Virus record (IMG/VR): IMGVR_UViG_2862465376_000001 | Location: 64,001 to 128,000 of that record | Length of the DNA stretch: 64,000 nt | From: a virus | Lineage: Duplodnaviria > Caudoviricetes | Strand: one strand, 5' to 3' | In this document: positions 1 to 64,000 of the stretch, piece after piece | Layout: every line of letters starts with the position of its first letter | Position numbering within the stretch: the stretch's first letter is position 1 | Notes under the pieces: model-generated | The model's database searches: none | What the model was told of the DNA's origin: nothing | What the model saw: only the letters and a program-made list of their open reading frames with translations | Position numbers and translations under genes: made by a program

Positions 1-268
1 CGCCCATCCTCTTGTGCATGGCGTACCAGCGGGCGATGGACTGCGAGTTGTCGTCGGTGTCGACCACGACCACGTCGAGGCCCAGCACCAGGGAGAAGTA
101 GAGGGCGAGGTAGAGCACAGTGGTGCTCTTGCCAGTGCCGCCCTTCAAGATTCCGACGCCGATGACGAAGCCTCGGCGGGTCTTCACCCACTTCACGATG
201 GCCTGGATGGGGGCGATGAGTCGGCGCAGTTCCTTCTCACTGTCCGGCTTGTGTCTCCAGTTGGACAT
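1..268 (-). CDS. parA: ParA-family partition ATPase (N-terminal part; runs off window)
   Basis: Not in the ORF track. Manual translation from ATG 268 (RBS AGGAG): MSNWRHKPDSEKELRRLIAPIQAIVKWVKTRRGFVIGVGILKGGTGKSTTVLYLALYFSLVLGLDVVVVDTDDNSQS; deviant Walker A KGGTGKST and VVVDTD motif. Confidence 0.88.
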   Translation of the reverse strand, partial: MSNWRHKPDSEKELRRLIAPIQAIVKWVKTRRGFVIGVGILKGGTGKSTTVLYLALYFSLVLGLDVVVVDTDDNSQSIARWYAMHKRMG

Positions 269-385
269 GTTTTCAACTCCTAGGCGGGATGACGCCCCAC
301 ATCTTGCCGTACGGCACTGCGTCCGTGGGCCAGGAGGCCGTGTTTCGGGCCGGATCGGCGCCAGAAAGGGGTGAGGAGGTGGCCC

Positions 386-814
386 ATGAAGACGCTGGCG
401 CTCGTTGGCGGAGACCTGGCCCTCGGTGAGGGCGGCTACCGGACGGTCACGGGTGCGCCCCGGATCCGGCAGGACCTGGGCCTGGCGCTTGCCGAGCCGT
501 TCGGGCACGACCCGTACCACCCGGAGTTCGGCTCGGTGCTGGCCTCGCACATCGGTGAGCCGCTGACGGCCGAGCTGGAGCTGCTCGTGCGGTCGGAGAT
601 CGTGCGGGTCATCCAGCAGTACGTGGACGCGCAGCAGGCGCAGATCGCGGCCGACGCGCTGTCCCGGTCACGGTCCCGGTTCAGCTACCAGGACGTGGTC
701 AAGGAGGTCACGTCGATCAACACGGAGCTGCAGTACGACACGCTCAAGGTGACGATCGCGCTCAAGACCCAGTCCGGTGCGACGGTCAAGGTGCTTCGGA
801 CGGTCACGACGTAG
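386..814 (+). CDS. baseplate wedge protein, gp25/GPW-like
   Basis: RBS GAGGAGG; IRQDL..L.EP.G.DPYHPEFGS pattern typical of gp25-like proteins; upstream of baseplate J. Confidence 0.75.
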   Translation: MKTLALVGGDLALGEGGYRTVTGAPRIRQDLGLALAEPFGHDPYHPEFGSVLASHIGEPLTAELELLVRSEIVRVIQQYVDAQQAQIAADALSRSRSRFSYQDVVKEVTSINTELQYDTLKVTIALKTQSGATVKVLRTVTT

Positions 815-1205
815 CCATGTCTCGCGCGAACCGCTCCAGCTCCTGCTCGGTGATCGGTTCGGGCCGGGGGCGGGCGATCACGTTCAGGGAGCCTGCCTGT
901 TCCCCGCCGAGGATGTAGCCGTAGGCGACGAGGGCTGTGTCACGGGTCTCGTAGTGGCCGGGCAGGTACCCGTACCAGTCGCACGCCATGGTGAAGCTGT
1001 CGATCATGTCGCGGACACGGAGCTGGCCAAGGCGCGAAGAGGAAGCCGGGGAGTCCTCGTCGTCGCGCAGGTCTGGGCGCAGGAGGTCCTCCAGGTCGGC
1101 GACAGTGAGGGCCTCGCCGACGTAGGCGTCCAACGTGGCGCCTCCGCCTCCGAGACGGATACCGTGAGCGACCTTCTCGGCGTCGAAGTCTGCGTAGTCG
1201 GGCAT
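804..1205 (-). CDS. hypothetical protein (antisense insertion in the baseplate cluster)
   Basis: Good RBS (AAGGAG), GC3-biased codons, 133 aa acidic ORF. Confidence 0.6.
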   Translation of the reverse strand: MPDYADFDAEKVAHGIRLGGGGATLDAYVGEALTVADLEDLLRPDLRDDEDSPASSSRLGQLRVRDMIDSFTMACDWYGYLPGHYETRDTALVAYGYILGGEQAGSLNVIARPRPEPITEQELERFARDMATS

Positions 1206-1221
1206 GCTGCTGCTCCTTGTG

Positions 1222-1286
1222 AGGGGGGTCGGCGGGGACTCGAACCCCAGCTTGGTTTGATGCCATCGCCCGTATCTCCAGACCCC
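1222..1286 (-). ncRNA. tRNA-like element (acceptor stem, D-like arm, T arm; no proper anticodon arm)
   Basis: Minus strand GGGTCTG...TGGGG-TTCGAGT-CCCCG-CCGACCC: canonical T-loop and a 6/7-paired acceptor stem; about 61 nt, too short for a full tRNA. Confidence 0.35.
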
Positions 1287-1407
1287 ACGGTGGCGACCCG
1301 CAGGCGACCCATGAGCAACGTACGCGGCATCGGCCGCGTGGTCACGGAATTGCTGTGAGGAGCCTCCCGCTCGTCCTCAAGGGGTGACGAGAGGGAGGGC
1401 GCCGCGC

Positions 1408-3258
1408 ATGGGTGTTTCACGGGAGGACATCGTCACGCAGATGCGTGACGCGCTGCTGGTCTCCGACCCGGAGCTGGACACGTCCATCGGCACTCCGGCC
1501 CGGAAGATCCTGGACGCGGTCGCGGCCAGCCTGGCGGACGCCTACGTCGAGAACCACCTGCTGTCGTACGCCTACGACATCGACAGCAAGGTGGACCAGG
1601 ACTTGGACTCGTTCTGCCAGCTGTTCGGCATCGCCCGGATCCCGGCCCGGCGCGCGGTCGGCACGGTCACGTTCTCCCGGACCGGCGACCTGACCGCCAC
1701 GGTGTTCATCCCCGTGGGCACGGAGATCTCGTCGGCGGCGGACTCGGCGATCGTGGTCACCACGGTCACCGGCGGCACGCTCATGCCTGGGGTCACGTCG
1801 GTCACGGTGCCGGTCCAGGCGGTCACGGCCGGGCCGGAGGGCAACCTGGGGGCGGGGACGGCGACCCTGATCACGTCGCCGATCCAGGGGGTCAACTCGG
1901 TGGTCAACACGGCCGCCTTCACCGGGGGCACCTCGCGGGAGACCGACTCGGAGCTGCGGACCCGCTGGAAGTCCACGGTCTTCCGGTCGCTGGCCGGGAC
2001 CGAGCAGATGTACCGGGGCGTGGCCCTGGATGACACGGACTGCTACGCGGTGTCCGTGGTCGGCTCCTCCCGGACGCGGTCGGAGATCCTCCAGGTCCCG
2101 GTCAGCGGGGACGTGGTCTGCGAGATCGAGGACGCCCGGTACGTCTACTCGTCGCCGGTGCAGGTGACGAAGGCCGACGGCATCCCGCTGCTGAAGGACT
2201 ACGACTACGAGTGGATCCCGGCGAACCCGCCGCAGATCCGTGGGCTGTCGTCCACGTTCCCGGCGGCCGGTGAGCTGCTGACCGTGGACTACCAGTACCT
2301 GCCGGTGGTGAGCCGGAACGATCCGGACCAGAACATCACCAACCGGATCGACCTCTTCACCGGCGGCATCCGCGCGCAGGGGGCGCAGGCCAGCCTGGTC
2401 TTCCAGACCGAGAAGAAGTTCCAGACGGTGTCGACGCTGGACCTGTTCACCGGGGACTGGCTGCGCGCGGACCAGACGCGGCCGACGGCGGCCAACATCT
2501 TCGTGCCGCTGCCGTTCGGACCGATCCTGACGGTGCCGTCCACGCTGGTGGTCGGGGCGACGACGTACGGGCTGGCCACGAAGGCGAACCCGCTCGGGAC
2601 GATCGCGAACGGGGTGACGTACGCCTACCAGGTCGTGCACGAGGACACGGTGGAGGGCTGGACGCCGACGAGCCGGTTCGGTCTGGAGTGGCACCGTACC
2701 TACCTGCCCGCCGACGGCACGCCGCTGGCGGTGGGCAACGCGGGCGACTACACGTACAACGAGGTGCCCGCCTCGGTCCAGGACGCGGTCAACCGGTGGC
2801 GGCTGGTCGGGATCGACGCGAAGGTCCACCAGGCGAAGCAGCGGTGGCTCAGGTTCTCGCTCGGCGTGATGTACGCGGCGTCCTCCACGGGGGCGGTTGA
2901 CTCGGTCCAGGACTCGATCAGGACGGCCTTGAGTGACTACCTGAACCGGATGGACTTCAACTCCAGCATCCAGATCTCCGACGTCCTCGCGGTCATCCAC
3001 CAGGTGCCCGGGGTGGACAACGTCCGGCTGCTCCACGGCGGCGACGTGACCGGGTACAACCCGGCCAACCCGAACGCCTCGGTCGTCGGGATCCAGGAGA
3101 TCGTGCCGAACTCCTCCCCGGACTCGGCCGCGCTCAAGTCTCACGTCGAGGCGTCGACCGGCCGGGCCAAGGACGTCTACTTCCGCGACGACGAGCTGCC
3201 GGTCCTGGGCGGTATCGCCTTCAAGACCCTGGCCCGCAACAGCTTCGGAGTCCTGTGA
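1408..3258 (+). CDS. baseplate J-like protein
   Basis: DLDSFCQLFGIARIPARRAVGTVTF, AVTAGPEGNLGAG and GG..RETDSELR.R are baseplate J motifs. Confidence 0.88.
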   Translation: MGVSREDIVTQMRDALLVSDPELDTSIGTPARKILDAVAASLADAYVENHLLSYAYDIDSKVDQDLDSFCQLFGIARIPARRAVGTVTFSRTGDLTATVFIPVGTEISSAADSAIVVTTVTGGTLMPGVTSVTVPVQAVTAGPEGNLGAGTATLITSPIQGVNSVVNTAAFTGGTSRETDSELRTRWKSTVFRSLAGTEQMYRGVALDDTDCYAVSVVGSSRTRSEILQVPVSGDVVCEIEDARYVYSSPVQVTKADGIPLLKDYDYEWIPANPPQIRGLSSTFPAAGELLTVDYQYLPVVSRNDPDQNITNRIDLFTGGIRAQGAQASLVFQTEKKFQTVSTLDLFTGDWLRADQTRPTAANIFVPLPFGPILTVPSTLVVGATTYGLATKANPLGTIANGVTYAYQVVHEDTVEGWTPTSRFGLEWHRTYLPADGTPLAVGNAGDYTYNEVPASVQDAVNRWRLVGIDAKVHQAKQRWLRFSLGVMYAASSTGAVDSVQDSIRTALSDYLNRMDFNSSIQISDVLAVIHQVPGVDNVRLLHGGDVTGYNPANPNASVVGIQEIVPNSSPDSAALKSHVEASTGRAKDVYFRDDELPVLGGIAFKTLARNSFGVL

Positions 3259-4595
3259 TGGCGACCGACGACCAGCTCCACCAGGGGCAGGGGAACTACG
3301 GCAGGGACGTGATCCCGGGCGGCCTGATCCCGCTCCAGGCCGACATCACCGTGCCGCAGTCCACGGCGCTGGCCAGCGGCACGGGCATGCTGGTGGCGGA
3401 CCTGGCCGTGTCCGAGCAGCTGCGGCACTTCCCGGAGGAGATCTACGACCTCCGGCCCACCTCGCACCTGGTGCGGCTGATGCAGGCCCTGCTCGGCGAC
3501 TCCGGTGTCGGGCAGCTCCGCAAGAGGCTTCTGATCGCGCAGCTGGAGAGCCTGTCGTCGTCCGGGGCCAGATTCTTTGATCTCGACCGGTTCTACGGTG
3601 CGCTGTTCGGTGCCACCAGGACCGGTGCTGAGCAGCTGCCGATCAACCCGATGGAGACGTCGACCGCCACGGCGGCGGAGTGGGACTCGATCGAGGCGGC
3701 CGACGCGAGCTTCCGGGACCGGATGACGGCGCTCGCGCACTCGATCGCCATGGGCGGGACGCTGCCGGGCCTGCAGGCGGCGGCCGAGGCCGTCACCGGT
3801 GTCGAGGCGGACATCTACGAGTCCTGGGCGCTGCTGGACGCTGCCGGGGACCCGGACGAGGCCGGGCACACCTGGGAGTGGATGGAGGGCGGCACCTGGG
3901 GCGAGTACGACGGCCAGATCTGGGGGACGCTGGAGGGCACGCCGTTCTACGGCCGGTCCGGTGTCCTGACCCGGTCGGAGGTCCTGGTCCGGGTCAACCG
4001 TGACTACGCGGCCACCCCGGCCGGACGGGCGCAGCGAGCGAGTGACGAGTCGGCCCTGGTGCGGGTCCTTGAGCGGGTCAAGCCCGCTCATGTCCTGCTC
4101 ACGGTCGACACTGACGGGGCTTCGGCGCTGGCGGCGCGGGGGATCGCCGGGGTGCGGGCCGACAGCGAGAACTGGGAGATCGTCACCCAGGTCACGCCCG
4201 GTCAAGTCCCCTTGGGCACGAACCCCTACCCGCTGTCGGCGGTGCAGGAGCAGGAGGGGGTTGACCCGGCCTCCGCGCGGGCGCTGCCGCGTCCGCCGCT
4301 GACGACGCGGCTGGGTGACGAGTGGTCGTACGGCTCGCAGATGCCAACCTGCCGTTCGTACGCGGTCAACCCTGATGACCCGACGAACTTCACCGAACCT
4401 GGAGCGGTCCCGGACCTCGGTCTTGACTCGCTTGACCAGACGGTGGTCTGGCGTGACGGGACGTCGACCGTCTACCGGGCGTCGCTGGGGGCCCTTGACC
4501 CGCTGCTGAGCCAGGCCGCGCGGGCGGGTGCCGACGGGGTGCTCGTCGCCAACGCCTACAGCGGCGACCGCCGCACTGTCCTTCCCACCGAGTAA
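3258..4595 (+). CDS. baseplate/tail protein (P2 gpI-like wedge)
   Basis: Coupled to baseplate J; DLDRFYGALFG..R, GGT..GLQAAAEAVTG, LERVKPAHVLLTV patterns. Confidence 0.65.
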   Translation: MATDDQLHQGQGNYGRDVIPGGLIPLQADITVPQSTALASGTGMLVADLAVSEQLRHFPEEIYDLRPTSHLVRLMQALLGDSGVGQLRKRLLIAQLESLSSSGARFFDLDRFYGALFGATRTGAEQLPINPMETSTATAAEWDSIEAADASFRDRMTALAHSIAMGGTLPGLQAAAEAVTGVEADIYESWALLDAAGDPDEAGHTWEWMEGGTWGEYDGQIWGTLEGTPFYGRSGVLTRSEVLVRVNRDYAATPAGRAQRASDESALVRVLERVKPAHVLLTVDTDGASALAARGIAGVRADSENWEIVTQVTPGQVPLGTNPYPLSAVQEQEGVDPASARALPRPPLTTRLGDEWSYGSQMPTCRSYAVNPDDPTNFTEPGAVPDLGLDSLDQTVVWRDGTSTVYRASLGALDPLLSQAARAGADGVLVANAYSGDRRTVLPTE

Positions 4596-4610
4596 GCCGT
4601 AGGGGATCTC

Positions 4611-7600
4611 ATGGCCGACCTGTATCCGGACTACGCCGCGCTGGCCGCCGCGCGGCAGATCGGCGTGGACTACCGGCTGCTGGTGCGTACTCCTCCGGGC
4701 TCCCGGCTGGCTCACATCGCAATCCACGGCGGCGGCATCGAGCCGGGCACGCTGGAGATCGCCGACTACCTGGCCGGGTCGGCCAGCCGCTTCTACGCGT
4801 TCGACGGCATGCTGACGTCGGGCAACTCCGACCTGTACATCACCTCGACCAACTACGACGAGCCGCAGGTCCTGGACCTCGTCGCGGCCAGCGACTACGT
4901 CATTTCCTGGCACGGAACGGCCGGGGACGAACAGGTGACGTACGTCGGGGGCCTGGACACCGAGATCGCGTCCCGGCTGCAGGACGAGCTGGCGCGGGCC
5001 GGGTTCGCGGTCGAGGCGGGCGACACGGAGCTGAACAGCTCGGACCCTGCGAACGTCGTGAACAAGGGCTCGCGCGCCAAGGGCGTGCAGCTGGAGCTGA
5101 CGGCCGCGCTGCGTGAGGCGTTCTTCGAGGACTTCAGCCGAGACGGCCGGGACAGCGGTCCCCGGACCGCCCTGTTCTACGCCTACGTCACGGCGGTCCA
5201 GACCGCGCTCAACGGACTGGACGTGCCGGTCAAGGCAGTGGGCACGTCGGCGCGCACCTCGGCTCGGCCGGTCAGTGCGACGGGCTCGGTCTCGGGCGAC
5301 TACGGAATCCCGGCGCTGGCGCCCTTGACCGTGGACGGCATGCCCCTTGACTCGCTCAAGGACGCGGTCAGGCTCGCCAGCAAGCGGCAGGTCAGCGCGG
5401 ACAATGAGCGGTTCTGGTCCAGCGCGCCCCGGCCCAACGGGGATCCGGTGCGGGAGGTCTTCGAGTTCGCTCTGGCCTCGGACCGGCCGGTCAACAGGGT
5501 GGCGTTCTCTCTGGCACGGTTCCCGCAGCGGGCCTGGGTGCAGTACCGGGACCGGGACGGCCTGTGGCACCCCCTGCTCCAGAAGGGCGGCGGTCCGGTC
5601 CAGATCAGCATCATGGACTCGGTCCCGGCGGTCATCCCGACCGGTGTGGCCGACGAGGTGAAGCTGCACCCGCAGCACTTCGGGGCCGGGCACTGGATGC
5701 CCCAGCTGGTCGACGTGGAGCCGGTGACCGCGAGCCGGTTCCGGATCGTCATGACCCGGCTGCCGTCGTCGTCGGCGCCGCGCGCCCTGGACGGGCAGAC
5801 GGTGCCCTACTCGCTCGGGGTCAAGGATGCTCTGGTGTCCTACCGGGCCGCGTCCCTGGCCGACCTGCCGTGGCTTCCCCAGGTCGACGCCGAGAACACG
5901 GTGCCGATCGCCGGGTCGACCGACATCCTCGGCTCGCAGGTCGACTACGTCCTGCGCCGGAACCGGGCGGCGAACCTGGTGCCGCCCGCGACCGGTATCT
6001 GGCGGTGTGCTCCGCAGCCGGTACCGAACGCCGTGGTGAGCCTGTACCTGGATCTGAGGACGTCCGAGGGCGCCGGTCAGGTCGTGGACCGGCTGTACGT
6101 TGACCCGGTCACCTCCGGGCCGTCGGTGAACCTGTACTACACGGACGAGACGGTGGTGCCGGACCGGTTCGTCCCGAGCGACACCCCGCTGACCCTGCCC
6201 CTGGTCCGGGCCGCGTCCGAGATGCCGACGGCGGACTCCGAGGGGCTGCTGTTCGAGACGTCCCGCTCGTACCTGGACATCGACAACCGGGCCTGCCAGT
6301 TCGATCCGGGTGAGCCGTTCCTGCTGGCCATGACGGTCCAGCCGCAGTTCACCTCGGACGAGACCGGTCAATGGACCATCCTGGACACGCCTGCACTCAC
6401 GGTCATGATCAGCGATGGCGTGCTGACCGTACGCCTGGGCGAGCGGACGGTGGAGCTGGACCGGGCCCTCTTCGGCTTCAATGCCCGCATCCCGCTTGCC
6501 GTCGCCTACGACGGCTCGACGCTGACCGTGCGCACCCCGTGGGACACGCGGATCCAGGAGCACACCCACGTCCAGGGCATGGCGCCGCCGAACATCATCC
6601 GCCTCGGCGGGCCGCTGCAGGGCGAAGGCGGTGCCATGCGGCTGGTCAACCTCTTCCTCGCGCGCGGCCGGGCCGCCGATGTCACCACGATCGAGGAGTA
6701 CTGGGATAGCCCGGCCGCCTACGCGCTGCCGCCGGGACACAACGTGGACCCCACCACGCACACCAGCGCCAGCGCGCTGCTGCGGATGGATCCGGTGCTC
6801 ATCACCCCGGGCGCCGACTCGGTGTGTCCGTGGGGGCTGATCGGTGGCCCTCCGGTCGCCACCGACGAGCTGGTGTGGACGCCGGTCCCGGGCGACTACA
6901 CCTTGCGCAAGGGGTTGCTGAAGTTCCGGCCGGTCAAGGCCCGGCACCTGAAGATGGAGTTCACCAACCTGCAGCCGATGGTGCTCACCCCGTCGCAGGC
7001 CTCGCCGCTGGTGGAGACGCAGCTGTTTCCTCCCGACAGCGGGCAGCCGTCCGGGGTGATGGCCACGGGCACGTCGGTGTCGGGTGCGGCCCCGGCCGGG
7101 GCGCGGGTGGCGACCGAGCAGGGGGCGGTCTACCAGTACATCGACGCGAACCGCATCGTCGGCGGCGCCGCCAGCGATGTGCCGTACAAGTCGACTGAGG
7201 CGCTGTACGCGCCGGACCCGCTCGCCGCCCAGCAGCTGCGGCGCTCGGGCCAGCGGTTCCCGTACATGCCGCTGCCGGGCACCCGCTCACCCCGGTTCAC
7301 CAGCACCGGCCGTCACCGGTACCAGACGATGCAGCTGGCCATGGATACGAAGGTCGGCTACACCGTGGCGATCAGCCAGGTGCTGGCCTACCTCGCCGAC
7401 CCGGTCGCCCAGCGGGACACCGAGCAGTACGTGGAGCTTTTCCACGACACCACGTACCTGACTGGGTACACCGACAGCGAGCAGGGCGGCTGGAAGCACA
7501 CCGGGTCCGCGATGGTCACGACTGGCCAGCCGCCGTGGACGGGCACCCGGATGACGTCGAAGGCGTTCATCTCCAAGCGCCGGGTGCTGGCGGTGCAGTT

Positions 7601-8789
7601 CGCGGCGCAGACCTCGGAGGCCCAGCAGCTGGTCGCCGACCCGGACTTCGACGACCCGAGCCTGCGGTACTGGCGGCCGGTCGGGGACGCCACCATCAAG
7701 TCCTCGGACCGGTACGCGTCCACCATCGGCCGGATGGCCGAGGTCGCGCGCGGGCACTCCGTGTCGTCCTGGGGAGCCCTGGAGTCCCGGTTCCCGACCT
7801 GGGGCGACTTCGAGGAGTCCAACCCCCTGCCCAACCGGCCTCTGTGGTGGGAGGTGGAGAACTCCACCAGCGAGGCGGACCTGGGCGGAATCGAGTCGCT
7901 GCAGCCCGTCCAGCCCGCGCCGGGCGGACGCCTGTACGGGGCAGCCCGCGTCTACACCACGGGGCCGCTGCAGCAGCCTCTCCTCCTGCAGCTGGTCAAC
8001 GGGGACGGCCGGGTCCTCGCGCAGGCATCCCAGACCATCAACGCCGCCCAGATCGCGGAGTGGTACGTCGGCGTGACCGTCCGCACCAGCGCTCCGTCCG
8101 GCTCGGTCACCTGGGACACGGTCTCCGCCAGCGGCACCCGCACCTGGGGCGGGGTGGAGGCCCTCGGCATGTGGGGCGACGTCACCCAGGACTGGGACGT
8201 CGACAACATCCATGACGTCCGGGTCCGGGTCATCCAGCAGGGAGAGGCGGGAACGGACGCCTGGCACACCGACAGCCTGGCCGTGTTCAACGACCCCATC
8301 ATCTGGGAGATCTCCCGCGACGGAGGCATCACCTGGTACGAGATGCTGAACATCCGCAACAACCCGCGCGGCGTGTTCCAGTTCCCCGAACTGCCCGCCG
8401 TCGACCGCTCCGGCGGCACCCAGCTCCGGTGGCGGGCCACCGGCTACGCCCCCGATCTGTCGGTGTCGTCGGTCGTCCTGCGCCCCTGGTACGCCACGCT
8501 GTCCGGCGCCGTCCCCTACCTCGACACGCTGCAGGCGGCGGGCTCGCCGTCGTCGCTCGCCGACTACTACCCGCCGGTGGAGGCCGACCCGCTGTTCCAG
8601 GGCTGGCAGCACCCCATCCCGCAGGACTGGTGGCTGGCCTCGCGCCAGTGGCTGCGGCAGACCGCCCCGAAGACCGACCCGCTGCCCGCAATCACCCTGC
8701 CCGAGGCCGTCGCCGAGGGAACAGACGAGGGCAACCCGCCGTCCCCGGCGAAGCGCTCCCTCACCGACGCGTTCGTCCTCAACCGCTAA
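4611..8789 (+). CDS. large virion/tail protein with N-terminal poly-gamma-glutamate hydrolase (PghP/DUF867-like) domain
   Basis: N-terminal ~200 aa has AIHGGGIEPGT, ITSTNYDEP, SWHG and GVQLEL motifs; remainder beta-rich, with a Trp-repeat segment; lies in the tail module. Confidence 0.78.
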   Translation: MADLYPDYAALAAARQIGVDYRLLVRTPPGSRLAHIAIHGGGIEPGTLEIADYLAGSASRFYAFDGMLTSGNSDLYITSTNYDEPQVLDLVAASDYVISWHGTAGDEQVTYVGGLDTEIASRLQDELARAGFAVEAGDTELNSSDPANVVNKGSRAKGVQLELTAALREAFFEDFSRDGRDSGPRTALFYAYVTAVQTALNGLDVPVKAVGTSARTSARPVSATGSVSGDYGIPALAPLTVDGMPLDSLKDAVRLASKRQVSADNERFWSSAPRPNGDPVREVFEFALASDRPVNRVAFSLARFPQRAWVQYRDRDGLWHPLLQKGGGPVQISIMDSVPAVIPTGVADEVKLHPQHFGAGHWMPQLVDVEPVTASRFRIVMTRLPSSSAPRALDGQTVPYSLGVKDALVSYRAASLADLPWLPQVDAENTVPIAGSTDILGSQVDYVLRRNRAANLVPPATGIWRCAPQPVPNAVVSLYLDLRTSEGAGQVVDRLYVDPVTSGPSVNLYYTDETVVPDRFVPSDTPLTLPLVRAASEMPTADSEGLLFETSRSYLDIDNRACQFDPGEPFLLAMTVQPQFTSDETGQWTILDTPALTVMISDGVLTVRLGERTVELDRALFGFNARIPLAVAYDGSTLTVRTPWDTRIQEHTHVQGMAPPNIIRLGGPLQGEGGAMRLVNLFLARGRAADVTTIEEYWDSPAAYALPPGHNVDPTTHTSASALLRMDPVLITPGADSVCPWGLIGGPPVATDELVWTPVPGDYTLRKGLLKFRPVKARHLKMEFTNLQPMVLTPSQASPLVETQLFPPDSGQPSGVMATGTSVSGAAPAGARVATEQGAVYQYIDANRIVGGAASDVPYKSTEALYAPDPLAAQQLRRSGQRFPYMPLPGTRSPRFTSTGRHRYQTMQLAMDTKVGYTVAISQVLAYLADPVAQRDTEQYVELFHDTTYLTGYTDSEQGGWKHTGSAMVTTGQPPWTGTRMTSKAFISKRRVLAVQFAAQTSEAQQLVADPDFDDPSLRYWRPVGDATIKSSDRYASTIGRMAEVARGHSVSSWGALESRFPTWGDFEESNPLPNRPLWWEVENSTSEADLGGIESLQPVQPAPGGRLYGAARVYTTGPLQQPLLLQLVNGDGRVLAQASQTINAAQIAEWYVGVTVRTSAPSGSVTWDTVSASGTRTWGGVEALGMWGDVTQDWDVDNIHDVRVRVIQQGEAGTDAWHTDSLAVFNDPIIWEISRDGGITWYEMLNIRNNPRGVFQFPELPAVDRSGGTQLRWRATGYAPDLSVSSVVLRPWYATLSGAVPYLDTLQAAGSPSSLADYYPPVEADPLFQGWQHPIPQDWWLASRQWLRQTAPKTDPLPAITLPEAVAEGTDEGNPPSPAKRSLTDAFVLNR

Positions 8790-8798
8790 GGAGCCCCC

Positions 8799-9572
8799 GT
8801 GCGCGCCCACTTCAACCGTGCCCTCCTGGACAGGGAGGGCAACCAGGTCGACACGGCCACGATCCGGCTCCGCGTCGCCGGGAGCACCGACCTGCTCACC
8901 GACACCGTCTACACCAACGCCACCGGCGGCGCCACGTACACCAACCCGTGGGAGGCCGTCGGCGGCGAGGTCGACTTCTACCTCGACTCGCCGACCCGGC
9001 TGCAGATCGGTATCACGGTCGGCGCCGACCCCGAGCAGCTCTGGGACGACGTCGATGTCCTCGCGGTCGGCGCGGACTCCTCCCACCCGGGCACCGGAGC
9101 GGACTCCACCCAGGTCGGCGCGGACTCCCTGTCGTCCGGCCAGGGATCGACGTCCCTGGGCACCGGCGCGCAGGCCACTGCCGACCTCTCCACGGCTCTC
9201 GGATACCAGACGGCGACCAGCGAGGCCGGAAGCATCGCCGTAGGCTCCCAGGCGGCCGCCTCGCAGGCCGGGGCCATTGCGGTGGGCCAGTCGGCTCTGT
9301 CGTCCGGCGCCCAGGCCACCACGCTCGGCGATGCCGCCCAGGCCGTCTACGACCACTCCACGGCTATCGGCGCGGGCGCTGCGACCGACCGGCCCAACCA
9401 GGTCCGGCTCGGCACGGAGCAGGACCAGGTCGACATCCCCGGTACGGTCACCCTGCGCAGCCCAGGCGGAATCCCGTTCCTCCTCGGTGTCACCGACACG
9501 GGCATGCTGTTCACGCAGAAGCTGCCCCCGTACGTTCCGCCGACACCGCCCGACGAGGGCGGCGGAGAGTAG
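8799..9572 (+). CDS. tail fibre-like protein with YadA/Hep-Hag-type head repeats
   Basis: 14-aa periodic STALG/SIAVG/AIAVG/STAIG repeats; N-terminal domain shared with the 9632 and 12567 ORFs. Confidence 0.68.
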   Translation: MRAHFNRALLDREGNQVDTATIRLRVAGSTDLLTDTVYTNATGGATYTNPWEAVGGEVDFYLDSPTRLQIGITVGADPEQLWDDVDVLAVGADSSHPGTGADSTQVGADSLSSGQGSTSLGTGAQATADLSTALGYQTATSEAGSIAVGSQAAASQAGAIAVGQSALSSGAQATTLGDAAQAVYDHSTAIGAGAATDRPNQVRLGTEQDQVDIPGTVTLRSPGGIPFLLGVTDTGMLFTQKLPPYVPPTPPDEGGGE

Positions 9573-9631
9573 ACCGGTTGCTGTGTGCCTCCCCCTGTTC
9601 GCCCTCCAAGGAGTGAGCAGAGGGAGGCATC

Positions 9632-11242
9632 GTGGCGCGAGCACACGTAATGCGGCCGATCATCGGCGAGAACGGAGACCTGCTGTACGGCGCGCAGATC
9701 ACGGTGCGCGAGGCGGGGCTGTCCGTGAAGCTCGCCCAGCCGATGTACAAGGGCCCCACCGGTGACGAGCGCCTGACCAATCCGTACGTCACGGCCAACG
9801 GCACGATCGACTTCTGGGTGGACACCCCTCAGCGGGTCTCCGTGCTCGTGGAGAGCGAGCAGCACTCCGACGTCCTGGTCTACCTCGACGCGGCTCCGCC
9901 GCCGGAGGAGACGACGCGCTCCGACTCTCCTCTGCTGATCACCGGCTCCCAGGTCCCAGGCAACGTGCTGCTGGCGGGCAACAGTCCAGGGGTCGCAGTC
10001 TGGGGCCCGGTGCCGTCGAACTCCGGCGTCACCCCGCAGGTCACCGTCATCGCCGAGGACTTCGCTCTGGGCCGGGACCCGGCGGGCTGGTCCTTCACCC
10101 AGGCGGCGACCAGCAAGCGGGGCTACGTCGCCGACGTACCCGCCGACCGGGGCTACACCTATGCACTGGAGGCCACACACACAGGGAATGCGGGCAGTCT
10201 TGTCCTCGTCTCCCCGGGCTTCACGTTCATCGAGCCAGGCTTCGTGTCGCTGTGGCTGCGCCCCACCCTGGCCGCTGGCGAGAGCGTCGTCGTCGCGGTC
10301 ACCAAGGACGGCACGAAGACCGTCCTGGAGACGCTGACCGCGACCCGGGGCTGGGGCTTCTACCGCTATCCGCTGGCCGCTGGCACCTACCAGTCCCTCT
10401 CGGTGGAATCCAAAGGGGCGGCCGTCTTCAGCGGCAGCACCGGCCACCAGGTCCGCATGACCGGGCTCAAGGCGATGTACGGCGGCCAGGTCCCCGCGCA
10501 CACCCACTCCGGTGCCGGAGCCCAGTCCGTCCTCCTGGGGGCCGCAGCCGACGCCTCGGGCGTTGCCTCGGTCGCCATGGGGGCCACGGCCAAGGCAACC
10601 GGTGGTGACGCAATCGCCATCGGACGCAGAGCCCAGGCCCTGGCCGACGACGCAATCGCCATCGGCGAGAACGCGAATTCGCCTTCGCAGGAGGCCATCT
10701 CCATCGGCGCCCGCTCCGGCGGTTCCCTGGCCGCAACCGGCTGGGCCGCTCTCGGGGCCGACGCCTATGTCGACTCCACCGACGGCACGGCCATCGGGCG
10801 GTCGGCCCAGGTCTACGGCGCCAACGGCACGGCCATCGGCTCCGCCGCCTACGTCGGGACCGGCGCGGCCAATGCCCTCGCGCTGGGCCGCAACGCGCAG
10901 GCCCTGGCACCGGGCGCCACGGCGCTGGGGCCGGACTCCGTGGTGGCGGCCACCCACTCCGGGTCCACGGCGGTCGGCAGCGGGACCAGGACAACCGGAG
11001 CCGAGCAGGTCATGATCGGCGACGCCGACTCTCCGATGCGTTCGGTCGTCATCGCGAACCGCCTGTACGCGCTGGCAGCCGTGAACCTGGGGACCGACGC
11101 CAGCAGCAGGCTGGGCTTCTTCGGCGCGGAAGGCACTGTGCGGCCGGTCGTCACCGGGTCGGACGGAGGCGTCCTCGCTCTGAGGAATCTGCTCGGCGCG
11201 CTGGCCGGGCTGGGTCTCATCACCAACAACACCACGAACTGA
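9632..11242 (+). CDS. tail fibre-like protein with YadA-type head repeats
   Basis: Many AIAIG/GTAIG/ALALG repeats; C-terminal LGFFG...LAGLGLI motif. Confidence 0.7.
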   Translation: MARAHVMRPIIGENGDLLYGAQITVREAGLSVKLAQPMYKGPTGDERLTNPYVTANGTIDFWVDTPQRVSVLVESEQHSDVLVYLDAAPPPEETTRSDSPLLITGSQVPGNVLLAGNSPGVAVWGPVPSNSGVTPQVTVIAEDFALGRDPAGWSFTQAATSKRGYVADVPADRGYTYALEATHTGNAGSLVLVSPGFTFIEPGFVSLWLRPTLAAGESVVVAVTKDGTKTVLETLTATRGWGFYRYPLAAGTYQSLSVESKGAAVFSGSTGHQVRMTGLKAMYGGQVPAHTHSGAGAQSVLLGAAADASGVASVAMGATAKATGGDAIAIGRRAQALADDAIAIGENANSPSQEAISIGARSGGSLAATGWAALGADAYVDSTDGTAIGRSAQVYGANGTAIGSAAYVGTGAANALALGRNAQALAPGATALGPDSVVAATHSGSTAVGSGTRTTGAEQVMIGDADSPMRSVVIANRLYALAAVNLGTDASSRLGFFGAEGTVRPVVTGSDGGVLALRNLLGALAGLGLITNNTTN

Positions 11243-11249
11243 GCAGCCC

Positions 11250-12557
11250 ATGCCTCTGACTTCTGTACCGGGCCAGGTCGCGGCAGGCCCCATCGACGGA
11301 TTCCTCCGCGACGACACCGAGGACGGCACGCTCGGCCTGCCCGACTATTCTCTCGTGCCGTACACCTATGCCCCGCTGCTGGGTGACACCGGGTCCTCGC
11401 CGCAGTGGGTCATCGACCAGTTCCGGTCCGACCAGTTTGCAGCGATCAAGGGCAGTCCTGACGGGTACGGCGTCCTGCGGTCGACCGGCGCAGACCGTGG
11501 CTCGGTCGGGCTCAGCGTCACCCTGCAGGAGTCCGGGACCCTGGCCGCGAACCCGGAGGGCGGCCGGAGCCCGGACTCCACCTGGGCGCCGCGCGACTTC
11601 GTCGTCCCGGTGCGGCATTCAGGCAGCGACGCCTGGACGGCTACCGACGTACGGTCGTACGTCGCATTCACCCAGGCGGGGAACTCCGTCGGCATGCGGC
11701 TCACGACTCCGGCCGCCGAGGGCCCGTGGGATGCCGAGCGCGCCGACTCGGCTGCCGTCCCGCTGCCTGCCGCCGTGAACCTGTGGGACGGAAACCCGCA
11801 CTCGGTCGCGGTCGCAGCCTTCGGCCAGAACGTCTTCTGCCTGGTGGACGGCACTGTCGGAATTCCGTTCCGGGCACCGCGCGCCTACCGCCGCGACCCT
11901 GCGGGCTGGATCGATACCTCGGTCTCCTCGAACCTGCCTGGCACCGGCCCATACATGGGCTACGACTGCCGGGGATCGGGGAACTGCCTCAACTCCTGGA
12001 CGGCACTGCAGCCCGCCAGCGGCGACTTCTTCTACTACGACATGGGTGCCCTGACGATCCAGACCCCACCGGCGACCACGTACACCCCGACCACCACCCC
12101 GTCAGGGGAGACGTGGGTGAAGACCGGGACGGTCACCGCCAGCAAGAACGGGCTGGCGATCACCGCCAGCGGGTCGGCAACGTTCGACGTGACCTGGCCC
12201 TACGGAGTGCTGTGCACCCGCTGGACCGGCGCCAGCGGAGCCGTGGTCTTCCGCCGCGTGGACGCCAACAACTACTACCAGCTGTCATCGGCTGGCATCT
12301 ACAAAAATGTCGCCGGGGTCCTCACCCGGTTCCATGTCTTCACCACGCCCCCTGCCGTCGGCGACCACATCGCCATACGCAACTGGGCCGACAGGATCCA
12401 GGTGTTCATCAACGGAGTGTCGGTCGCGTACTACAGCGTCGACTCGCACGCGGGCGGCAAGGGCATCGGCTTCCGCAGCTCCTCCGCCGGTTCCACGCAG
12501 TGGTCCTACATCGCCTTCCAGCCGATGGCATCCGACGCCGTCCTGCCCGCCGCCTGA
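11250..12557 (+). CDS. putative virion protein with beta-sandwich/lectin-like C-terminus
   Basis: In the fibre cluster; VFRRVDANNYY...IQVFING...GIGF resembles concanavalin-like folds. Confidence 0.5.
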   Translation: MPLTSVPGQVAAGPIDGFLRDDTEDGTLGLPDYSLVPYTYAPLLGDTGSSPQWVIDQFRSDQFAAIKGSPDGYGVLRSTGADRGSVGLSVTLQESGTLAANPEGGRSPDSTWAPRDFVVPVRHSGSDAWTATDVRSYVAFTQAGNSVGMRLTTPAAEGPWDAERADSAAVPLPAAVNLWDGNPHSVAVAAFGQNVFCLVDGTVGIPFRAPRAYRRDPAGWIDTSVSSNLPGTGPYMGYDCRGSGNCLNSWTALQPASGDFFYYDMGALTIQTPPATTYTPTTTPSGETWVKTGTVTASKNGLAITASGSATFDVTWPYGVLCTRWTGASGAVVFRRVDANNYYQLSSAGIYKNVAGVLTRFHVFTTPPAVGDHIAIRNWADRIQVFINGVSVAYYSVDSHAGGKGIGFRSSSAGSTQWSYIAFQPMASDAVLPAA

Positions 12558-12566
12558 GAGGTAACC

Positions 12567-14162
12567 GTGGACCGCTGCCACCTGTACCTGCCGCTGATCG
12601 ACTCCTCCGGTGCCACCTATCCGTACGCGGAGGTGACGCTGCTGGATGCCGAGACCGGGGCTCCGGTCGACGATCCGGTGTACCTGCAGCCGACCGGTGG
12701 CGCTCCGCAGAAGTGGCCGCTCCTGATCAACCCGGCAGTCATCAACCTGTGGACCGAGACGCCCATGCGGATCACCGTGCAGGCGCTGCTGCCAGGTGGC
12801 ACCACCTTCACCCGCACCGGCGTGGACATTGCACCGGCGCCGGTGGACACGGTCCGCACGACGAGGCCCGTGCACATCAGCTCCTCCGCCGGACTCGACA
12901 GCTCGGCCATGCTCGTCGTGTCCCCTGGCGGCAAGGCGATCTGGCAGGTTCTCGACGCGCTCCGGTACCACCGGCACGAGGGCGACGCGCCGGAGTCGAC
13001 GATGCTGGGGATGACGAATCTGACCGACATCTACCCCGGCCAGACCTGGCTCGGCTCGGCCTTCGCCGGAGCCCAGGGCGAGGGCGCCACGGCGATCGCA
13101 CGGAACGCCGTACCCAACGGGCCCGGCGCAGCCGCCGTGGGCTCCGGTGCCGACGCGGCGGAGAACGGCGTCTCGGTCGGCAACTCCTCTGGCGCAGGAG
13201 GGTCCTCTGTAGCGCTTGGCGCTCGGGCCAAGGCGACTGCGACGGATCAGGTGGCCCTGGGCTCCGATGCCAGCGCCGCTGCGGCGCCCAGGGGTGCCGT
13301 CGTGATCGGTGCAGGAACCGTCGCCGCCGCCAGCGACATGGTGACCGTCGGCGGCGGCGCGCACATCACTGAGAGCGGGAACGTCGCCCTCGGCCGGGGC
13401 GCGCTGCCCGACCTGAGCTGGCTCGGCTCGGATCCGTACGTGGCCGTCCTGGGCAAGGCCGTCATCGGCCGGTTCCTCGGCGCCCGCGCCAGCGCGGTAC
13501 TCGGCGGTCCGCTCAGCACTGTCGGGGCGTTCGGCGCACCCGGGGGGCTGCAGCCCATGCTCAGTACCGCTGGAGTGTCAACCTCGACTCCGGGCCGCGC
13601 TGCGTTGCTCTCGCTGATGTCCGCCCTCGACCGGCTCGGCATGGTCTACCTGCTGGACGGGGCGGTCGACGACGAGCTGAGCGACTGGTCGAAGGCCTTC
13701 GCGCACGACGCGAACATGGGCCTGGAGACAGGCGACGACGGCTCGAAGGCAGGCGACCTGAACCGGGCCAAGCGCAACGCCATCGGCCCCGGGACCATCA
13801 CCTACCACCAGACCGAAGGGATCCGCGACTTCCGCATCAGGGCCTTCACCTGGTGGCAGGACTGGAACCCCGACAACCACGTCAACGAAATCACGGCGGC
13901 CGTCTCTCCAGACAACGCCGCCTGGACGCCCGTCCCCCTGGCATGGCAGCCGCTCAGCCCGACAGCGGACGACTGGAACCAGGCCTGGGCAGGCAACGCC
14001 CGCCCACTGCCTGCCGGAATGCAGTACCTGCGGATCACCCTCGACCTGAACAGCCAGGCGTGGACACCGCAGATCGGCCGGATCGTCGTCCGCCCGGTCG
14101 ACCCCACGTCCGTCACCGGCTTCGGACAGGGCAGCTTCGGCCAGGGCCCCTTCGGCGGTTAG
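12567..14162 (+). CDS. tail fibre-like protein with YadA-type repeats and a C-terminal putative carbohydrate-binding domain
   Basis: Shared N-terminal domain, ATAIA/SVALG/QVALG repeats, terminal GFGQGSFGQGPFGG. Confidence 0.65.
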   Translation: MDRCHLYLPLIDSSGATYPYAEVTLLDAETGAPVDDPVYLQPTGGAPQKWPLLINPAVINLWTETPMRITVQALLPGGTTFTRTGVDIAPAPVDTVRTTRPVHISSSAGLDSSAMLVVSPGGKAIWQVLDALRYHRHEGDAPESTMLGMTNLTDIYPGQTWLGSAFAGAQGEGATAIARNAVPNGPGAAAVGSGADAAENGVSVGNSSGAGGSSVALGARAKATATDQVALGSDASAAAAPRGAVVIGAGTVAAASDMVTVGGGAHITESGNVALGRGALPDLSWLGSDPYVAVLGKAVIGRFLGARASAVLGGPLSTVGAFGAPGGLQPMLSTAGVSTSTPGRAALLSLMSALDRLGMVYLLDGAVDDELSDWSKAFAHDANMGLETGDDGSKAGDLNRAKRNAIGPGTITYHQTEGIRDFRIRAFTWWQDWNPDNHVNEITAAVSPDNAAWTPVPLAWQPLSPTADDWNQAWAGNARPLPAGMQYLRITLDLNSQAWTPQIGRIVVRPVDPTSVTGFGQGSFGQGPFGG

Positions 14163-14256
14163 CACTGTCAGCATTTCGATTCTTTTCTCGACCAAGCGCG
14201 AAGTTGATAAATCTCCCAATCCACCTTTCACCCCACGAGTGGCTACGTTGACCTGC

Positions 14257-15810
14257 ATGGATGCGCCCGCCTTCCGCAGCCCGCGCGGGCTCTACCCGTG
14301 CCAGCAGGAAGGCACCGCGTTCGCCTACGTGCAGCGCTCCGGACTGCTGGTGGCCGACACCGGCATCGGCAAGAGCGTCATCGCCATGGCCCTCGCCGCC
14401 CTGCTCGCCGAGGACGGCGCCGAGGACCTGGTCCTCCTCGTCTGCAAGGCCAACAAGCTCACCGAGTGGCACGAGGACTTCGGCGCCCTTACCACGCTCC
14501 CGGCCGCCGTCCACCACGGCCCCTCCCGCATGAAGGCCCGCGAGCGCGACGGCCTGCCCCACGTCCTGATCTCCACGTACGAGACCCTGCGCGCCGACCT
14601 CACGCGCTTCGCCATCCCGCCCGGCAAGCGCACCAAGGTCCCCGCCCCCGGGCCGCTCCTGACCGCACTCCTCGACGCCCAGGCCCGGGGCCGCCGCGTC
14701 CTCGTGGTCTACGACGAGATGTCCGACAAGCTGCGCAACCGCTCCAGCCAGCTCTACAAGGCCCACCACTACGCCCTCGGCCAGCTGCGCCGCGTCCAGA
14801 AGGACCTGCGCGTCATCGGCCTGACCGCCACCCCGATCAGCCGGGACTACGAGGACGGCTTCAACCTGCTGCGCCTCGCGGTCCCGGCCGCCATGCCCAC
14901 GGTGAAGCAGTTCAACGACACCGTGATCAAGAGCCGGGACGACTACGGCCGCCCGCGCTACCGCGACACCGGCGTCGACTGGTTCATCGGGCTGGCCCGG
15001 CCGCACCTGTGGCGCAAGCGCAAGACCGACCCCGACGTCCGCGCCCTGTTCCCCAAGCGCATCGAGGAGTTCCGCACGCTGCGCATGGCGCCCGCCCAGG
15101 CCGCCTTCTACGACCAGGTCGCCTCGCTCCAGGGCGGCTCCCCGGAGCCCGTCCCCGGCCTCCACGCGGCCCTGCGGCAGATCGCCGCGCACCCGGCCGC
15201 CCTGGTCCACTCAGCCGTCCACGGAGACTCCCGGCTCGCCCGCGAGCTGCTCGGCGCCTTCGGAGAGGACCATCTGCGCTCGCTGCCCTCGGCCAAGACC
15301 GACGAACTTGTCGAGTACCTGTCACCCATCGTGCACGACCAGGGCGACAAGGCCGTCGTCTTCTCCGCCTTCGGCCCGTCCGTCCTGCCCCTGCTCGCCG
15401 AGGCCCTGCGCAGAAACGGCATCCGCAGCTACCTCTACACCGGCGCCATGGACGGCCCCGAGCGCGAGCGCGCCCGCCGCGAGTTCCGCGCCGACCCCGA
15501 GCCCTGCGTCTTCCTCACCTCCGACGCGGGCAAGGACGGCATCAACCTGCCCGAGGCCACCTACCTGGTCGAGTACGAGTCCGCCCTGACCTACGAGACC
15601 CGCACCCAGCGCCTGGGCCGCATCGACCGCATCACCTCGACCGCGCCCTCCATCACCTGCACCACGCTCGTCCTGCAGGGCACCGTGGAGGAGGCCATCG
15701 TCGACACCATGCTGAAGCGGAACGAGATGACCGAGCGGTTCCTGGGCGACGTCGGCTCGGACGGCTACGTGGCGGCTATGCAGCGGCGCCGGAGCTACCT
15801 GGTGGCCTAG
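14257..15810 (+). CDS. SNF2-family helicase
   Basis: ADTGIGKS Walker A, LTATP, SAKTDELV, SDAGKDGINL, QRLGRIDR; alternative GTG start at 14239. Confidence 0.85.
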   Translation: MDAPAFRSPRGLYPCQQEGTAFAYVQRSGLLVADTGIGKSVIAMALAALLAEDGAEDLVLLVCKANKLTEWHEDFGALTTLPAAVHHGPSRMKARERDGLPHVLISTYETLRADLTRFAIPPGKRTKVPAPGPLLTALLDAQARGRRVLVVYDEMSDKLRNRSSQLYKAHHYALGQLRRVQKDLRVIGLTATPISRDYEDGFNLLRLAVPAAMPTVKQFNDTVIKSRDDYGRPRYRDTGVDWFIGLARPHLWRKRKTDPDVRALFPKRIEEFRTLRMAPAQAAFYDQVASLQGGSPEPVPGLHAALRQIAAHPAALVHSAVHGDSRLARELLGAFGEDHLRSLPSAKTDELVEYLSPIVHDQGDKAVVFSAFGPSVLPLLAEALRRNGIRSYLYTGAMDGPERERARREFRADPEPCVFLTSDAGKDGINLPEATYLVEYESALTYETRTQRLGRIDRITSTAPSITCTTLVLQGTVEEAIVDTMLKRNEMTERFLGDVGSDGYVAAMQRRRSYLVA

Positions 15811-16002
15811 TTGATAACGCCCCCGCAACCTTCATCGCCTCTAGCCCAGGCTCAGGTCGACGGGGGCGTCTCTCAGTCGAGCCACTCAGGCAACGCGCAG
15901 CATATCCCTGTCTCAGCAACCGAACACCCCCAGGCGGGCGCAGCCTCCCCCCGCCCCTCGAATGTTCCAAAGATGAGACTGTGCAGGTCAGAAGCCCTGT
16001 GA

Positions 16003-16185
16003 TCAGTCAGAGTCCTGGTAGCCGGTGTACACCGCCCACCCGTCTCCGTACCGCTTGTAGGTCACTGACTGCCGGTCCGGAGCCTTGGTGAGCCCCAGAG
16101 CAGTGAATTCGCGGGCGAGTTTCGTGCACCGGCGCACGGCTTCCTCTTTGGACAGGGCATCGGTCTGTCGGCGGGCATCACGCAT
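16003..16185 (-). CDS. small hypothetical protein
   Basis: 60 aa ORF downstream of the putative rep. Confidence 0.35.
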   Translation of the reverse strand: MRDARRQTDALSKEEAVRRCTKLAREFTALGLTKAPDRQSVTYKRYGDGWAVYTGYQDSD

Positions 16186-16277
16186 GGCCCCTACCCTAGG
16201 TACTGGAGGGGCTGAAGAAAACAGGGATGTGCCGTCTGAGCTGGGAAAACAGTCCTACATGAAGGGTTACTGGAAAG

Positions 16278-17636
16278 TCAGGACGCGCAGGCCAGGGCAG
16301 CCCTGTGCACCAACTCGTCGTAGTCCAGCTCGGGTTCGACGACGATCAACCGGCCGTCCGAGGCGACCGCGAAGTCCTCCAGGACCTCACCGGTGACCGG
16401 GTCGACGACCATGCTGCCCCGGACGAGGTCGGCGGGAACCTCGTCACCCCGGACAGGCTGGACGTCGGGCATCCGGCGCTCGCGCAGCCGGGGGAGGACC
16501 TTCGTCAGCCAGGTGACCCGCTGCACCTTGTGCATGTCCACGCGGCGCTGAGCGGTCCCCTGGGTGCCCATCTCCTCGGCCGCCTGGTCGAACTCCGTCA
16601 CCTGCCCCGCGAGAGCCGTACGGGCCCGCTGGGACAGGTACCAGGCGCCGTCCAGGCCCTCCAGGAACCCGAAGCCCTCCAGCAGCTTCACGTGGCGGTA
16701 CGCGGTCGCCCGGCTCATGCACGTGGCGTCGGCCAGGTCGAGCAGGTCCTGCCCGTCCTCCAGGTTCAGAGCCGCGATGATCTTGAGGGAGGAGGAGCCG
16801 AGACCCCGGTGCGCGAACGCGTCCAGGCCCATCAGGCGGCCGACGACGGCCGCGTCGATCCCTCCGGCCTCCACCGCGCCCTTCGGCCCGTCAAGGAGCC
16901 TCCACGTCGTCCCGTGCTCGTCCGTCCCGGTCTTCACCTGCCGGATCCAGCCGCCCAGCCGCTTCGTGATGGCCTCGTACGCCGTACCGAGGGTGCACCC
17001 GGCGATCTCGGCGGCCTCCCGGAACGACAGCGTGTACGTGCGCCCCCCGGCCTTCCGGGCGGCCTCCCAGTGGGCCATCAGCAGCCGCAGAGCCGTGTTG
17101 CGGGACACCCCGCGCCAGGACAGGGAACCGATCCGATAGCGCAGCCGCACCAGGTCCTCGATGGCCCCGTGCCGGTCGGCGACAGGGTGCGCCGAGATGA
17201 ACTGCTGCGCACCCTCCCAGACCCGGTCCAGGTAGGGTTTGGCGCCCTTGTCGTAGCCCTTGCGGTGCGCCTTGTTCCGGACATGGTTGCCGCCCTTGGC
17301 GGTCGTCTCCAGCAGCGCCTTCTCGAACTGCAGGCCCGTCCAGCCGTACCGGGACGCGGCAGCGGCCAGCGCCCGGGTGATGGAGTGGCCGTGGACGTCG
17401 GAGAGGGACTTGTCGCGCCGCTTGCGTGCCGTGATGCCGTAGACGCCGTCCACGTCGCCCTCGATCAGCAACCTCTCCATGGAGGGTGAGAGAGCGGGGA
17501 ACTGGCGGATCCAGTGCTGGGGGTGCAGGGCGTCGCGCGAGGCGACAGTCAGTCCTGCAGATGAAGAAATGTGGCTGAGATGTTCACCACGGTTGGCGTG
17601 CGGCACGGGGGCGGGACCCGTAGACTGCTCTGGCAC
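16278..17636 (-). CDS. putative plasmid replication initiator / multi-HTH DNA-binding protein
   Basis: Two winged-HTH-like segments (LSFREAAEIAGCTLGTAYEAI; LADATCMSRATAYRHVKLLEGFG); preceded by an ~850 bp structured non-coding region; Rep role is inferred. Confidence 0.5.
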   Translation of the reverse strand: MPEQSTGPAPVPHANRGEHLSHISSSAGLTVASRDALHPQHWIRQFPALSPSMERLLIEGDVDGVYGITARKRRDKSLSDVHGHSITRALAAAASRYGWTGLQFEKALLETTAKGGNHVRNKAHRKGYDKGAKPYLDRVWEGAQQFISAHPVADRHGAIEDLVRLRYRIGSLSWRGVSRNTALRLLMAHWEAARKAGGRTYTLSFREAAEIAGCTLGTAYEAITKRLGGWIRQVKTGTDEHGTTWRLLDGPKGAVEAGGIDAAVVGRLMGLDAFAHRGLGSSSLKIIAALNLEDGQDLLDLADATCMSRATAYRHVKLLEGFGFLEGLDGAWYLSQRARTALAGQVTEFDQAAEEMGTQGTAQRRVDMHKVQRVTWLTKVLPRLRERRMPDVQPVRGDEVPADLVRGSMVVDPVTGEVLEDFAVASDGRLIVVEPELDYDELVHRAALACAS

Positions 17637-18494
17637 GGCTGGCGAGGCCTTTCTATACCGTTCTGAGGTTGGGGCCCAGCCACCGTGAAGGCGATGGTCA
17701 GACCGAACAGGTCGCGTTGCCTGGCGGGGAATCTGAGAGTTCCCCAGAGGATCCGTTTCTTGGCGGAGAGGATCCTCGCTACCGCATCACGCGGTGAGGG
17801 GCGCCACGGAGTTGATGGACTCCAGGCGCCCCTCCGGCGTTTCCAGGACGTTCTTCACAGCAGCCAGCCCCCTTCGGCGGGTTCGGGCGCACGTGGGCCC
17901 GAGGGGAGTTCGTGGTGGTGGTGGACCAGGAGTGGCGGTCTCGGTCCGAAGGCCATTCAACATCATGCGAGGCCGAAACGGGGAGTCGGCACCCGAACGG
18001 ACTGCGGGCGCTGGCCTGCAGCGGCGTGTCGCTCGACCGGGTCTTGTACACCGGGAGCAGTTTTTGGGTAGGCTGGGTCATGCCAGCGACCTCCGGAGAA
18101 GCTGAACTTCGGACTTGGATATGAGGTTGTTGGCCCCACCGACAGAGACCGGCCAAAGTTTCCTGTCGGACGGCCGCCAAGGACCGGGATGGGGATCCCA
18201 GTCCGACCAGGCGGCCGTTGGTGTTTCTGGAGCCAGATGAAGCAGACGCGACCCGGGGGCGGGATACCTACGAAGGTCGCGTAGGTCACCCTAGTACCTC
18301 TGGTGGACCAAACGCACGGAACCGGTGCAGGAGACACGCGCGCGGGATCATCTGACGTCCTGTCGGCCCGGCCGGGAAATCCGCCGGAGCAAAAACGCGA
18401 CACTGCCCCTGGCCCTGTGTAGCGTCGCGACCACCGCCAAGGACCTTCACTGCTCACCGCCAAGAGCAGCATCACCACCCTCAAGGGGCCCTTC
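17637..18494. promoter_or_regulatory. divergent rep/dinG control region with multiple hairpins
   Basis: Hairpins at 17747-17777, 17796-17834, 18171-18217 and 18450-18469; no convincing CDS. Confidence 0.55.
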
Positions 18495-20600
18495 ATGACG
18501 TCCGCGCCGCCTGCGACCTTTCTGTCCCTCCAGGAGCTGTTCGCGAAGAACCTCCCGGGTTACCGCCGCCGCCCGCAGCAGGAACAGCTCGCGCAGGCCA
18601 TCGAGCTGACGTTCAGTCAGGACCTCGAAGAGAACGAGCCCATGCACCTGCTCGCCGAGGCGGGCACCGGCACCGGCAAGAGCTACGCAGCCCTGATCGC
18701 CGCGATCCTGGCCAGCCGCGCGGGAGACGAGCCCAAGCGGTACGTGGTCGCCACGGCGACCAACGCCCTCCTGGCGCAGTACGTCAAGAAGGACCTGCCG
18801 TGGCTGGAGGGCGTTCTGGGGCAGGCGGGCATCGACTTCACCTGGGCCCCGCTCAAGGGTGTCTCCAACTTCGCCTGCCTGGCCAAGCTCGCTGAGCGCC
18901 CGGCGATCGCCAACGTGCAGCAGCTCCTGGACGAGCTGGCCCCGGACAAGGACGGCACCTACCACCACACCGGCGACCGCGACGACGTTCAGACGCCTAT
19001 CGAGCAGCGCACCGAGTGGCACCTGGTCTCCTCGACCAGCGATGAGTGCCCCGGGCGCTCGAAGTGCTCCTTCGGGGAGCAGTGCTTCGCGATGAAGCAC
19101 AAGGACGCCGCCATGGAGGCCGACATCGTCGCGACCAACATGGCCATCCTCCTGACCGACACCAAGATTGCCCGCGAGACCGCCGGAGGGGACCCCGAGG
19201 CCGAACGCCGCCACCCCCTCCTCGGCCCGTACGACGGCCTGATCGTGGACGAGGCCCACGAGCTGGAGGAGCAGGCCACCAGCCACCTCGGCTTCGACAT
19301 CAAGCAGGGCGGCCTGCTCAAGTGGGCCGACCAGGCCGCCTCCTTCCTCGCCATCCACGAGGACGTCGATGAGCAGCGGCAGGGCGAGTCCCTCGCCGTG
19401 CACGAGCGCGTCACCGCCGCCGTCGAGGCCCTCACCCGGCCCATCGCCGACCACCTGGAGCACGACGACACCGGCGCCATCGACGCCGACTTCATCACCT
19501 ACTACGCCGACCTGTTCGTCACCCTCTACGACGCGCTGGAGACCCTCCGCACCCGCGTGAGCAAGCGCAAGATCGCCGACAGCTCCCACGTGGAGAAGGA
19601 GCAGGCGATCAAGGACCGGCTTCTGACCGTCGGGACCAACTTTCTGAAAGGCGTCAAGGCCGTCCTCCTCGCCGACCCGAACGAGATGGTCCGCTGGGCC
19701 GAGATGTACGGCCACGAGCGCATGCGCATCGGCAGGCGCTGGCTGATCAGGGCCGCCCCCATCGACGTCGGCCCCTACCTCCGCGAGGAGCTGTGGAGCC
19801 GCTACCCGGCCGTGCTGATGTCCGCCACCCTCAGCGCGGGCACCGGCCCAGGCCGCTTCGACTACCTCGCGCGCCGCCTCGGCCTGAAGGACACCGCCGC
19901 CACCCTCGACGTCGGCAGTCCCTTCGACTACCCGAAGCAGGCCCTGTTCTTCCACCCCGACTCCTCGGTGCCCGCCCCGGCCGGGAAGACCCGCAGCGAG
20001 TGGGAGACCTGGCTCCACGCCGCCACCCTCGAACTCGTCCGCGCAGCCGGGGGAGGGGCCATGCTCCTCTACACCTCCCGCAAGGCCATGAACGCCGCCC
20101 ACGACACCCTCGGCAGTCTGCTCCGGGCCGACGGCATCAACTCCTTCGTCCAGGGCGGCGACATGAGCGTCAAGGAGATCGCCGACCGCTTCCGCGAGGA
20201 CGAGAACAGCGTCCTGTTCGGCCTCCGGAGCTTCATGACCGGCATGGACTTCCCCGGGAACACGAACCGGCTTGTCGTCGTGGACAAGCTGCCCTTCGCC
20301 GTCCCCACCGACCCGATCCACAAGGCCCGCTCCGAGGCCATCGAGCGCCAGGGCGGCAGTGCCTTCAGCGACCTGGTCGTGCCGTCCATGACCCTGACGC
20401 TCCAGCAGGCGTTCGGCCGCCTCATCCGCAGCACGGAGGACTGGGGTGCCGTCGCGATCATGGACTCCCGCCTCGCCAGCAAGGGGTACGGCCGGAGCAT
20501 CGTCAAGGCCCTCCCGCCCGCCCGCGCGACCACGTCCCTGGCCGACGTCCGGGACTTCTTCTGGCAGCCCGACGGCAGCGGACTGCTTCCGGCGGCGTGA
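18495..20600 (+). CDS. dinG: DinG/YoaA-family ATP-dependent helicase
   Basis: EAGTGTGKS, Fe-S Cys (C..ECPGRSKCSFGEQC), DEAH, MSATL, SPFDY, KLPF, QAFGRLIR. Confidence 0.92.
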   Translation: MTSAPPATFLSLQELFAKNLPGYRRRPQQEQLAQAIELTFSQDLEENEPMHLLAEAGTGTGKSYAALIAAILASRAGDEPKRYVVATATNALLAQYVKKDLPWLEGVLGQAGIDFTWAPLKGVSNFACLAKLAERPAIANVQQLLDELAPDKDGTYHHTGDRDDVQTPIEQRTEWHLVSSTSDECPGRSKCSFGEQCFAMKHKDAAMEADIVATNMAILLTDTKIARETAGGDPEAERRHPLLGPYDGLIVDEAHELEEQATSHLGFDIKQGGLLKWADQAASFLAIHEDVDEQRQGESLAVHERVTAAVEALTRPIADHLEHDDTGAIDADFITYYADLFVTLYDALETLRTRVSKRKIADSSHVEKEQAIKDRLLTVGTNFLKGVKAVLLADPNEMVRWAEMYGHERMRIGRRWLIRAAPIDVGPYLREELWSRYPAVLMSATLSAGTGPGRFDYLARRLGLKDTAATLDVGSPFDYPKQALFFHPDSSVPAPAGKTRSEWETWLHAATLELVRAAGGGAMLLYTSRKAMNAAHDTLGSLLRADGINSFVQGGDMSVKEIADRFREDENSVLFGLRSFMTGMDFPGNTNRLVVVDKLPFAVPTDPIHKARSEAIERQGGSAFSDLVVPSMTLTLQQAFGRLIRSTEDWGAVAIMDSRLASKGYGRSIVKALPPARATTSLADVRDFFWQPDGSGLLPAA

Positions 20601-20608
20601 CGACCCCG

Positions 20609-20638
20609 TTGTCACCTACCCCAAAGTTGGGGTAGGTT
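20609..20638 (+). promoter_or_regulatory. sigma70/HrdB-type promoter with palindromic operator
   Basis: TTGTCA-18nt-TAGGTT; perfect palindrome ACCTACCCCAA-AG-TTGGGGTAGGT at 20614-20637. Confidence 0.6.
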
Positions 20639-20691
20639 GTAACCACGTTCACCGCCAAGAACGACAAACCTCAGAACACAGGAGCACCATC

Positions 20692-21423
20692 GTGGCTACC
20701 GCCAAGACCACCGAGATCGTGCCGACCTTCGACTTCGCCGCCACCGAGGTCGAGCTGAAGGGCGACCCCAACCTCAGCCTCACTGACGTGCTGGCCAAGC
20801 TGGCCACCCTCCCCCCCACGGACCCGAAGAACCGGCCGAAGCCCGCCACCGCCGTCGAGCTGGTCACCGACGGCCTGATGAGCGCGATCCAGGCCATCCC
20901 CAAGGTCTTCGGCCAGATCAAGCCGCGCGGTCGCCGCCAGCTGACCAAGGCCGAACTGGTCAGCCTGAGGGACGAGAAGATCGAGATCGACACGGCCATC
21001 AAGGCGCTGACCAAGCGCAAGGACGAGATCCACAAGATGGTCTCGGTCCACTTCGACGTCCTCGCCGACAAGCAGAAGCGCGTCACGGAGCAGACGCGGC
21101 TGGACAAGAACGGCCACTACCTCCTGGCCTCCCCGGGCAACGCCGAGACCGCGCCGGTCGAGGGCAGTGGCCACTACTTCACCCGCGAGAAGGCCAGCGA
21201 CAAGGCTGTCCTCAACCTGGACAAGCTGCTCGCCCTGTACGAGGCGGGAGAGATCACCCGGGCCGAGCTGCTCGGCTTCACCACGACGACCCGCACCATC
21301 GACGAGACGAAGATCCGCCGTCAGCTCCTGAACAAGAACAAGCGCGAGCGCACCCAGGCGATTCTCGACAAGATCACCGAGATCAAGCCGGGCAACCTGA
21401 GCATCAACCTGCGCGGCAAGTAG
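20692..21423 (+). CDS. hypothetical phage protein
   Basis: GTG with AGGAG RBS, strong codon bias. Confidence 0.7.
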   Translation: MATAKTTEIVPTFDFAATEVELKGDPNLSLTDVLAKLATLPPTDPKNRPKPATAVELVTDGLMSAIQAIPKVFGQIKPRGRRQLTKAELVSLRDEKIEIDTAIKALTKRKDEIHKMVSVHFDVLADKQKRVTEQTRLDKNGHYLLASPGNAETAPVEGSGHYFTREKASDKAVLNLDKLLALYEAGEITRAELLGFTTTTRTIDETKIRRQLLNKNKRERTQAILDKITEIKPGNLSINLRGK

Positions 21424-21499
21424 TACCTCCGGCCAGAACATCACCGACAATACGAACGTCACAGCCTCCGCTCGGTATACCGGGCGGAGCTAGTGGCAT

Positions 21500-22006
21500 A
21501 TGGAAGGACGACCCGTGCCCCCTATCGCCGTGGAGCCGATCATCATGGACGCGCAAGGATCCGAGCGACCACCCACCGAGCCCAACCGTCGACGCAACTA
21601 CGAGCTGTACGACTACCAGTTCCCCGTCGAGGGCTCACCCAAGTACGCCGTGGCAGACCCGACCAACCCCCTGCGTGTCCCGCATTTCTCCGTCCAGGAC
21701 GTGGCCTGCTGGGTCTTTGCAGGCAGAGTGAGCTGGCTCCGGCACCAGCTCAAGGGGAAGCCGTGGAAGCCCATCAAGGGCGCCACGCGCACCACGCCCC
21801 TGCTGCTGAAGGGGAAGCGCCTGAAGTTCAGGCAGGTCGTCGGAGGACGCGGCGGCGAGCGACGCTTCACCCTGCCCGACATTGAGCGCCTCGCCTGGGC
21901 CCTGTACGAACGCAACGACATCGACGGCTACGACCTCCAGCGCATCTGCCGCATCCTCGCCGCCGTCGCCGACCAGTACAAGGCCCACCGCAAGGAAGGC
22001 GAGTGA
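21500..22006 (+). CDS. putative MerR-like HTH DNA-binding protein
   Basis: FSVQDVA...GGERRFTLPDIERL resembles a MerR/excisionase wing. Confidence 0.5.
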   Translation: MEGRPVPPIAVEPIIMDAQGSERPPTEPNRRRNYELYDYQFPVEGSPKYAVADPTNPLRVPHFSVQDVACWVFAGRVSWLRHQLKGKPWKPIKGATRTTPLLLKGKRLKFRQVVGGRGGERRFTLPDIERLAWALYERNDIDGYDLQRICRILAAVADQYKAHRKEGE

Positions 22007-22884
22007 TGCGACCGACCCTGCTCATCGACGGCAACAACATCCTGATCCGCGCCGTCGAGGCCACCCGCCGCGCCGCCATGCACAGCGACGACGGCACCGA
22101 CACCAGCGCCCTGGTCGTCTTCATCAAAACGATCAGCCGCTACATCCGCGAGGAGAAGCCCTACCGCGTCATGGTCCTGTGGGACAGCGGTCCCGGCTGG
22201 CGCAACCAGATCTACCCCGCCTACAAGGCCAACCGCCCCCAGGTCGCCGACGAGTACCGCAGCACCACCCGCACCCTCGTGAAGGACTTCCTGGTCCGCT
22301 CCCGGATACCCCAGGGCCACCTCGACGGCTTCGAAGCCGACGACCTCATCGCCGCCCACTGGCGCCACGCCCACGAGCCGGTCGTCATCCTCTCCAGCGA
22401 CAAGGACATGCTCCAGCTCGTCGGCAAGACCCCGACCGGCCACCCCTGCACCCAGATCCGCATCTCCTCCTCCAACACCCCCACCGACCGCTGGGACGAG
22501 GAGAAGGTCACCAAGCACTACGGCTGCACCCCCGCCCAGCTCCCCGTCGTCATGTCCCTCACCGGCGACACCTCCGACGGCATCCCGGGCGTACGCGGCA
22601 TCGGCCCGAAGTTCGCCCTCAAGCACCTCACGGCCGCCGACTGGAAACTCGACGCGATCGAGCACCCCGCCATCGCCGAGGCCCGCGACAAGGGCGAGGT
22701 CAACACCTACCGCCAGCTCGTCGACCTCCGCGACGTCCCGTACGAGATGATCCCCACCGGCGTCGGCCCCTTCATGCCCGTCACGCCCGGCCCGGACGCC
22801 GCCTGGCACGGCCTGTGGAAGCTGCTCAGCGACCTGCAGCTCCGTGACATCGAGCGCCGCCTGCTGGCCGGAGAACTCTGGTAG
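22006..22884 (+). CDS. 5'-3' exonuclease (FEN/PolA N-terminal family)
   Basis: LLIDGNN, YKANR, EADDLIA, SSDKDMLQL, LTGDTSDGIPGVRGIGPKFA. Confidence 0.93.
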   Translation: MRPTLLIDGNNILIRAVEATRRAAMHSDDGTDTSALVVFIKTISRYIREEKPYRVMVLWDSGPGWRNQIYPAYKANRPQVADEYRSTTRTLVKDFLVRSRIPQGHLDGFEADDLIAAHWRHAHEPVVILSSDKDMLQLVGKTPTGHPCTQIRISSSNTPTDRWDEEKVTKHYGCTPAQLPVVMSLTGDTSDGIPGVRGIGPKFALKHLTAADWKLDAIEHPAIAEARDKGEVNTYRQLVDLRDVPYEMIPTGVGPFMPVTPGPDAAWHGLWKLLSDLQLRDIERRLLAGELW

Positions 22885-22893
22885 AGCGATTCC

Positions 22894-22997
22894 TTGCTCT
22901 GACCTGGCACCGACGGTTAGCGTCAAAACGCCTCCCGCCAGAGGCCCTCCCTCCACGGCAGACCGCCATCCGCCGTACCCAGCCACCGCCAGGTTGG
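22894..22997 (+). promoter_or_regulatory. promoter followed by three tandem CCGCCA-loop hairpins
   Basis: TTGCTC-18nt-TAGCGT, then GCCTC-CCGCCA-GAGGC, ACGGCAGA-CCGCCA-TCCGCCGT and CCAGCC-ACCGCCA-GGTTGG. Confidence 0.65.
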
Positions 22998-23005
22998 AGA
23001 CCCCT

Positions 23006-23449
23006 GTGCTCGACTTCTCCGCTGCCGCCTACGGCAAGGCAGCTGTGCAGACCGTGTCTGTTCCCACGGCCGCTCCCGCCCGCGTTCATCCGATGCCCGG
23101 GGCGCCCTACGAGGTCGCCCAGACGCCTCCGGCCCACGTGCGCATCACCATGGCAGCCACCGACCTTCTCGACGCCCCCGCCGACTGGTCCTGGGAGCAG
23201 CTGCGCGACTACGTCATGCGCGCCGTCGCCGAACGCCACGGCCCCCAGCCCCGCCACGAGAGCGCCAAGGTCAACTCGATCTTCAAGTCCTTCGCCAGCC
23301 GTTGGGCCCGCCAGGCCGGGCCCATTGCCCGCTTCGCCTTCGAGCAGCAGGACGGCTTCTGGCGCTCGGCCCCGGTCGACATCCGCCGCTTCACGAAGGG
23401 CAACGACGACTACTTCGCCCGGCCCATCGCGGAGCGCCTCGGTGCCTGA
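23006..23449 (+). CDS. hypothetical protein
   Basis: GTG after GGAG RBS; codon bias. Confidence 0.6.
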   Translation: MLDFSAAAYGKAAVQTVSVPTAAPARVHPMPGAPYEVAQTPPAHVRITMAATDLLDAPADWSWEQLRDYVMRAVAERHGPQPRHESAKVNSIFKSFASRWARQAGPIARFAFEQQDGFWRSAPVDIRRFTKGNDDYFARPIAERLGA

Positions 23450-23771
23450 GACCATCTTCGCGGCCGACGCCATCACGCCGCCCCAGAGTGAGCCCACCTG
23501 CTGTCCGGACGCCTACCTCTGCCTCACGGCCGAGGTCCCGGAGATCGAGTGCCCCCGCCACGGCGGCTTCGACGTCTGCTGTGCCCGGCCGGAGACCCAC
23601 GTGCCGCAGGATCGCCAAGCCTGGCACCGGCAGATGTACCGCTGGGAGCAGAGCCTGCTCGACGAGCACATCCGAACAGTGCTGCCGCCTGGAACCAGGT
23701 TGCCAGTCGTCGTGGACGTTCCGGTGAGGCTTCTCGTCCCGTCCGAGTACATCACCATCGAGTTCTCCTGA
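23442..23771 (+). CDS. hypothetical Cys-rich protein
   Basis: Overlapping GTG start; CC..C..CPRH..CC. Confidence 0.45.
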   Translation: MPETIFAADAITPPQSEPTCCPDAYLCLTAEVPEIECPRHGGFDVCCARPETHVPQDRQAWHRQMYRWEQSLLDEHIRTVLPPGTRLPVVVDVPVRLLVPSEYITIEFS

Positions 23772-23816
23772 ATCTCTCGCCCGGCCGCCACCGGGCCCTC
23801 ATCAAGGACCGCCACC

Positions 23817-24677
23817 TTGAAGCGACCCCCGCCCCCTCCGTCCTGCCACCCGCTGGCCGACGCCGACTTCCGGCGCCTCAAGGCCACCAGGCCCCGCCTG
23901 TGGACCGACCCCAAGAAGTCGTGCCTGACCTGCCTGAAGCGGGAAGGGCTGCAGGACTCGCAGACCTACCTCTGGTACGCCGACAACGCCACCGGCCGCC
24001 GCACCGATGAGATCGTCACCTACGAGTGCAACTGCCAGCAGCAGTGGCTCATGCACCTCTGGTTCCTCAACGCGGGCATCCCGCTGAACTACCAGCGCCT
24101 CGGCTGGGACGACGTCAAGTCCGTCCCCCAGCCCGTCGTCGACCAGGTCATGGGCTACGCCCTCCAGGCCGTCCGGAACATCGCCCTCGGGCGCAACCTC
24201 GTCCTGTGGTCCAAGAGCCCCGGCACCGGCAAGACGCTCCTGCTCGCCCTGCTCTCGAAGTTCCTCATGGCTAACGGCTTCCAGGTCCACTTCTCCCAGT
24301 TCAACGAGGTGATCGACCTCTTCACCTCCAGCTGGCGCGACAAGGACGAGCGCGAGCAGTGGACCCGCCGCGTACGCAACGTGGACGTCCTCGCCATCGA
24401 CGACTGGGGCAAGGAGAACAAGGGCCGCATCGAGATGGTTGAGTCCATGGTCGACCAGATCGTCCGCTCCCGCGTTGCCGACGCCGCCCCCACGATCTTC
24501 ACCACCAACCTCACCCCCGACGAGATCCAGCAGGGGTACGGCGTCTACGCGATGAGCCTGCTCACCGAGGCCGCCGACTTCATCGAGGTCACCGGCGCCG
24601 ACTTCCGGCCCGCACGACGCGAACTCTCACGCCAGGAAGCCGACCTCGGCCTGGCCCGACCCATCACGGCGGTATGA
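23817..24677 (+). CDS. DnaC/IstB-like AAA+ helicase loader
   Basis: Zn site CLTC...CNC, PGTGKT, VDVLAIDDWGKE, IFTTN, GADFR. Confidence 0.88.
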   Translation: MKRPPPPPSCHPLADADFRRLKATRPRLWTDPKKSCLTCLKREGLQDSQTYLWYADNATGRRTDEIVTYECNCQQQWLMHLWFLNAGIPLNYQRLGWDDVKSVPQPVVDQVMGYALQAVRNIALGRNLVLWSKSPGTGKTLLLALLSKFLMANGFQVHFSQFNEVIDLFTSSWRDKDEREQWTRRVRNVDVLAIDDWGKENKGRIEMVESMVDQIVRSRVADAAPTIFTTNLTPDEIQQGYGVYAMSLLTEAADFIEVTGADFRPARRELSRQEADLGLARPITAV

Positions 24678-25321
24678 CCATGAGCGACCTGTACGACTTC
24701 ATCCCCGCAAGTGTCCCGCCGAGCGAGCTGCCGCCGTCAGATGACCCTCTGCCCGTCGCCTGGCAGGCCACCGCCGACAACACCGTCGACCGACAGTACG
24801 CCAGCGCCGCCGACAAGACGGCCTCCGAAGAGGCTGACAAGCTCCAGACGACCAAGGGAGCCCTACACGCGCTCCATACGCATCTGAGTGCATCTCAGCG
24901 CGTACTCAGCGAACTGGACCCGATCGTCCGCGATCTGATCCTTGACCTCCGTGCCCCCGCCAACGAGCTGGCTGTGGCCAGGGACGGTCTTGCGCACCTG
25001 CAGCGCCGTAACGCGTCGCTCATCAAGCAGTGCCAGATGTGGAAGCGGCGCACCGAGGAGGCCAAGACGAAGGCCGAGCAGTTTGAGGCCAAGCTGGCTG
25101 AGCTGAAGACCACGAAGCCCGAGGACACGGTGGCCGCCGGGACGGCTTCGCACATCCCCGTCGTGTTCACGCGCCGCTCTCCGGGCGACACCATCCGCTA
25201 CTTCTCTTCAGAGATCATGAAGCACGCGACGGACAACCTGGAGCTGGCTGGTCTTGCAATCGCCCTCCGCATGACCGCCGCCGAGATCGACAACATCCCC
25301 CAGGGCGACCATGCACGCTGA
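24674..25321 (+). CDS. hypothetical coiled-coil protein
   Basis: Translationally coupled ORF. Confidence 0.55.
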   Translation: MTMSDLYDFIPASVPPSELPPSDDPLPVAWQATADNTVDRQYASAADKTASEEADKLQTTKGALHALHTHLSASQRVLSELDPIVRDLILDLRAPANELAVARDGLAHLQRRNASLIKQCQMWKRRTEEAKTKAEQFEAKLAELKTTKPEDTVAAGTASHIPVVFTRRSPGDTIRYFSSEIMKHATDNLELAGLAIALRMTAAEIDNIPQGDHAR

Positions 25322-26603
25322 GACCGTCCTCTACGCCTCCCTCACCGAGGTCGACGCGCTGGAGGAGCTGGCCGACACCGGCCTCGACCCGGCCTGCATA
25401 CCCACCACCGGCATGCGCGACGTCGTCACCTGGGCCGTCGACTACTTCTACCGCTCCGGCCGGACCAAGGCGCCCTCGCGCGAGCTGCTCCAGGAGCAGT
25501 GGGGCCACCGGCTGGAGCAGTGCAACATCGAACTGCCCGACGAGGACCTGGAGATCGACGACGTCTGGTCGGCGATCGCCTACCTCCGCTCCCAGCACGT
25601 CCTCGCCGAGTCCCAGCGCCTCCAACGTGAGATCGCCGTCGCCATGGCCCAGGCCGAGCCCGGCGAACGCGTCGAGGCCGTCCACGAGGCCGCCGCCGCC
25701 TTCCACCAGCTGTCCATGTCCGTCCGCGACCGCTCCCAGGAAGTCGAGGGCATCCAGGGCCTCAAGGACTCCCTGGCCCGCTACGAGCAGCGCGCCGCCG
25801 CCCCGCAGACCGTCCGGGGCATGTCCGTCGGCATGAAGGAGGTCGACGAGCACACCCAGGGCATCCACGACGGCGAGATCGCCGTCTGGGCCGCCCCGCC
25901 CAAGGGCGCCAAGAGCTGGTCCGCCACCCACGTCAGCCACACCGAGTGGAAGCGCGGCCGGGTCACCGTCCTCTACACGCTGGAGAACAGCGTGAAGATG
26001 TCCTACGACCGGCTCGCCTGCCAGATCTGCTGCGTCGACTACCGCGAGTACCAGAAGGGCACCTGCAGCCCCGAGGAGATCGAACGCGTCCGCACCTGGC
26101 TCGCCCAGAACGAGGCCGAGCTGAAGGACGGCCTGCACATCCTCTCCCCGGAGGTGCGCACCCCGGCCGCCCTGATCCGCCAGGCCCAGTCCTACGGCGC
26201 CGACAGCGTGATCATCGACCAGCTCTCCCACATCCACCACCCGGCACCCAACGGCCGCCGACCCAAGCACGAGACGATCGCCGAGATCATGAACGAACTG
26301 TCCGAACTCATCACCACCGGCCGCCGCAACCCGCCGCTCTTCCTGAACGTCCAGATCAACCGCGAGGGCGAGGCCGCCGCGCAGAAGGCCGGAAAGCTCG
26401 AACTCCGGCACCTCGCCGACTCCTCGGCAATCGAACGCTGGGCCAGCTGGGTCTTCGGCCTGATCCGCTCCGAGACCGAGGTCGCCGCCGGAATGGCCAC
26501 CCTCCAGATGCTCGCCAGCCGACGCATGGACCTTAAGAACTGGCGAGCCGCCTGGGAGCCCTGGTACGGCACCCAGCAGGTCCTCAGCGAGGTGACCCTG
26601 TGA
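25311..26603 (+). CDS. dnaB: DnaB-like replicative helicase
   Basis: GEIAVWAAPPKGAKS, YTLE, IIDQL, QINREG, LADSSAIE. Confidence 0.85.
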   Translation: MHAETVLYASLTEVDALEELADTGLDPACIPTTGMRDVVTWAVDYFYRSGRTKAPSRELLQEQWGHRLEQCNIELPDEDLEIDDVWSAIAYLRSQHVLAESQRLQREIAVAMAQAEPGERVEAVHEAAAAFHQLSMSVRDRSQEVEGIQGLKDSLARYEQRAAAPQTVRGMSVGMKEVDEHTQGIHDGEIAVWAAPPKGAKSWSATHVSHTEWKRGRVTVLYTLENSVKMSYDRLACQICCVDYREYQKGTCSPEEIERVRTWLAQNEAELKDGLHILSPEVRTPAALIRQAQSYGADSVIIDQLSHIHHPAPNGRRPKHETIAEIMNELSELITTGRRNPPLFLNVQINREGEAAAQKAGKLELRHLADSSAIERWASWVFGLIRSETEVAAGMATLQMLASRRMDLKNWRAAWEPWYGTQQVLSEVTL

Positions 26604-26872
26604 CCACCCACGTCTCGTCCGCCCACACGATCGAGCTTCCGCAGCGGCTCATCGACGGGGACCCCAAGGACTTCCTTCGGGTCATGGTCCGGATACACGC
26701 CCTGCAGACCCTGGCCCGCGTCTACCCGTGCACCAGCAGGTCGGACTCACAGATCACCGTTGAGACGCGAGAAGAGTCGGACGCCTTCCAGCGCACAGAC
26801 ATCATCGGTACGGCATCGGCCCCCTGCGGCGCCCCCGAGACCTGCCCCGCGACCCGTAAGGCCCGCCCATGA
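26600..26872 (+). CDS. hypothetical protein
   Basis: Coupled ORF. Confidence 0.45.
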   Translation: MTTHVSSAHTIELPQRLIDGDPKDFLRVMVRIHALQTLARVYPCTSRSDSQITVETREESDAFQRTDIIGTASAPCGAPETCPATRKARP

Positions 26873-27438
26873 CCGCCTACGCCTTCCCCTGCGCAGCCAA
26901 GCCCCATCTGTTCGGCTCAGGCAAGGGCCGCAGCGTCAAGGCCGTCCGCGAAGCCCTGCGGATCTGCGCCAACTGCCCCGTCCAGCCCGCCTGCCGCCGC
27001 GCTGGCCGCGAGGGACACGAATTCGGCATCTGGGGTGGAGAGACCGAGCCCGAGCGTTTCGCCTACCTCGGCATCACCGAGGAAGACATCCTCCCGCCGG
27101 AGTGCGGCACCGAGAAGGCGTCCCGCCGCCACCGGGAGCTGGGTGAGGAGTGCGAGGAGTGCACCCTGGCCGACGAGAAGCGCCAGGAGGCCGAAGACGA
27201 AGCCGCTGCTGAGCGGCGCCGGAAGCGGCAAGAATACGAGGAGATCCCCGGCAGCCGGATCAACCCCCACCATGCCCCTCTCCGGACGATCTGCGGCACA
27301 TTTCGCGGCTACCGAGCCCACGAGAAGCGCACTGAACTACGGCTCGACCCCCACCCCGACTGCACCTGCAGAGAAGCCTGCCGCGCCTACCGCGCGGAAC
27401 AGCGCGCTACTGACAAGGAAGCGAAGGCAGGCGCATGA
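26869..27438 (+). CDS. WhiB-family regulator with C-terminal Cys/His extensions
   Basis: C...ICANCPVQPAC...GIWGG WhiB signature; two CGT..H..C..C modules. Confidence 0.85.
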   Translation: MTAYAFPCAAKPHLFGSGKGRSVKAVREALRICANCPVQPACRRAGREGHEFGIWGGETEPERFAYLGITEEDILPPECGTEKASRRHRELGEECEECTLADEKRQEAEDEAAAERRRKRQEYEEIPGSRINPHHAPLRTICGTFRGYRAHEKRTELRLDPHPDCTCREACRAYRAEQRATDKEAKAGA

Positions 27439-27734
27439 CCGAGACCGCGCGGGGGCCCTGGCTCAGACGCTTCAGCGGCAGGCCGAAGCCTCGCTGTCCG
27501 AAGTGCCTGGCCAAGACGGTCCAGACCGAGCACCACGACACCGCCGTCGTCGGCATGTGCAAGGAACGCCGGGACGCGATCGTCGCCATGACCGAGACCC
27601 CGTGGGACGTCCCTGACGAGACGACCGAGCACCTGTGCCGAGGCTGCTTCTCCTGCGGATACACCTGGAGCGAGCGGGTGGCAGGCCCGGAGGACATGGC
27701 CCGCGTGATGGAGTCCGGCGACGATGACGACTGA
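27435..27734 (+). CDS. zinc-ribbon hypothetical protein
   Basis: CPKC...CFSCGYTW. Confidence 0.55.
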   Translation: MTETARGPWLRRFSGRPKPRCPKCLAKTVQTEHHDTAVVGMCKERRDAIVAMTETPWDVPDETTEHLCRGCFSCGYTWSERVAGPEDMARVMESGDDDD

Positions 27735-28815
27735 CCTCGACGAACTCGCCGCGCTGCCCGACGACCACAAGACCCAGCTCGCCAAGGAGGTCCTCGACGA
27801 GCTGGGTATCACGGTCAAGCGACAGATCCGCGACGAGCTGATCATCCCCTGCCCCGTCGGCGCCTTCCACAACGACCAGGAACGCAACCCCACGGCCGCC
27901 CTGTCGACCTCGAAGCTGCTGTTCAACTGCCTGGGATGCCAGGCCAGCGGCACCATTCTCTGGCTCATCGCCACGGTGCGCGGCGACACCACCGTCGAGC
28001 AGGCCCGCGACTGGCTCCACGGCGAAGCCGGACTCACCCGGGCCATGGAACTCCCGGCCCTCCTCCAGCTCTTCGACGCCCTCTACGCGAAGAAGGACAC
28101 CCGCCCGCCCATGCCGGTCTACAGCGACCGCATGCTGGAGCGCTGGGCGGAGATTCCGGACTACATCCTCGACGACCGCCAGATCCCCATCACCACGGCC
28201 GTGCACATGGGCATCGGCACCGACCCCGACGGATTCGTCGACCGGGTGCGCACCGGCCCGCGCGCCGTCATCCCGCACTGGTGGAAGGGCCAGCTCGTCG
28301 GCTGGCAGTCCCGCCGCCTGCCCAGCGCCGACCCTAGCGCGCCGAAGTACCTGTCCACCCCGGCCTTCCCCCGGGACGAGACGATCTTCGACTACCGCCC
28401 CTACCGGCGCGAGGTCGTCGTCGTTGAGTCGCCGATGAGCCAGCTCCGTCACCAGCACCACCTGGACATCGAGGCTACCTTCGGCTTCGTCGTCACCGAC
28501 CTGCAGATCCAGCACCTCGTCAAGGGCCGCCGCAAGCTCATCTGGTTCATGGACAACGACCAGGCCGGATGGCAGGCCGTCGAGGGCCGCACCCACAACG
28601 GCCGGTTCTTCCCCGGCGCCCCACAGCGGGCCTCCGCCTACTGCGACAACTGGGTCGTCGAGAACCCCTTCGACGCCGACCCCGCCGACATGCCGGACGA
28701 GATGGTCGACATCCTCATCAAGGACCGCGCGGTGCCCTGGCAGGTCTGGCAGCGCCCCAAGGTGCTCTATTGCGTCCGCTGTTTCAGGCCCGCCCACAAG
28801 GGGGCATGTCCATGA
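27724..28815 (+). CDS. DNA primase (Zn-binding domain + TOPRIM)
   Basis: CP..FH.D...FNCLGC Zn domain; VVVES and FMDNDQAG TOPRIM motifs. Confidence 0.85.
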   Translation: MTTDLDELAALPDDHKTQLAKEVLDELGITVKRQIRDELIIPCPVGAFHNDQERNPTAALSTSKLLFNCLGCQASGTILWLIATVRGDTTVEQARDWLHGEAGLTRAMELPALLQLFDALYAKKDTRPPMPVYSDRMLERWAEIPDYILDDRQIPITTAVHMGIGTDPDGFVDRVRTGPRAVIPHWWKGQLVGWQSRRLPSADPSAPKYLSTPAFPRDETIFDYRPYRREVVVVESPMSQLRHQHHLDIEATFGFVVTDLQIQHLVKGRRKLIWFMDNDQAGWQAVEGRTHNGRFFPGAPQRASAYCDNWVVENPFDADPADMPDEMVDILIKDRAVPWQVWQRPKVLYCVRCFRPAHKGACP

Positions 28816-29213
28816 GCCACGAGACCGTCCCGATTGCCTGGACCTCCAACGTCAGCAACATTCTGCGCTGGCTCTACAGCCACAAGGCCAACTGGGAGCC
28901 GATGGCCCTCACCGACCCTCCCTACCGCTGGGGGATCGTCCAGCGCGGCCAGGAGCGCTTCGCCATGCAGCCCGAGGACACCCTGTGCTGGGACGGCAAT
29001 CGTGTCTGGCTGCACTCCTCTCACCGTCAAGAGGTAGAGACCTGCGAAGCCAAGGAGGCACGTATGCTCAAGAAGTTCGGCACCGGAACGATCACTGAAG
29101 CCACGGGCGGCACCGAGGAAGGGCTGACATCCCGCATCGGGAGCGCGCTCACCCCCGAGGAGTGGGCGTCCGTGCTCATCGAGGCCGAGGAGACGGACAG
29201 CGAGGAGGAGTAG
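28812..29213 (+). CDS. hypothetical protein (possible nested start at 29064)
   Basis: ATGA overlap with primase; internal AAGGAGG RBS plus ATG at 29064. Confidence 0.5.
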   Translation: MSHETVPIAWTSNVSNILRWLYSHKANWEPMALTDPPYRWGIVQRGQERFAMQPEDTLCWDGNRVWLHSSHRQEVETCEAKEARMLKKFGTGTITEATGGTEEGLTSRIGSALTPEEWASVLIEAEETDSEEE

Positions 29214-29216
29214 AGG

Positions 29217-29963
29217 ATGCCGGGACTGCAGCTCGTCGGCCGTCCCGAACGCGCGATCCTCTCCATCAGTACCGCCCTCGTACCGGCCCCGCCCCGACCG
29301 GCGCCCGTCGTCCACGACGTCAACGGCTACTACGCCCGGCTCGGCGTGCCACCGACCGCGACCAAGCGGGAGATCCGCGAGGCGTACCAGGCCCGGGACG
29401 GCCAGAGCAGCGCCGAGCTGACCCGGATCTTCAAGACGCTCATCAACGCCGACCGGCGGGCCGCATACGACGCCAAGCAACCCGGCACGACCCACTTCGA
29501 CGCCTCCACCGTCGAGACGATCATGCGCTCCGCCGCCCTGCAGGCCGCCCGCCAGAACGCCGAATACGGCACCGAGACCACGGCCAGAGACATTCTTTCA
29601 ACTCTCACGGACGCCACCGGAAAACCGCTCCTCGAATTTCTTGCCTCCGACCCGGCGGACGGCTTTCATGATGACGAGACGAGGGACCGCCAACCCTCAT
29701 CCAGCCCCCCGGACACCTGGGCTTACTCCTACCTTCTCCTGGGCTCTACCTGCGACGACGTCGCCAGGCTCGCCCAGTGGCAGGAAGGACTCGCCCAGGC
29801 CCTGCGCGGACGGGAAATCAGCGGATTCACCGTTGGATTCCACGCCGCCGGGGACGCGCCGTTCCTTGTGGCGAAAGACCTCGGAACCCCCGTTTTCTTT
29901 CTCCACGAAGACCAGCCGGTGACCGAGGAGCTGATCGCGGCAGCCGCCACTGCCGCTGGCTGA
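29217..29963 (+). CDS. J-domain-like protein lacking HPD
   Basis: YYARLGVPPTATKREIREAY...L.NADRRAAYD matches DnaJ helices I, II and IV. Confidence 0.65.
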   Translation: MPGLQLVGRPERAILSISTALVPAPPRPAPVVHDVNGYYARLGVPPTATKREIREAYQARDGQSSAELTRIFKTLINADRRAAYDAKQPGTTHFDASTVETIMRSAALQAARQNAEYGTETTARDILSTLTDATGKPLLEFLASDPADGFHDDETRDRQPSSSPPDTWAYSYLLLGSTCDDVARLAQWQEGLAQALRGREISGFTVGFHAAGDAPFLVAKDLGTPVFFLHEDQPVTEELIAAAATAAG

Positions 29964-29999
29964 CACCCATCAGCATCATCAAGATCATCAGGAGCCATC

Positions 30000-30977
30000 G
30001 TGACCGCCAACACGAGCCCCGCCATCAACTTCCGCCGAGGCGGATCCGCCGCAGCCCAGGCCGAGAAGGAAGACAACGTCTCCTCCTCCGGCCGCCGTGG
30101 CCCGGACTTCTTCGGCATCAAGGAGGACGGCGAGTCGCTCGTCGTGCGCCTCCTGACCGACCACGACGAGTGGATCTGGGTCAAGCAGCACTCCTTCGTC
30201 CCGACCAAGCCGGGCCCCAAGGACGCCGAGAAGTGGCCCGAGGCCATGACCAGCGTCTGCCGCTACGACGAAGCGTTCGGCGGTCACTACAAGGACTGCT
30301 ACATCTGCGACGCCAAGATCAAGAGCAAGTGGGGCAAGCTCGCCTCCTCCCGCGTCCGCGTCTGGGCCCTCGTCGTCGAGCGCGAACTGGTGCGCGGCGA
30401 CGGCAGCGAGGCCCTCGGCGGCCCCGCCAAGCAGGGCGTCGTCATCGGCGTCCGCGACAAGATCGACGAGATCGATGAACTGGACGCCGACGGCAAGCCC
30501 ACCGGCGTCAAGCTGAACTACCCCCGCATCCTGGTCATCAACCAGCCGATGAAGGGCTTCTTCAGCCACCTCAAGGCCATCCACGGCCTCAACGGCACCG
30601 TCGTCGACAGGGACTTCCAGATCACCCGCGACGGCAAGGGCACCGACACCGAGTACAAGTTCGCCGCGATCGACCCGATCCGTGACCCGGCCACCCAGCA
30701 GAACCTCATCGCCCCCGGCACCCCCGCCTGGGACAAGTACCTCCAGGCCGTCGCCGAGCGCGAGATCAGCCTGGACTCCATCGTCGCCGACAAGGCCAGC
30801 GACGCGTACTACGCGAGGTTCTTCGACCCGTCCAAGACGGTCGACAAGGAAGGCAACGTCGTCGCCGTCGCCGGGGGCGCCGTGGGCATGATCAACGTTC
30901 AGAGCACCGACGGCCCGGCCGACATCTCGGACGACCTGCGCGCGAAGATCGCCAACCTCGGCGCGCCCTCCGCCTGA
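30000..30977 (+). CDS. single-stranded DNA-binding protein (T4 gp32-like)
   Basis: VVRLL...H...C...CYIC...RDFQITRDGKGTDTEY pattern; directly upstream of dnaE. Confidence 0.65.
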   Translation: MTANTSPAINFRRGGSAAAQAEKEDNVSSSGRRGPDFFGIKEDGESLVVRLLTDHDEWIWVKQHSFVPTKPGPKDAEKWPEAMTSVCRYDEAFGGHYKDCYICDAKIKSKWGKLASSRVRVWALVVERELVRGDGSEALGGPAKQGVVIGVRDKIDEIDELDADGKPTGVKLNYPRILVINQPMKGFFSHLKAIHGLNGTVVDRDFQITRDGKGTDTEYKFAAIDPIRDPATQQNLIAPGTPAWDKYLQAVAEREISLDSIVADKASDAYYARFFDPSKTVDKEGNVVAVAGGAVGMINVQSTDGPADISDDLRAKIANLGAPSA

Positions 30978-30993
30978 TCCAGGCGCACACACG

Positions 30994-31074
30994 CCGGTCC
31001 GCCCCGGGTGGCCGTCAGATACGGCCCCCAGTCGCTCCGCCAAGCGGCTGGATTGTTCGCCCGGGGCGGCCCGG
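30994..31074 (+). promoter_or_regulatory. three-way-junction leader of dnaE with CCGCCA loop
   Basis: Outer stem CCGCCCCGGG/CCCGGGGCGG; inner hairpins GGCCGT-CAGAT-ACGGCC and CAGTCGCT-CCGCCA-AGCGGCTG. Confidence 0.55.
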
Positions 31075-31113
31075 ACCACCTTTCGCCACCCTTCACGCGC
31101 AAGGACCACCACC

Positions 31114-34100
31114 GTGCTGCGCCTCATTACCTCCTACGCACCCGCCGACGCTCCTTATGTGCAGGTCGGCGACCTTCGCACCACTGCACCGGCCCTCGTC
31201 GAGCATGACGGAGACGGCACCCGCTGGTTCCTGACGCCAGCAACGAACCCACTCGGCGCGAGGCTTCCGCTCTGGAACCGGGCTGAGCGCGATGGAGCGG
31301 CAGGCATCCTCATCCACCTGGTCAACGGCGTGCTGGCCGTCCCCGCGCACCTTGTCGAGGAGCACAGCGGAGCCCAGCCCGGACAGATCCTCGACCTCAG
31401 CAACGTGCCCACTGCCGCCTTCGAGGACGCGCCGACCTACCACGAGGTCCTGGACCAGCTCGAAGCCGCCCAGGACCCGCCCAAGACGTCCTCCGGGTTC
31501 GTGCACCTCCACACGCACAGCGAGTACAGCCCGCTCGACGGCCTGTCCCGCATGGACGAGATCCTCCGCGAGGTCACCCGCCACGGCCAGACCGCCGTCG
31601 CCATCACCGACCACGGCACCTGCGCCGGGCACCCCGAGCTGCAGCGCGCGGCCGACAAGGCCGGGGTCAAGCCGGTCTTCGGCATCGAGGCGTACCTGTG
31701 CGACGACCGCGTCATCCGCGCCGAGAAGGGCGACAAGGAGTTGCAGGACAAGCTCCGCAACGACTACTGGCACGTCTGCCTCTTCGCCGAGAACGAGACC
31801 GGCCTGCGCAACATCTGGGCCGCCAGCACCGAGTCCTTCCGCGACGGCTTCTACTTCCGGCCCCGCATGGACTGGGACACCCTCGGCCGCTTCAGCGAGG
31901 GCGTCATTGCCTCCACCGGCTGCCTGCGCGGCCCCGTCGCCGTCGCCATCAAGACCGGAGACATGGAGCTGGCCCGCCAGCGCCTGACCCGGCTCATGGA
32001 CCTCTACCCGGGCCGCCTGTACGTCGAGCTGCAGCCCAACGACATGCCCGACCAGGTCAACCTCAACCAGGCCCTCGTCTCCCTGGCCGCCGAGTTCGGC
32101 CTGCCGCTGCTGGCCACCGTCGACAGCCACTTCCCGACCGCCGACGACGCCCACGCCCACGACGTCTGGATCGCCTGCCAGACCAACAAGGACGTCCAGG
32201 ACGAAGGCGACCTCTTCGCCGAGGACCTGAACCTCTACGTCATGGGCGAGGCCGAGGTCCGCGCCGGACTCGCCTACCTCGGCGAGCGCGTCGTCGAGGA
32301 GGCCATCGCCAACACCACGGCGCTGGCCGACCGCTGCAACGCCCGCATCGAAGGCGACACGACCACGCCCTCCTTCACCGGCGACCCGGCCGAGGACGAA
32401 CGACGGCTGAACGCCCTGTGCATCGCCAACTGGGACCGGCTGCCCGCCAGCGCCCAGGTCGGCGCATCCGGCTCACAGCGCATCTACCGCGACCGCTACA
32501 TGCGGGAGATGGACCTGCTGGTCGAGAAGGGCTTCTGCGGCTACTACCTCATGGTCGCAGACTACGTCGGCTGGGCGAAGGACCACGGCATCCTCGTCGG
32601 CCCCGGCCGGGGGAGCGGCGGCGGCTCGCTGGTTGCCTACCTCGCCCGCATCACCTCGCTCGACCCGGTCCGCCACGACCTGCTCTTCGAGCGGTTCCTG
32701 ACCCGGGGCCGCGCGGGCCTGCCGGACTTCGACGTGGACTTCCCCGCCTCGAAGAAGGCCGAGATCCTCGGCTACCTCCGCGAGCGCTGGGGCGAGAAGC
32801 AGGTCGTCTCCATCGGCTCCGAGCTGCGCCTGAAGAACAAGGCGGTCATCAACGAGCTGGTCCGCGCGCTCGCCTCCCAGCTCCCCGAGGGCGCCGCCGC
32901 CGACCTCCGCCAGGTCTCCACCCTCATCGACGAGGCCGAAGCCGGGACCGCCGGACTCGGCATGTCCTGGGAGGACCTCTGGGCCCAGCACGCCGACCAG
33001 CTCCAGCCGTTCGCCGACCGCTACCCCGAGCTGTTCGCCATGGCCGAGCGCCTGGTCGGCCGCCTGAAGTCCTACGGCCGCCACGCCGCCGGAGTCGTCA
33101 TCTCCACCGGCGCCCCGCTCACCGACTGGCTGCCGATGCGCACCATCGACGGCGAAGAGCAGATGGTGACCCAGTGGGCCATGGGCGACGTCGAGGCCAT
33201 CGGCCTGGTCAAGTTCGACATCCTCACCCTGCGCACCCTCGACACCATCCAGCAGACCCTCGACCTGGTCCGTGACCAGCGCCACTACGAGATCGACCTG
33301 GAGGCCTTCGAGGCCGAGTTCGAGGACCCGCTGGTCTGGGACGAGCTGCAGGGCGCCCACACCCTCGGCGTCTTCCAGGTCGAGACCCACTCCGGGACCC
33401 GCCTGTGCGAGCGCATGCGCCCAGGCAACGTCGCCGAGCTGGCCGACATGGTCACCATCGTCCGCCCCGGCCCCATGAACTCGGGCCTGACCGACGCCTA
33501 CCTCCGCCGCCGCGCGGGCGAGCAGGCCGTCTCCTTCCCCGACGAGCGCCTGCGCCGCGTTCTGGAGCCCACCTGGGGCGCCATGATCTACCAGGAGCAG
33601 GTCATGGCCGTCACCCGGCTCCTGGCCGGGTACGACGAGTCCGAGGCCGACTACGTCCGCCGCATCCTCGGCAAGAAGAAGGTCTCCGCGATCGCCGAGG
33701 CCGGGCAGACGTTCCTGGAGCGAGTCGACATGCCGCAGGAGGCTGCCGAGCGTCTGTGGAACCAGATGGCCGAGTTCTCCAAGTACGGCTTCAACAAGTC
33801 CCACGCCTACGCGTACGCGTTCCTCGCGTACTGGACCGCGTTCCTGAAGGTCAATTACCCGCGAGAGTTCCTCGTCGCCGCCATGAGCACCGTCGACAAG
33901 GACCGCGTCCCCGAGTTCGTCAAGGAGGCCCGGCGCCTCGACGTGGACGTCCTCCCACCGGACATCAACCGGTCCGGCGCGGGCTTCCGCCCCGACCCCG
34001 ACGCCTACGCGGTCCGCTACGGTCTCGATTCGGTAAAGGGCGTGGGGTCGGCCGCCGTCGCCGACCTACAAGCGGGCCAGCCGTATACAACCTGGGACGA

Positions 34101-34806
34101 CTTCACCGAGCGCAAGGGCCCCAAGGCCAACGCAGGAGTCGTCGCCCTCCTCGCCCGCGTCGGCGCCTTCGACACCCTCGTCGACAACCGGCGCGGTCTG
34201 GAAGCCAAGCTGCTCGCCGCCAAGACCGGCGACGACGCCCAGTGCGTCCACAAGAGGATAGAGACGGCCCCAGGCGCACTGCAGATCCAGAACGTCTGGT
34301 GCACCTTCGACTGGGCCAGCGAGCCCGCGCCGATCAACTCGCGCACCGGCAAGCTGCTCAAGCGCAAGCCGCTGCCCAAGCGCTGCACCAAGGCATGCCG
34401 CCAGTACACCGCACCGCCGCCGATGGAGATCCACAGCATCGATCCGTACACGCCGGTCGACGTACGGACCATCGAGCACGAGATGCTCGGCACCTACCTC
34501 TCCAGCACCCCGTTCGACGACCTCGGCGAGCAGGACCGCGCCACCCTCCGCGCGCAGGCCGAGCTGCTGGCCACCGGCCCGAACGGCACCTACTACGTCG
34601 CCGCGATCGTCGCCGGAGCCCGGCCGCACCGGTCCGGGGAGATGGGCTTCCTGACCCTGGAGACCGAGGTCTCCACTCTCCGCGCCGCCGTGTTCCGCGA
34701 CGCCTGGACCGTCGAGCAGCGCCGCTTCACCAAGGGCGCCCTGTGCCTGGCCGAACTCCGCAAAACCGACCGGGGCCTGAGCCTCGTCACCTACCAGCCC
34801 CTCTGA
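31114..34806 (+). CDS. dnaE: DNA polymerase III alpha subunit
   Basis: FVHLHTHSEYSPLDG (PHP), GPGRGSGGGSLVAY, PDFDVDF, KFDIL, YGFNKSHA. Confidence 0.97.
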   Translation: MLRLITSYAPADAPYVQVGDLRTTAPALVEHDGDGTRWFLTPATNPLGARLPLWNRAERDGAAGILIHLVNGVLAVPAHLVEEHSGAQPGQILDLSNVPTAAFEDAPTYHEVLDQLEAAQDPPKTSSGFVHLHTHSEYSPLDGLSRMDEILREVTRHGQTAVAITDHGTCAGHPELQRAADKAGVKPVFGIEAYLCDDRVIRAEKGDKELQDKLRNDYWHVCLFAENETGLRNIWAASTESFRDGFYFRPRMDWDTLGRFSEGVIASTGCLRGPVAVAIKTGDMELARQRLTRLMDLYPGRLYVELQPNDMPDQVNLNQALVSLAAEFGLPLLATVDSHFPTADDAHAHDVWIACQTNKDVQDEGDLFAEDLNLYVMGEAEVRAGLAYLGERVVEEAIANTTALADRCNARIEGDTTTPSFTGDPAEDERRLNALCIANWDRLPASAQVGASGSQRIYRDRYMREMDLLVEKGFCGYYLMVADYVGWAKDHGILVGPGRGSGGGSLVAYLARITSLDPVRHDLLFERFLTRGRAGLPDFDVDFPASKKAEILGYLRERWGEKQVVSIGSELRLKNKAVINELVRALASQLPEGAAADLRQVSTLIDEAEAGTAGLGMSWEDLWAQHADQLQPFADRYPELFAMAERLVGRLKSYGRHAAGVVISTGAPLTDWLPMRTIDGEEQMVTQWAMGDVEAIGLVKFDILTLRTLDTIQQTLDLVRDQRHYEIDLEAFEAEFEDPLVWDELQGAHTLGVFQVETHSGTRLCERMRPGNVAELADMVTIVRPGPMNSGLTDAYLRRRAGEQAVSFPDERLRRVLEPTWGAMIYQEQVMAVTRLLAGYDESEADYVRRILGKKKVSAIAEAGQTFLERVDMPQEAAERLWNQMAEFSKYGFNKSHAYAYAFLAYWTAFLKVNYPREFLVAAMSTVDKDRVPEFVKEARRLDVDVLPPDINRSGAGFRPDPDAYAVRYGLDSVKGVGSAAVADLQAGQPYTTWDDFTERKGPKANAGVVALLARVGAFDTLVDNRRGLEAKLLAAKTGDDAQCVHKRIETAPGALQIQNVWCTFDWASEPAPINSRTGKLLKRKPLPKRCTKACRQYTAPPPMEIHSIDPYTPVDVRTIEHEMLGTYLSSTPFDDLGEQDRATLRAQAELLATGPNGTYYVAAIVAGARPHRSGEMGFLTLETEVSTLRAAVFRDAWTVEQRRFTKGALCLAELRKTDRGLSLVTYQPL

Positions 34807-34817
34807 GGAGCCCCTTC

Positions 34818-35255
34818 GTGGACAGATCCGACCGCAACCTCCTGATCAAGATCGTCGCCTTGGCATCCTGCGCTGCTGCCGTCATCGCCGTCGTGGCCTT
34901 CGGCATCAAGTGGGCCACGGCCGACCTGCGCGGCGCCGCCGACGCCCGGGAGAAGACCGTCGCCAACGGCGACTTCCGCATCGGCACCTACGAGCAGTTC
35001 TTCGACCTCTGCTCCTCCGTCCAGTCCGCCGAGGCCGCCATCAAGAACGCCGAGACCGAGCTGGCCACCAAGCCCCCGGCCGACCGCGCGGAGAAGCTCC
35101 AGCAGGTCATCACCGCCCAGCGCAACGTCCGGGCGGACTCCATCACCACCTACAACTCCAAGGCCGCCCAGAACCACCGCCAGGCCTTCCAGGACACCGA
35201 CCTCCCCTACACCCTCGACCTGAACACCCAGGAGACCCAGTGCGCAGCCGCCTGA
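34818..35255 (+). CDS. membrane-anchored hypothetical protein
   Basis: GAGGAG RBS, N-terminal TM helix, coiled coil. Confidence 0.65.
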   Translation: MDRSDRNLLIKIVALASCAAAVIAVVAFGIKWATADLRGAADAREKTVANGDFRIGTYEQFFDLCSSVQSAEAAIKNAETELATKPPADRAEKLQQVITAQRNVRADSITTYNSKAAQNHRQAFQDTDLPYTLDLNTQETQCAAA

Positions 35256-35818
35256 CCCACCGCATCCTCGCCGCCCTCGCGGTCGTCTTCCTCGCCGTCG
35301 GCCTCACCGCCTGCGAAGAGGAGTCCAAGCCCTCCTCGCGGTCCAAGGAGAACAAGGCCCGCAACAGCAACTACGACGAGCTGGTCGCCAAGCAGCCCGC
35401 CGCGAAGCTCGACTACTCGCCGACCCGCGAGACGAAGAACTTCTGGATCAAGACCTGGGGCAAGCAGGCCAACAAGCTGTCCTACGTCTACATCCAGAAC
35501 GCCAACGGCCAGTACGGCTACTACGTCCTCAAGGGCCTGCCCGTCACCTACTGCGTCAGCCTTCTCCCGCCGGAGACCAAGACGCGCGGCGACCTCGGCC
35601 AGTACGACGGCGACCTGGTCGTCCAGGGCCCCTCCATGGACGGCACCTACTCCAGCCAGTCCAACTGCACCTCGTACTACGGCCAGGACGCCGAGAGCGG
35701 CGCCTACGTCGAGTGGAGCGTCGGCGCGAACCAGTCGTACTTCCTCTACTCCGAGCCGATGGACCTGCCGCAGTTCAAGGACGCCGTCCCCCTCGGCAAG
35801 ACCAAGATCAAGAACTAG
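35240..35818 (+). CDS. lipoprotein
   Basis: Signal peptide with lipobox LTAC. Confidence 0.7.
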   Translation: MRSRLTHRILAALAVVFLAVGLTACEEESKPSSRSKENKARNSNYDELVAKQPAAKLDYSPTRETKNFWIKTWGKQANKLSYVYIQNANGQYGYYVLKGLPVTYCVSLLPPETKTRGDLGQYDGDLVVQGPSMDGTYSSQSNCTSYYGQDAESGAYVEWSVGANQSYFLYSEPMDLPQFKDAVPLGKTKIKN

Positions 35819-35840
35819 CTCGCCCTCTGGAGGCGCCGCC

Positions 35841-36308
35841 ATGGCCCGACTGATCAAGAACACCCGCACCGAAGCCCAGCACGACTGGCCCGACGACGTC
35901 TTCATCCAGGGCGGCGAACGCGGCGTCGTGGTCGGCGGGCCGGGCGGCGCCTACCAGACTGCCTTCTTCGAGGCGTTCCCCGGAGGCACCTTCCTGCGCG
36001 GCGAGGGCAAGACCCTCGCCGAGGCCGAGGAGAAGTGCTGGAAGCAGTACCAGACCTTCACGGCCTGCGACGGCACCGGCGAGCCCCACGGCCCCTTCGA
36101 GCGCCGCCAGTACCGCAACGGCGCCGGATTCTGCACCCGCTGCGGCACCTGGATGAGCAAGGTCTTCGAGCCGCTCCCCGAGGACCCCGACCGCAAGCGC
36201 AGCCTCGCGGAACGGGTCTTCGTCGACCAGGACTCCGAGGCCATCATCGAGGCCCTCGACACCGTCGCCAACGCCGCCTCCCTGCCCCACGCCCCCAGCG
36301 GCGAGTAA
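35841..36308 (+). CDS. hypothetical Zn-ribbon protein
   Basis: GGAGG RBS; C..H...CTRCG. Confidence 0.6.
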   Translation: MARLIKNTRTEAQHDWPDDVFIQGGERGVVVGGPGGAYQTAFFEAFPGGTFLRGEGKTLAEAEEKCWKQYQTFTACDGTGEPHGPFERRQYRNGAGFCTRCGTWMSKVFEPLPEDPDRKRSLAERVFVDQDSEAIIEALDTVANAASLPHAPSGE

Positions 36309-36325
36309 CCCCCGAAGGAGCCGTC

Positions 36326-36940
36326 ATGCCCAGCTTCATCCCCTCCATCCGCCACCCGTACTGGGGGCTCCTCGGCGTCAAGGCCCACGAGAGCCGCACC
36401 CGCCTCGGCATCTCCCAGGCCAAGGTCGCCCTGCAGGTCGGCCTCTCCGTCCGCGAGTACGCCGCCCTGGAGTCCGGCTTCATCCCGCCCGACGTCGCCG
36501 AAGCCCTCGGCCGCCTCGAACTCCTGCAGCTCGACTACGCCCTCGACTGGAGCGAGGGCACCTCACAGGAGACCGTCGCCCAATCCATCAAGGTCATGTC
36601 AGCCCCCACCTGGAACCCCTCCACCGAAGGCTTCACCCCGGACCGCTCCGAGTACAGCCAGGGCGCATGGGTCCGACTCGGCAAGGCCATCCAGAACGGC
36701 CGCCTCGCTCTGAAGATGACCCGCAACGTCTTCGCCTACGCCATCAAGTCCACCAGCAAGACCGTCATGCGCCTGGAGGAGGGCCGCGTCTACGGCGACC
36801 CCCGCACCGCACCGCCCGGCGACTACAACTCCGAGAAGTACATGCTCAAGCGCCTCCCGCTCATCGAGATGGCCCTGGAGTGGGACGCCGGACAAGCCCG
36901 CATCATCCTCGACGGCACCACTGTCAGTCGCACGGCGTAA
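36326..36940 (+). CDS. double XRE-family HTH regulator
   Basis: RTRLGISQAKVALQVGLSVREYAALESG and RLALKMTRNVFAYAIKSTSKTVMRLEEG. Confidence 0.75.
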   Translation: MPSFIPSIRHPYWGLLGVKAHESRTRLGISQAKVALQVGLSVREYAALESGFIPPDVAEALGRLELLQLDYALDWSEGTSQETVAQSIKVMSAPTWNPSTEGFTPDRSEYSQGAWVRLGKAIQNGRLALKMTRNVFAYAIKSTSKTVMRLEEGRVYGDPRTAPPGDYNSEKYMLKRLPLIEMALEWDAGQARIILDGTTVSRTA

Positions 36941-37008
36941 GCTCAATTCAGCCAACCGCCATTGGCCAACAGCTGACCGCCACAGCTGCCACTCCTACCG
37001 CCAAGGAG
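36937..37008 (+). promoter_or_regulatory. -10-like TAAGCT followed by three tandem CCGCCA-loop hairpins, the last covering the RBS
   Basis: GCCAA-CCGCCA-TTGGC, CAGCTG-ACCGCCA-CAGCTG, CTCCT-ACCGCCA-AGGAG. Confidence 0.65.
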
Positions 37009-37014
37009 CCCTAC

Positions 37015-37221
37015 ATGCCCGACCCATCAGTACCCTCCCCCGACGTTGCTGCCGCCGACGTGGCTCAGCTCCAGCGCGCCGCCGACGCCGAACTCATCGA
37101 CGGCTACCGGCAGGCGGTGCGATTCCTCGCCAGGGTCGAAGAGGTCAGCAACATCAACGTCAACGACGCCTACGACGGCCTCGCCAGCGCATTCGCGCGG
37201 GCCATCACCGCCATCGGCTGA
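37015..37221 (+). CDS. small hypothetical protein
   Basis: AAGGAG RBS. Confidence 0.55.
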   Translation: MPDPSVPSPDVAAADVAQLQRAADAELIDGYRQAVRFLARVEEVSNINVNDAYDGLASAFARAITAIG

Positions 37222-37251
37222 CCAGCCTCTCCTCCCGCCAAGGAGCCCCGC

Positions 37252-38379
37252 ATGCCGCCCAAGTCCCGCCTCGCCAAGCTGCGCGCCGACCTCACCAAGG
37301 TCTACGGCGACCGCGTCACCCGACGCGACACCATGACCCGCCCCGACTTCATCTCCAGCGGATCCCTCACCCTCGACTACGCCCTCGGCGGCGGCTTCGC
37401 CCTCAAGCGCACCCACGAGATCGTCGGCCCCGAGGGCATGGGCAAGACCACCCAGACGATCCTCGCCATGGTCGACGCCCAGAAGAAGTTCCCCGACCGG
37501 GGCGTCGCCGTCATCGACATGGAGCAGTCCTTCGACTTCGACTGGGCCGCCAGCCTCGGCCTCGACCTCGACGAGGACCGCTTCATCCACGTCTACCCGG
37601 ACCACTCCGAGGACGTCTCCGACCAGATCACCATGCTGCTGCGCGACGGAGCGATCTGCCTCGTCACCGTCGACTCCGTCGGCGGCATGGAGTCCAAGGC
37701 CGCCTTCGAGAAGCGCGCCGAGGACTCCGCCATGGGCAAGAACTCCCAGGTCATCTCCCGCATGGTCAAGCGCGTCGCGGGCCTGTGCCGCGAGCAGAAC
37801 GCGGCCGTGATCTTCGTGAACCAGTACCGCGCCGACATCGGCAACCCGCGCGGCGGCCAGAAGTCCGCCGGACCCTCGGCCCTGAAGTACAACACCACCA
37901 CCAAGATCAAGATGAGCCGCACCGGCGAGCCCACGAAGAAGGTCTCCATCTCGGACGCCGTCTCCAAGGCCCCCGCCGAGCTGGAGGTCGGCCGCCAGAT
38001 CCGGGCCAGGGTCGAACGGAACAAGCTCGCCCCCCAGGGCCGCGTCGCCGACTACTGGTTCTTCAACAAGGCCAGCAGCAAGTACGGCCCCGTCGGCATC
38101 GACCGCGCCGACGAGGCCATCACCCTCGGCATCGCCACCGGCGCCATCAAGCGCCTGTCCACCGTCTCCTACGAGATGCCCGACGGCACCACCGTCAAGG
38201 GCGGACGCCCCGGCGTCGAGGCCGCCATCGCCGAGCGGCCCGAGCTGGTCGAGCAGGTCCGCCTCAAGGCCCTGGAGGCCATCTCGGCCGACATCAAGGA
38301 CGACCACGAGGTCACCTACGACGACGCCCCCGACGGCGTCAACACCACCACCGGCGAGATCACGGAGGCCGCAGCATGA
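37252..38379 (+). CDS. recA: RecA-family recombinase
   Basis: SSGSLTLDYALGGG, GPEGMGKTT, VDSV, IFVNQYR, RNKLAP. Confidence 0.93.
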   Translation: MPPKSRLAKLRADLTKVYGDRVTRRDTMTRPDFISSGSLTLDYALGGGFALKRTHEIVGPEGMGKTTQTILAMVDAQKKFPDRGVAVIDMEQSFDFDWAASLGLDLDEDRFIHVYPDHSEDVSDQITMLLRDGAICLVTVDSVGGMESKAAFEKRAEDSAMGKNSQVISRMVKRVAGLCREQNAAVIFVNQYRADIGNPRGGQKSAGPSALKYNTTTKIKMSRTGEPTKKVSISDAVSKAPAELEVGRQIRARVERNKLAPQGRVADYWFFNKASSKYGPVGIDRADEAITLGIATGAIKRLSTVSYEMPDGTTVKGGRPGVEAAIAERPELVEQVRLKALEAISADIKDDHEVTYDDAPDGVNTTTGEITEAAA

Positions 38380-38810
38380 AGAACACCCTGAAGCGCGCGT
38401 GGGCCGCCACCGGCACCGAGACCTTCTTCTACGCCAGCGGAGCGATCATCCTGTTCGTCCTCGCCGCCGCCTGGTACGAGCTGCACGACGAATTCGACAT
38501 CGCCGCCGCCGCCGACACGGAAGGGTTCCGCCTCGCAACCCTGCTCATCGCGACCGCCCTGGGACTCGGCGTCGTGGCCGGGGGCATCGTCTGGCGCATC
38601 GTGTCCCGCTACCTCCCCGAAGCCCCCCAGGCGAAGGAACCCCTTCCGATCGACCCCACCTTCCCGCCCTCCCGCATGGTGTACCTCCGAGGAGAGGACG
38701 AGCGGGAGAACTGCGTCTGCCACGACAGGCCGATCGAGGACGGCACGGAGATCTGGTACTGGCACCAGCCCGCCAAGCTCGTCTGCGCCGAGGAATACAA
38801 CGCCGGATGA
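38376..38810 (+). CDS. membrane protein
   Basis: Two TM helices; coupled to recA. Confidence 0.6.
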   Translation: MKNTLKRAWAATGTETFFYASGAIILFVLAAAWYELHDEFDIAAAADTEGFRLATLLIATALGLGVVAGGIVWRIVSRYLPEAPQAKEPLPIDPTFPPSRMVYLRGEDERENCVCHDRPIEDGTEIWYWHQPAKLVCAEEYNAG

Positions 38811-39265
38811 GCACCGACAAGGGCCTCAACAAGCGCATGGGCGACGCCCATGAGGCGTACGTCGCCAGCGTCCTCGGCCAGCGCCAGACGCGCGGCAGTG
38901 GCAACCAGTGGCGCGATCAGATGGACTCCAAGCACGACCGCACCGAGTGTGTCTTCGCCTTCGCCAACGACGGCAAGTCCACCCTCGGCAAGTCCGTCTC
39001 CATCACCCGCGCCATGTGGGCCAAGGCCGTCGAACAGGCCGGGGGAGAGCGGCCCATGCTCACCCTCCGGTTCTACGCCGACGCCTCCCTGAAGGTCGAC
39101 ACCGACCTCGCCGCCTGCGACCTCCTCGACTTCGCCGAGATGCGTGAGGACGCCGAACGCTGGCACAAGGCCAAGCCCGTCCTCGAAGCGCTCATCGAGC
39201 GCAGCCCCCGCTGCATCCCCGTCCTCGTGGAGCTGGCGCGGCACCTCATCAACGACCATCAGTGA
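38807..39265 (+). CDS. PD-(D/E)XK nuclease, Holliday-junction-resolvase-like
   Basis: GDAHE..VA..LG...GSGNQW...D...DGKST. Confidence 0.6.
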   Translation: MSTDKGLNKRMGDAHEAYVASVLGQRQTRGSGNQWRDQMDSKHDRTECVFAFANDGKSTLGKSVSITRAMWAKAVEQAGGERPMLTLRFYADASLKVDTDLAACDLLDFAEMREDAERWHKAKPVLEALIERSPRCIPVLVELARHLINDHQ

Positions 39266-39277
39266 AGTGAGCCCCCC

Positions 39278-39787
39278 GTGAACCTGCACGTCAACCTCGA
39301 CGACTCCTGGAACTACATCCTCGGCGGCCTCGACCTCGTCGGCCTCGTCGCCCTGCGCGCCGTCGGCCAGAAGAAGGCCGTCGGCTGGATCTGGGCGATG
39401 TTCACCCAGGCCGTCTGGGTCATTTACTCGCTGGCCACCCTGCAGTGGGGATTCCTCGTCCCGGCCGTCATCAAGCTCGCCCTCTACACCTGGAACTACG
39501 TCTCCTGGGTCCGCAGCGACAAGGCGGAGGCGGAGGCGGAGGCGAAGACCGTCGAGGACCTGGCGCTGGAGATGGCCAAGCTCGTCCTGCCCGACGCCCA
39601 CGGCGGCCACCACGTCGCCGCCGCCTCGTTCCTCGTCCGGGCCAGCCGCGTCGCCGCCCTCTACCCCGAGAAGGCAGACGACATGCACCGAGAGAAGGGA
39701 GCCCCCGGTGGCCGCCCCCGTCTTCACCCCCAGCTTCCGCCGAGTCGTCGCGGACAGCCAGAAACTGGTCCTCGTACCGCTGATTGA
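39278..39787 (+). CDS. membrane protein (PnuC-like N-terminus)
   Basis: KKAVGWIWAMFTQAVWVIYSL...WNYVSW. Confidence 0.5.
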   Translation: MNLHVNLDDSWNYILGGLDLVGLVALRAVGQKKAVGWIWAMFTQAVWVIYSLATLQWGFLVPAVIKLALYTWNYVSWVRSDKAEAEAEAKTVEDLALEMAKLVLPDAHGGHHVAAASFLVRASRVAALYPEKADDMHREKGAPGGRPRLHPQLPPSRRGQPETGPRTAD

Positions 39788-40556
39788 GAACGCCGTCCAG
39801 CAGTGCGCGTTCCCCAAGAACTTCGTGGTCCGCCTGGAGTCGTACGCCGCCAAGCGCGAGCCCGACGGCTGGTTCCACCCGAGCACCCATCCGACGATGG
39901 ACGAGCGGAAGCTGTACTACTACCTCGCCCACCCCGAGAAGTGGAACGAGCCCGAGTGGGACTACGGCCCCCGGATGTCCGTCCTCGTCGGCACGATCAT
40001 GCACGAGGTCGTCCAGACCGTCATGATCAAGATGGGCCTCCTCGTCGCCCCGAAGGGCACCTGCGTCGCCTGCGGCAAGCCCCACGGCAAGGGCAAGGGG
40101 AAGTGCGACGAGTGGGGCGTACGCGACGACCTCCTCGGACGGCGCGGCCACATGGACGGCCTCCTCGACATCCCCGGCTGGTGCGAGCCCGGCGCGGGCA
40201 TCTTCGACCTCAAGACCGCCGCCCCCTCCTCCCTGCGGGGCATCGAGAGCCACGACCTGGACGCCTTCAGGCTCAAGTGGCCCTACTACTACGGCCAGGC
40301 CCAGGAGTACATGGCCCTCACCGGCAAACTCAAGGCCCTGATTCTCTTCCTCGCCATGAGCGACGGATGGAAGATGGTCGAGTTCACCATCCCGCGCGAC
40401 GACCTGTACATCGCCCGCCTGGAAGCGAAGTACCGTGCCGTCAGGCAGTACGTCGAGATGGGAACTCCGCCACCCGTCGCCTGCTGCACCGCCAAGGCAG
40501 CAGCCCGCAAGTGCCCCGCCAGCACCTGCTCCGTCAAGATCGGATTCGCCGCATGA
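39708..40556 (+). CDS. Cas4-like/RecB-type PD-(D/E)XK exonuclease
   Basis: HPS, GTIMHE, GHMDG, IFDLKT, QAQEYM, C-terminal Cys cluster. Confidence 0.78.
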   Translation: MAAPVFTPSFRRVVADSQKLVLVPLIENAVQQCAFPKNFVVRLESYAAKREPDGWFHPSTHPTMDERKLYYYLAHPEKWNEPEWDYGPRMSVLVGTIMHEVVQTVMIKMGLLVAPKGTCVACGKPHGKGKGKCDEWGVRDDLLGRRGHMDGLLDIPGWCEPGAGIFDLKTAAPSSLRGIESHDLDAFRLKWPYYYGQAQEYMALTGKLKALILFLAMSDGWKMVEFTIPRDDLYIARLEAKYRAVRQYVEMGTPPPVACCTAKAAARKCPASTCSVKIGFAA

Positions 40557-41122
40557 GCAAGCGCACCCGCCTCGCCAAGGCCCCCTACCGCTCCAACGGC
40601 AGCCTCATGGACTGGGTCGGCACCGTCGAACCCCACGAGTGGCGCGACAACAAGCCCTTCCCCGCCATGTTGATCCTGCAGGGCACCGAGCGCGGCATGT
40701 CGGCCGCCCGGTTCGTCTGGCACAGCGACAAGGGCCACGTCTACAAGATGTTCATGACCGACATGGTCAGCCTCGTCCAGAACGCCACCAACCTCTACAA
40801 GGGCACCGCCGACACCTGGTGGGTCGTCCAGAAGCGCGGCAAGAACTACGGCATCCGCCTTGCCGACAACGACGACCTCAAGCACGCCGGGCACGTCGCC
40901 GGTCCCAAGGCCGACTGCCCGGCGTGCGAGGGCGTCGCCTACGGCTACGAGTCCTGGTGCCCCCTCCCGCCCACCGCCGACCAGCCGCACCAGGCTCGCC
41001 ACAACATGGCCATCGTAGGTCGCTGCATCTGCGGTGAGCGGTTCGGCCACCCCATCCACCGCTCCTGCACCTGCGCGCCCGAGGATCGCACCGCCTGCAG
41101 CGCCGACAACTGCCCCGGCTGA
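40553..41122 (+). CDS. hypothetical protein
   Basis: Coupled ORF with Cys-rich C-terminus. Confidence 0.55.
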   Translation: MSKRTRLAKAPYRSNGSLMDWVGTVEPHEWRDNKPFPAMLILQGTERGMSAARFVWHSDKGHVYKMFMTDMVSLVQNATNLYKGTADTWWVVQKRGKNYGIRLADNDDLKHAGHVAGPKADCPACEGVAYGYESWCPLPPTADQPHQARHNMAIVGRCICGERFGHPIHRSCTCAPEDRTACSADNCPG

Positions 41123-41235
41123 GCATGACCATCCGCAGCCTGCTCGAACACTTCGGTCTCGACACCGCCGGTCGGGACATCTACGTCGGCGACCGCCTCG
41201 TCGACCCCGCCCCTCCGACCGCCAACGGAGCCCCC

Positions 41236-41883
41236 ATGAAGACCGCCCAGCCCTCCATCCCCGGCCTGGACACCGCGATCCGCCACGTGCCGTTCCAGCC
41301 GCCGACGCTCGACCAGTTCGCCCACGCCACCGTCCAGGCCTACGACCAGTCCCTGGCCAACACCGGCGTCGTCCTGCTCAAGTCCAACGAGCTGGGCCTG
41401 CACCTGCTGTCCACCGCGATGATCCGGCCGCCCGCCGAGATCCTCGACATCCCCTCCACCGACGGCAACTTCGCCCGCGCCGAGTACATCTCCAGCGGCA
41501 TCATGCAGCACCGCCGGGGCTACGCCTCCTCGGTCGACGCCGTCCTCTACGAGCGCCCGCCCGTTCACGGCCAGCGCATCGAGTCCATCCTGCTCGCCGG
41601 GCGCGAGGTCCACCGCGCCACCGGCGGCCGGGCCATCATGGTCGACAACCGCCACGCCAAGAAGCTCCTCATCGGCCGCGCCGGAACGAAGCAGAACCCG
41701 GTCAAGAAGGCCCACGTCAAGGAGATGGTCGAGGCCTACCTGACCCCGCCCAAGGACCAGGGCAAGAACATGCCCTGGAACGAGCACATCCGCGACGCCT
41801 GCATGCTTGCCCTCGCCTGGCTCCTCGACGAGAAGGAACGCCAGGTCCAGTCCCAGGCCCAGTTCCTGGCCGCCGCCGCGTGA
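41236..41883 (+). CDS. RuvC-like resolvase
   Basis: AYDQSLANTGVV, LYERP, K..VKEMV, HIRDA; upstream in-frame start at 41125 possible. Confidence 0.7.
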   Translation: MKTAQPSIPGLDTAIRHVPFQPPTLDQFAHATVQAYDQSLANTGVVLLKSNELGLHLLSTAMIRPPAEILDIPSTDGNFARAEYISSGIMQHRRGYASSVDAVLYERPPVHGQRIESILLAGREVHRATGGRAIMVDNRHAKKLLIGRAGTKQNPVKKAHVKEMVEAYLTPPKDQGKNMPWNEHIRDACMLALAWLLDEKERQVQSQAQFLAAAA

Positions 41884-42016
41884 CTGCCCGGCACGCCCAC
41901 GGCATGGACTGCTGCTGGGACTGCTTCTCCGGCCGCCGTACCCACCCCGAGACCGGGGACGGCGAGCCGGACCCCCACTGCGACGAGAACTGCCCACCGC
42001 CGGACGAGGACCAGAC

Positions 42017-42721
42017 ATGAGCGACATCAACGACAGCGACCTCATCGACGACACCCGGCTGGCCGAGCAGGCCAAGCGCGTCATAGACGAGGTCTCCCGC
42101 GAGGCCGACCAGCTGCTCGCCCCCGACATCGCCCCCGACCGGGCCCGCGTCAACACCCCCAACTTCTCCCGCATGCGCCGCGAGTGGCGGCCGGGCGACG
42201 AGGCCGAGATCGCCGGAATCGTCGCCGAGGCCAACGGCGTCATCCACCGCGAGTTCCCCGGCATCTTCCTCATCCTCAACGACATCTGGGCCATCGCCCG
42301 TGAGCCGATCGTCAACCTGAAGACCAGAGAGATCGCGACCGATGCGTTCGGCTGGCCGCTGTGGAAGCGACTGCCGTCCGGCGCCTACGCCGAGGACTAC
42401 TCCAAGCTGACCGGACGCGAGAAGGACGACTTCCTGCTCCGCATCACCATGGGCCTGCTGGAGTGGCGCCGCCAGGCCGACCTGGCCCACCGCCTGCCCT
42501 CCATGCTCGCCAAGGGCCGCTGGGAGGAGGCCATGGCCACCGGCTTCGTCGCCCCCACCGGCCGCATGACGGTCGAGGAGCGCACCCAGCGCGGCCGCCA
42601 GTACTCCGCCCAGGACCGCTACTGGGCCATCTACCTCGCCGAGGTCTCCCGCGCCGCCGACCACCTCGTGTCCGGGATGGAGTTGTTGGGCCAGCGACTG
42701 AAGGACTCGTTGACGGCATGA
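42017..42721 (+). CDS. hypothetical phage protein
   Basis: GAGGA RBS, codon bias. Confidence 0.65.
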   Translation: MSDINDSDLIDDTRLAEQAKRVIDEVSREADQLLAPDIAPDRARVNTPNFSRMRREWRPGDEAEIAGIVAEANGVIHREFPGIFLILNDIWAIAREPIVNLKTREIATDAFGWPLWKRLPSGAYAEDYSKLTGREKDDFLLRITMGLLEWRRQADLAHRLPSMLAKGRWEEAMATGFVAPTGRMTVEERTQRGRQYSAQDRYWAIYLAEVSRAADHLVSGMELLGQRLKDSLTA

Positions 42722-42894
42722 GTGAGAAGAAGCGGCCGGACAGGACCGTCACGCTGACCGAAGCCGACCGGAAGTTCCTCTCCTTCGCCCTCGACGAGGC
42801 AGCGGACGAGATGTGCCACCGCGACGGATTCGTCGATGAGGACTGGGCTCTGCTGGAGAGGTGGCGCGGCCTGACAGACCCGCCGACCGCCTGA
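42718..42894 (+). CDS. small hypothetical protein
   Basis: ATGA coupling. Confidence 0.45.
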   Translation: MSEKKRPDRTVTLTEADRKFLSFALDEAADEMCHRDGFVDEDWALLERWRGLTDPPTA

Positions 42895-43039
42895 TCCTGT
42901 CCCGCCCCAAAGTTCCTGCCACGAAAAGTTGGAGTTGCAGGAGGGACCACACCTATGCTGACAGAAATCCCAGGTGCACTGCCGCCACATGAGCACCAGG
43001 TAAGGCGCGACCGCCACGCGTCAGCAAAGGAACCCGCCT

Positions 43040-43426
43040 GTGACAATTCCCGTACGCCTGCTCCGGGAACTGTTCCGGAACCTCCAGGCATGGAACGCCC
43101 TCTACGAGATCGAGGGCAAGGACACCATAACTGGCCCGGACCGGTCCGAGTACTGCATCCACGACATCGTCCACCTCTACCTGACAGCCGTGAACGGACG
43201 CGGCGCCAACGGAAAGCACCTGCTTTCCCCGCGCCAGCGCGAAGCAATCCAGCTGTTCCTTATCGAGAACAGGCCCGAGCGGGAAGTTGCCCGCATCATG
43301 GGCGTCTCCGAGGACAACCCCGTCGCCTCCTACGCCACCCAGGGCCTGGTCCGGCTCAACCAGCTCATCGAGACCGGCGTCATCCCCGGCGTCGGCGACC
43401 GCGAGGACGAGGCGGTGGCCGCATGA
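43040..43426 (+). CDS. sigma-70 region-4-like HTH protein (candidate late activator)
   Basis: LSPRQREAIQLFLIENRPEREVARIMGVS...ATQGLVRL. Confidence 0.72.
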   Translation: MTIPVRLLRELFRNLQAWNALYEIEGKDTITGPDRSEYCIHDIVHLYLTAVNGRGANGKHLLSPRQREAIQLFLIENRPEREVARIMGVSEDNPVASYATQGLVRLNQLIETGVIPGVGDREDEAVAA

Positions 43427-43716
43427 GCAACCGCGTACGCCACGGCGTCGACCCCGAGCTGGAAGCCCAGGCCGACGCCCTCCTGCGTCAGTCCTTCCTC
43501 GACCAGCCCGACCCCGAGGCCAAGTCGCTGATCCTCACGCAGTACAAGCTGCAGAACCGGCTCAAGCGCGAGGTCTTCGTCCCCGGCGGCACCCCCGACG
43601 GCGCCGTCCGCAAGGGCAGCTTCCACCGCAGCATCAACCGCCGCTACCCGCACCTCAACGCCACCGAGGGCGCCGCCCGGCCCCAGCACCGCATCCCCCT
43701 GAAGGCCGACGAGTGA
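43423..43716 (+). CDS. hypothetical protein
   Basis: Coupled ORF. Confidence 0.55.
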   Translation: MSNRVRHGVDPELEAQADALLRQSFLDQPDPEAKSLILTQYKLQNRLKREVFVPGGTPDGAVRKGSFHRSINRRYPHLNATEGAARPQHRIPLKADE

Positions 43717-44363
43717 GCGACAACCTCCCCGCCCTCGCCGACCCGGACAGCGACGGCCCCACCAGCATGGTCCTGGTCAAGATCGGCGACCGCACGGTCC
43801 CCGCCAAGACCGGCCCCCGCTGCCGCGTCTGCCAGTCCCCCCACCGGGCCAAGATCGACTCCTGGATCATCGAGGGCTACACCCGGCCGACCATCCTCGA
43901 ATGGCTCGCAGACATGGAGGAAGGCCCCGCAGGCCACCCCTCCGAGAAGGCACTGCGCGGCCACACCGACCGCCACCTGCCCCTGGAAGTCCGCGCCCAG
44001 ACCGCCATCCTCGACCGCCGCGCCGGACAACTCGGCGAGGAGATCGAAAAATATGGCGGCCGTGTCGCCGACCACCTCTCCGCCCTCGATATGGTCGTAC
44101 TGCAGGGCTTCGACGGCATCCAGAAGGGCACCATCAAGGTCGACGCCGCGACCCTGATGAAAGCCATCGACCTCAAGCACAAAATCGACACCACCGTCAG
44201 CGGGGGAGTGGACGCCAACGTCTGGCGAGACGCCCTCATGGAATACATGCGAATCGCCATCGGATTCATCCCGGTCGACCGCCGGAAAGACTTCGCAGCA
44301 GCCCTCGACGCAAGCCCCGTTCTCGCCGCCCTCTCGAAGAACGCACAGCAGAACAACATTTAA
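43713..44363 (+). CDS. Zn-binding HTH protein, possible terminase small subunit
   Basis: CRVCQSPHRAKIDSWIIEG...H..RH; the TerS role is an inference. Confidence 0.45.
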   Translation: MSDNLPALADPDSDGPTSMVLVKIGDRTVPAKTGPRCRVCQSPHRAKIDSWIIEGYTRPTILEWLADMEEGPAGHPSEKALRGHTDRHLPLEVRAQTAILDRRAGQLGEEIEKYGGRVADHLSALDMVVLQGFDGIQKGTIKVDAATLMKAIDLKHKIDTTVSGGVDANVWRDALMEYMRIAIGFIPVDRRKDFAAALDASPVLAALSKNAQQNNI

Positions 44364-44425
44364 ATTCTTCCGGACCGCCAGCCGGGGACCACCACTCCTT
44401 ACCGCCAGAGGAGAACACCGCCACC

Positions 44426-45415
44426 ATGCACCTGCGCGAACTGCCCACCAGGACCCTCGCCGACGTCGCCGTCGCCTGGAAGCACCACGACCGCGAATGG
44501 ACCTCCGACGCCTGCGTCCCCCGCGCCGACTACGCGCGCGCCCCGCAGCAGGAACCCATCCTGATCCTCGGCGACCACGAGATCACCCTGGACGAGCAGG
44601 CCAGTGCCCGGCTGTGCGCCTTCTACCAGATCCCCACCGCGTACTTCCGCCGGATCACCCCGGCCGAGCAGCACTTCGTGATGAACGCCCGTATGGACCA
44701 CGCCGAGGGCGAGATCACGATCACCTACAACGACCTCGGCATCACCGACGTCCGCAAACCCACCAAGCCGCGCGTCGAGGCCGACGAGTTCGTCCGCATC
44801 GCCCACCGCATCCTCCCGGCCAGCGCCACCGTCCTCGACGCCTGGGTCACCGCCGACGAACTCCGCCTGGACGTCATCAACCACGACGTCGAGGACGGCA
44901 TCAGGGGCGGTCTGCGCTTCGGCCAGAACCGCAAGCAGAACCTGGCGCCGACCGTGGCACCGCTCCTCTTCCACGAGGACACCACCACGGTCATCGAGAT
45001 CCCCGACCCCTCCCTGAAGATCGACGCACGCGGCATCTCCGTCGACAAGATCGCCGAGCGCCTCGCGGCCGAAGCCCTCCGCGCCGCCGCCCGCCTCCAC
45101 TCCGACGCCCAGCACCTGCTCCGCCTGGCCAACATCTCCATCGCCGGAGACCGCATCACCCGCCTGCACCGCGTCGCCGCCGAGCACGGCCTGCCCGTCC
45201 GGCCCCTCTCCGACATCACCATCGCCCTCTCCCGCAGCGACGAGCCCACCATGCTCGACCTCGCCCTCGCGATCGGCAACGCGGCCAACAGCCCCAAGCT
45301 CACCCTCGACTCCACCAAGCGCGCCGTCCGCATCAGGCTCCAGACCACCGCCGGAGCCCTCGTCGTGGACGAGGCCGAACGCTGCGCCTCCTGCCACGCC
45401 CTCGTCGCCGCCTGA
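44426..45415 (+). CDS. hypothetical protein (DUF932-like architecture possible)
   Basis: GAGGAG RBS, codon bias; family call tentative. Confidence 0.55.
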   Translation: MHLRELPTRTLADVAVAWKHHDREWTSDACVPRADYARAPQQEPILILGDHEITLDEQASARLCAFYQIPTAYFRRITPAEQHFVMNARMDHAEGEITITYNDLGITDVRKPTKPRVEADEFVRIAHRILPASATVLDAWVTADELRLDVINHDVEDGIRGGLRFGQNRKQNLAPTVAPLLFHEDTTTVIEIPDPSLKIDARGISVDKIAERLAAEALRAAARLHSDAQHLLRLANISIAGDRITRLHRVAAEHGLPVRPLSDITIALSRSDEPTMLDLALAIGNAANSPKLTLDSTKRAVRIRLQTTAGALVVDEAERCASCHALVAA

Positions 45416-45433
45416 CCGTCACAGGAGAACGCC

Positions 45434-46072
45434 ATGCCCGACTCCAGCCTCGACTTCGAGAGCCTCCAGCGCCTGAGCCAGCGCGGGGACAGTCTCCGTC
45501 AGCGCTCCGGAGACCAGCCCCTGCCCGCCGAGGGCCAGGAGAACGTCCAGGACAAGCTCATCGACCTGATCAAGGAACGCCGCGACCTCGGCGTCCAGCG
45601 CTACGGTCGCCCGCTGCAGACCTTCAACGGCCGCAACGCCGTCCGGGACGCCCTCGAAGAGGCCCTCGACCTCTCCACCTACCTCATGCAGGTCGAGATG
45701 GAGAAGAAGGCCACCCAGGCCTGCATCCGAGAGGCCCTCCACCTCCATCGCGCGAACGAGATCGGCGTGTGCGTCACCTGCAGGTGCTACTCGCCCTGCT
45801 TCACCCGGCGCATCCTCACCAGCGTCACCCCGCCCGCCACCGAGCCGGACATCACCGTCACCACCGTGCATCCGGTCGAGGAGATCGCGGTCCACCCCGA
45901 CTCCGTGGACATCCTCAAGAGCCAGCTGAAGCTGCACGGCGCCGAGGAGCGCCTGGGCGCGCCGATCGGTCAGATGTTCGGTTACCCCATCGTCCACGAC
46001 GACCGGCTCGCGCCCGGCGCCGTCCGCATGCGCCCGCGCGGCTACGACGACCACCCCTCCGCCCGCCCCTGA
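45434..46072 (+). CDS. putative all-alpha NTP pyrophosphohydrolase-like protein
   Basis: ERRDLGVQRYGRPLQTFNGR..DALEEALDLSTYL. Confidence 0.5.
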   Translation: MPDSSLDFESLQRLSQRGDSLRQRSGDQPLPAEGQENVQDKLIDLIKERRDLGVQRYGRPLQTFNGRNAVRDALEEALDLSTYLMQVEMEKKATQACIREALHLHRANEIGVCVTCRCYSPCFTRRILTSVTPPATEPDITVTTVHPVEEIAVHPDSVDILKSQLKLHGAEERLGAPIGQMFGYPIVHDDRLAPGAVRMRPRGYDDHPSARP

Positions 46073-46097
46073 TCCCGCCCCCGCCAAGAGGAGCCTC

Positions 46098-46574
46098 ATG
46101 AGCACCGACCACCCTTCCGGCCTGATCCTGCCGCCGGGCGTCCAGTCCCCGGCCGCCGCCGGTCCCGACTACCTCGACCGCGAGTACGGCGGCGTCCACA
46201 AGCGCCAGGAGACCGCCCAGGGCGACATCCTCGACTCGGAGATCCTCCAGCTGGAGGCGATCTTCGAGGACATGCTGTACCGCTACAGCGCCAAGGCGTT
46301 CGACGTTGACGTCTTCGAGCGCGAGGCCAAGGAGCGCGTCCACTCCCAGCTCGGCCTCGCCATCACCGTCAGCTGGAAGCCCGTCATGGACACCGCCACC
46401 GGCAGGATCATCGAAGGCAAGCTCAGCCCGAAGATCGAGATCGCCGGACGCGTGGAGAAGAAGGCCTTCGACCACGACCAGAAGGTCTTCGAGGTGACCC
46501 GGGACATCGCGGACCTCGGCACCCAGGGCGTCATCGAATCCGGCGAGGCCGCGCGCGGGGGACACCCGCACTGA
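46098..46574 (+). CDS. hypothetical phage protein
   Basis: GAGGAG RBS. Confidence 0.6.
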   Translation: MSTDHPSGLILPPGVQSPAAAGPDYLDREYGGVHKRQETAQGDILDSEILQLEAIFEDMLYRYSAKAFDVDVFEREAKERVHSQLGLAITVSWKPVMDTATGRIIEGKLSPKIEIAGRVEKKAFDHDQKVFEVTRDIADLGTQGVIESGEAARGGHPH

Positions 46575-46704
46575 TGAGCTTCCTGCGCACCTTCCTCGTC
46601 CGTCAGCTCACGATCGGGTTCGAGAACCCCGACTGGCACTGGGCGTATTCCACCGCCCAGCTCTGGCGCTGGTACGAGCAGCTTGACCCTGATCGGAGCG
46701 GCCG

Positions 46705-46986
46705 ATGAACCGGCTCCTCGACTGGGACGACGACAGCATCACCGTCACCGTCATCCCACACGCCTGCAACTCCTGCGGCGAGCGCAACGACAAGGTCCAC
46801 CTGAGCCTGGAGGCCGTCGTCTCCGGCACCAGCGACTTCGTCGGCGTCCGGACAGTCGGCAAGACCCTGTGCTGCGGCGGCGAGTACCGCACCGCCTACC
46901 CGGCCGTCCGCACCGCCGTCATCCTGGAACGCCTCAAGACCTGCCCCAAACACAAGAAAAGCATCGAAAACCTGAAAGGGGAATAG
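46705..46986 (+). CDS. small Cys-rich hypothetical protein
   Basis: GGAG RBS; CNSC, CC, CPKH. Confidence 0.45.
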   Translation: MNRLLDWDDDSITVTVIPHACNSCGERNDKVHLSLEAVVSGTSDFVGVRTVGKTLCCGGEYRTAYPAVRTAVILERLKTCPKHKKSIENLKGE

Positions 46987-46987
46987 C

Positions 46988-47584
46988 GTGACCGCTGCCA
47001 GCGAGTGCGTCGGCAAGATCGTGAGTATCGAACGAATCGACGCAGACTACCCCAGCTATCCGGCCTACCCCGAAGGTGAGTACCTGGTCAGTCACGCAAC
47101 CGACAGCAAGTTCTGCGGGGTTCGCATCAACCGAGGGCACAAGCACGGAGGCTTTACCGCGCTTGCGCTTGCGGGTGCCGCAATCACCCAAGGCGTGCCC
47201 CTGACCGGCGACGACGCCTACAGGATCTACCGAGTCAGAGGCGTCGAGTCATGGATGGCGAAGTCCCTGGACGCCCTCTCCGCCGAGATCGCCTTCAACA
47301 GAGAGGACCTGCGTCAGCAGCCACCTAGCGACCCCTCCTTCTGGGAGATGGCCGCACAGAGGGTCCTCAAGCTCCGCACCCTGCTGGAACGTGCAGAAAT
47401 CACCAGCGACCCTGGCGTCAAGCCTTCATGCGCCTACCCCGGCTGCTGCAGGCAGCCCGCCCAGGCCCTGGAGGGGCAGGGCCGGGACGAACTGCCTGTC
47501 CTGGACGTCTACCTGCCGCCGGGCGCCGCCGTCCATGCCCGCCCCGGTTACATCCTGCGGGTCCACCACGACGCGGCGGCCTGA
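46988..47584 (+). CDS. hypothetical protein
   Basis: ORF with weaker codon bias. Confidence 0.4.
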   Translation: MTAASECVGKIVSIERIDADYPSYPAYPEGEYLVSHATDSKFCGVRINRGHKHGGFTALALAGAAITQGVPLTGDDAYRIYRVRGVESWMAKSLDALSAEIAFNREDLRQQPPSDPSFWEMAAQRVLKLRTLLERAEITSDPGVKPSCAYPGCCRQPAQALEGQGRDELPVLDVYLPPGAAVHARPGYILRVHHDAAA

Positions 47585-47634
47585 CGCTGTCCCCGCGCGC
47601 CCTCCCCGCCCCAAGAGGCGAGGAGGGCGCCTTC

Positions 47635-49833
47635 ATGAGCACGCCGGAAGACACATCGCCGCTGGCCGGGTTCGACCCCACCGCGATCCACCACCTGTTC
47701 CTCGGGCTCGACGTCCCCGACCCGATCACCTTCGTCGTCTCACCGAAGTACCTGAGCAGGCCCAACCTGTACCCCCGACAGGCCACCCTTCTGAAATGCT
47801 TTTTTCTCAGAGAGGACCTGTTCACCGAGTACGACTACCGCGTCGTCGCCGAGTGGGACGAGGCCTACCGCACCGCCAAGAGCGCCAACGAGCAGCGCGC
47901 CGCCCGCGCCGCCGCCCTCGCCGAAGAGCAGGACCCCGAAGCCGCCCTCGCGGCCGAGGTCGACGACATCATGACCGACGCCCTCGACGAGCTGGCCCAG
48001 CAGGTCCTCCTCGAAGGCAACGAAGACGCCCCCAAGATGCCCCTGTCCGGCACCCCGGACATCCTCGGCCGCATGCGCGCCTGCAAGGCGCTCGGCTACA
48101 GCTGGTTCAAAGAGATCCTCCTGGTCATGGGCCGCCGCGCCGGGAAGGGCCACATCAGCGCCCTGGCCATGGCGTACGTCCTGTGGTGCTACATGGCCAA
48201 GGGCGACCCCCAGGAGCACTACGGCGTCGACCGCGACAAGAAGCTCGCCGCCCTGATCTTCGCGGGCAAGCGCGACCAGGCCAAGCAGAACCTCTGGCGC
48301 GACTTCGTCAACGTCGTCACCGGAGCCCCCTGCTTCGCCCCCTACATCGCCAGCTCCCTCGGCGAGAAGCTGTCCGTCTACGCCCCCCACGACTTCGTCC
48401 GCATGGAGGAGATGCGCAAGAAGGGCATCAAGACCGCCATGGACATGGCCACCTTCGAGATCCTCCCGAAGGAATCCACCGTCATGGCCGGACGAGGCCC
48501 CGCCTCCTTCATCCTCGGCTTCGACGAGATGGCCCACGTCGTCAACGCGGGCGCCAACCGCTCCGCAGGCGAGGTCTACGACGCCTCCACCCCCTCCCTC
48601 GACCAGTTCGGCAAGGACGGCTTCATCGTCGAACCCAGCTCGCCGTGGGAAATGAGCGGCAAGTTCTACGACAACTGGCTGCGCGCCACCAGCTTCGAAG
48701 ACGACGGCACCCCCACCTACCCCGCCGTCATGATGATCCAGCTCCCCAGCTGGGACATCTACCTCGACTGGCAGATCGCCCACGAACTGCCCCTCTTCCC
48801 CGAAGGCTTCCAGGGCGACAACGCCGAGTACGAGAACGCCCCCCTCCCCGGCTTCCGCGTCCTCAAGGGCGCCATCCAGACCTACGACGAAGAGATGCGC
48901 AAGCTGGAGAAGGCCGACCCCGACACCTTCAAGGTCGAACGCCGCGCCCAGTGGGCCACCGTCCTCGACGCCTACCTCGACCCCGCCAAGGTCGAAGCCG
49001 TCTTCTCCCCCTGGTACGCCCGCCCCGAACGCTACGGCAGCCCCCTCATCGTCCCCACCGAGCGCGGCGTCCTCGCCTACGTCTACAAGGGCCACGCCGA
49101 CCCCAGCTCCGTGAACTGCCGCTTCGGCATCGCCGTCGGCCACACCGAGACCGACGACGAGGGGCGCCCCCACGCCGTCTTCGACAAGATCCACCACTTC
49201 GATCCGGCCGACTTCCCGAATCACACCATCGACTACGAAGAGGTCGAGGACTGGATCTGGGAGGAGATCATCAGCGTCTACCAGCCCGAGGACTTCACGT
49301 TCGACCAGTATCAGAGTGTCGGCAGCATTCAGAAACTCGTCAAACAGGTCGCCCGCGCCCGCCTGGCCAAGCGGGTCAACATCTGGGAGCGCACCGCCAC
49401 CAACCAGCTGAACTGGAAGTACGCCGAGACCTTCAAGGCCGCCATCAACCTCGGCCTCGTCCACGCCCCCGCCTACGAGGACGGCGAACTGGAACTCAAG
49501 TTCCTGCAGAAACCGCCAGGCATCAACCGCGTCGACCACCCCACCGTCGGACCGGTCCAGACCAAAGACATCGCCGACGCGATCATGATCACCACCTACG
49601 CCCTCATCGGCGACTGGATCAGCGGCTACAAGGAGCAGCTCAACGCCGCCAGCGCCCGAGGCGCCATGCAGGGCGGCCTGCACGGATCCAGCCCGCACAG
49701 CCCCGAAATGACCTCGGCAGACCACGACCTCCAGGGCCGCCTCGACGCCTTGCGCCAGTTCACCCGCACCCGCACCGGCCGCCCCGGATGGGAACAGGGA
49801 CTCGGCCGCACCCGGACCGGATATCGCCGTTGA
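47635..49833 (+). CDS. terminase large subunit
   Basis: MGRRAGKG Walker A, LGFDEMAH Walker B, PSSPW, HADPS nuclease start, FDQYQS, KDIADA. Confidence 0.85.
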   Translation: MSTPEDTSPLAGFDPTAIHHLFLGLDVPDPITFVVSPKYLSRPNLYPRQATLLKCFFLREDLFTEYDYRVVAEWDEAYRTAKSANEQRAARAAALAEEQDPEAALAAEVDDIMTDALDELAQQVLLEGNEDAPKMPLSGTPDILGRMRACKALGYSWFKEILLVMGRRAGKGHISALAMAYVLWCYMAKGDPQEHYGVDRDKKLAALIFAGKRDQAKQNLWRDFVNVVTGAPCFAPYIASSLGEKLSVYAPHDFVRMEEMRKKGIKTAMDMATFEILPKESTVMAGRGPASFILGFDEMAHVVNAGANRSAGEVYDASTPSLDQFGKDGFIVEPSSPWEMSGKFYDNWLRATSFEDDGTPTYPAVMMIQLPSWDIYLDWQIAHELPLFPEGFQGDNAEYENAPLPGFRVLKGAIQTYDEEMRKLEKADPDTFKVERRAQWATVLDAYLDPAKVEAVFSPWYARPERYGSPLIVPTERGVLAYVYKGHADPSSVNCRFGIAVGHTETDDEGRPHAVFDKIHHFDPADFPNHTIDYEEVEDWIWEEIISVYQPEDFTFDQYQSVGSIQKLVKQVARARLAKRVNIWERTATNQLNWKYAETFKAAINLGLVHAPAYEDGELELKFLQKPPGINRVDHPTVGPVQTKDIADAIMITTYALIGDWISGYKEQLNAASARGAMQGGLHGSSPHSPEMTSADHDLQGRLDALRQFTRTRTGRPGWEQGLGRTRTGYRR

Positions 49834-49910
49834 CCAGGAAAGGCGTTCTTGCCGAACCCAAAAACGCGTGGCACGATGGCCCTGTCTCGTGGATAGGGCT
49901 GCTGCATGCA

Positions 49911-49990
49911 GCCAGCGGCGTACCTGGGTGACAGACCGCAAGGTCGGCTCAGGCGTGAGGGTCGTTCTTGGCGGGATCACCCCACTTAAA
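49911..49990 (+). ncRNA. candidate structured small RNA with a UUGGCG loop
   Basis: CCTGGG..GACC-GCAA-GGTC..CTCAGG hairpin followed by GTGAGGGTCGTTC-TTGGCG-GGATCACCCCAC hairpin in the terL-50097 intergenic region. Confidence 0.4.
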
Positions 49991-50096
49991 ACGTCCCACG
50001 ATGACCCAGCGGGCCTCCCGGCCAGGATCCACCGGGAGGCCCGCTCATCTGTGTCCACCACCTCACCTCCAGCGCCAAGGACTGGAGGTGCCAGGG

Positions 50097-51494
50097 ATGA
50101 CGGACATCAGCGCGACCAGCTTCTTCCGCCAGGCGGCGGCCGACCCCCCGGGGCTCGACTTCGAGCACGAAGAGGTCGACACCGGTGGCAGTAAACGCCC
50201 TACCAAGATCCACCTGCACGCCGTCGAGCCCGGCACCGGCGACCGCATGGGCACCCTCACCTACCACGTGCCCCGCCGCAAAGCCGACAAGATCCTCATC
50301 GAACACCTTGGCACCGAAGAGGCCCACCAGCGCAAGGGCGTCGGCTCCGCCCTCATGGACGAGATGCAGCGCCGCCACCCCGGCACCCCCATCGATCACG
50401 GCGACCGGACGGACCAGGGAAAGGCGTGGTGGGACAAGTACACCGACGGCAAGAAGGTCACCCGAGGCCGCACCATCGCCTCGGCCACCAAGCCCTGCCC
50501 CTGCTGCGGCGGCACCGGCGAGCACGACACGGGCTTCGAGTGCTTCCACTGCGACGGCGGCCTCACTGTCCCCGCCGACAGCCCCGATGACGCCACCTGT
50601 GACGGCCGCCTGCCCGACGGCGGCCAAGGCAAGACGGCCTTCACCACGCCTGTCCCTGACAACCACGAGCCCTACCAGCACGAGCACGACTGGCTGCCCC
50701 GCGACCACTTCTTCGCACCGGGGGAGAAGGGTCTGGACCCGCGCCTGTTCGACGAGCACGAGCGCATGCACCCGATCGTCCGCCAGCACCTGCTCAGCCT
50801 GCTCAACAGCTTCTGGGCGCCCAAGTACGGCGACTCCTGGCAGTCCTGGGCCCGCGTCTACCTCGCCGGATCCGAGGCCAGCCACTTCTACGGCAACGGC
50901 GACCTCGACATCCTCATCGGCATCGACCACGACGCCCTCAACCACCACGTGGACACCTTCACCGGCGAGCCCCCGGCCGCCGTGGACGAGAAGCTCACCG
51001 ACGAGCTGCGCCACGGCCTCAACGACGAGGCCCGCATGCTCCCCGGCCCGGACGGCAAGGAAACCGGCCCCTGGGAGAATACTTGGTATGTAAACCCGTC
51101 AAGCTATGACATACGGGACATCAAGCCCTACGCCGCCTACGACATCACCCGCGACGAATGGGCCGTGAAACCTGTTGAAGTACCAGACGACTTCAGCCCC
51201 GAAAAGCTCCCCGAGTCCACCTGGGACGTGTTCGAGGCGCTGCAGAAGCTGATCGGCGCTGTCCGGGAACTTCCCGACGGAGTGCGCGAAAGGGAAGGCG
51301 CAGCGTTGTACGATTACCTCCACGCTGACCGCCACAGCGCATTCGGCCCCGAAGGAACGGGCCTCTACGACCCCAGCAACGCCGTCTGGAAAGCCCTCGA
51401 CAAGGCCCCCGACGCACCGTTGCAGCAGCTGATTGACTGGAAGCACGCCCACGACGGCGTGGCCGCCGCCACGGACCAGGAGAAGGCCGCATGA
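50097..51494 (+). CDS. polyvalent protein: GNAT acetyltransferase + Zn finger + pol-beta-type nucleotidyltransferase
   Basis: HQRKGVGSALMDEM (GNAT motif A); CPCCGGTG..CFHCDG; YLAGSEAS..GNGDLDILI (GS..DxD). Confidence 0.75.
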   Translation: MTDISATSFFRQAAADPPGLDFEHEEVDTGGSKRPTKIHLHAVEPGTGDRMGTLTYHVPRRKADKILIEHLGTEEAHQRKGVGSALMDEMQRRHPGTPIDHGDRTDQGKAWWDKYTDGKKVTRGRTIASATKPCPCCGGTGEHDTGFECFHCDGGLTVPADSPDDATCDGRLPDGGQGKTAFTTPVPDNHEPYQHEHDWLPRDHFFAPGEKGLDPRLFDEHERMHPIVRQHLLSLLNSFWAPKYGDSWQSWARVYLAGSEASHFYGNGDLDILIGIDHDALNHHVDTFTGEPPAAVDEKLTDELRHGLNDEARMLPGPDGKETGPWENTWYVNPSSYDIRDIKPYAAYDITRDEWAVKPVEVPDDFSPEKLPESTWDVFEALQKLIGAVRELPDGVREREGAALYDYLHADRHSAFGPEGTGLYDPSNAVWKALDKAPDAPLQQLIDWKHAHDGVAAATDQEKAA

Positions 51495-53431
51495 CCGAGC
51501 ACAGCGCCACGGCGTTCTTCCGCATGACTGGCGCGGTACTGGCCGGTGCCAACGGAGACCTGCCCAGCGGACTGACCTTCTCCCACCGAGAGCATGCAGA
51601 TGGCCACGTTGTGCTCGCGCATCCAGATGACAGGCGTGACGTCTCCGTCGGGTCGCTTTCGTGGTTCAAGCACAAGCGGCCAGGGCCCGAAGACGGGTGG
51701 TGCAAGACGTGCGACGACGAGTACCCCGACGGGCACCACTCCCACCCGGCGGGTGAGGTTGAGGGTGTCCAGGTGCTGCCCAGCTACCGACGCCGTGGTA
51801 TCGCCTCCGCCTTGTGGAGCTACGCCCACTCGCTGGATGTGACTCCCAAGCCGGTGCATTCTGCAGACCAGACAGACGACGGGGCAGCGTGGGCACAGCA
51901 CAGCGCCACGGTGCACTTCCGTGCGGCAGCCGCTTCGAACGGCTGGCACCAGGACCCCGGCCACGCGCACGTCTCACGCGGCATGGAGATCGAGCCGGAC
52001 GGCGGCTGGCACCCCGACGTCGCCCACCGCATCCTGAACGGCACCGCCACCCACGACGACGTCCTCGGCCACGTCGACACCGACCACGTCGGGCACTACT
52101 GGTCGACCCACAGCACCACGGACCCGGGCTCCCTCCGCGAGCCCCGCTCCTACGCCGAGCCCCACGAACCGATCTCGAACTGGACCCCGCACGCCGAGCC
52201 CGGCGAGAACGTCCTGGGCGCCGCCGGAGTCGTCCTCGTCGGCCACCGCCCCCACGGCTGGAACCCCGACGACAACCCCGATGACGGCCTGATGGGCAAC
52301 TCCCACCTGCCCGACCACTCGCACATCCCCCTGCACGAGATCCACTACACCGGCGACGGCGAGAACTGGCACACCCTCACCCCGCCCGCCGGAACCACCG
52401 TCCACACCGACGGCCAGCACCACACCGCCACCGCGCACGACGGCACCCTCCACATCGGCTACGTCGGCCTGCACGACTACGACAAGGCCATCAACCGGCT
52501 CTCCAGCCTCACGGACTTCTTCCGCGAGGCCAGCCTGCAGGAGACTGCCTCCATGGACGACGAGCACCTTGACCTCTACCACCGCACCACGCCGGAGGCC
52601 GCCGCCGCGATCTACCGCGACAAGCGCATGACCTCCAAGGAGCGCATCGGCAACGACCGGCCGGTGTTCTTCTCCACCTTCCGAGGCGACGAGGAAGATG
52701 CTCAGGGGCGCGGATATGGCGAAGGTGTGGTGCACGTGCGCGTACCGCACGAGATCGCCAACATCGACGACGAGTTCCCCTCCGGCGAGGAGCACTACTG
52801 GGTGCACGCCGGTCACCTCAAGCCCGAGCACTTCGTCGAGCCGACCCACCACACCGCTACCCTCCAGGCCACGGCGGCCGAGCAGCAGTTCCTGCAGCGG
52901 CAGGCAGCAGCCGTCCTCCACGACAAGGGCGTGATGGTGGCGCTCGTCCCGCCGCGCGAGGTCGCCGAGCAGCTGGCCCGCGAGGACGGCCAGCCCGCCG
53001 ACCAGCTCCACGTCACCCTCGCCTACCTCGGCAACACCAGCGACTACACCCGCGAGCAGCTCCAGCTGCTCCCGCAGATCGTCGGCGCCTGGGCCGTCCG
53101 CCGCAAGCCCGTCCACGTCCGTATCGGCGGCATCGGCACCTTCAACAACGCCTTCAAGGGAGAGCACGTCCTGTGGGCGGCGGCCGACATCCCCGACGGC
53201 GCCCAGATGCACTCCAGCCTCGCCCACTACCTCGAAGGCCACGGCTACCGCCTGCCCTCCGAACACGGCTGGACCCCGCACCTCACCCTCGCCTACGTCG
53301 ACCGGCACCACCGCTTCATGCCGCGCCTGGACGAGCACCACTGGGACGCCGAGGAAGTCGTCACCTTCATCGGCGGCACCCGCCACCCGGCCCGCCTCTT
53401 CGGCCGACCCAGCACACCCGCCACCCTGTAA
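51491..53431 (+). CDS. polyvalent protein: GNAT + one or two ART-like domains + 2H phosphoesterase
   Basis: YRRRGIASALW (GNAT); SRG..GHYWST and LYHRTT..FFST..YG..E (ART-like, tentative); LHVTLAY and PHLTLAY (two HxT motifs). Confidence 0.72.
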   Translation: MTEHSATAFFRMTGAVLAGANGDLPSGLTFSHREHADGHVVLAHPDDRRDVSVGSLSWFKHKRPGPEDGWCKTCDDEYPDGHHSHPAGEVEGVQVLPSYRRRGIASALWSYAHSLDVTPKPVHSADQTDDGAAWAQHSATVHFRAAAASNGWHQDPGHAHVSRGMEIEPDGGWHPDVAHRILNGTATHDDVLGHVDTDHVGHYWSTHSTTDPGSLREPRSYAEPHEPISNWTPHAEPGENVLGAAGVVLVGHRPHGWNPDDNPDDGLMGNSHLPDHSHIPLHEIHYTGDGENWHTLTPPAGTTVHTDGQHHTATAHDGTLHIGYVGLHDYDKAINRLSSLTDFFREASLQETASMDDEHLDLYHRTTPEAAAAIYRDKRMTSKERIGNDRPVFFSTFRGDEEDAQGRGYGEGVVHVRVPHEIANIDDEFPSGEEHYWVHAGHLKPEHFVEPTHHTATLQATAAEQQFLQRQAAAVLHDKGVMVALVPPREVAEQLAREDGQPADQLHVTLAYLGNTSDYTREQLQLLPQIVGAWAVRRKPVHVRIGGIGTFNNAFKGEHVLWAAADIPDGAQMHSSLAHYLEGHGYRLPSEHGWTPHLTLAYVDRHHRFMPRLDEHHWDAEEVVTFIGGTRHPARLFGRPSTPATL

Positions 53432-53468
53432 CCCACCACCACGCAACAGCAGTCAGGAGAACAGTCGC

Positions 53469-54227
53469 ATGGCCACGGAGACCAAGGCCCGGGAGATCCC
53501 GCCCTACGTCGAAAGCATCATGAAGGCCGCCACCGACGCCGGGCTGGAGGTAGTCCGCAACACCAACAGCATCAAGATCAGCGCGGCGAACGGCAAGCGG
53601 GGCCAGACCTTCAGCATCCCCCGCAACCCGTACCCCACCGCACCCCAGCTGCGCTCCAGCATGGCCCGCCACGGCTTCCTCGCCAAGGTGAAGTACGACC
53701 CCAGCGCCGCCGAGGCCCCGGCCGAGAAGGACGAGCCGAAGAAGACCGCCGAGAAGACGGGCCACGCCTGCCCCGACTGCGACCACCCGCCGTTCGCCCG
53801 CCCCCAGGCCCTGGGCCTGCACCGGCGCATGAAGCACGGCGTCGTCGGCATGAGCGACGAGGCGATCCGCAAGCGCGAGATCAAGGCGGCCAAGAACCAG
53901 CAGAGCCCCTCGGCAGACCCGGCCACCGGCCCGACTCCTCCCCCCGTCCCGGCCCAGGCCCCCGCCCCGGCCGCCGAGACGGACGCCCGCCCGCAGATCG
54001 TGACGCCCGCCACCTCCGGCCTCCCGGACAAGGTGTCGGCCGCCGTCGCCGCCCTCGTCCACGCCGTCGGCAGCGAGACCGCCAACACCGCCACCCTGCA
54101 CGCCGAGAACGCACGTCTGCGTGCTTTCAAGGACAAGGTGACGGCCGAGGCCACCAACGGAAACCAGACCCCCATCCAGACCGTCGCCAACATCGAAGCC
54201 CTCTGCCGCGCCGCCGACCAGCAGTAA
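53469..54227 (+). CDS. hypothetical protein with C2H2 zinc finger
   Basis: CPDC..F..ALGLHRRMKH. Confidence 0.65.
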   Translation: MATETKAREIPPYVESIMKAATDAGLEVVRNTNSIKISAANGKRGQTFSIPRNPYPTAPQLRSSMARHGFLAKVKYDPSAAEAPAEKDEPKKTAEKTGHACPDCDHPPFARPQALGLHRRMKHGVVGMSDEAIRKREIKAAKNQQSPSADPATGPTPPPVPAQAPAPAAETDARPQIVTPATSGLPDKVSAAVAALVHAVGSETANTATLHAENARLRAFKDKVTAEATNGNQTPIQTVANIEALCRAADQQ

Positions 54228-54247
54228 CACCACCACCACCCCAGGAC

Positions 54248-54274
54248 AGGGCGCGCCACCGGCGCGCCCTTCCT
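54248..54274 (+). terminator. stem-loop terminator
   Basis: AGGGCGCGCC-ACC-GGCGCGCCCT after the stop codon. Confidence 0.55.
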
Positions 54275-54280
54275 GATCTC

Positions 54281-54309
54281 TTGCAATGCATACTCATGTG
54301 CATTAAGGT
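54281..54309 (+). promoter_or_regulatory. promoter with imperfect palindromic operator
   Basis: TTGCAA-17nt-TAAGGT; ATGCATACTCATGTGCAT palindrome. Confidence 0.5.
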
Positions 54310-54343
54310 GGGGGTCTCCCGTACCCGCCGCCGAGGAGATCTC

Positions 54344-54802
54344 ATGTCCGAGAACAACACCGCCCCGCCACTGCCCGCCCCGGAAACCACTCCCGCCATG
54401 GGCGCGCTGGGCCAGCTCGCTGAGATCCAGAACGCCCTGAAGGCCATCGGCGAGCAGATCACAGAACTCACCCTGGACGGCAGCGAACTCGCCCTCACCG
54501 AGAGGCAGGCCACCGCAGACGTCCTCCGCGCCCAGGGCAGGCCGATGACCTACCGCTCCACCCTCTACCTGTACCTCAAGGAGCGGCGCGGCATCACCGT
54601 CGCCGCCAAGGGCAAGCGCCAGCGCAGCATCGGCGACATCGTCCCCCAGGAAGTCCCCAAGTACCTCTCGCCCGAGAGCCTCCAGGCCATCCGCGCCTCC
54701 CTCAGCGCCACCTCCTGGACCATCAGCAAGCTGACAGAGCAGCGCGAGGAGGAGTACCCCGACCTCCACGCCCGCGCCTGCAGCGAGATCATGGGCGTCT
54801 GA
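54344..54802 (+). CDS. hypothetical protein
   Basis: GAGGAG RBS. Confidence 0.55.
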   Translation: MSENNTAPPLPAPETTPAMGALGQLAEIQNALKAIGEQITELTLDGSELALTERQATADVLRAQGRPMTYRSTLYLYLKERRGITVAAKGKRQRSIGDIVPQEVPKYLSPESLQAIRASLSATSWTISKLTEQREEEYPDLHARACSEIMGV

Positions 54803-54908
54803 GCACACAAAACAACGTCCCCGACTGGAACTCCTTGCCCGGATCCCAGCCAGGGACGCTGAACGCCACCTCCACCGCAATCATCCCGCCGAGGAAGACT
54901 GAGAAGTG

Positions 54909-55880
54909 ATGACCGCCTCCAAGCGTACCTGGACCGACACGGCCAAGGCCACAATCACCACCACCGACTGGGACAAGACCCTCACCGACGGCGGCATCTA
55001 CCTCCTCGGCCTCGGAGGCTTCTACGTCGGCTACCAGGTCCTCCACACCCAGGCCCTCGCCGTCGGCTTCCCCCAGGACCAGGCCGTTGTCGTCGCCGCC
55101 CTCGCCGACCTCGCCATCCTGCTCTACTCCCGCAAGGCCGTCCGCGAGGTCAGAGCCGGACGCTCCGCCCGGGTCATCCGCACCCTCGTCGCCCTCTTCT
55201 CCCTCGCCACCTTCGGCCTCCAGCTCCGCGACGCCTGGCCCGACCCCCTCTCCGTCACCTTCCACGCCCTGCCCCCCGCCGTCTGGATCATCGGCCACGA
55301 GATGATGCTGCGCGGCGACCTCCGCGACGCCAAGGCCGCCAAGCGCGACCAGCAGATCGCCGACGGCCTCCGCCCCGCACCCCTCCCGGCCATCCGCCTG
55401 ACCTGGTGGCTCCTCGACCCGTTCCACACCTTCAAGGTCTGGCGCCGCACCAAGCTGTGGGAGGTCCCCCAGGAGGCCGTCATCCGCCACGAGGCCACCA
55501 AGCTGCAGGCGAAGAACAAGGACATCCCCCTCGCCTGGCAGCGCGTCCTCCTGGACACCCCGGCCGACAACGACGAGCCCGAGGCCCGCACTCGCGCACA
55601 GCAGGACTCCCAGAAGCAGGCCGCCTTCGCCGTCACGCTCTACCGCCAGTCCTCCCGCGACAAGGTCCCCACCGACGAGATGATGGACTTCCTCGCCGCC
55701 CTGCCGCCCGCCCCCGCCGAGGGCCGCCCCCTCGACAAGGCCCGCGACTACGTAACCCTCGTCGAACAGGAGGCTGACACCCGCGACATCAAGGTCACCG
55801 GCGTCTTCCTCGGAGCCCTCCTCGGCGTCGACCCCAGCTACATCTCCCGCCTGAAGAAGGCCGCCCCCGTCGGCGCCTGA
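54909..55880 (+). CDS. DUF2637/SpdB-like plasmid spread membrane protein
   Basis: Four TM helices, HALPP motif, IRLTWWLLDPF.TFK.WRR.KLWE typical of Streptomyces SpdB-like proteins. Confidence 0.75.
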   Translation: MTASKRTWTDTAKATITTTDWDKTLTDGGIYLLGLGGFYVGYQVLHTQALAVGFPQDQAVVVAALADLAILLYSRKAVREVRAGRSARVIRTLVALFSLATFGLQLRDAWPDPLSVTFHALPPAVWIIGHEMMLRGDLRDAKAAKRDQQIADGLRPAPLPAIRLTWWLLDPFHTFKVWRRTKLWEVPQEAVIRHEATKLQAKNKDIPLAWQRVLLDTPADNDEPEARTRAQQDSQKQAAFAVTLYRQSSRDKVPTDEMMDFLAALPPAPAEGRPLDKARDYVTLVEQEADTRDIKVTGVFLGALLGVDPSYISRLKKAAPVGA

Positions 55881-55899
55881 TCCCGATACGATGAACACA

Positions 55900-55939
55900 G
55901 CAGGGCCCCGGCGAGCGTGACGGCTCACCGGGGCCCTGC
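55900..55939. terminator. bidirectional terminator
   Basis: GCAGGGCCCCGG.GAGC..GCTC.CCGGGGCCCTGC between convergent genes. Confidence 0.65.
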
Positions 55940-55947
55940 TGCCGTTC

Positions 55948-56301
55948 TCAGATGCTGTAGTACGCCCGGTTCAGCGTGTACAGCTCGTCCGCGAGCGGCG
56001 CCAGCATGTCGTCCCCCGCCTTCCGGCCGCACAGCGTGTCCAGATCCGACGAGAACTGCTTCAGCGTGCTCGCCGACGGCGCCCGGTCCCCCTCCGCGCC
56101 GTCCGCACCCTTCGCGTTCACCAGCAGCTCCTCGGCCGCATCCCACCGCTCGGTGTCATCCATCCGCCCGGCCCAGTCCGAACACGTCCGCGCCCCGTAC
56201 GGCACCGAACTGCTCTCCCCGCCGTCGCCGGAGCCCCCGCATGCCGACACCAGCACCACCACGGCGGCGGCCGCCACGGCCAGACCCGATCTGCGCATCA
56301 T
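55948..56301 (-). CDS. lipoprotein
   Basis: GGAGG RBS; MMRRSGLAVAAAAVVVLVSAC lipobox. Confidence 0.7.
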   Translation of the reverse strand: MMRRSGLAVAAAAVVVLVSACGGSGDGGESSSVPYGARTCSDWAGRMDDTERWDAAEELLVNAKGADGAEGDRAPSASTLKQFSSDLDTLCGRKAGDDMLAPLADELYTLNRAYYSI

Positions 56302-56370
56302 CCCCACCCTCCTGCCGGGCCTCCCCAGCCCGCGTGGGGACATTGAAGCACTCGCCTCGGAACTTGCCGA

Positions 56371-56407
56371 AAACGGCCACTTTCCTGTCCGAGGAAAGTG
56401 GCCGTTT
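56371..56407 (-). terminator. perfect 16-bp stem-loop terminator
   Basis: AAACGGCCACTTTCCT-GTCCG-AGGAAAGTGGCCGTTT downstream of the 56425 gene. Confidence 0.7.
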
Positions 56408-56424
56408 CAGGAAACCTTGCCGGA

Positions 56425-56754
56425 TCAGGCAGAGTCGCCGATCCGCTCCACGTCGCCTGTCGCCGCCAGGCTCAGCTCCACGTCGTTGTCGAAGAGCACC
56501 CGGTACGGGAACGGGGACACGTACCGGCGCACGAGCGTGATGCGCCCCGGCGCCCCGGCGGGCACGTCGTAGGGGACCCGGCAGTCCTCACCCTCCTGTT
56601 CCAGGTCCTCGTCAATGTACGAGCCGCGTAGCCGCCGCACCGCCTGCACCCGGTCACCCTCCCTCAGCGTGAGCGAGCCGACGTGCACGCGCCGGGCCAC
56701 CTCCAGCTTCTCCTCGAAGGTCAGGGTGTCGAGCTTGGCGTCGAGGGTGCTCAT
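56425..56754 (-). CDS. small hypothetical protein
   Basis: ATGA coupling to the 57107 gene, GGAG RBS. Confidence 0.55.
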   Translation of the reverse strand: MSTLDAKLDTLTFEEKLEVARRVHVGSLTLREGDRVQAVRRLRGSYIDEDLEQEGEDCRVPYDVPAGAPGRITLVRRYVSPFPYRVLFDNDVELSLAATGDVERIGDSA

Positions 56755-57107
56755 CGCGGCAGTGCTCCATTCGGTCGGTCGGGGAAGTCGGCGATCGGGC
56801 TGCAGGGGATCGTCCAGGTGTCCGGCCCGGTCCGCGTCCACCCAGCCGTCGCCACGGCGCTGAGCTTGTCGACCGGGTCGTCGAAACGTTGGGGGTCACC
56901 GGCCGACCGATCCGGCATGAACCCCCGCTCGATCAGCCGGTACCCTAGCCCGCCGCCCGGAATGTAGTCCGGGCCGGTGCTGTCCTCAACGACCATCACG
57001 TACTCGTCGTCGATGCCGGTGCCCTCGACGGTCAGCCACCACCGGCCCTTCTTGTCGGCCCGCGCCGTGGCGGTGCGGACATCGGCGGCGGTCTCGGTCT
57101 CGCTCAT
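56751..57107 (-). CDS. small acidic hypothetical protein
   Basis: AGGAGG RBS; divergent from the CRISPR-like cluster. Confidence 0.6.
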   Translation of the reverse strand: MSETETAADVRTATARADKKGRWWLTVEGTGIDDEYVMVVEDSTGPDYIPGGGLGYRLIERGFMPDRSAGDPQRFDDPVDKLSAVATAGWTRTGPDTWTIPCSPIADFPDRPNGALPR

Positions 57108-57140
57108 CGGTTCCTCCTGGCGGGAAGTGAGCCCCCATCA

Positions 57141-57182
57141 TCTCGCGGAAGCTCCTCCGGCCGCGCGAGATTCTGCTAACTT
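57141..57182 (+). promoter_or_regulatory. extended -10 promoter and inverted repeat upstream of the CRISPR-like cluster
   Basis: TG-C-TAACTT (57174-57182) ending 7 nt before repeat 1; IR TCTCGCG/CGCGAGA at 57141-57170. Confidence 0.45.
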
Positions 57183-57189
57183 CGTAGAC

Positions 57190-57495
57190 GTGCTCCCCGC
57201 GACAGCGGGGATGGCCCCAGCCTCAGGGGCGTGCACAACTGCTCCCCGCACCTGCGGGGATGGCCCTCGTTAAGGGCAGAGGTGCATTGTTCCCCGCATC
57301 TGCGGGGGTGTACCGGTTGACGAGCACGGTGGTTGAGTGCCCGGAGACTCTTCCCCGCCGACGCGGGGGTGGCTCGGCTTGGTACTTCGAGTAGTCCCCG
57401 CACTGGCGGGGGTGGCTCCGCTCCGGCGGAGGTGGATCGCAACGGCGCAAGCCACGTGGTCAGCAAGATCGCTCCGCGCACGCGGAGGTGAAGGG
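57190..57495 (+). CRISPR. orphan, divergent type I-E-like repeat cluster (7 units)
   Basis: 29-nt units N5-CYCCGC-N4-GCGGRG-N8 at 57190, 57239, 57287, 57348, 57391, 57411 (overlapping) and 57467; spacers 20, 19, 32, 14, none and 27 nt; no cas genes in the window. Confidence 0.8.
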
Positions 57496-57522
57496 CCCCG
57501 ACCTCTTCCGGGGCCCTTCTTC
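57490..57522 (+). terminator. intrinsic terminator closing the repeat cluster
   Basis: GAAGGGCCCCG-ACCTCTTC-CGGGGCCCTTC-TTC. Confidence 0.7.
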
Positions 57523-57654
57523 ATGTCCGGCACAGGATCACCACGGCGGCGGCCAGGAGCAGGACGGTGCCCCAGAATCCTCCGATGAGGACCAGGGCGG
57601 CGCGGGCGTAGGGGTGCAGCGGTGTGTGGCGGGTCACGGCGCCCAGTGTGCCCG

Positions 57655-58497
57655 CTACGGCTTGGTTTCTTCCAGTTCGCCGAAGGGACTGGGGGAGAGG
57701 GCGACCATGTCGGGCTTGATCCGGGCGGGCAGCTCGGGCACGTCAGGGTCGGGGCAGGCGAGCGCGGCGGCCACGGCCTGGTGCAGCACGGTGCGCGGGG
57801 TGGCGTTGGAGTCGAGTCCGTGGCCCCGGTAGCTGACCAGCAGCGGTCCCCGGTCCTGGTAGGAGTGCGGCTCCTTGAAGGTGCGCACCGGCCTGCCGTC
57901 GTCGTCCACGTCCAGGTACTGCTTCACGGCCGCGCGGATCTCGTCGGGGAAGGCGAGGCGGCGGGTGCCGCCGCCCTTCTGCCAGACGTCGGCCGTCATG
58001 CGGTGCTGCTCGAAGACGAGGTCCTGGACGGTCAGTTCGGTGATCTGCCGTGAGCGCAGGCCGACCAGCAGCAGGTAGACGAGGAGCCGGTCGCGGGCGG
58101 GCAGCTGGTCGGCGCCGTAGCGGATGAGTGCCATCTGGCCGTCGGTGAGCTTCTCGGTCCTGGGGGCGTTCCAGGCGCCGGTGCCCATCTTGGGGTGCAC
58201 TGGCGTGGTCTGCACGCAGTTCTTCTCGCGGGCGTAGGCGTAGAAGGCGCCGACGGCCGACACTCGCAGCGCCCGGGTGCGTGCGCCGCCGCCCTTCATG
58301 TCGAGCCAGGTGACGAAGTGGGAGGGCTGGGCGCGCCAGGCGCCGATGTGGACGGTGTCCTCGATGAAGTCGAGCCATGCCTTGGCGTGCTCGGCGTACC
58401 GCTCGGGGCTGGTGCCCTGCAGGAGGCGTCCCTGTTTGCCCCGGCGGTCGGGGTTGTGTTCGTCGAGCCAGGTGGCCAGCACGGTGCGCGCGTCCAT
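57655..58497 (-). CDS. tyrosine recombinase-like protein, apparently lacking HxxR and the catalytic Tyr
   Basis: SAM-like N-terminus (RVSAVGAFYAYA), RDRLLVYLLLVGLRSRQI, KGG; ends RIKPDMVALSPSPF. Confidence 0.65.
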   Translation of the reverse strand: MDARTVLATWLDEHNPDRRGKQGRLLQGTSPERYAEHAKAWLDFIEDTVHIGAWRAQPSHFVTWLDMKGGGARTRALRVSAVGAFYAYAREKNCVQTTPVHPKMGTGAWNAPRTEKLTDGQMALIRYGADQLPARDRLLVYLLLVGLRSRQITELTVQDLVFEQHRMTADVWQKGGGTRRLAFPDEIRAAVKQYLDVDDDGRPVRTFKEPHSYQDRGPLLVSYRGHGLDSNATPRTVLHQAVAAALACPDPDVPELPARIKPDMVALSPSPFGELEETKP

Positions 58498-58539
58498 GGC
58501 GCACCATCCTGGCATGCGGCTACGACAGGGGGCGCAGCG

Positions 58540-59301
58540 TCAGGTGCTGCTGCTGCGGTCGTTGATGGCTGGGGGACGGAAGTTGTAGCGCTGCGGGTTG
58601 CGGAATTCGTCGTCGAGCCGTTCTACGAGCCATGCTCGGATGATCTGTGTGACCTTCGGGGCCCACGTCAGTTTGCCGTGGGCCAGCAGTTCGTGCCCTA
58701 GGTCCTCGGCCTGCTTCCGCAAGGCGGGGTCCACTCGGATGTTCAGGTTGACCGACTTCGCCCCGTCGCCTCGGGCTGCTCGTACGGGCTGCTTAGGGGT
58801 GAACCGTCCGGCGAGGAACTCCTGCAGCGCCTGGTGTGCCTCGCCGTCAAGGCTGGCTCCGGAGATTACTGCAGCGGCCTTGATGTCGTCCCTCAGTGTT
58901 TCCGGCAGTCTCAGGGGCAGGTTCGGCTTCTTCTGGATCACCCTCTTTTGGTTGAGGCGGCGGGCGAAGTCTTCCCCCTCTTCGGTGAGCATGGAGGCCA
59001 CTGCCTCGGCCATCTGTCGGAGCGAGGCGGGAGCCGGGAATGCAGGGGAGGGCAGGGCTGAGTCGATGGTCGTCATGTCTGCCAGCTTGTGCAGAGTGGC
59101 AGCGGCCTGCTGAATCTGTTCGGCACGTTGCTGGTCGTGGAGATCTTGCCTCTCGTCCTCAGCAAGGTGCCCCTCGCAGGACGGCTGCGTTCCAGCGGGG
59201 TAATAGCACGCGGGTTCCCGACAGAGGACTCCGTCGCTGTAGCGCAGGCACAGCAGCTCGCTGGTGACAGTGGAGTGCATGGACCGCACTCTACTCAGCA
59301 T
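58540..59301 (-). CDS. double ribbon-helix-helix DNA-binding protein (start uncertain)
   Basis: KPNLPLRLPETLRDDIKAAA and SVNLNIRVDPALRKQAE. Confidence 0.55.
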   Translation of the reverse strand: MLSRVRSMHSTVTSELLCLRYSDGVLCREPACYYPAGTQPSCEGHLAEDERQDLHDQQRAEQIQQAAATLHKLADMTTIDSALPSPAFPAPASLRQMAEAVASMLTEEGEDFARRLNQKRVIQKKPNLPLRLPETLRDDIKAAAVISGASLDGEAHQALQEFLAGRFTPKQPVRAARGDGAKSVNLNIRVDPALRKQAEDLGHELLAHGKLTWAPKVTQIIRAWLVERLDDEFRNPQRYNFRPPAINDRSSST

Positions 59302-59303
59302 CG

Positions 59304-59423
59304 ACTTTATACAAAAGCCGGACCCTCACCCCGATGCCGGGTCGGCTGAGGACAGTGCGGAACGTGCGGGGCGACGCCGCGCGTGTGCGGGTAAGAGGGT
59401 GGTGTCCGGCTTTTGTATAAAGT
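59304..59423. repeat. perfect 20-bp inverted repeat flanking 80 bp
   Basis: ACTTTATACAAAAGCCGGAC (59304-59323) / GTCCGGCTTTTGTATAAAGT (59404-59423). Confidence 0.85.
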
Positions 59424-59606
59424 GACCGTATCGAGGGGAAACGCGGGTGCCCCGGGGTGGATCAGGAGGAGAACTCCGGCTGGCGGGCCGGTACGGCGGA
59501 GACCCCGATCCTGCCACGGCCGCCACCACGAACGCCAACACCACGGCGCTGACGACCGGTAGGCTCCCCCGCATGAGGAGCACCGAGCCCGACCCGGGAG
59601 GGAGAC

Positions 59607-60248
59607 ATGAACAAAAAGGGCATGCGCAAACACCGCATCGGCATTGCCTACGTGAAGGAATTCCTTGACCAGCACGGCCACAGCCGCATTCCGCCAAGGA
59701 CCGTGGTGGACGGCCTGGACGTCAGCGCCTGGTGGTCCTCCGTCCGTACCCACCTGCGTGAGATGCCCGAGATCAAACGCGCCGACATCCTCGCCCTCGG
59801 CGCCCTCGGCGCCGACCTGCGCACCGAGAAGCAGATCAAGGCAGAGCGCCTGGCGGCCGAGGCCCAGTGCCGCGCACTGAAGGCCCTCAAGCACGCCGAG
59901 CACGAGGCGCAGCAATTCGAGCAGGCACGCCAGAAGGCCCTGCGTCCGCACCAGGCCGTCCTGGACGCCGTCGAGGCCTTCGCCGCCGACCGCCTGCACA
60001 CCCTCGTCCCCCTGGGCGCCACCACCCCCACCGGCATCGCCTACGGCCGCGTCCTCGACCGCTGGCGGGAGAACCCCCAGGGCCTCGGCAGCCACCTGAA
60101 GCAAGCTCTGGAAGACATCCCGTACTGGACCTGGACCCGCACCCCGCCCCCTGTCCGGCCAGCCCCGCGCCCCCGGCCCGCGCCCATCCCGGCCGACATC
60201 ACCCGCATGAACCGCACCGGCCTGCGCCAGTTCCTGCCCGCAGACTGA
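59607..60248 (+). CDS. helicase-associated (HA) domain protein
   Basis: FLDQHGHSRIP...LDVSAWW..VR and a second copy ending LEDIPYWTW. Confidence 0.55.
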   Translation: MNKKGMRKHRIGIAYVKEFLDQHGHSRIPPRTVVDGLDVSAWWSSVRTHLREMPEIKRADILALGALGADLRTEKQIKAERLAAEAQCRALKALKHAEHEAQQFEQARQKALRPHQAVLDAVEAFAADRLHTLVPLGATTPTGIAYGRVLDRWRENPQGLGSHLKQALEDIPYWTWTRTPPPVRPAPRPRPAPIPADITRMNRTGLRQFLPAD

Positions 60249-60407
60249 CACCCGCCACGCCAGCGACCCCGCCGGAAGCGCTGGGGGGGGCGTGCGCTGC
60301 GTCGGCGGGGCCTGGAGGGCGTGTACCCGGCGTGCACGGTCCTACACAGCAGGAAGCCCCGCCCGCGCGCCACGGGGGCGACGCACGGACGGGGCGGTCG
60401 GGCGGTG

Positions 60408-60599
60408 CTACTGGGCGGACCTGCAGGCCGAGCACGGCACGGTGATGGGCTGCCTCGTGGTGAGGTCGACCATCATCACGGAGCCGAGGCCGTGGAGGCA
60501 GGAGCGGCACGGCCGGGTGACGGGACGCTCCTGGCGCAGCTGGTCGTAGGTCTCGACCAGGTCGGCGTACCGGGGGTCGGTCCATGAGGCGAGGGCCAT
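60408..60599 (-). CDS. small Zn-ribbon protein
   Basis: AGGAGG RBS; CRSC..CSAC. Confidence 0.55.
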   Translation of the reverse strand: MALASWTDPRYADLVETYDQLRQERPVTRPCRSCLHGLGSVMMVDLTTRQPITVPCSACRSAQ

Positions 60600-60669
60600 C
60601 GGGTTCCTCCTGGGTGGATGGCACTCACTGTACCGTCGCCCGTACCGTGTGTGAGCGGGTTTGGCGGGA

Positions 60670-61185
60670 TCAGGCAGTGGCGGGGAGGGGCGGGCTGGGG
60701 GTGAAGCCCGGGTTGGTGCAGCTGTTGCACTCCACGTTGCACTCGGTGTGGCAGTCGCCGCCCAGGGGTGCATCGCCGACGCCGCCCCACAGGTCCAGGT
60801 TGGGCTCGTAGCCCATCTCCCTGATGACCCTGATGCTGTCGTCCTGGGTGACGGCCACCGGGCGGCGGGTCTCGGGGCCCTCGGGAACGTGGTGGACGAA
60901 GCGGCCGAGTCCCTGGCACAGCTTGACGTAGATCGTGGTGTGCAGGATGAGGGCGTGCCAGCCCATGTCCACGCGGCGGGAGGGGCGGACCGCCGGGTCG
61001 GCCGGGTGCTTTGCGGCGGCGGCGACGAACTTGAGGGCTTCGTCCACGATGCTCAGGGCGAGGGCCAGGTCGGTGATCTCCGGGTTGTCTCGGATGACGA
61101 GGGAGGCGACGCTGTTGGCCTCGTCGGGGGTGAGCAGGTCCAGGGCGGAGGACTTCGGCTCGGCCTCGGGCTGGGTGACGGTCAC
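60670..61185 (-). CDS. glycine-rich-domain (GRDP)-like protein
   Basis: PS..VD.GWH.LILHT..Y..LC...GRFVHH.P motif; Cys-rich tail. Confidence 0.6.
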   Translation of the reverse strand: MTVTQPEAEPKSSALDLLTPDEANSVASLVIRDNPEITDLALALSIVDEALKFVAAAAKHPADPAVRPSRRVDMGWHALILHTTIYVKLCQGLGRFVHHVPEGPETRRPVAVTQDDSIRVIREMGYEPNLDLWGGVGDAPLGGDCHTECNVECNSCTNPGFTPSPPLPATA

Positions 61186-61402
61186 GGATTCCCCTTCGGT
61201 CGTGGAGCATGGCGGCACGCGGTGATCGTGGGATCACTGCGTGTGCTCTGACGTGATGAAGGTATGACACATTCTCAGATCGAGAAAAGACCCCCGGGAT
61301 GGTTGGCATATGCCCGGCCGCCGGACGGCGCGTGTTTCGGCCAGGGTGCGGCCGCTGTCGGCGGGGGCGTCCGGGGCGCCAGGGGGTAGAGAGGAGTCCG
61401 CC

Positions 61403-61651
61403 ATGCCGCCACGTGCCAAGAAGTCCCCCGCCCGCACCCAGATCCGCCTCCCCGTCTTCCCGGAGCGGACCTGCCGCGACCAGGTCTCCGGGGAGTTCGC
61501 CATCCACTCCTGCGAGGTCGTCGAGGGGCACCGGGGCCCGCACGCCTCGCAGTCCGTGGCGACGTCGATGACGGCCCGCCTCGCGTGGGAGAACCGCAAC
61601 CCGGACCAGCTGGAGCCGGTGGCCGACGACCCGTTCGTGAGCGGCTGGTGA
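61403..61651 (+). CDS. hypothetical protein
   Basis: GAGGAG RBS; C..C..H.GPH. Confidence 0.5.
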   Translation: MPPRAKKSPARTQIRLPVFPERTCRDQVSGEFAIHSCEVVEGHRGPHASQSVATSMTARLAWENRNPDQLEPVADDPFVSGW

Positions 61652-61845
61652 CCGCCCCAGGGGCCTTCCCGGCGCCCCCGGCCCAGGACCCGGCCGCCGC
61701 CCTCCACGACGACACCGTGGCGGCCCTGCAGCGCCTGCACAACCACCTCGCCGTCCACCGGCCCCGGGCGCTGGCTTCCTTCAACGGCGCGGCCGTCGAC
61801 CTCGCCATCCACCTGATGCAGCAGATGACGCCCGAGCGCCCGTGA
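61648..61845 (+). CDS. small hypothetical protein
   Basis: GTGA coupling. Confidence 0.4.
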   Translation: MTAPGAFPAPPAQDPAAALHDDTVAALQRLHNHLAVHRPRALASFNGAAVDLAIHLMQQMTPERP

Positions 61846-61851
61846 ACGACA

Positions 61852-61886
61852 AGGCCCCCTCTCCAGGCACAAACGGAGAGGGGGCC
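61852..61886. terminator. bidirectional terminator
   Basis: AGGCCCC(C)TCTCC...GGAGAGGGGCCT between convergent genes. Confidence 0.55.
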
Positions 61887-61902
61887 TCGCTGGCGGGTAC
61901 GG

Positions 61903-62502
61903 TCAGTCGTCGAAGATCGCGCCGGTCTCCTCGGCCTTCATCTGCCGCAGCTCCTCGCGAATCGCCTTCAGCAGCGGGGGTACCACCGGCCGGACCGGAA
62001 CACCCGTCTCCCGGGCCTCCGCGCGGGCGGCCTCCACGGCCGCGTGCTCCTCGCGCATCAGCACCCGCATCATCGCCCGCATCGTCTTCTGGAAGATCCG
62101 CAGGTCCGGGTTGCGCACCCTGAACATCTGCCAGTGCGCGTCGAGCGCATAGTCGACCACGAGCGGCTTCTGCTTGTCCGCCGCGTACACGCCCTCCGGG
62201 AGCAGCAGGTCGCCCGGCGGCACCATGAAGTTCAACTCCTCGGCCTCCGGCTCCGGCTTGTGACGTCGTGCACGCGCGCTGCCGTGCTGCTCCCGCCGGT
62301 GCCGCTCCATGGCCTGCGGCTGGGGAGACGTAGTCACCACCCCCTCCCGGGCGCAGTCAGGACAGTGCAGTTCCTCCGGCTCGGGCTCCGGCACGGCCGC
62401 CAGGACGGGCTGTACGGGCTTCGGAGCGGCAGGGGCCTGCTCCTTCTGCTGGGCGGCCTTCTCGGCGGCGCGACGGGCCTTGCGGGCTGCACTGCTGGCC
62501 AT
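61903..62502 (-). CDS. hypothetical protein with C2H2-like motif
   Basis: GAGGAG RBS; CPDC...HRREQH. Confidence 0.55.
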   Translation of the reverse strand: MASSAARKARRAAEKAAQQKEQAPAAPKPVQPVLAAVPEPEPEELHCPDCAREGVVTTSPQPQAMERHRREQHGSARARRHKPEPEAEELNFMVPPGDLLLPEGVYAADKQKPLVVDYALDAHWQMFRVRNPDLRIFQKTMRAMMRVLMREEHAAVEAARAEARETGVPVRPVVPPLLKAIREELRQMKAEETGAIFDD

Positions 62503-62559
62503 GAGTGGCGGTCTCCTCGGCGTGTGGTGGGCAGATCACCATTCTAGCGGCTCAGACGT

Positions 62560-63162
62560 TCAATTCTTTTTCATTGCCGGTGTCCGGCCCTCGCGAGCCA
62601 TACCAAGCCGTGTGGCCATGTCCAGCAGCATGCTGGGAGGAAGATCGTCGTACTCGCCCATCCTCCTCACCCGCTGACCGATCCGGCTGGCCAGGCCATC
62701 GGCGAAGTCCAGTGACGCTGTCGTGCGTCGGTACATGAACACCGGCGGCTTCACCCGGTGAATCTCGCGCCCCAGGGACTCGACCACCTCGGCGAGGAAC
62801 GGCAACGCTCTCGTCCGCTGTGCCGTGCGACCGTACTGGTAGTCCCGCAGCAGCCCCTGGGTGCCCCTGCAGTCGCTGAGCACGACCGGAGACCGCTCCC
62901 CGGCGGAGCGCGCCATGATGTGGCAGGCGATGACGCCGAGCAGCTCCGCCTGCGCCGACGCCGGAGACGGCACGGGCACCCGTATGAGGTGTGCGGGGCC
63001 GTCCACCTCTCCCCAGCGGTTCGTCGGGACGATGGCCACCCTCGCCATGTCTTTCTCGGCATGCATGGAGGCGTCGCACGCCCACAGCGTGCTGCCCTCT
63101 GGCACCGTACCGACGTCCACCGAGAGGTAGCGGCTGCCAGGCTTCCTTCCTCGTCGAGACAT
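62560..63162 (-). CDS. RNase H-like protein
   Basis: ACDAS, AQAELLGV, LSDC and FADGLA give the D-E-D-D pattern of RNase HI. Confidence 0.65.
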   Translation of the reverse strand: MSRRGRKPGSRYLSVDVGTVPEGSTLWACDASMHAEKDMARVAIVPTNRWGEVDGPAHLIRVPVPSPASAQAELLGVIACHIMARSAGERSPVVLSDCRGTQGLLRDYQYGRTAQRTRALPFLAEVVESLGREIHRVKPPVFMYRRTTASLDFADGLASRIGQRVRRMGEYDDLPPSMLLDMATRLGMAREGRTPAMKKN

Positions 63163-63171
63163 GGCTTCCTC

Positions 63172-64000
63172 CTACGCCTTCGCGAGGTATCCGGCGAGGT
63201 CGTACACCGGAGAGCCGTCCAGGTCGTGCCGGGCCAGGTCGTAGCGGTTCGTGGTGCGGGGATCGGCGTGACCGAGGAAGCGCTGCACCTTCCGCAGCGG
63301 CACACCTGCGTCGAGCATCAGCGTGGCGCAGGTGTGGCGCAGGCCGTGCGGGGAGAGCGCCTTGTCGATGCGGGCAGCCCTGCAGCAGCGCTGGACGATG
63401 CCCGCGATACGCCGGTTGGTCAGCCGCTTGCCGTCGGCGCACAGCACGAGAGCGTCGCCGTCACGGCGACCGGGCCGCCGCGCGAGGTGCTCGTCCAGCG
63501 CGCGGGCGGCGTCCGGCGGCACCACCAGGGTCTGCTTCTTGGTGCGCTTGCGGACGATCTGCAGAGTCCGGTGGCCGCGCGCCCCGCCGTAGCTGGCCAC
63601 GTTCGCGGCCTCCAGCTCGGCCGACCGCAGGCCCATCCCCAGCAGGATCTCGATGACGGCCGCGTCGGCCGCCCCGTACTCCCAGCTCATCGCCCGCAGC
63701 CGCTGGGCCTCCTCCTTGTCCAGCCCGAGCGTCTGCGACTCGTCAGAGGTCTCGACCCGGTGCTTCTTCCGCCACGGCGTGTGCTCGATCTCGAACGCCT
63801 GCGGGTACTCGTCCAGGCCGTACTCGTACCAGGAGTTCATGGCCGACAGGGCCTGGTTCACCGCCGAGGCGCCGAGCACCTCCTGCAGGTCCGCCGACCA
63901 CTGCGCGGAGTGCTGGCGCCGGGCAGCCAGCGGCGAGACCCCGTTGTCCAGCGTCCAGTCGAACCAGTTGCCGACGCACCGTCGGTAGGCCCGCTTGGTA
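63172..64000 (-). CDS. XerC/D-like tyrosine recombinase (5' end outside window)
   Basis: GLRSAEL, SPHGLRH, LGHADPRTTNRY: full catalytic set. Confidence 0.9.
   Translation of the reverse strand, partial: TKRAYRRCVGNWFDWTLDNGVSPLAARRQHSAQWSADLQEVLGASAVNQALSAMNSWYEYGLDEYPQAFEIEHTPWRKKHRVETSDESQTLGLDKEEAQRLRAMSWEYGAADAAVIEILLGMGLRSAELEAANVASYGGARGHRTLQIVRKRTKKQTLVVPPDAARALDEHLARRPGRRDGDALVLCADGKRLTNRRIAGIVQRCCRAARIDKALSPHGLRHTCATLMLDAGVPLRKVQRFLGHADPRTTNRYDLARHDLDGSPVYDLAGYLAKA

Follow-up and report, generated by a model that had tools for sequence, protein, structure and literature searches.

The recognition loops of plasmid antisense RNAs are known to contain a YUNR U-turn, and the loop of the Inc RNA of ColIb-P9 contains the motif rUUGGCG. 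In a 64,000-nt stretch of viral DNA (positions 64,001-128,000 of IMGVR_UViG_2862465376_000001, hereafter the window), short leader hairpins with a CCGCCA loop were found together with a structured RNA in the terL-portal spacer, which contains the complementary anti-loop. This RNA resembles the antisense partners of CopA/CopT (R1), Inc RNA/repZ (ColIb-P9) and RNAI/RNAII (ColE1) in being small and structured with a G/C-rich YUNR-type recognition loop, and the anti-loop of the window contains the same rUUGGCG hexanucleotide as Inc RNA; the likeness to the CopA/CopT and IncI kissing loops drawn in an earlier, sequence-only reading of this DNA was thus apt. As in plasmid antisense control, a leader hairpin of a replication gene on a plasmid-like replicon would offer its loop as the target, and the likely outcome is translation control. 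Unlike in these systems, tens of kilobases separate the trans-encoded spacer RNA from its targets, and 15-25 targets forming a replisome/early regulon are present per element in place of one rep gene. Because the stems differ, complementarity between the spacer RNA and its targets is limited to 6-7 loop bases, so that no extended duplex could form.

In Staphylococcus aureus, RNAIII and the Rsa RNAs contact many messages near their ribosome-binding sites through a C-rich apical-loop seed, sometimes by loop-loop contact. Their seeds pair with the Shine-Dalgarno (SD) sequence itself, a generic signal, whereas the hairpins of the window form a dedicated, separately evolved tag that is frequently repeated in tandem and frequently placed 5' of the SD. 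CsrA/RsmA targets likewise present a short loop motif in many leaders on stems that vary, in some cases across the SD, but that motif is GGA and is read by a protein, whereas here a complementary RNA exists.

The PeSLs of the T4-type phages RB49 and phi1 similarly combine a repeated early host-type promoter with a stem-loop before many non-virion genes and have a possible role in gene-cassette insertion; they contain conserved GGGG/CCCC stems, are for the most part placed within the promoter or 5' of it, and function both in termination and as sites of recombination (PMC2839356). In the window, by contrast, conservation is found in the loop and variation in the stems, and the hairpins follow the -10 box and lack a U tract. 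The SAS and ESAS of Cluster K mycobacteriophages, whose function is unknown, are likewise motifs repeated in one orientation at the translation starts of a gene subset of actinobacteriophages, the SAS being a linear conserved sequence and the ESAS having conserved 17-bp inverted-repeat arms around a variable spacer (PMC3203893). The CCGCCA hairpins are the mirror image of the ESAS, with variable arms and a conserved loop.

The window was found to contain 165 copies of CCGCCA, where dinucleotide shuffling gave 86±9. When each of the 4096 hexamers was scored as a hairpin loop (stem of at least 5, G.U allowed, at most one flanking loop base on each side), CCGCCA ranked first with 26 cases, the next best hexamer having 13, and 15.8% of its copies were hairpin-embedded against a background of 3.4%. 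The intergenic set (8013 nt, with 12-nt flanks added) contained 40 copies against 10.4±3.1 expected from shuffles, and the count of hairpin-embedded intergenic copies that had been proposed in the earlier reading fell far above chance (15 against 0.29±0.53; maximum of 2 in 300 shuffles). The coding sense copies, mostly in the frame xCC-GCC-Axx, numbered 107 against 101.7±5.9 after synonymous shuffling, and the element-wide strand bias of coding copies, considered as a signal of the system, was therefore rejected as codon usage. None of the single-mismatch loop variants, CCGTCA and the wobble-compatible ones included, was enriched in hairpins. Only the exact hexamer is enriched, and the coding-strand copies and CCGTCA variants lie outside the system.

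All 16 plus-strand CCGCCA sites listed in the sequence-only reading folded as described, with imperfect stems at 22963 and 42982, as did the minus-strand sites 17761, 17933, 57118, 59481 and 62506; 21 of the 22 sites thus stood, and the site at 17722 formed no hairpin (Table 1). When the recA, 22.9-kb and 23.8-kb leaders were folded unconstrained, the tandem hairpins were recovered with the motif in every apical loop; the spacing within tandem arrays was about 21-28 nt. In four complete elements, a start codon on the same strand lay no more than 250 nt from over 90% of the intergenic hairpins (median distance about 20-25 nt), and the hairpin strand switched with the local gene direction at divergent regions. 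About a third of the hairpins buried the SD or the start codon, as had been proposed for their arms. The claimed location just after a -10 box holds statistically for the -10-like TANNNT, which ended 3-15 nt before the first hairpin in 12 of 39 clusters and at 29 of 2000 random intergenic positions (1.5%; p=2e-12). Hairpins were found in 9 of 15 early/replication leaders and in none of 13 late leaders (p=8e-4), in line with the replication/recombination programme named earlier as the target set. The sequence evidence supports the hairpins as 5' leader structures, co-oriented with the downstream gene and limited to early/replication and regulatory leaders.

Their position at predicted 5' ends right after -10-like boxes, the modest stability of several SD-sequestering hairpins (-5 to -7 kcal/mol) and folding energies that are unexceptional at such GC content would also suit stem-loops that act in cis only and need no dedicated trans factor, giving messages stability and adjusting ribosome access, with a general host component (RNase, ribosome or RNA polymerase) or the kinetics of the hairpin constraining the loop. 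This explanation is improbable: a structural role needs no invariant six-base loop more conserved than its stems, and both the loss of the whole set in two elements of the same host genus (G004 and G006) and the matching spacer RNA are left unexplained.

Table 1. Positions of the leader hairpins and of the spacer RNA features in the window.
Feature	Position	Strand	Fold or basis
CCGCCA copy, not a convincing hairpin	17722..17727	-	constrained fold 0.0 kcal/mol, enclosing stem absent
Hairpin, loop 17761-17766, leftward rep-like leader	17749..17775	-	-12.9 kcal/mol, motif apical
Hairpin, loop 17933-17938, upstream in leftward rep-like leader	17923..17947	-	-9.5 kcal/mol
Hairpin, DinG-like helicase gene leader (start 18495), 6-bp stem, 8-nt loop	18450..18469	+	-9.2 kcal/mol, z=-5.4
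Hairpin, 5-bp stem, leader of gene 20692-21423, after terminator-like hairpin	20646..20663	+	
Three tandem hairpins, loops 22935, 22963, 22986	22930..22997	+	all three in unconstrained MFE
Two tandem hairpins, loops 23785, 23809	23779..23820	+	-18.7 kcal/mol, z=-2.2
Hairpin, CCGTCA in 8-nt loop, membership doubtful	29017..29034	+	
Hairpin, 9-bp stem, DnaE (Pol III alpha) leader	31028..31051	+	-15.7 kcal/mol
Three tandem hairpins, loops 36956, 36977, 36998, 21-nt spacing	36951..37008	+	MFE exactly three hairpins
Hairpin hiding SD of RecA/UvsX-like gene (ATG 37252)	37229..37245	+	
Two hairpins, loops 42982 (imperfect), 43011, leader of gene 43040-43426	42973..43022	+	
Two hairpins, loops 44375, 44402, after TTTAAAT box	44368..44413	+	
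4-bp hairpin, CCGTCA loop, overlapping SD of gene 45434-46072	45411..45425	+	
Promoter-like pair TTGCCG-N17-CACGAT before spacer RNA	49849..49877	+	sequence inference
Anti-loop RNA, structured core, terL-portal spacer	49884..50005	+	z=-4.2
UGGCGG(G), exact complement of CCGCCA leader loops	49969..49975	+	apex of covarying hairpin about 49957-49984
GC-rich terminator-like hairpin ending spacer RNA	50011..50042	+	stem covaries
Hairpin, 3' arm is SD (GGAGG) of leftward gene 56751-57107	57113..57128	-	constrained -6.1 kcal/mol
Hairpin, 5-bp stem, 6-nt loop, leftward intergenic region 59077-59606	59476..59491	-	
Hairpin of leftward gene 61903-62502, after TAGAAT box	62498..62521	-	-6.9 kcal/mol

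On the rightward strand, the DinG-like leader contained an extra non-hairpin CCGCCA at 18434 after a TAGCGT -10-like box, and in pRLB1-9.1 two flanking loop bases of its hairpin have turned into an additional A-U pair; the pRLB1-9.1 orthologue of the hairpin at 20646 had the same loop on an altered stem with a U.G pair. The three hairpins at 22930, immediately 3' of the -35/-10-like pair TTGCTC-N18-TAGCGT, were kept in G005, pRLB, G001 and G002, the final arm overlapping the SD of a GTG start near 23010. The 3' arm of the hairpin with loop 23809 included the TTG start (23817) of a DnaC-like ATPase gene, and the orthologues of this pair in G001 and G002 kept the loop on a shortened stem. The DnaE-leader hairpin is less conserved because its loop is lost in several relatives. 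The two hairpins at 42973 followed a TATGCT -10-like box before a gene for a sigma-70 region-4 protein (Pfam Sigma70_r4_2), and the site 43011 formed a series from G.U through A-U to fully compensatory pairs across relatives. Nine different stem versions, every one paired, were found among relatives at site 44375, followed by the hairpin with loop 44402, which hides the SD (GAGGAG) of gene 44426-45415. The CCGTCA loops at 29024 and 45416 had been put forward as a variant class, which the lack of enrichment does not bear out: the hairpin at 45411 is, to judge from its orthologous site, a decayed CCGCCA hairpin, six relatives having CCGCCA there, and relatives either lack the loop of the hairpin at 29017 or have it unpaired.

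On the leftward strand, the hairpin at 17749 contained an outer 6-bp and an inner 3-bp stem. The hairpin at 57113 is weakly supported because it is not the MFE under free folding. One base pair of the hairpin at 59476 was flipped from C-G to G-C in G005 with the loop intact, and the hairpin at 62498, with the SD (GAGGAG) in its 5' arm and the ATG in its 3' arm, retained no loop in G005.

A conserved TAAGCT -10-like box preceded the three hairpins at 36951, of which the third hides the SD (AGGAG) of a small ORF (ATG 37015), and in the family alignment A1 all three stems contained compensatory and wobble changes around a fixed loop. The SD-hairpin of the RecA/UvsX-like gene is a duplicate of this third hairpin (36992-37008), and the small ORF 37015-37221 inserted between the two copies was missing in most relatives. 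Such an arrangement looks like cassette insertion between repeats, and PeSLs, in which a stem-loop accompanies an early promoter, bring about such shuffling (PMC2839356). The hairpins might accordingly be supposed to act as DNA, either as recombination cassettes shuffling genes or as single-stranded hairpins serving replication or a phage polymerase, with which the G.U evidence is compatible, G.U pairs as strand marker giving no significant sense-strand preference (23 against 15, p=0.26). A DNA-level role is nevertheless very improbable, as 6 nt of homology with short variable arms is a poor substrate for homologous recombination, orientation tracks local transcription rather than replication direction, and the hairpins are associated with SD sequences and start codons; the conserved PeSL stems, mostly within or upstream of the promoter, are the reverse of the CCGCCA hairpins (PMC2839356).

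The scan of related elements proposed earlier recovered the hairpin system in more than 20 related Streptomyces elements of about 150 kb, with a constant loop and compensatory stem changes. CCGCCA was the top sense-strand hairpin loop in 14 of 15 loci (66-98% RecA identity), and the intergenic embedded counts in G001, G002 and G005 were 15-26 against 1.2-2.1 expected. Changes were found at 8% of loop positions, 11-12% of arm positions, 19% of flank positions and 33% of extra loop bases. The motif position within the loop was loose, with 0-2 extra bases on either side, and these bases were the fastest-changing. At orthologous sites with the loop kept, the hairpin was retained in 88 of 96, several forming compensatory series. 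The comparison supports a conserved, selected set of sense-strand leader hairpins with a fixed loop and freely changing stems, and the fixed intergenic sense loop on differing stems claimed at the outset is borne out by enrichment and family comparison alike.

The spacer between terL and portal was found to contain a conserved structured RNA of about 170 nt (about 49.88-50.04 kb), whose expression is predicted from sequence. The -10 block TGGCACGATG of its promoter-like pair was invariant in 14 of 14 aligned homologues, and a scan with the E. coli promoter consensus gave no match in this GC-rich DNA. The RNA was closed by a helix (49884-49891 with 49997-50005) around inner hairpins, one of them at about 49935-49948; RNAalifold of 14 homologues gave 29 pairs, 15 of them with double compensatory changes. 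The UGGCGG(G) anti-loop, invariant in 14 of 14 aligned sequences and in all of the more than 20 spacers inspected, was preceded by a YUNR-type (C/U)UGG, and the terL-portal spacer was the only conserved sense-strand intergenic UGGCGG site. The central bases of the anti-loop had an unpaired probability of about 0.9-1.0 in most homologues and 0.5-0.7 in the window copy, where the predicted ensemble exposes the anti-loop only in part and pairs its final two G. The terminator-like hairpin was followed by a U-rich tail in some relatives (G001), which is weak in the window. No match to the RNA was found in Rfam. With nhmmer it was found in all CCGCCA-type elements, and no match was found in G004 or L075; G003 contains it as well.

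Every hairpin-bearing element inspected also contained the anti-loop RNA, and the two outgroup elements G004 and G006 contained neither. With a U before the anti-loop, an A followed the loop in 35 of 91 hairpins, and with a C there in 11 of 88 (p=7e-5, pooled and ignoring shared ancestry); the independent pair G002/G001 gave 8 of 24 against 1 of 22 (p=0.023), and L069 and L058 agree with this pattern. A chance match of the invariant hexamer is estimated to be unlikely (about 0.005, from about seven invariant hexamer windows; A3). These results bear on the single trans factor, antisense RNA or protein, that had been postulated: an antisense-type partner RNA with UGGCGG(G) was found, and no CsrA-like protein or RNA-binding domain was found among the in-window candidates.

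A protein reader, that is an element- or host-encoded RNA-binding protein or endoribonuclease recognising CCGCCA on any stem, is unlikely though well worth weighing. It would co-regulate early messages in translation or decay, as CsrA does with GGA loops or T4 RegB/RegA do, the spacer UGGCGG being coincidental or a competitor of the protein. The need for the exact hexamer, with wobble-compatible variants not tolerated, fits base-specific contacts, the spacing of the tandem arrays would suit an oligomeric binder, and 28 proteins, most without known function, are common to G005, G001 and G002 and missing from G004. The in-window candidates, however, contained no RNA-binding or RNase domain by Pfam (a FEN-type exonuclease, an SNF2 helicase and sigma region 4 were matched, the remainder having no Pfam match), the loose motif position is unusual for shape-specific hairpin binders, and neither the invariant apical complement in a conserved RNA nor the seventh-position co-variation is explained.

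The best reading of the hairpins and the spacer RNA, to which we would give about an even chance, is a multi-target antisense regulon working by loop-loop (kissing) contact, pointing to an undescribed switch of Streptomyces phage-plasmids of about 150 kb in which one RNA would control many genes. The hairpins, each a short stem of any sequence with the same six-base loop and often tandem at the transcript 5' end, would form a common address tag on early, replication/recombination and regulatory leaders transcribed by host RNA polymerase. The tag would most likely be read by the trans-encoded spacer RNA, in whose apical loop the U-turn-type (C/U)UGG precedes the anti-loop; kissing pairing of 6-7 G/C-rich bp would dock it on 15-25 leaders simultaneously. 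The stems are not complementary to the spacer RNA and the complex would therefore remain a kissing complex, which may lock SD-sequestering hairpins or mark leaders for cleavage. On balance, the replication/early programme would be braked in a dose-dependent way, either to control copy number or immunity while the element is a plasmid or for early shut-off. From these features we infer that both RNAs are transcribed and pair with each other, and also in which direction and at which level they act.

Six base pairs form a small interface, and the preferred A before the target loop is not complementary to the G following the anti-loop. A single evolutionary event may account for hairpins and RNA being present or absent together.

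The hexamer CCGCCA was found in 165 copies in the window (86±9 in shuffles), and in an unbiased census that presupposed no motif it ranked first of 4096 hexamers as a hairpin loop, with 26 cases followed by 13 for the runner-up. It was embedded in a hairpin in 15.8% of its copies, against 3.4% for all hexamers. The intergenic DNA, delimited by a codon-usage-trained gene map, was found to contain 40 copies where 10.4±3.1 were expected from shuffling, and 15 hairpin-embedded copies where 0.29±0.53 were expected and no shuffle gave more than 2. The intergenic excess is essentially this hairpin-embedded set, and the intergenic copies outside hairpins occur in about chance number. The folding energies of these hairpins (hereafter tag hairpins) were unremarkable at the given GC content, so the signal lies in the motif in the loop and not in stability.

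Twenty-one of the 22 CCGCCA sites listed by the sequence-only reading were found to fold as described, the exception being 17722, which gave no fold, and free folding of the multi-hairpin leaders returned exactly the tandem hairpins that it had claimed. Its CCGTCA loop variants did not hold up, being present in hairpins at the background level of every other one-mismatch loop. The copies on the coding strand were rejected as members of the system; ~107 sense copies were found, mostly in the frame xCC-GCC-Axx, and since synonymous shuffling reproduces this number (101.7±5.9), their strand bias is ordinary. An Rfam scan, proposed in the same reading, gave no family match for the whole window at gathering thresholds and only noise at E<=1 for the predicted structured RNA between terL and portal (the spacer RNA). 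Literature searches turned up nothing relevant to the CCGCCA leader motif or to the element family.

The window was found to have a GC content of 68%, and its genes between 18 and 56 kb form one long block that runs rightward. The nearest public relative of the window was a circular plasmid of 154 kb, pRLB1-9.1, from Streptomyces sp. RLB1-9 (84% identity across two thirds of a 20-kb probe), the annotation of which was used together with a Pfam scan for the gene identities. Protein-guided scans of Streptomyces genomes and IMG/VR revealed related elements of ~150-156 kb, with RecA or TerL identities to the window of 52-98%; from this family, the complete relatives G001, G002, G004, G005 and G006 were compared.

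Genes and sequence features of the window, with their positions where available
Feature	Position in window	Remark
DinG-type helicase, DnaC-like ATPase, DnaB-like helicase		pRLB1-9.1 annotation and Pfam
WhiB; J-domain protein		pRLB1-9.1 annotation and Pfam
Pol III alpha; RecA/UvsX-like recombinase		pRLB1-9.1 annotation and Pfam
Sigma region-4 protein; FEN-type exonuclease; SNF2 helicase		pRLB1-9.1 annotation and Pfam
Terminase, portal		After the genes above; pRLB1-9.1 annotation and Pfam
Hairpin 3' of helicase gene	20609-20640	Perfect 9-bp stem
14-nt perfect complementarity	49961-49974 with 20652-20665	Reaches past the loop into the 3' arm of the leader hairpin
Small ORF	37015-37221
Hairpins bracketing the small ORF	36992-37008 and 37229-37245	Near-identical, SD-burying
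tRNA-Ile call (ARAGORN)	43728-43813 (-)	86 nt
Coding gene antisense to the tRNA-Ile call	43713-44363	Well-scoring
Spacer RNA	~49.88-50.04 kb	Between terL and portal
Anti-loop UGGCGG(G)	49969-49975	Apical hairpin of the spacer RNA
Portal leader	50044-50099
Portal-leader hairpin arms	50066-50072 and 50082-50088	SD-burying
Intergenic region	59077-59606	530 nt
AT-rich inverted repeat	~59300-59430	Arms ~22 nt, ~80 nt apart

Among hexamers in sense-strand hairpin loops, CCGCCA ranked first in 14 of 15 family loci, and the embedded intergenic copies numbered 15 in G001, 22 in G002 and 26 in G005, where 1.2-2.1 were expected. Across orthologous sites the loop changed least (8% of positions), the arms came next (11-12%), then the flanks (19%), and the additional loop bases next to the hexamer changed most (33%). 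Of the 96 site-by-relative comparisons in which the loop was kept, 88 also retained a hairpin, often with different arms, and the claim of a fixed loop on differing stems was borne out by stepwise wobble and fully compensatory series at the recA leader and at 43011, 44375 and 59481. G.U pairs were rejected as proof of the sense strand (23 vs 15, not significant), so the sense-RNA assignment rests on placement and orientation. The small ORF bracketed by SD-burying hairpins was found only in the window and in the related locus L005, and in the other relatives recA directly follows the third hairpin; the arrangement resembles the insertion of a gene cassette between two copies of a tag.

Strict intergenic tag hairpins numbered 15-24 per sequence in four complete or near-complete sequences. 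The sense-strand leader placement stated earlier was recovered, more than 90% of the intergenic hairpins having a same-strand start codon at most 250 nt away; the median distance was ~20-25 nt, and a subset contained the SD or the start codon within the stem. In the window, at least one tag hairpin was present in 9 of the 15 early/replication leaders and in none of the 13 virion/late leaders (p=8e-4). The hairpin strand was found to track the local gene direction, the divergent region at ~17.7-18.5 kb included, which favours a transcription-linked over a replication-linked feature; a DNA-level role of the repeats is considered less likely than a role in RNA. The hairpins had also been said to follow a -10 box, and a Streptomyces-type TANNNT was found to end 3-15 nt upstream of the first hairpin in 12 of 39 clusters, the figure for random intergenic positions being 1.5% (p=2e-12), which would place many of them at the very 5' end of transcripts made by the host polymerase. 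A scan for E. coli-type promoters and terminators was blank and is uninformative in DNA of this GC content. The perfect hairpin 3' of the helicase gene, followed by a TTGTAAC box directly before the tag hairpin at 20652, suggests a terminator-then-promoter junction of two early transcription units.

Only two sense-strand intergenic copies of UGGCGG, complementary to the target loop CCGCCA at 6/6 positions, were found in the window, one of them inside the terL-portal spacer, the fold of which had z=-4.2. All hairpin-bearing elements that were inspected (the window, pRLB1-9.1, G001, G002, G003, G005 and the IMG/VR loci L057-L074) were found to have this spacer, conserved as one unit. In the alignment of 14 spacer homologues (A3), a promoter-like block is invariant, a long-range closing helix and inner hairpins show many double compensatory changes (15 of 29 pairs), a terminator-like hairpin is present, and UGGCGGG is invariant amid otherwise divergent sequence. 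The UGGCGG block formed the tip of a covarying hairpin, with its central bases predicted to be unpaired, in most homologues, the window's own copy being less clean. As in a recognition loop, the anti-loop is predicted to be apical, and the (C/U)UGG directly before UGGCGG fits the YUNR U-turn motif, described as ubiquitous in the recognition loops of loop-loop antisense systems (PMC4485353). The likeness drawn by the sequence-only reading to the UUGGCG of plasmid kissing loops extends to the anti-loop of the window, which reads UUGGCGG and contains the rUUGGCG of ColIb-P9 Inc RNA.

A second candidate for an RNA with this complementarity, located ~23 kb ahead of the window (~22.5 kb in G005), was rejected because its UGGCGG core was not conserved in G001 or G002. 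The 14-nt complementarity between the spacer RNA and the 20652 leader is real in the window and not conserved in pRLB1-9.1, and was therefore taken as lineage-specific or chance. Another helix region of the pRLB-type spacer RNAs (L060-L066 and L071) contained a second G-rich block, UGGCAG, at A3 columns ~129-135, which read UAGCGG or CGGCGG in other lineages; no CUGCCA hairpins were found alongside it in these pRLB-type elements. The portal leader was found to contain its own SD-burying hairpin, preceded by a bipartite GTGTC-N21-AAGGRCTGGAGG kept in relatives. This arrangement resembles a late-promoter motif, but since its downstream half overlaps the SD, a motif of translation start is just as likely.

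In the outgroup G004 (66-69% identity) no intergenic CCGCCA was embedded in a hairpin and terL and portal were separated by only ~45 nt, and in the outgroup G006 (~52% identity) CCGCCA was embedded at background (6 of 243 copies); no spacer RNA homologue was found by nhmmer in G004 or in L075, the terL-portal locus of G006. The joint absence of hairpins and spacer RNA in the two outgroups may represent only one evolutionary contrast. Directly after the target loop, the base was A in 38% of hairpins with U before the anti-loop vs 12.5% with C (p=7e-5, pooled); the independent distant pair G002/G001 gave the same pattern (p=0.023), and single hairpins in the related loci L069 and L058 agreed with it. 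A seventh pair between target and anti-loop, as predicted from these sequences, tends to follow the lineage. This co-variation is not predicted by a protein that reads the CCGCCA tags. Such a protein is still a strong rival explanation: the need for the exact hexamer would suit it and 28 proteins have a matching phylogenetic profile, but none of the scanned candidates among them contained an RNA-binding domain. Purely cis-acting hairpins are less likely than a reader of either kind.

G004 (loci L025-L032) was found to contain 46 intergenic CTGCCA vs 18 expected (e.g. G004 75976, 81715, 83920), most of them within a longer leader motif that forms no hairpin (CCTGTCA-N8-CTGCCAAG on the sense strand) and lies ~17 nt ahead of start codons. 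True hairpins with CUGCCA as the loop numbered 6 on the sense strand vs 0.87 expected, and an RNA complementary to CUGCCA was looked for in G004 and not found, so that G004 was upheld only in part as a carrier of a variant loop. The CCTTGT loops of G006 were rejected, as the matches look like antisense coding sequence.

The single trans factor proposed earlier, an antisense RNA or an RNA-binding protein, found a candidate counterpart in its RNA form, a conserved structured RNA with a loop predicted to pair, and none in its protein form among the ten proteins scanned. The tag hairpins are interpreted as RNA address tags and the spacer RNA as their most likely reader, which would dock on the tag loops by a kissing complex of 6-7 bp. 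Because the target stems have no complementarity to the spacer RNA, this complex could not zip into a long duplex. Its likely result would be the stabilisation of SD-burying hairpins or the recruitment of a nuclease, either of which would brake the early/replication programme; such a brake could, in the plasmid state, serve to control copy number or confer immunity, or it could shut off early genes later in infection. We put forward only tentatively, and with more doubt than belief, that the spacer RNA is a master riboregulator, the dose of which reports copy number and which throttles translation of the whole replisome/early set by pure loop-loop kissing to portable tags. RNA copy control and immunity would then be widened from one rep gene to a regulon, which a gene would enter or leave by gain or loss of a tag, as the duplicated tag around the small ORF suggests.

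Plasmid kissing-loop antisense control (CopA/CopT, Inc RNA, RNAI/RNAII) resembles the present case in the regulator recognition loop and the exactly complementary target loop, here predicted. CopA/CopT-type systems are cis-encoded on opposite strands with full complementarity and have a single target controlling the initiator gene, whereas the spacer RNA lies at 49.9 kb and its candidate targets at 17.7-46 and 57-62.5 kb, the target stems differ from one another and from the spacer RNA, and the 15-24 strict intergenic hairpins of each complete element belong to many different genes. In these two defining features the system departs from that family, though it would work like kissing-loop control, and with the differences that follow it was assigned to no described family. 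The CsrA/RsmA regulon combines a GGA loop with a CsrA-family protein, whereas the motif here is CCGCCA and none of the ten scanned proteins showed an RNA-binding domain. The nut/boxB sites of lambda contain boxA and a boxB hairpin with a fixed GNRA-like pentaloop, occur once or twice per genome and are read by an N-type arginine-rich protein; the loops here are 6-8 nt long, of other sequence and present at dozens of sites, many adjoining start codons. Promoter-early stem-loop cassettes have conserved stems, lie within or overlap the promoter and have terminator activity (PMC2839356), whereas the tag hairpins have variable stems with a conserved loop, lie downstream of a -10-like box and contain no U tracts or terminator-like calls at the tag sites. 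The SAS/ESAS motifs of Cluster K mycobacteriophages contain conserved arms with a variable spacer (PMC3203893), and the tags are the reverse, with a conserved loop and variable arms.

Should the pairing prove real, one apical loop and a tag of six bases carried on any stem would form a compact, evolvable wiring of many genes to one RNA, and kissing-loop copy control, a textbook mechanism of small plasmids, would extend to a phage-plasmid of 150 kb that has a replisome of its own. To our knowledge, RNA-based phage regulation in Streptomyces is almost unexplored, and the system would give a handle on how elements of this kind choose, in this genus, between lytic growth and quiet maintenance as a plasmid; the tag and anti-tag pair would also be a ready-made orthogonal gene-control part for high-GC actinomycetes. 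As Streptomyces sp. RLB1-9, the carrier of pRLB1-9.1, is a cultured isolate, the hypothesis is directly testable.

Two further features were observed in the window. The tRNA-Ile call lies antisense to a coding gene and is probably a false positive. The AT-rich inverted repeat, which lies in an intergenic region of this 68%-GC DNA, may be an operator or origin-like site.

Follow-up and report, generated by a model that had tools for sequence, protein, structure and literature searches.

Racrs are RNA anti-CRISPRs encoded as solitary repeat units, and the pipeline set up for their search discards repeats clustered within 100 bp, regarding them as arrays (Camara-Wilpert et al., Nature 2023, PMC10651486). 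Cracr arrays repress as well as compete, and the criterion set for their guides is that at least 9 PAM-proximal nucleotides be shared with the guide of a host CreR or CreA (Liu et al., bioRxiv 10.1101/2024.10.29.618823). CreR and CreA are crRNA-like regulators of the host, and have been described along with CreTA modules (Liu et al., bioRxiv 10.1101/2023.03.10.532045). The locus described in this work is a cluster of seven type I-E-like repeat hairpins, 29 nt each, lying within 306 nt (57190-57495) on the + strand of a 64-kb stretch of viral DNA, hereafter the window. In our view the locus is likely to represent a type I-E Cracr array, in other words a phage/plasmid cassette of crRNA-like regulatory RNAs. 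The principle of Cracr arrays is not new and is already published as a preprint (bioRxiv 10.1101/2024.10.29.618823). The features of the locus are as follows.

57163..57189, + strand: leader, with a TG-extended -10-like element (TG at 57174-57175, hexamer at 57177-57182, about 8 nt before unit 1), read directly
57190..57218, + strand: unit 1, repeat mimic; 5' handle for guide 1
57219..57238, + strand: guide 1, 20 nt, imitating a CreA-like guide of the host; predicted to target a small membrane-protein gene, located between cas3 and cse1, in its 5' region
57239..57267, + strand: unit 2, 3' hairpin of guide 1 and 5' handle of guide 2
57268..57286, + strand: guide 2, 19 nt, imitating a CreR-like guide of the host; predicted to target a site immediately upstream of cse1
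57287..57315, + strand: unit 3
57316..57347, + strand: guide 3, 32 nt
57348..57376, + strand: unit 4
57377..57390, + strand: guide 4, 14 nt
57391..57439, + strand: units 5 and 6, back to back with a 9-nt overlap and no guide between them; switch of repeat family
57440..57466, + strand: guide 6, 27 nt
57467..57495, + strand: unit 7, terminal repeat mimic, its handle running into the terminator
57493..57522, + strand: terminator-like hairpin with an 8-bp G+C stem, an 8-nt loop and a T-rich tail, read directly

All units are made of a 6-bp stem, a 4-nt loop and 8 further nucleotides, and no two of them are the same, identities between pairs ranging from 14 to 24 of 29 positions. A perfect G+C stem with its loop is found in five of the seven units, and the remainder of the 64 kb has no exact match to this motif; the stem of units 6 and 7 is a variant in which one pair is T-A. 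The initial annotation, made from the sequence alone, had described the seven different units, their stems and loops and the overlap of unit 6 with unit 5 in just this way, and the compensatory stem change that it pointed out in units 6 and 7 is found in nature as the stem of a Streptomyces I-E repeat family. The 8 nucleotides closing each unit, which it had regarded as a 3' handle, must be read differently. Cas6e leaves the 8 nt that follow each I-E hairpin as the 5' handle of the next RNA; since the units have the orientation of the E. coli I-E repeat, the 8 nt 3' of each hairpin would be the 5' handle of the following RNA. When two mismatches are allowed the motif is matched 27 times in the window, against 32 matches expected; there is no window-wide excess, and the signal therefore resides in the cluster. 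The spacer-like segments measure, in order, 20, 19, 32, 14 and 27 nt; lengths of 20 and 14 fit the rule "32 minus multiples of 6", while 19 and 27 do not fit exactly. Folding of the array region is more stable than that of any of 100 shuffled versions (z = -4.5).

The cluster had also been said to lie between an extended -10 and an intrinsic terminator. Both can be read directly, and leader and terminator stem are kept in an orthologous array described below, but a consensus scan called neither a sigma-70 promoter nor a terminator, the -10-like element and the end hairpin included. The terminator-like hairpin (57493-57522) probably serves both strands. No Rfam family matches the window. In a soil metatranscriptome, a 249-nt contig with 3 differences corresponds to 57205-57452, leaving the remainder of a 1.9-kb stretch uncovered; given that the library can contain DNA, and that strand and ends are not readable, the contig is a weak hint of expression of the array. 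A related DNA contig from a soil metagenome skips the interval 57201-57301, which includes guides 1 and 2. It would seem from this that modules are gained and lost via recombination between repeats, though joints in metagenome contigs call for caution.

Genes for a DnaE-type polymerase, DnaB, a helicase and TerL are found in the window, which is part of a large actinomycete phage-plasmid of about 157 kb. In agreement with the early remark that no cas operon is present, tblastn searches with six Cas proteins (Cas3, Cse1, Cse2, Cas7, Cas5, Cas6e) found no homologue in the window, which represents 64 kb of the ~157-kb element, nor was an adaptation module found in it. The array is surrounded by phage and plasmid genes, outside any CRISPR-Cas locus within the 64 kb. 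The view of the locus as a cas-less cassette, organized like a transcription unit and composed of repeat mimics borne by a mobile element, is supported. Flanking genes are a DUF2637 gene and an integrase-like gene, the latter with no relative in the genome-contig collection. A gene encoding a 118-aa protein (56751-57107, - strand) diverges from the array. The protein belongs to no known family and has homologues only in related ~150-kb phage-plasmid contigs; its position makes it a possible protein partner of the array, either an anti-CRISPR or a regulator. On the other side, a 38-aa membrane ORF with one hydrophobic segment (57521-57637, - strand) converges on the terminator, the integrase-like gene lying beyond. 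This ORF is 93% identical in contig L162, and is found also in the array-less relatives L165 and L166. The array is missing at the corresponding site in plasmid pRLB1-9.1, whose integrase-like protein is 75% identical, as in a 151-kb S. griseoaurantiacus contig and in several metagenome contigs. Its absence in three sets of relatives indicates that the site is a variable accessory spot. No PAM-flanked target of the guides is present in the window itself. A look-alike of the guide 1 seed (11 of 12 positions) at 58907-58926 (+ strand), in gene 58540-59301, has a non-PAM flank and is probably due to chance (~0.24 expected).

The metagenome contig L162 (156 kb) has an orthologous array of seven units in the corresponding place. 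Identity to the window at the nucleotide level is 96.4% in the units and 94.3% at guide positions 1-14, but falls to 78.6% from guide position 15 onward; the array as a whole is 93.5% identical, versus 80.4% for the neighbouring 118-aa gene. The leader is 87.8% identical, or, more precisely, invariant from about 57163 on and diverged further upstream. Units 1 and 4 show no differences, the single change in unit 2 retains the pair as G-U, and in unit 7 and the terminator the loops differ while the stems are intact. Guide 1 differs at position 1, guide 6 has one difference, and guide 3 is kept through positions 1-16 save position 6, its 3' half being largely diverged. Judged from sequence, this is the pattern to be expected of guides that would act via PAM-proximal pairing.

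The units have been compared to the modal repeats of real arrays in the sampled Streptomyces I-E loci, which fall into several families. Their nearest natural repeats are matched at 20-24 of 25 non-loop positions, and four families are involved. Units 1 and 2 agree with one family in 24 of 25 non-loop positions; unit 4 matches a common Streptomyces family, whose handle ends in CCG, at 24 of 29 positions and has an identical loop; unit 5 matches a third family at 22 of 25 non-loop positions; units 6 and 7 match at 20-21 of 25 a family bearing the T-A stem variant. For several units the best match is a natural family and not another unit of the window, and the stem variant of unit 6 is typical of host mini-arrays located upstream of cse1. 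Since different natural I-E families of Streptomyces are resembled, the cassette is multivalent, and the early proposal that the variants are matched to different host I-E systems is borne out in so far as the units resemble different repeat families.

Similar structures are carried by other mobile elements. A scan of viral contigs for two hairpins set at less than the canonical spacing returned 31 loci, about 20 of which are built like the locus of the window: repeats are all different, some are placed back to back, and a terminal hairpin closes every member of the family. This architecture, with spacer families in common, is found in ~20 viral contigs, as in several Streptomyces prophages and plasmids. 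Guides in these loci measure 14, 18, 20-21 or 32-33 nt. Guide families are common to several loci, in differing order, and their first ~11 nt are conserved, the 3' parts being variable. Back-to-back repeats such as units 5 and 6 occur also in L004, L010, L012, L019, L020, L029 and L032. A conserved motif of ~12 nt, probably a common promoter, is found 20-40 nt upstream of the first unit in L011, L015, L019, L020, L029, L032 and L052; the -10-like element of the window and L162 differs from it. Among 401 Streptomyces genomes, 13 contain short-spaced hairpin pairs. Most of these are single truncated spacers within real arrays, but five are clusters like that of the window, adjoining a phage portal, ParA or excisionase-like gene. 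One more such cluster resides on a 94-kb S. tubercidicus plasmid. In real arrays of Streptomyces, on the other hand, the repeats are identical and the spacers measure 32 nt.

Guides 1 and 2 have counterparts in Streptomyces I-E loci. I-E systems are frequent in this genus, Cse1 having been found in 68 of 161 sampled Streptomyces genomes, and about 90 Streptomyces cas neighbourhoods made up the host set. The predicted targets come from these sampled loci, on the presumption that the element meets I-E systems of such types. In four of the 401 genomes (G031, G127, G224, G384) a module consisting of a mini-array and a membrane ORF of 64-69 aa lies between cas3 and cse1, on the opposite strand (locus L104 of G031:C18, positions 4776-5142; also L155, L156 and L157). 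The guide of the mini-array is 20-33 nt long, and the ORF has hydrophobic segments. CreTA modules are reportedly treated also in a 2021 article by Li and colleagues in Science, and the sequence organization suggests that the modules found here are CreTA-like, the small ORF encoding a putative toxin. Across the four modules guide and target covary at three positions, the AAC flank is invariant, and mismatches fall at positions 6 and 12. In G031 the 20-nt guide has the same 5' handle as guide 1 and is identical to it at 17 of 20 positions (1-5 and 7-17 included), and in G224 the identity is likewise 17 of 20. The 69-aa ORF of G031 lies ~300 nt upstream of the mini-array, on the same strand, and the AAC-flanked guide match spans its ribosome-binding site and ends at its start codon. 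Guide 1 matches the target of G031 and G224 at 12 of 12 pairing positions within 1-14, and variants of guide 1 in the family of mobile arrays track the G127 variant. In G127 (locus L102, G127:C42) the module is bracketed by a ~80-bp direct repeat of the junction between the cas3 end and the cse1 start (reverse-complement positions 541-620 and 1203-1285), as would result from an insertion with duplication.

The counterpart of guide 2 resides on the S. anthocyanicus plasmid NZ_CP109103, in a mini-array found downstream of cas6e in a locus carrying a cse1-to-cas6e operon. The handle of unit 2 together with guide 2 matches this mini-array at 21 of 22 positions, guide positions 1-5 and 7-14 being the same, as is the handle. 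An AAC-flanked site is located 11-30 nt upstream of cse1, and is matched by guide 2 at 12 of 12 pairing positions, and by the host guide too. In the same locus (L158, positions 8736-9130 and 14285-14303) the short array downstream of cas6e closes with a guide of 20 nt directed to the 5' region of cse1, and is directly preceded by a 63-aa hydrophobic ORF. The PAM at the predicted targets of both guides is AAC, not the canonical AAG; host self-targets use both. Guides 1 and 2 thus share at least 9 PAM-proximal nucleotides with host guides, and partially match PAM-flanked sites at the 5' regions of cas or creT-like genes. In the hosts sampled such sharing is not seen for guides 3, 4 and 6.

The relationship extends to the family. 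In 668 kb of I-E neighbourhoods, a perfect 10-position seed beside AAC or AAG was found for 12 of 83 mobile-element guides, versus 0-3 (mean ~1) in 20 shuffles of the seeds, and the matches directly precede cse1 or small ORFs that have a mini-array as partner. Mini-arrays are themselves frequent in the sampled cas neighbourhoods, some being antisense just upstream of cse1, others elsewhere. Nearly all their guides have, within a few hundred bases, an AAG- or AAC-flanked site which the seed matches perfectly or nearly so. Mismatches between host guide and site prefer positions 6 and 12, which are unpaired in I-E Cascade. The pattern agrees with the published CreR and CreA. CreR-like mini-arrays lying antisense just upstream of cse1 were observed in another Streptomyces I-E lineage (L139, L142, L143, L144, L149), with an AAG-flanked seed match 120-220 nt away, and mismatches again at positions 6 and 12.

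The other guides are less easily placed. Guide 3 has a related guide in the viral contig L019, and guide 4 has related 14-nt guides in L012, L015 and G022. No host counterpart of guide 3 was found in the sampled Streptomyces I-E loci, plasmids and genomes searched. Short matches to it in plasmids and in five Streptomyces genomes fall in coding regions (SARP regulators, a ParA/CpaE-like ATPase), span the handle and have no PAM, and were put down to chance. Plasmid matches to the stretch formed by unit 3, guide 3 and unit 4 proved to be ordinary arrays of a similar repeat family. Guide 4 has no convincing site in the sampled cas neighbourhoods. For guide 6, neither the sampled I-E loci nor a genus-wide search for a PAM-plus-seed pattern revealed a host counterpart; the latter led to nothing but a repeated coding sequence of a single genome, with controls matching as often. 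A seed match of 9 of 10 positions in the cas3-cse1 spacer of pSglau1-type loci has a non-PAM flank and is within chance expectation, and a DNA search with guide 6 gave matches in coding sequence only. Guides 3, 4 and 6 may be pure competitors, or be aimed at hosts that were not sampled. According to a bolder view they would steer the host Cascade to silence genes beyond the CRISPR loci, such as other defence systems; the cassette would then be a general silencing device programmed by the phage, in which even a 14-nt guide, carried by a Cascade with about three Cas7 subunits, works in nature. We hold this to be rather unlikely.

The model that we favour is that of a type I-E Cracr array; we infer that the locus is transcribed, that the RNA is processed and loaded into Cascade, and that repression and an anti-CRISPR effect follow. 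A transcript of ~340 nt would run from the -10-like element to the terminator, and be cut by the host Cas6e at the base of each hairpin, so that each RNA would consist of a short guide with an 8-nt handle on its 5' side and a hairpin on its 3' side, the predicted sizes being ~49, 48, 61, 43 and 56 nt. These RNAs would enter the host Cascade, competing with the immune crRNAs. Given that guides are short, and pairing extends over only ~14 PAM-proximal positions, Cascade should bind DNA without destroying it. Guide 1 would park Cascade on the ribosome-binding region of the small membrane-protein gene, and so keep off a putative back-up toxin. Guide 2 would hold it immediately 5' of cse1 in a different I-E lineage, and so shut down the synthesis of Cascade. 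Four natural repeat families are imitated, and repeats are set back to back where the family changes, which suggests that one cassette serves several diverged host systems.

The anatomy of the locus, its conservation in relatives, the identity of two guides to host guides and the PAM-flanked seed matches are what the analysis shows, and rival explanations must be weighed as well. The initial annotation favoured a mechanism of the Racr type, in which the mimics do no more than titrate Cas6e, Cas7 and further subunits of Cascade, and what lies between them has no role as a guide. The mimicry of several natural repeat families, the lack of a guide between units 5 and 6, and the failure to identify a target for three of the five guides go well with a decoy, and competition with crRNAs belongs to the mechanism of Cracr arrays too. 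Yet conservation is about as high at guide positions 1-14 as in the repeats, the 3' portions of the guides being free to drift, and guide seeds are common to unrelated elements in shuffled order. Sequestration alone supposes no relation between guide and target, but guides 1 and 2 equal host regulatory guides, match PAM-flanked sites, and thus have predicted host targets, their seed halves being conserved. Moreover, Racrs are solitary by definition, repeats clustered like the seven units found here in 306 nt being left aside by the search pipeline (PMC10651486). A pure decoy is therefore improbable, and the mechanism first proposed is not supported in that form: the sequences between repeats are conserved guides, two of which copy regulatory guides of the host.

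The locus might alternatively be a working mini-CRISPR array, which borrows host Cas proteins to fight competing phages or plasmids. Virus-borne mini-arrays aimed at rival viruses are known, and guide 3 has the canonical 32 nt and lies between repeats of one family. This is nonetheless very unlikely, as a search of 50,697 phage records and of a plasmid collection revealed no protospacer, full-length matches being what spacers of a canonical array should give in mobile elements. The four guides other than guide 3 fall short of the canonical spacer length, the window lacks an adaptation module, and the retention of the guide 3 seed in L162, in spite of the divergence of the 3' half, fits partial pairing and not full-length targeting. 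Nor are the repeats near-identical (14-24 of 29 positions) and the spacers uniformly of 32-33 nt (range 14-32 nt), as in canonical I-E arrays. Such irregularity, along with the lack of cas genes nearby and the absence of the array in some relatives of the element, could rather suggest an orphan CRISPR array decaying without function. We see next to no room for this explanation, and agree on this point with the initial annotation. The stems are all intact, their changes being wobble or compensated, and the array, with leader and terminator of its own, is better conserved in L162 than the flanking gene (93.5% versus 80.4%). The architecture recurs across many elements, and seed matches to host regulatory sites are far above those of shuffled controls.

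The type I-E Cracr array proposed here would be a concrete, testable Streptomyces case, unusually long, of phage RNA hijacking the circuits by which CRISPR systems regulate themselves. The analysis has also revealed, in the sampled Streptomyces I-E loci, a dense layer of crRNA-like regulators, located upstream of cse1, downstream of cas6e or in the CreTA-like module. Both may be relevant to the uneven native CRISPR immunity of Streptomyces and to the uneven behaviour of CRISPR tools in this genus, as to the host range of actinophages.

Three known systems bear comparison. The locus shares with Racrs the mimicry of repeats by a mobile element, the site just downstream of a promoter, the lack of cas genes and the competition for Cas proteins. 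Racrs are solitary, and sequester Cas proteins into aberrant subcomplexes; the locus of the window is in contrast clustered, and its conserved guides have predicted host targets. With the CreR and CreA of the host it shares the build of the RNA, and guides 1 and 2 are near-copies of guides of Streptomyces I-E mini-arrays. In contrast to CreR and CreA, which reside within or beside the cas operon that they regulate, and act on their own system, the copies of the window are placed at a variable site of a phage-plasmid, in a stretch of 64 kb where no cas genes were found, and would act against the host. Since guides 1 and 2 copy host regulatory guides and match PAM-flanked sites, the locus is grouped with Cracr arrays rather than with Racrs. 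Like Cracr arrays, it is borne by a virus or plasmid outside a cas locus, and stacks in one transcription unit short guides between degenerate repeats, as hairpin-guide-hairpin units resembling host repeats. Guides copy those of host CreR and CreA, and pair partially with PAM-flanked sites at cas and toxin genes, and different guides address variants of one subtype. The I-E Cracr arrays reported have two or three guides (bioRxiv 10.1101/2024.10.29.618823), whereas the window has five guides and seven repeat mimics drawn from four repeat families. Unlike the published arrays, the locus combines in one cassette a predicted toxin-silencing and a predicted cas-silencing guide, sets repeats back to back where the repeat family changes, has Streptomyces as host genus, and is known from sequence alone. 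In number of guides, variety of repeat families and their junctions, mix of predicted targets and Streptomyces origin, it extends the published picture of Cracr arrays.

Follow-up and report, generated by a model that had tools for sequence, protein, structure and literature searches.

Seven type I-E-like repeats in a cas-less phage probably encode crRNA-like regulatory RNAs related to Streptomyces host guides

What a phage does with a row of type I-E-like repeats and spacers as short as 14 nt is the question raised by the locus described here. The window, the whole stretch of DNA that was analyzed, comprises 64,000 nucleotides (G+C content 68.8%) and corresponds to positions 64,001 to 128,000 of IMG/VR record IMGVR_UViG_2862465376_000001, a phage record of 156,949 bp (~157 kb). 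Its genes encode a baseplate protein, a poly-gamma-glutamate-hydrolase tail fibre, helicases, DnaB, primase, PolIII alpha, RecA and TerL, together with polyvalent GNAT/LigT proteins, a DUF2637 protein and tyrosine recombinases. Seven 29-nt type I-E-like repeats occupy positions 57190-57495 on the + strand, flanked by a divergent 118-aa gene on one side and by a small hydrophobic ORF on the other. We consider it probable, at roughly 0.78, that this locus is an array of crRNA-like regulatory RNAs (Cracr-type) that has no cas genes of its own and would rely on host type I-E Cas6e and Cascade. The features of the locus, in window coordinates, are the following:

56751..57107, - strand: divergent 118-aa gene, function not assigned, used as the marker to find relatives
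57177..57182, + strand: candidate -10 box TAACTT within CTGCTAACTT, a putative array promoter by resemblance
57190-57218, + strand: repeat R1, identical, loop aside, to bona fide I-E repeats of Streptomyces, Kitasatospora and Nocardiopsis
57219-57238, + strand: pseudo-spacer S1, 20 nt, apparent mimic of a host CreA-like guide, seed AGCCT.AGGGG.GT
57239-57267, + strand: repeat R2, with loop ACCT, which also occurs in the second repeat of a host mini-array
57268-57286, + strand: pseudo-spacer S2, 19 nt, family CGTTA.GGGCA.AG, related to a host CreR-like guide
57287-57315, + strand: repeat R3
57316-57347, + strand: pseudo-spacer S3, 32 nt, of which only positions 1-16 are kept in the sister phage, position 6 excepted
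57348-57376, + strand: repeat R4
57377-57390, + strand: pseudo-spacer S4, 14 nt, of a family found in 9 viral contigs, with a host counterpart in Streptomyces genome G083
57391-57419 and 57411-57439, + strand: repeats R5 and R6, an overlapping hairpin pair, R5 with stem CCCCGC and R6 with stem CTCCGC
57440-57466, + strand: pseudo-spacer S6, 27 nt, preceded by the handle GTGGATCG, as in viral contigs L048 and L067
57467-57495, + strand: repeat R7, stem CTCCGC/GCGGAG, the second repeat class, common to many Streptomyces I-E arrays
57490..57519, + strand: 11-bp G+C-rich hairpin overlapping the 3' end of R7, likely the terminator that closes the unit
57521..57641, - strand: small hydrophobic ORF of ~39 aa, present too in relatives that lack the array

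Each repeat begins with 5 nt, continues with the two arms of a 6-bp stem around a 4-nt loop, and ends in an 8-nt handle. The stem is CCCCGC/GCGGGG in five units and CTCCGC/GCGGAG in R6 and R7, and the hairpin motif CCCCGC-N4-GCGGGG occurs five times in the window against an expected 0.08. Re-deriving the layout returned spacers of 20, 19, 32, 14 and 27 nt with exactly the sequences listed by an earlier, sequence-only reading, and added the 9-nt overlap of R5 and R6, which leaves zero spacer between them and was absent from that description. When this array was aligned with related elements and host mini-arrays, stem cells were paired in 138 of 138 cases across the 23 repeats, with compensatory changes in two pairs and freely varying loops. 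The repeats thus mimic host repeats with the Cas6 hairpin kept: the R1 pattern is found in at least 119 host array stretches, and CTCCGC is likewise a host repeat class. Hairpins of this kind would also be expected of a pure, Racr-like decoy, in which the seven hairpins sequester Cas6e, Cas5 and Cas7 in aberrant sub-complexes and the guides have no function; individually diverged repeats that all keep a Cas6e-type hairpin, and the lack of a spacer between R5 and R6, both speak in favor of such a decoy, to which we return once the guides have been described.

The TAACTT box resembles CTGCTAGCGT, found upstream of arrays in two mobile elements (L264 and L069), and the host cse1 promoter GCTGCTAGCGT. 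A consensus scan called no sigma-70 promoter and no terminator at the array, the latter because the T run at the terminal hairpin is poor, and Rfam returned no family match on the array region. L264 (G273:C486, reverse strand 1430-1620) and L069 are tRNA-adjacent integrated elements with arrays of one to three guides of the same family (23-nt, S1-type 20-nt and S2-type 21-nt), each with a CTGCTAGCGT promoter-like box and a terminal hairpin.

We found no Cas family among the ~46 window ORFs scanned, and no match to Cas7e or Cas6e in the sister genome IMGVR_UViG_3300042934_001067 (156,276 bp, CheckV 100% complete); the element is therefore taken to be cas-less, and the array is encoded on a virus, outside any CRISPR-Cas locus. 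Searches with Pfam and PHROGs gave no Acr or Aca hint for the neighboring small ORFs. The hosts are taken to be Streptomyces, and a relative was located in an S. griseoaurantiacus assembly. INPHARED phages gave no DNA match to the array locus, PLSDB nothing but an integrase-region match, and a metagenome scan with an exact 30-mer of the array no match. Elsewhere in the window, a polyvalent protein at 51491-53431 shows weak GNAT matches and a C-terminal 2H/LigT phosphoesterase domain; ART-PolyVal is also present in relatives. The polyvalent protein may be an anti-defence factor that is injected. Two tyrosine-recombinase-like genes on the minus strand (57655-58515, with a weak integrase match only, and 63172-63879) occupy a mosaic region where the window and the sister phage differ.

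All seven repeats and all the pseudo-spacers recur in the sister phage, where identity is ~94% over the array compared to ~87% over the alignable flanks; this is the one independent copy in which the exact array is known. Between the two phages, guide seeds changed at 3 of 60 positions, compared to 11 of 52 in the rest of the guides. In five further, more distant syntenic relatives, the 118-aa gene abuts the small ORF and the array is absent. With repeats of ~75% column identity in the alignment, spacers of 14-32 nt and units common to the sister phage, the locus departs from adaptive type I-E arrays; judged by these features, the array is not adaptive. Its confinement to this phage and its sister would fit a decaying, functionless remnant of a host CRISPR array that was acquired by recombination and whose short spacers are deletions, and such a remnant would also agree with the lack of a called promoter and with the short or overlapping units that occur occasionally in host arrays. 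On the other hand, the array is more conserved than its flanks, all hairpins are intact and show compensatory changes, the guides are homologous to regulatory host guides rather than to ordinary spacers, and the same architecture, closed by a G+C-rich hairpin, is found in other elements. We therefore regard a remnant as very unlikely.

Since the sequence-only reading had proposed that the spacer lengths cluster near 32 minus multiples of 6, we compared them with host and viral arrays. Three of the five values fall exactly on this lattice (nominal P ~0.035), but the test is post hoc, half of all lengths would fit 32-6n with a tolerance of +/-1, and a strict 6-nt periodicity does not emerge. Of ~1400 spacers in Streptomyces-type host arrays that share the repeat, 1284 (>90%) are 32 nt long and ~1% are 28 nt or shorter, so that the short lengths of this array are far from chance relative to real arrays. 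An IMG/VR scan for two I-E hairpins 25-36 nt apart yielded 92 contigs, a search that catches only contigs with at least one spacer of 12-23 nt. Among their 124 unique short spacers (12-23 nt), 82 were 20-21 nt and 13 were 14-15 nt, the 14-nt class being one homologous family, while lengths of 26-27 nt were not enriched. The 6-nt lattice is thus weakly supported; what stands out robustly is a preference for 20-21 nt, next to a single 14-nt family.

To place the guides, we examined a sample of 401 Streptomyces genomes, where G-numbers denote GTDB representatives; the unpublished genome G132 underlies no statement made here. A Cse1 match is present in 166 of the 401, and many of these matches fall within open frames as long as 1450-1800 aa, a size suggestive of Cas3-Cse1 fusions. 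Streptomyces genome G331 has a type I-E array (L310) with a spacer that is identical over 32/32 positions to window positions 49222-49253, within the TerL gene (47428-49833), where the flanking triplet is AAT; a second spacer of the same genome matches window positions 33181-33212 at 28/32, where the flank is AAC. These spacers record the phage lineage as a target of I-E immunity in Streptomyces. G331 shows neither an S1-type unit nor a homologue of the membrane protein described below, and its cas locus holds no clear target for any of the five guides.

S1 has the clearest host counterpart. The repeat handle followed by the S1 seed matched 4 of the 401 Streptomyces genomes and gave 0 control matches. 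At three of the four, the site is divergently oriented relative to cse1, 630-680 bp upstream of that gene. These sites belong to a module with the following order: an AAC-flanked target over a ribosome-binding region, an ORF for a 64-73-aa two-helix membrane protein, a -10-like AGTAGCAT, a degenerate repeat, a 20-21-nt guide (33 nt in G383) and a second degenerate repeat. The modules are found at L262/L266 (G224), L263/L269 (G032), L265/L267 (G127), L268 (G383) and L173, the last in NZ_OZ186787.1 (Streptomyces sp. SudanB25_2051, ~5541300-5541700), where the module stands at the far end of the cas operon. In each of the five host modules, guide and target are complementary at positions 1-5 and 7-11 and again from position 13 (13-14 paired). 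Mismatches are confined to the flipped positions, with three modules of the five mismatched at position 6 and every one at position 12. At positions 2, 3 and 9, guide and target change together across G224, G032, G127, G383 and NZ_OZ186787.1. The membrane protein (P0008 family) has no Pfam match, and we found no description of such a Streptomyces module in the literature searched. By its layout, the module has the architecture of CreTA/CrePA, and the membrane protein is a toxin candidate.

The seed of S1 is of the G224/G032 type. It matches these guides at positions 1-5 and 7-14, with an overall agreement of 17/20 (G224) and 18/20 (G032), and S1 pairs in silico with AAC|AGCCT.AGGGG.GT in the ribosome-binding region of the membrane-protein gene of G224 and G032, genomes that may not represent the host of this phage. 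A further 17/20 match of S1 in a coding region of G002 was judged to be chance. S1 is the only guide that fully shows the agreement with a host CreA/CreR guide over at least nine PAM-proximal positions expected of a Cracr; a complementary, PAM-flanked site within the promoter region of a cas or toxin gene is found in silico for S1 and, with one seed mismatch, for S2.

S2 and S4 are related to host guides that address the cas genes themselves. In G053, a 19-nt guide beginning CGTTAGGAGCA has its target, AAC|CGTTAGGAGCA, between the cse1 ORF and a conserved promoter that closely precedes the target, and the same site is also found in S. hydrogenans JCM 4771 and two NPDC strains. S2 agrees with the G053 guide at 9 of the first 11 positions and at 9/10 seed positions, the seed mismatch being at position 8, and its in-silico pairing with AAC|CGTTA.GAGCA, upstream of cse1, has a single seed mismatch. 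In G083, a 14-nt guide with the same handle, GTGTTCC, lies upstream of cse1, and its AAG-flanked target, AAG|GCTTGTCATTT, lies 115 bp before the cse1 ATG; S4 agrees with this guide at 9/11 positions and differs at position 7. Exact targets of S2 and S4 were not found, the nearest host guides and targets being one seed position off (8 and 7, respectively). A resemblance between the reverse complement of S4 and AGTAGCAT, in the -10 region of the host mini-array promoter, was dropped once the 14-nt host guide and its target had been found.

More generally, CreR-like mini-arrays target cse1 or cas3-cse1 promoters in several Streptomyces genomes, with AAC or AAG as the PAM. These loci are L330 (7647-7720 and ~12990; G053), L221 (4889), L150, L214, L319 (13033 and 13150-13230; G083) and L308 (3029-3150 and 3392; G142). 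One type of cse1/cas target is preceded by the promoter GCTGCTAGCGTCCTGT.

The two longer spacers behave differently from the other three: S3 and S6 have no counterpart in ~140 cas loci, and S3-type and S6-type units in the viral scans were coding-sequence coincidences only. Fuzzy matching of whole spacers against the window and host array stretches stayed at the level of shuffled controls, and seed matches of S3 antisense to cse1, which carry a seed mismatch and no PAM, amount to one chance match repeated over homologous genes. The canonical length of S3 (32 nt) had led to the suggestion that it could be a true guide against a competing element. Virus-borne mini-arrays directed against relatives are known from archaeal viruses, and the array could by analogy be an inter-phage weapon that uses host Cascade and Cas3 against competing phages or plasmids, with S3 as the cutting guide. 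We found no S3 protospacer beyond chance in 50,697 phage and 72,556 plasmid records (E >=3), no match in the window or the sister phage, and no related viral unit. Moreover, S3 differs between the sister phages at position 6 and then solely from position 17 onward, positions 17-28 having drifted; this pattern resembles that of a partial-match regulatory guide and does not look like that of a true interference guide. The drift of the PAM-distal half, together with the missing protospacer, goes against both the proposed role of S3 and the weapon, which we consider highly improbable.

The guide families extend to other mobile elements. Clustering of the 92 contigs without a preset pattern recovered sequence families common to unrelated contigs, among them the S1 family AGYYT.AGGGG..., the strictly 14-nt S4 family in 9 contigs and an 18-nt family. 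The S2 family is present in two integrated elements adjoining tRNA genes, one of which has S1-type and S2-type units in the same order as the window, and guide families recur in unrelated viral or integrated elements (L104, L093, L020, L068, L264 and L069). Across the S1, S2 and S4 families, 18 of 42 cells at positions 6 and 12 depart from the consensus, compared to 16 of 210 at seed positions, a statistic that is biased by the partial collection of S1 and S2 members with position 6 left free, so that only the S4 cluster and the position-12 mismatches in guide-target pairs are free of this collection bias. The spacer-less overlapping hairpin pair is also found in ~11 viral contigs. Overlaps of 8-10 nt, often with CCCCGC and CTCCGC stems, are seen in L020, L041, L046, L048, L067, L068, L075, L093 and L104, and overlapping hairpins occur occasionally within host arrays (L181, L188 and L214). 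The pair might serve as a decoy or as a processing insulator, or be the scar of a recombination event.

These comparisons bear on the pure decoy introduced above. Racrs against type I-E systems are known experimentally (PMC10651486), and the absence of targets for S3 and S6 is what a decoy would predict. A decoy role does not, however, require guide homology or seed conservation, and both are present here: S1, S2 and S4 fall into families common to host cas-linked guides and unrelated elements, in which seeds are conserved and positions 6 and 12 are free, and seeds change less than other positions between the sister phages. We thus consider it unlikely that the array acts as a decoy alone, and favor an array of crRNA-like regulatory RNAs.

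The direct basis of this favored reading is the anatomy of the array together with its homology to host elements, its pairing in silico and its pattern of conservation, and from these we infer transcription, processing, Cascade stoichiometry, repression, host-protein toxicity and a benefit for the phage. The array would be transcribed from its own promoter up to the terminal hairpin, and host Cas6e would cleave the transcript at the seven repeat hairpins. The products may then load Cascade, where guides of 14-20 nt would assemble fewer Cas7 subunits, and with PAM-proximal complementarity only, the complexes would bind DNA and not trigger Cas3. S1, which appears to copy a cas-linked host guide directed at a ribosome-binding region, would keep off the toxin candidate of this CreTA/CrePA-like safeguard, while S2 and S4, as apparent copies of guides on cse1 promoters, would tighten cas repression. 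All products would compete with immune crRNAs for Cas proteins, and the spacer-less R5/R6 pair may serve as a pure decoy. The idea, already put forward from the sequence, that the short guides form truncated, repressing Cascades at host or cas promoters gains comparative evidence for three of the five guides (S1, S2 and S4, with PAM-flanked host sites).

The presence of two repeat classes and several guide types suggests that the array is aimed at several Streptomyces I-E variants. With somewhat less than even confidence, we propose that one transcript combines three modes of counter-defence against these variants: a mimic of the antitoxin guide that keeps the small membrane toxin silent, mimics of cas autorepressors, and a hairpin decoy. 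Under this three-mode proposal, the 14-nt guide would load a mini-Cascade with three Cas7 subunits, and a length of 20-21 nt may have been selected as the longest guide that binds without licensing Cas3.

Arrays of this kind have already been described as Cracr arrays, viral crRNA-like RNAs whose guides are copied from host CreR/CreA and which compete for Cas proteins and repress the promoters of cas or toxin genes (bioRxiv 10.1101/2024.10.29.618823), and the present locus is a long, mixed example. The guides of Cracrs are mostly 17-21 nt, and their complexes have fewer backbone subunits, as in Csy complexes with type I-F Cracrs, which are reported to contain fewer Cas7-type (Csy3) subunits (bioRxiv 10.1101/2024.10.29.618823). 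Like the CracrIE array of the Salmonella Se29 prophage (Liu et al.), the phage array sits on a cas-less mobile element, has degenerate I-E repeats and short pseudo-spacers (21-24 nt in Se29 compared to 14-27 nt here), carries guides that appear to copy host CreR/CreA and match cas or toxin promoters by PAM-proximal pairing, and multiplexes its units in one apparent transcription unit. It differs from the I-E arrays of Liu et al., which have only two or three spacers, in having five guides and seven repeats, in mixing a toxin-silencing type (S1) with cas-promoter types (S2 and S4), in its two repeat classes, its spacer-less overlapping pair and its 14-nt guide, and in its Streptomyces host.

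The phage array shares repeat mimicry by a phage with Racrs, for which I-E examples have been validated (Camara-Wilpert et al., Nature 2023, PMC10651486), and the guide-less R5/R6 pair could act in this way. Racrs, however, are solitary and have no conserved guide, whereas this array is not solitary and most of its units carry guides homologous to host regulators. The Streptomyces elements resemble CreTA/CrePA and CreR (bioRxiv 10.1101/2024.01.05.574328 and 10.1101/2023.03.10.532045) in having two degenerate repeats, an 11-14-nt PAM-proximal match, a location inside I-E loci and, as target, a neighboring small gene or the cse1 promoter. These host modules would be the models that the phage copies, and the Streptomyces toxin candidate belongs to no known family. 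A physical basis for the length classes is offered by E. coli Cascade with shortened I-E crRNAs, where assembly is driven by the crRNA: shortened crRNAs recruit fewer Cas7 subunits, 14-nt spacers only prime and spacers of >20 nt interfere (Kuznedelov et al. 2016, PMC5159557). The guides in that work were engineered, and the stoichiometry in Streptomyces is predicted by analogy.

Altogether, these findings would extend the RNA-based hijacking of CRISPR regulation to large Streptomyces phages, and indicate that one array can mix toxin-silencing and cas-silencing guides as well as two repeat classes. They also point to a candidate CRISPR-guarding toxin module in Streptomyces I-E loci. Arrays of this type may explain why I-E spacers against a phage, such as the perfect TerL spacer, do not necessarily protect the host, and their 14-20-nt guides may offer compact natural designs for Cascade-based repression in actinomycetes.
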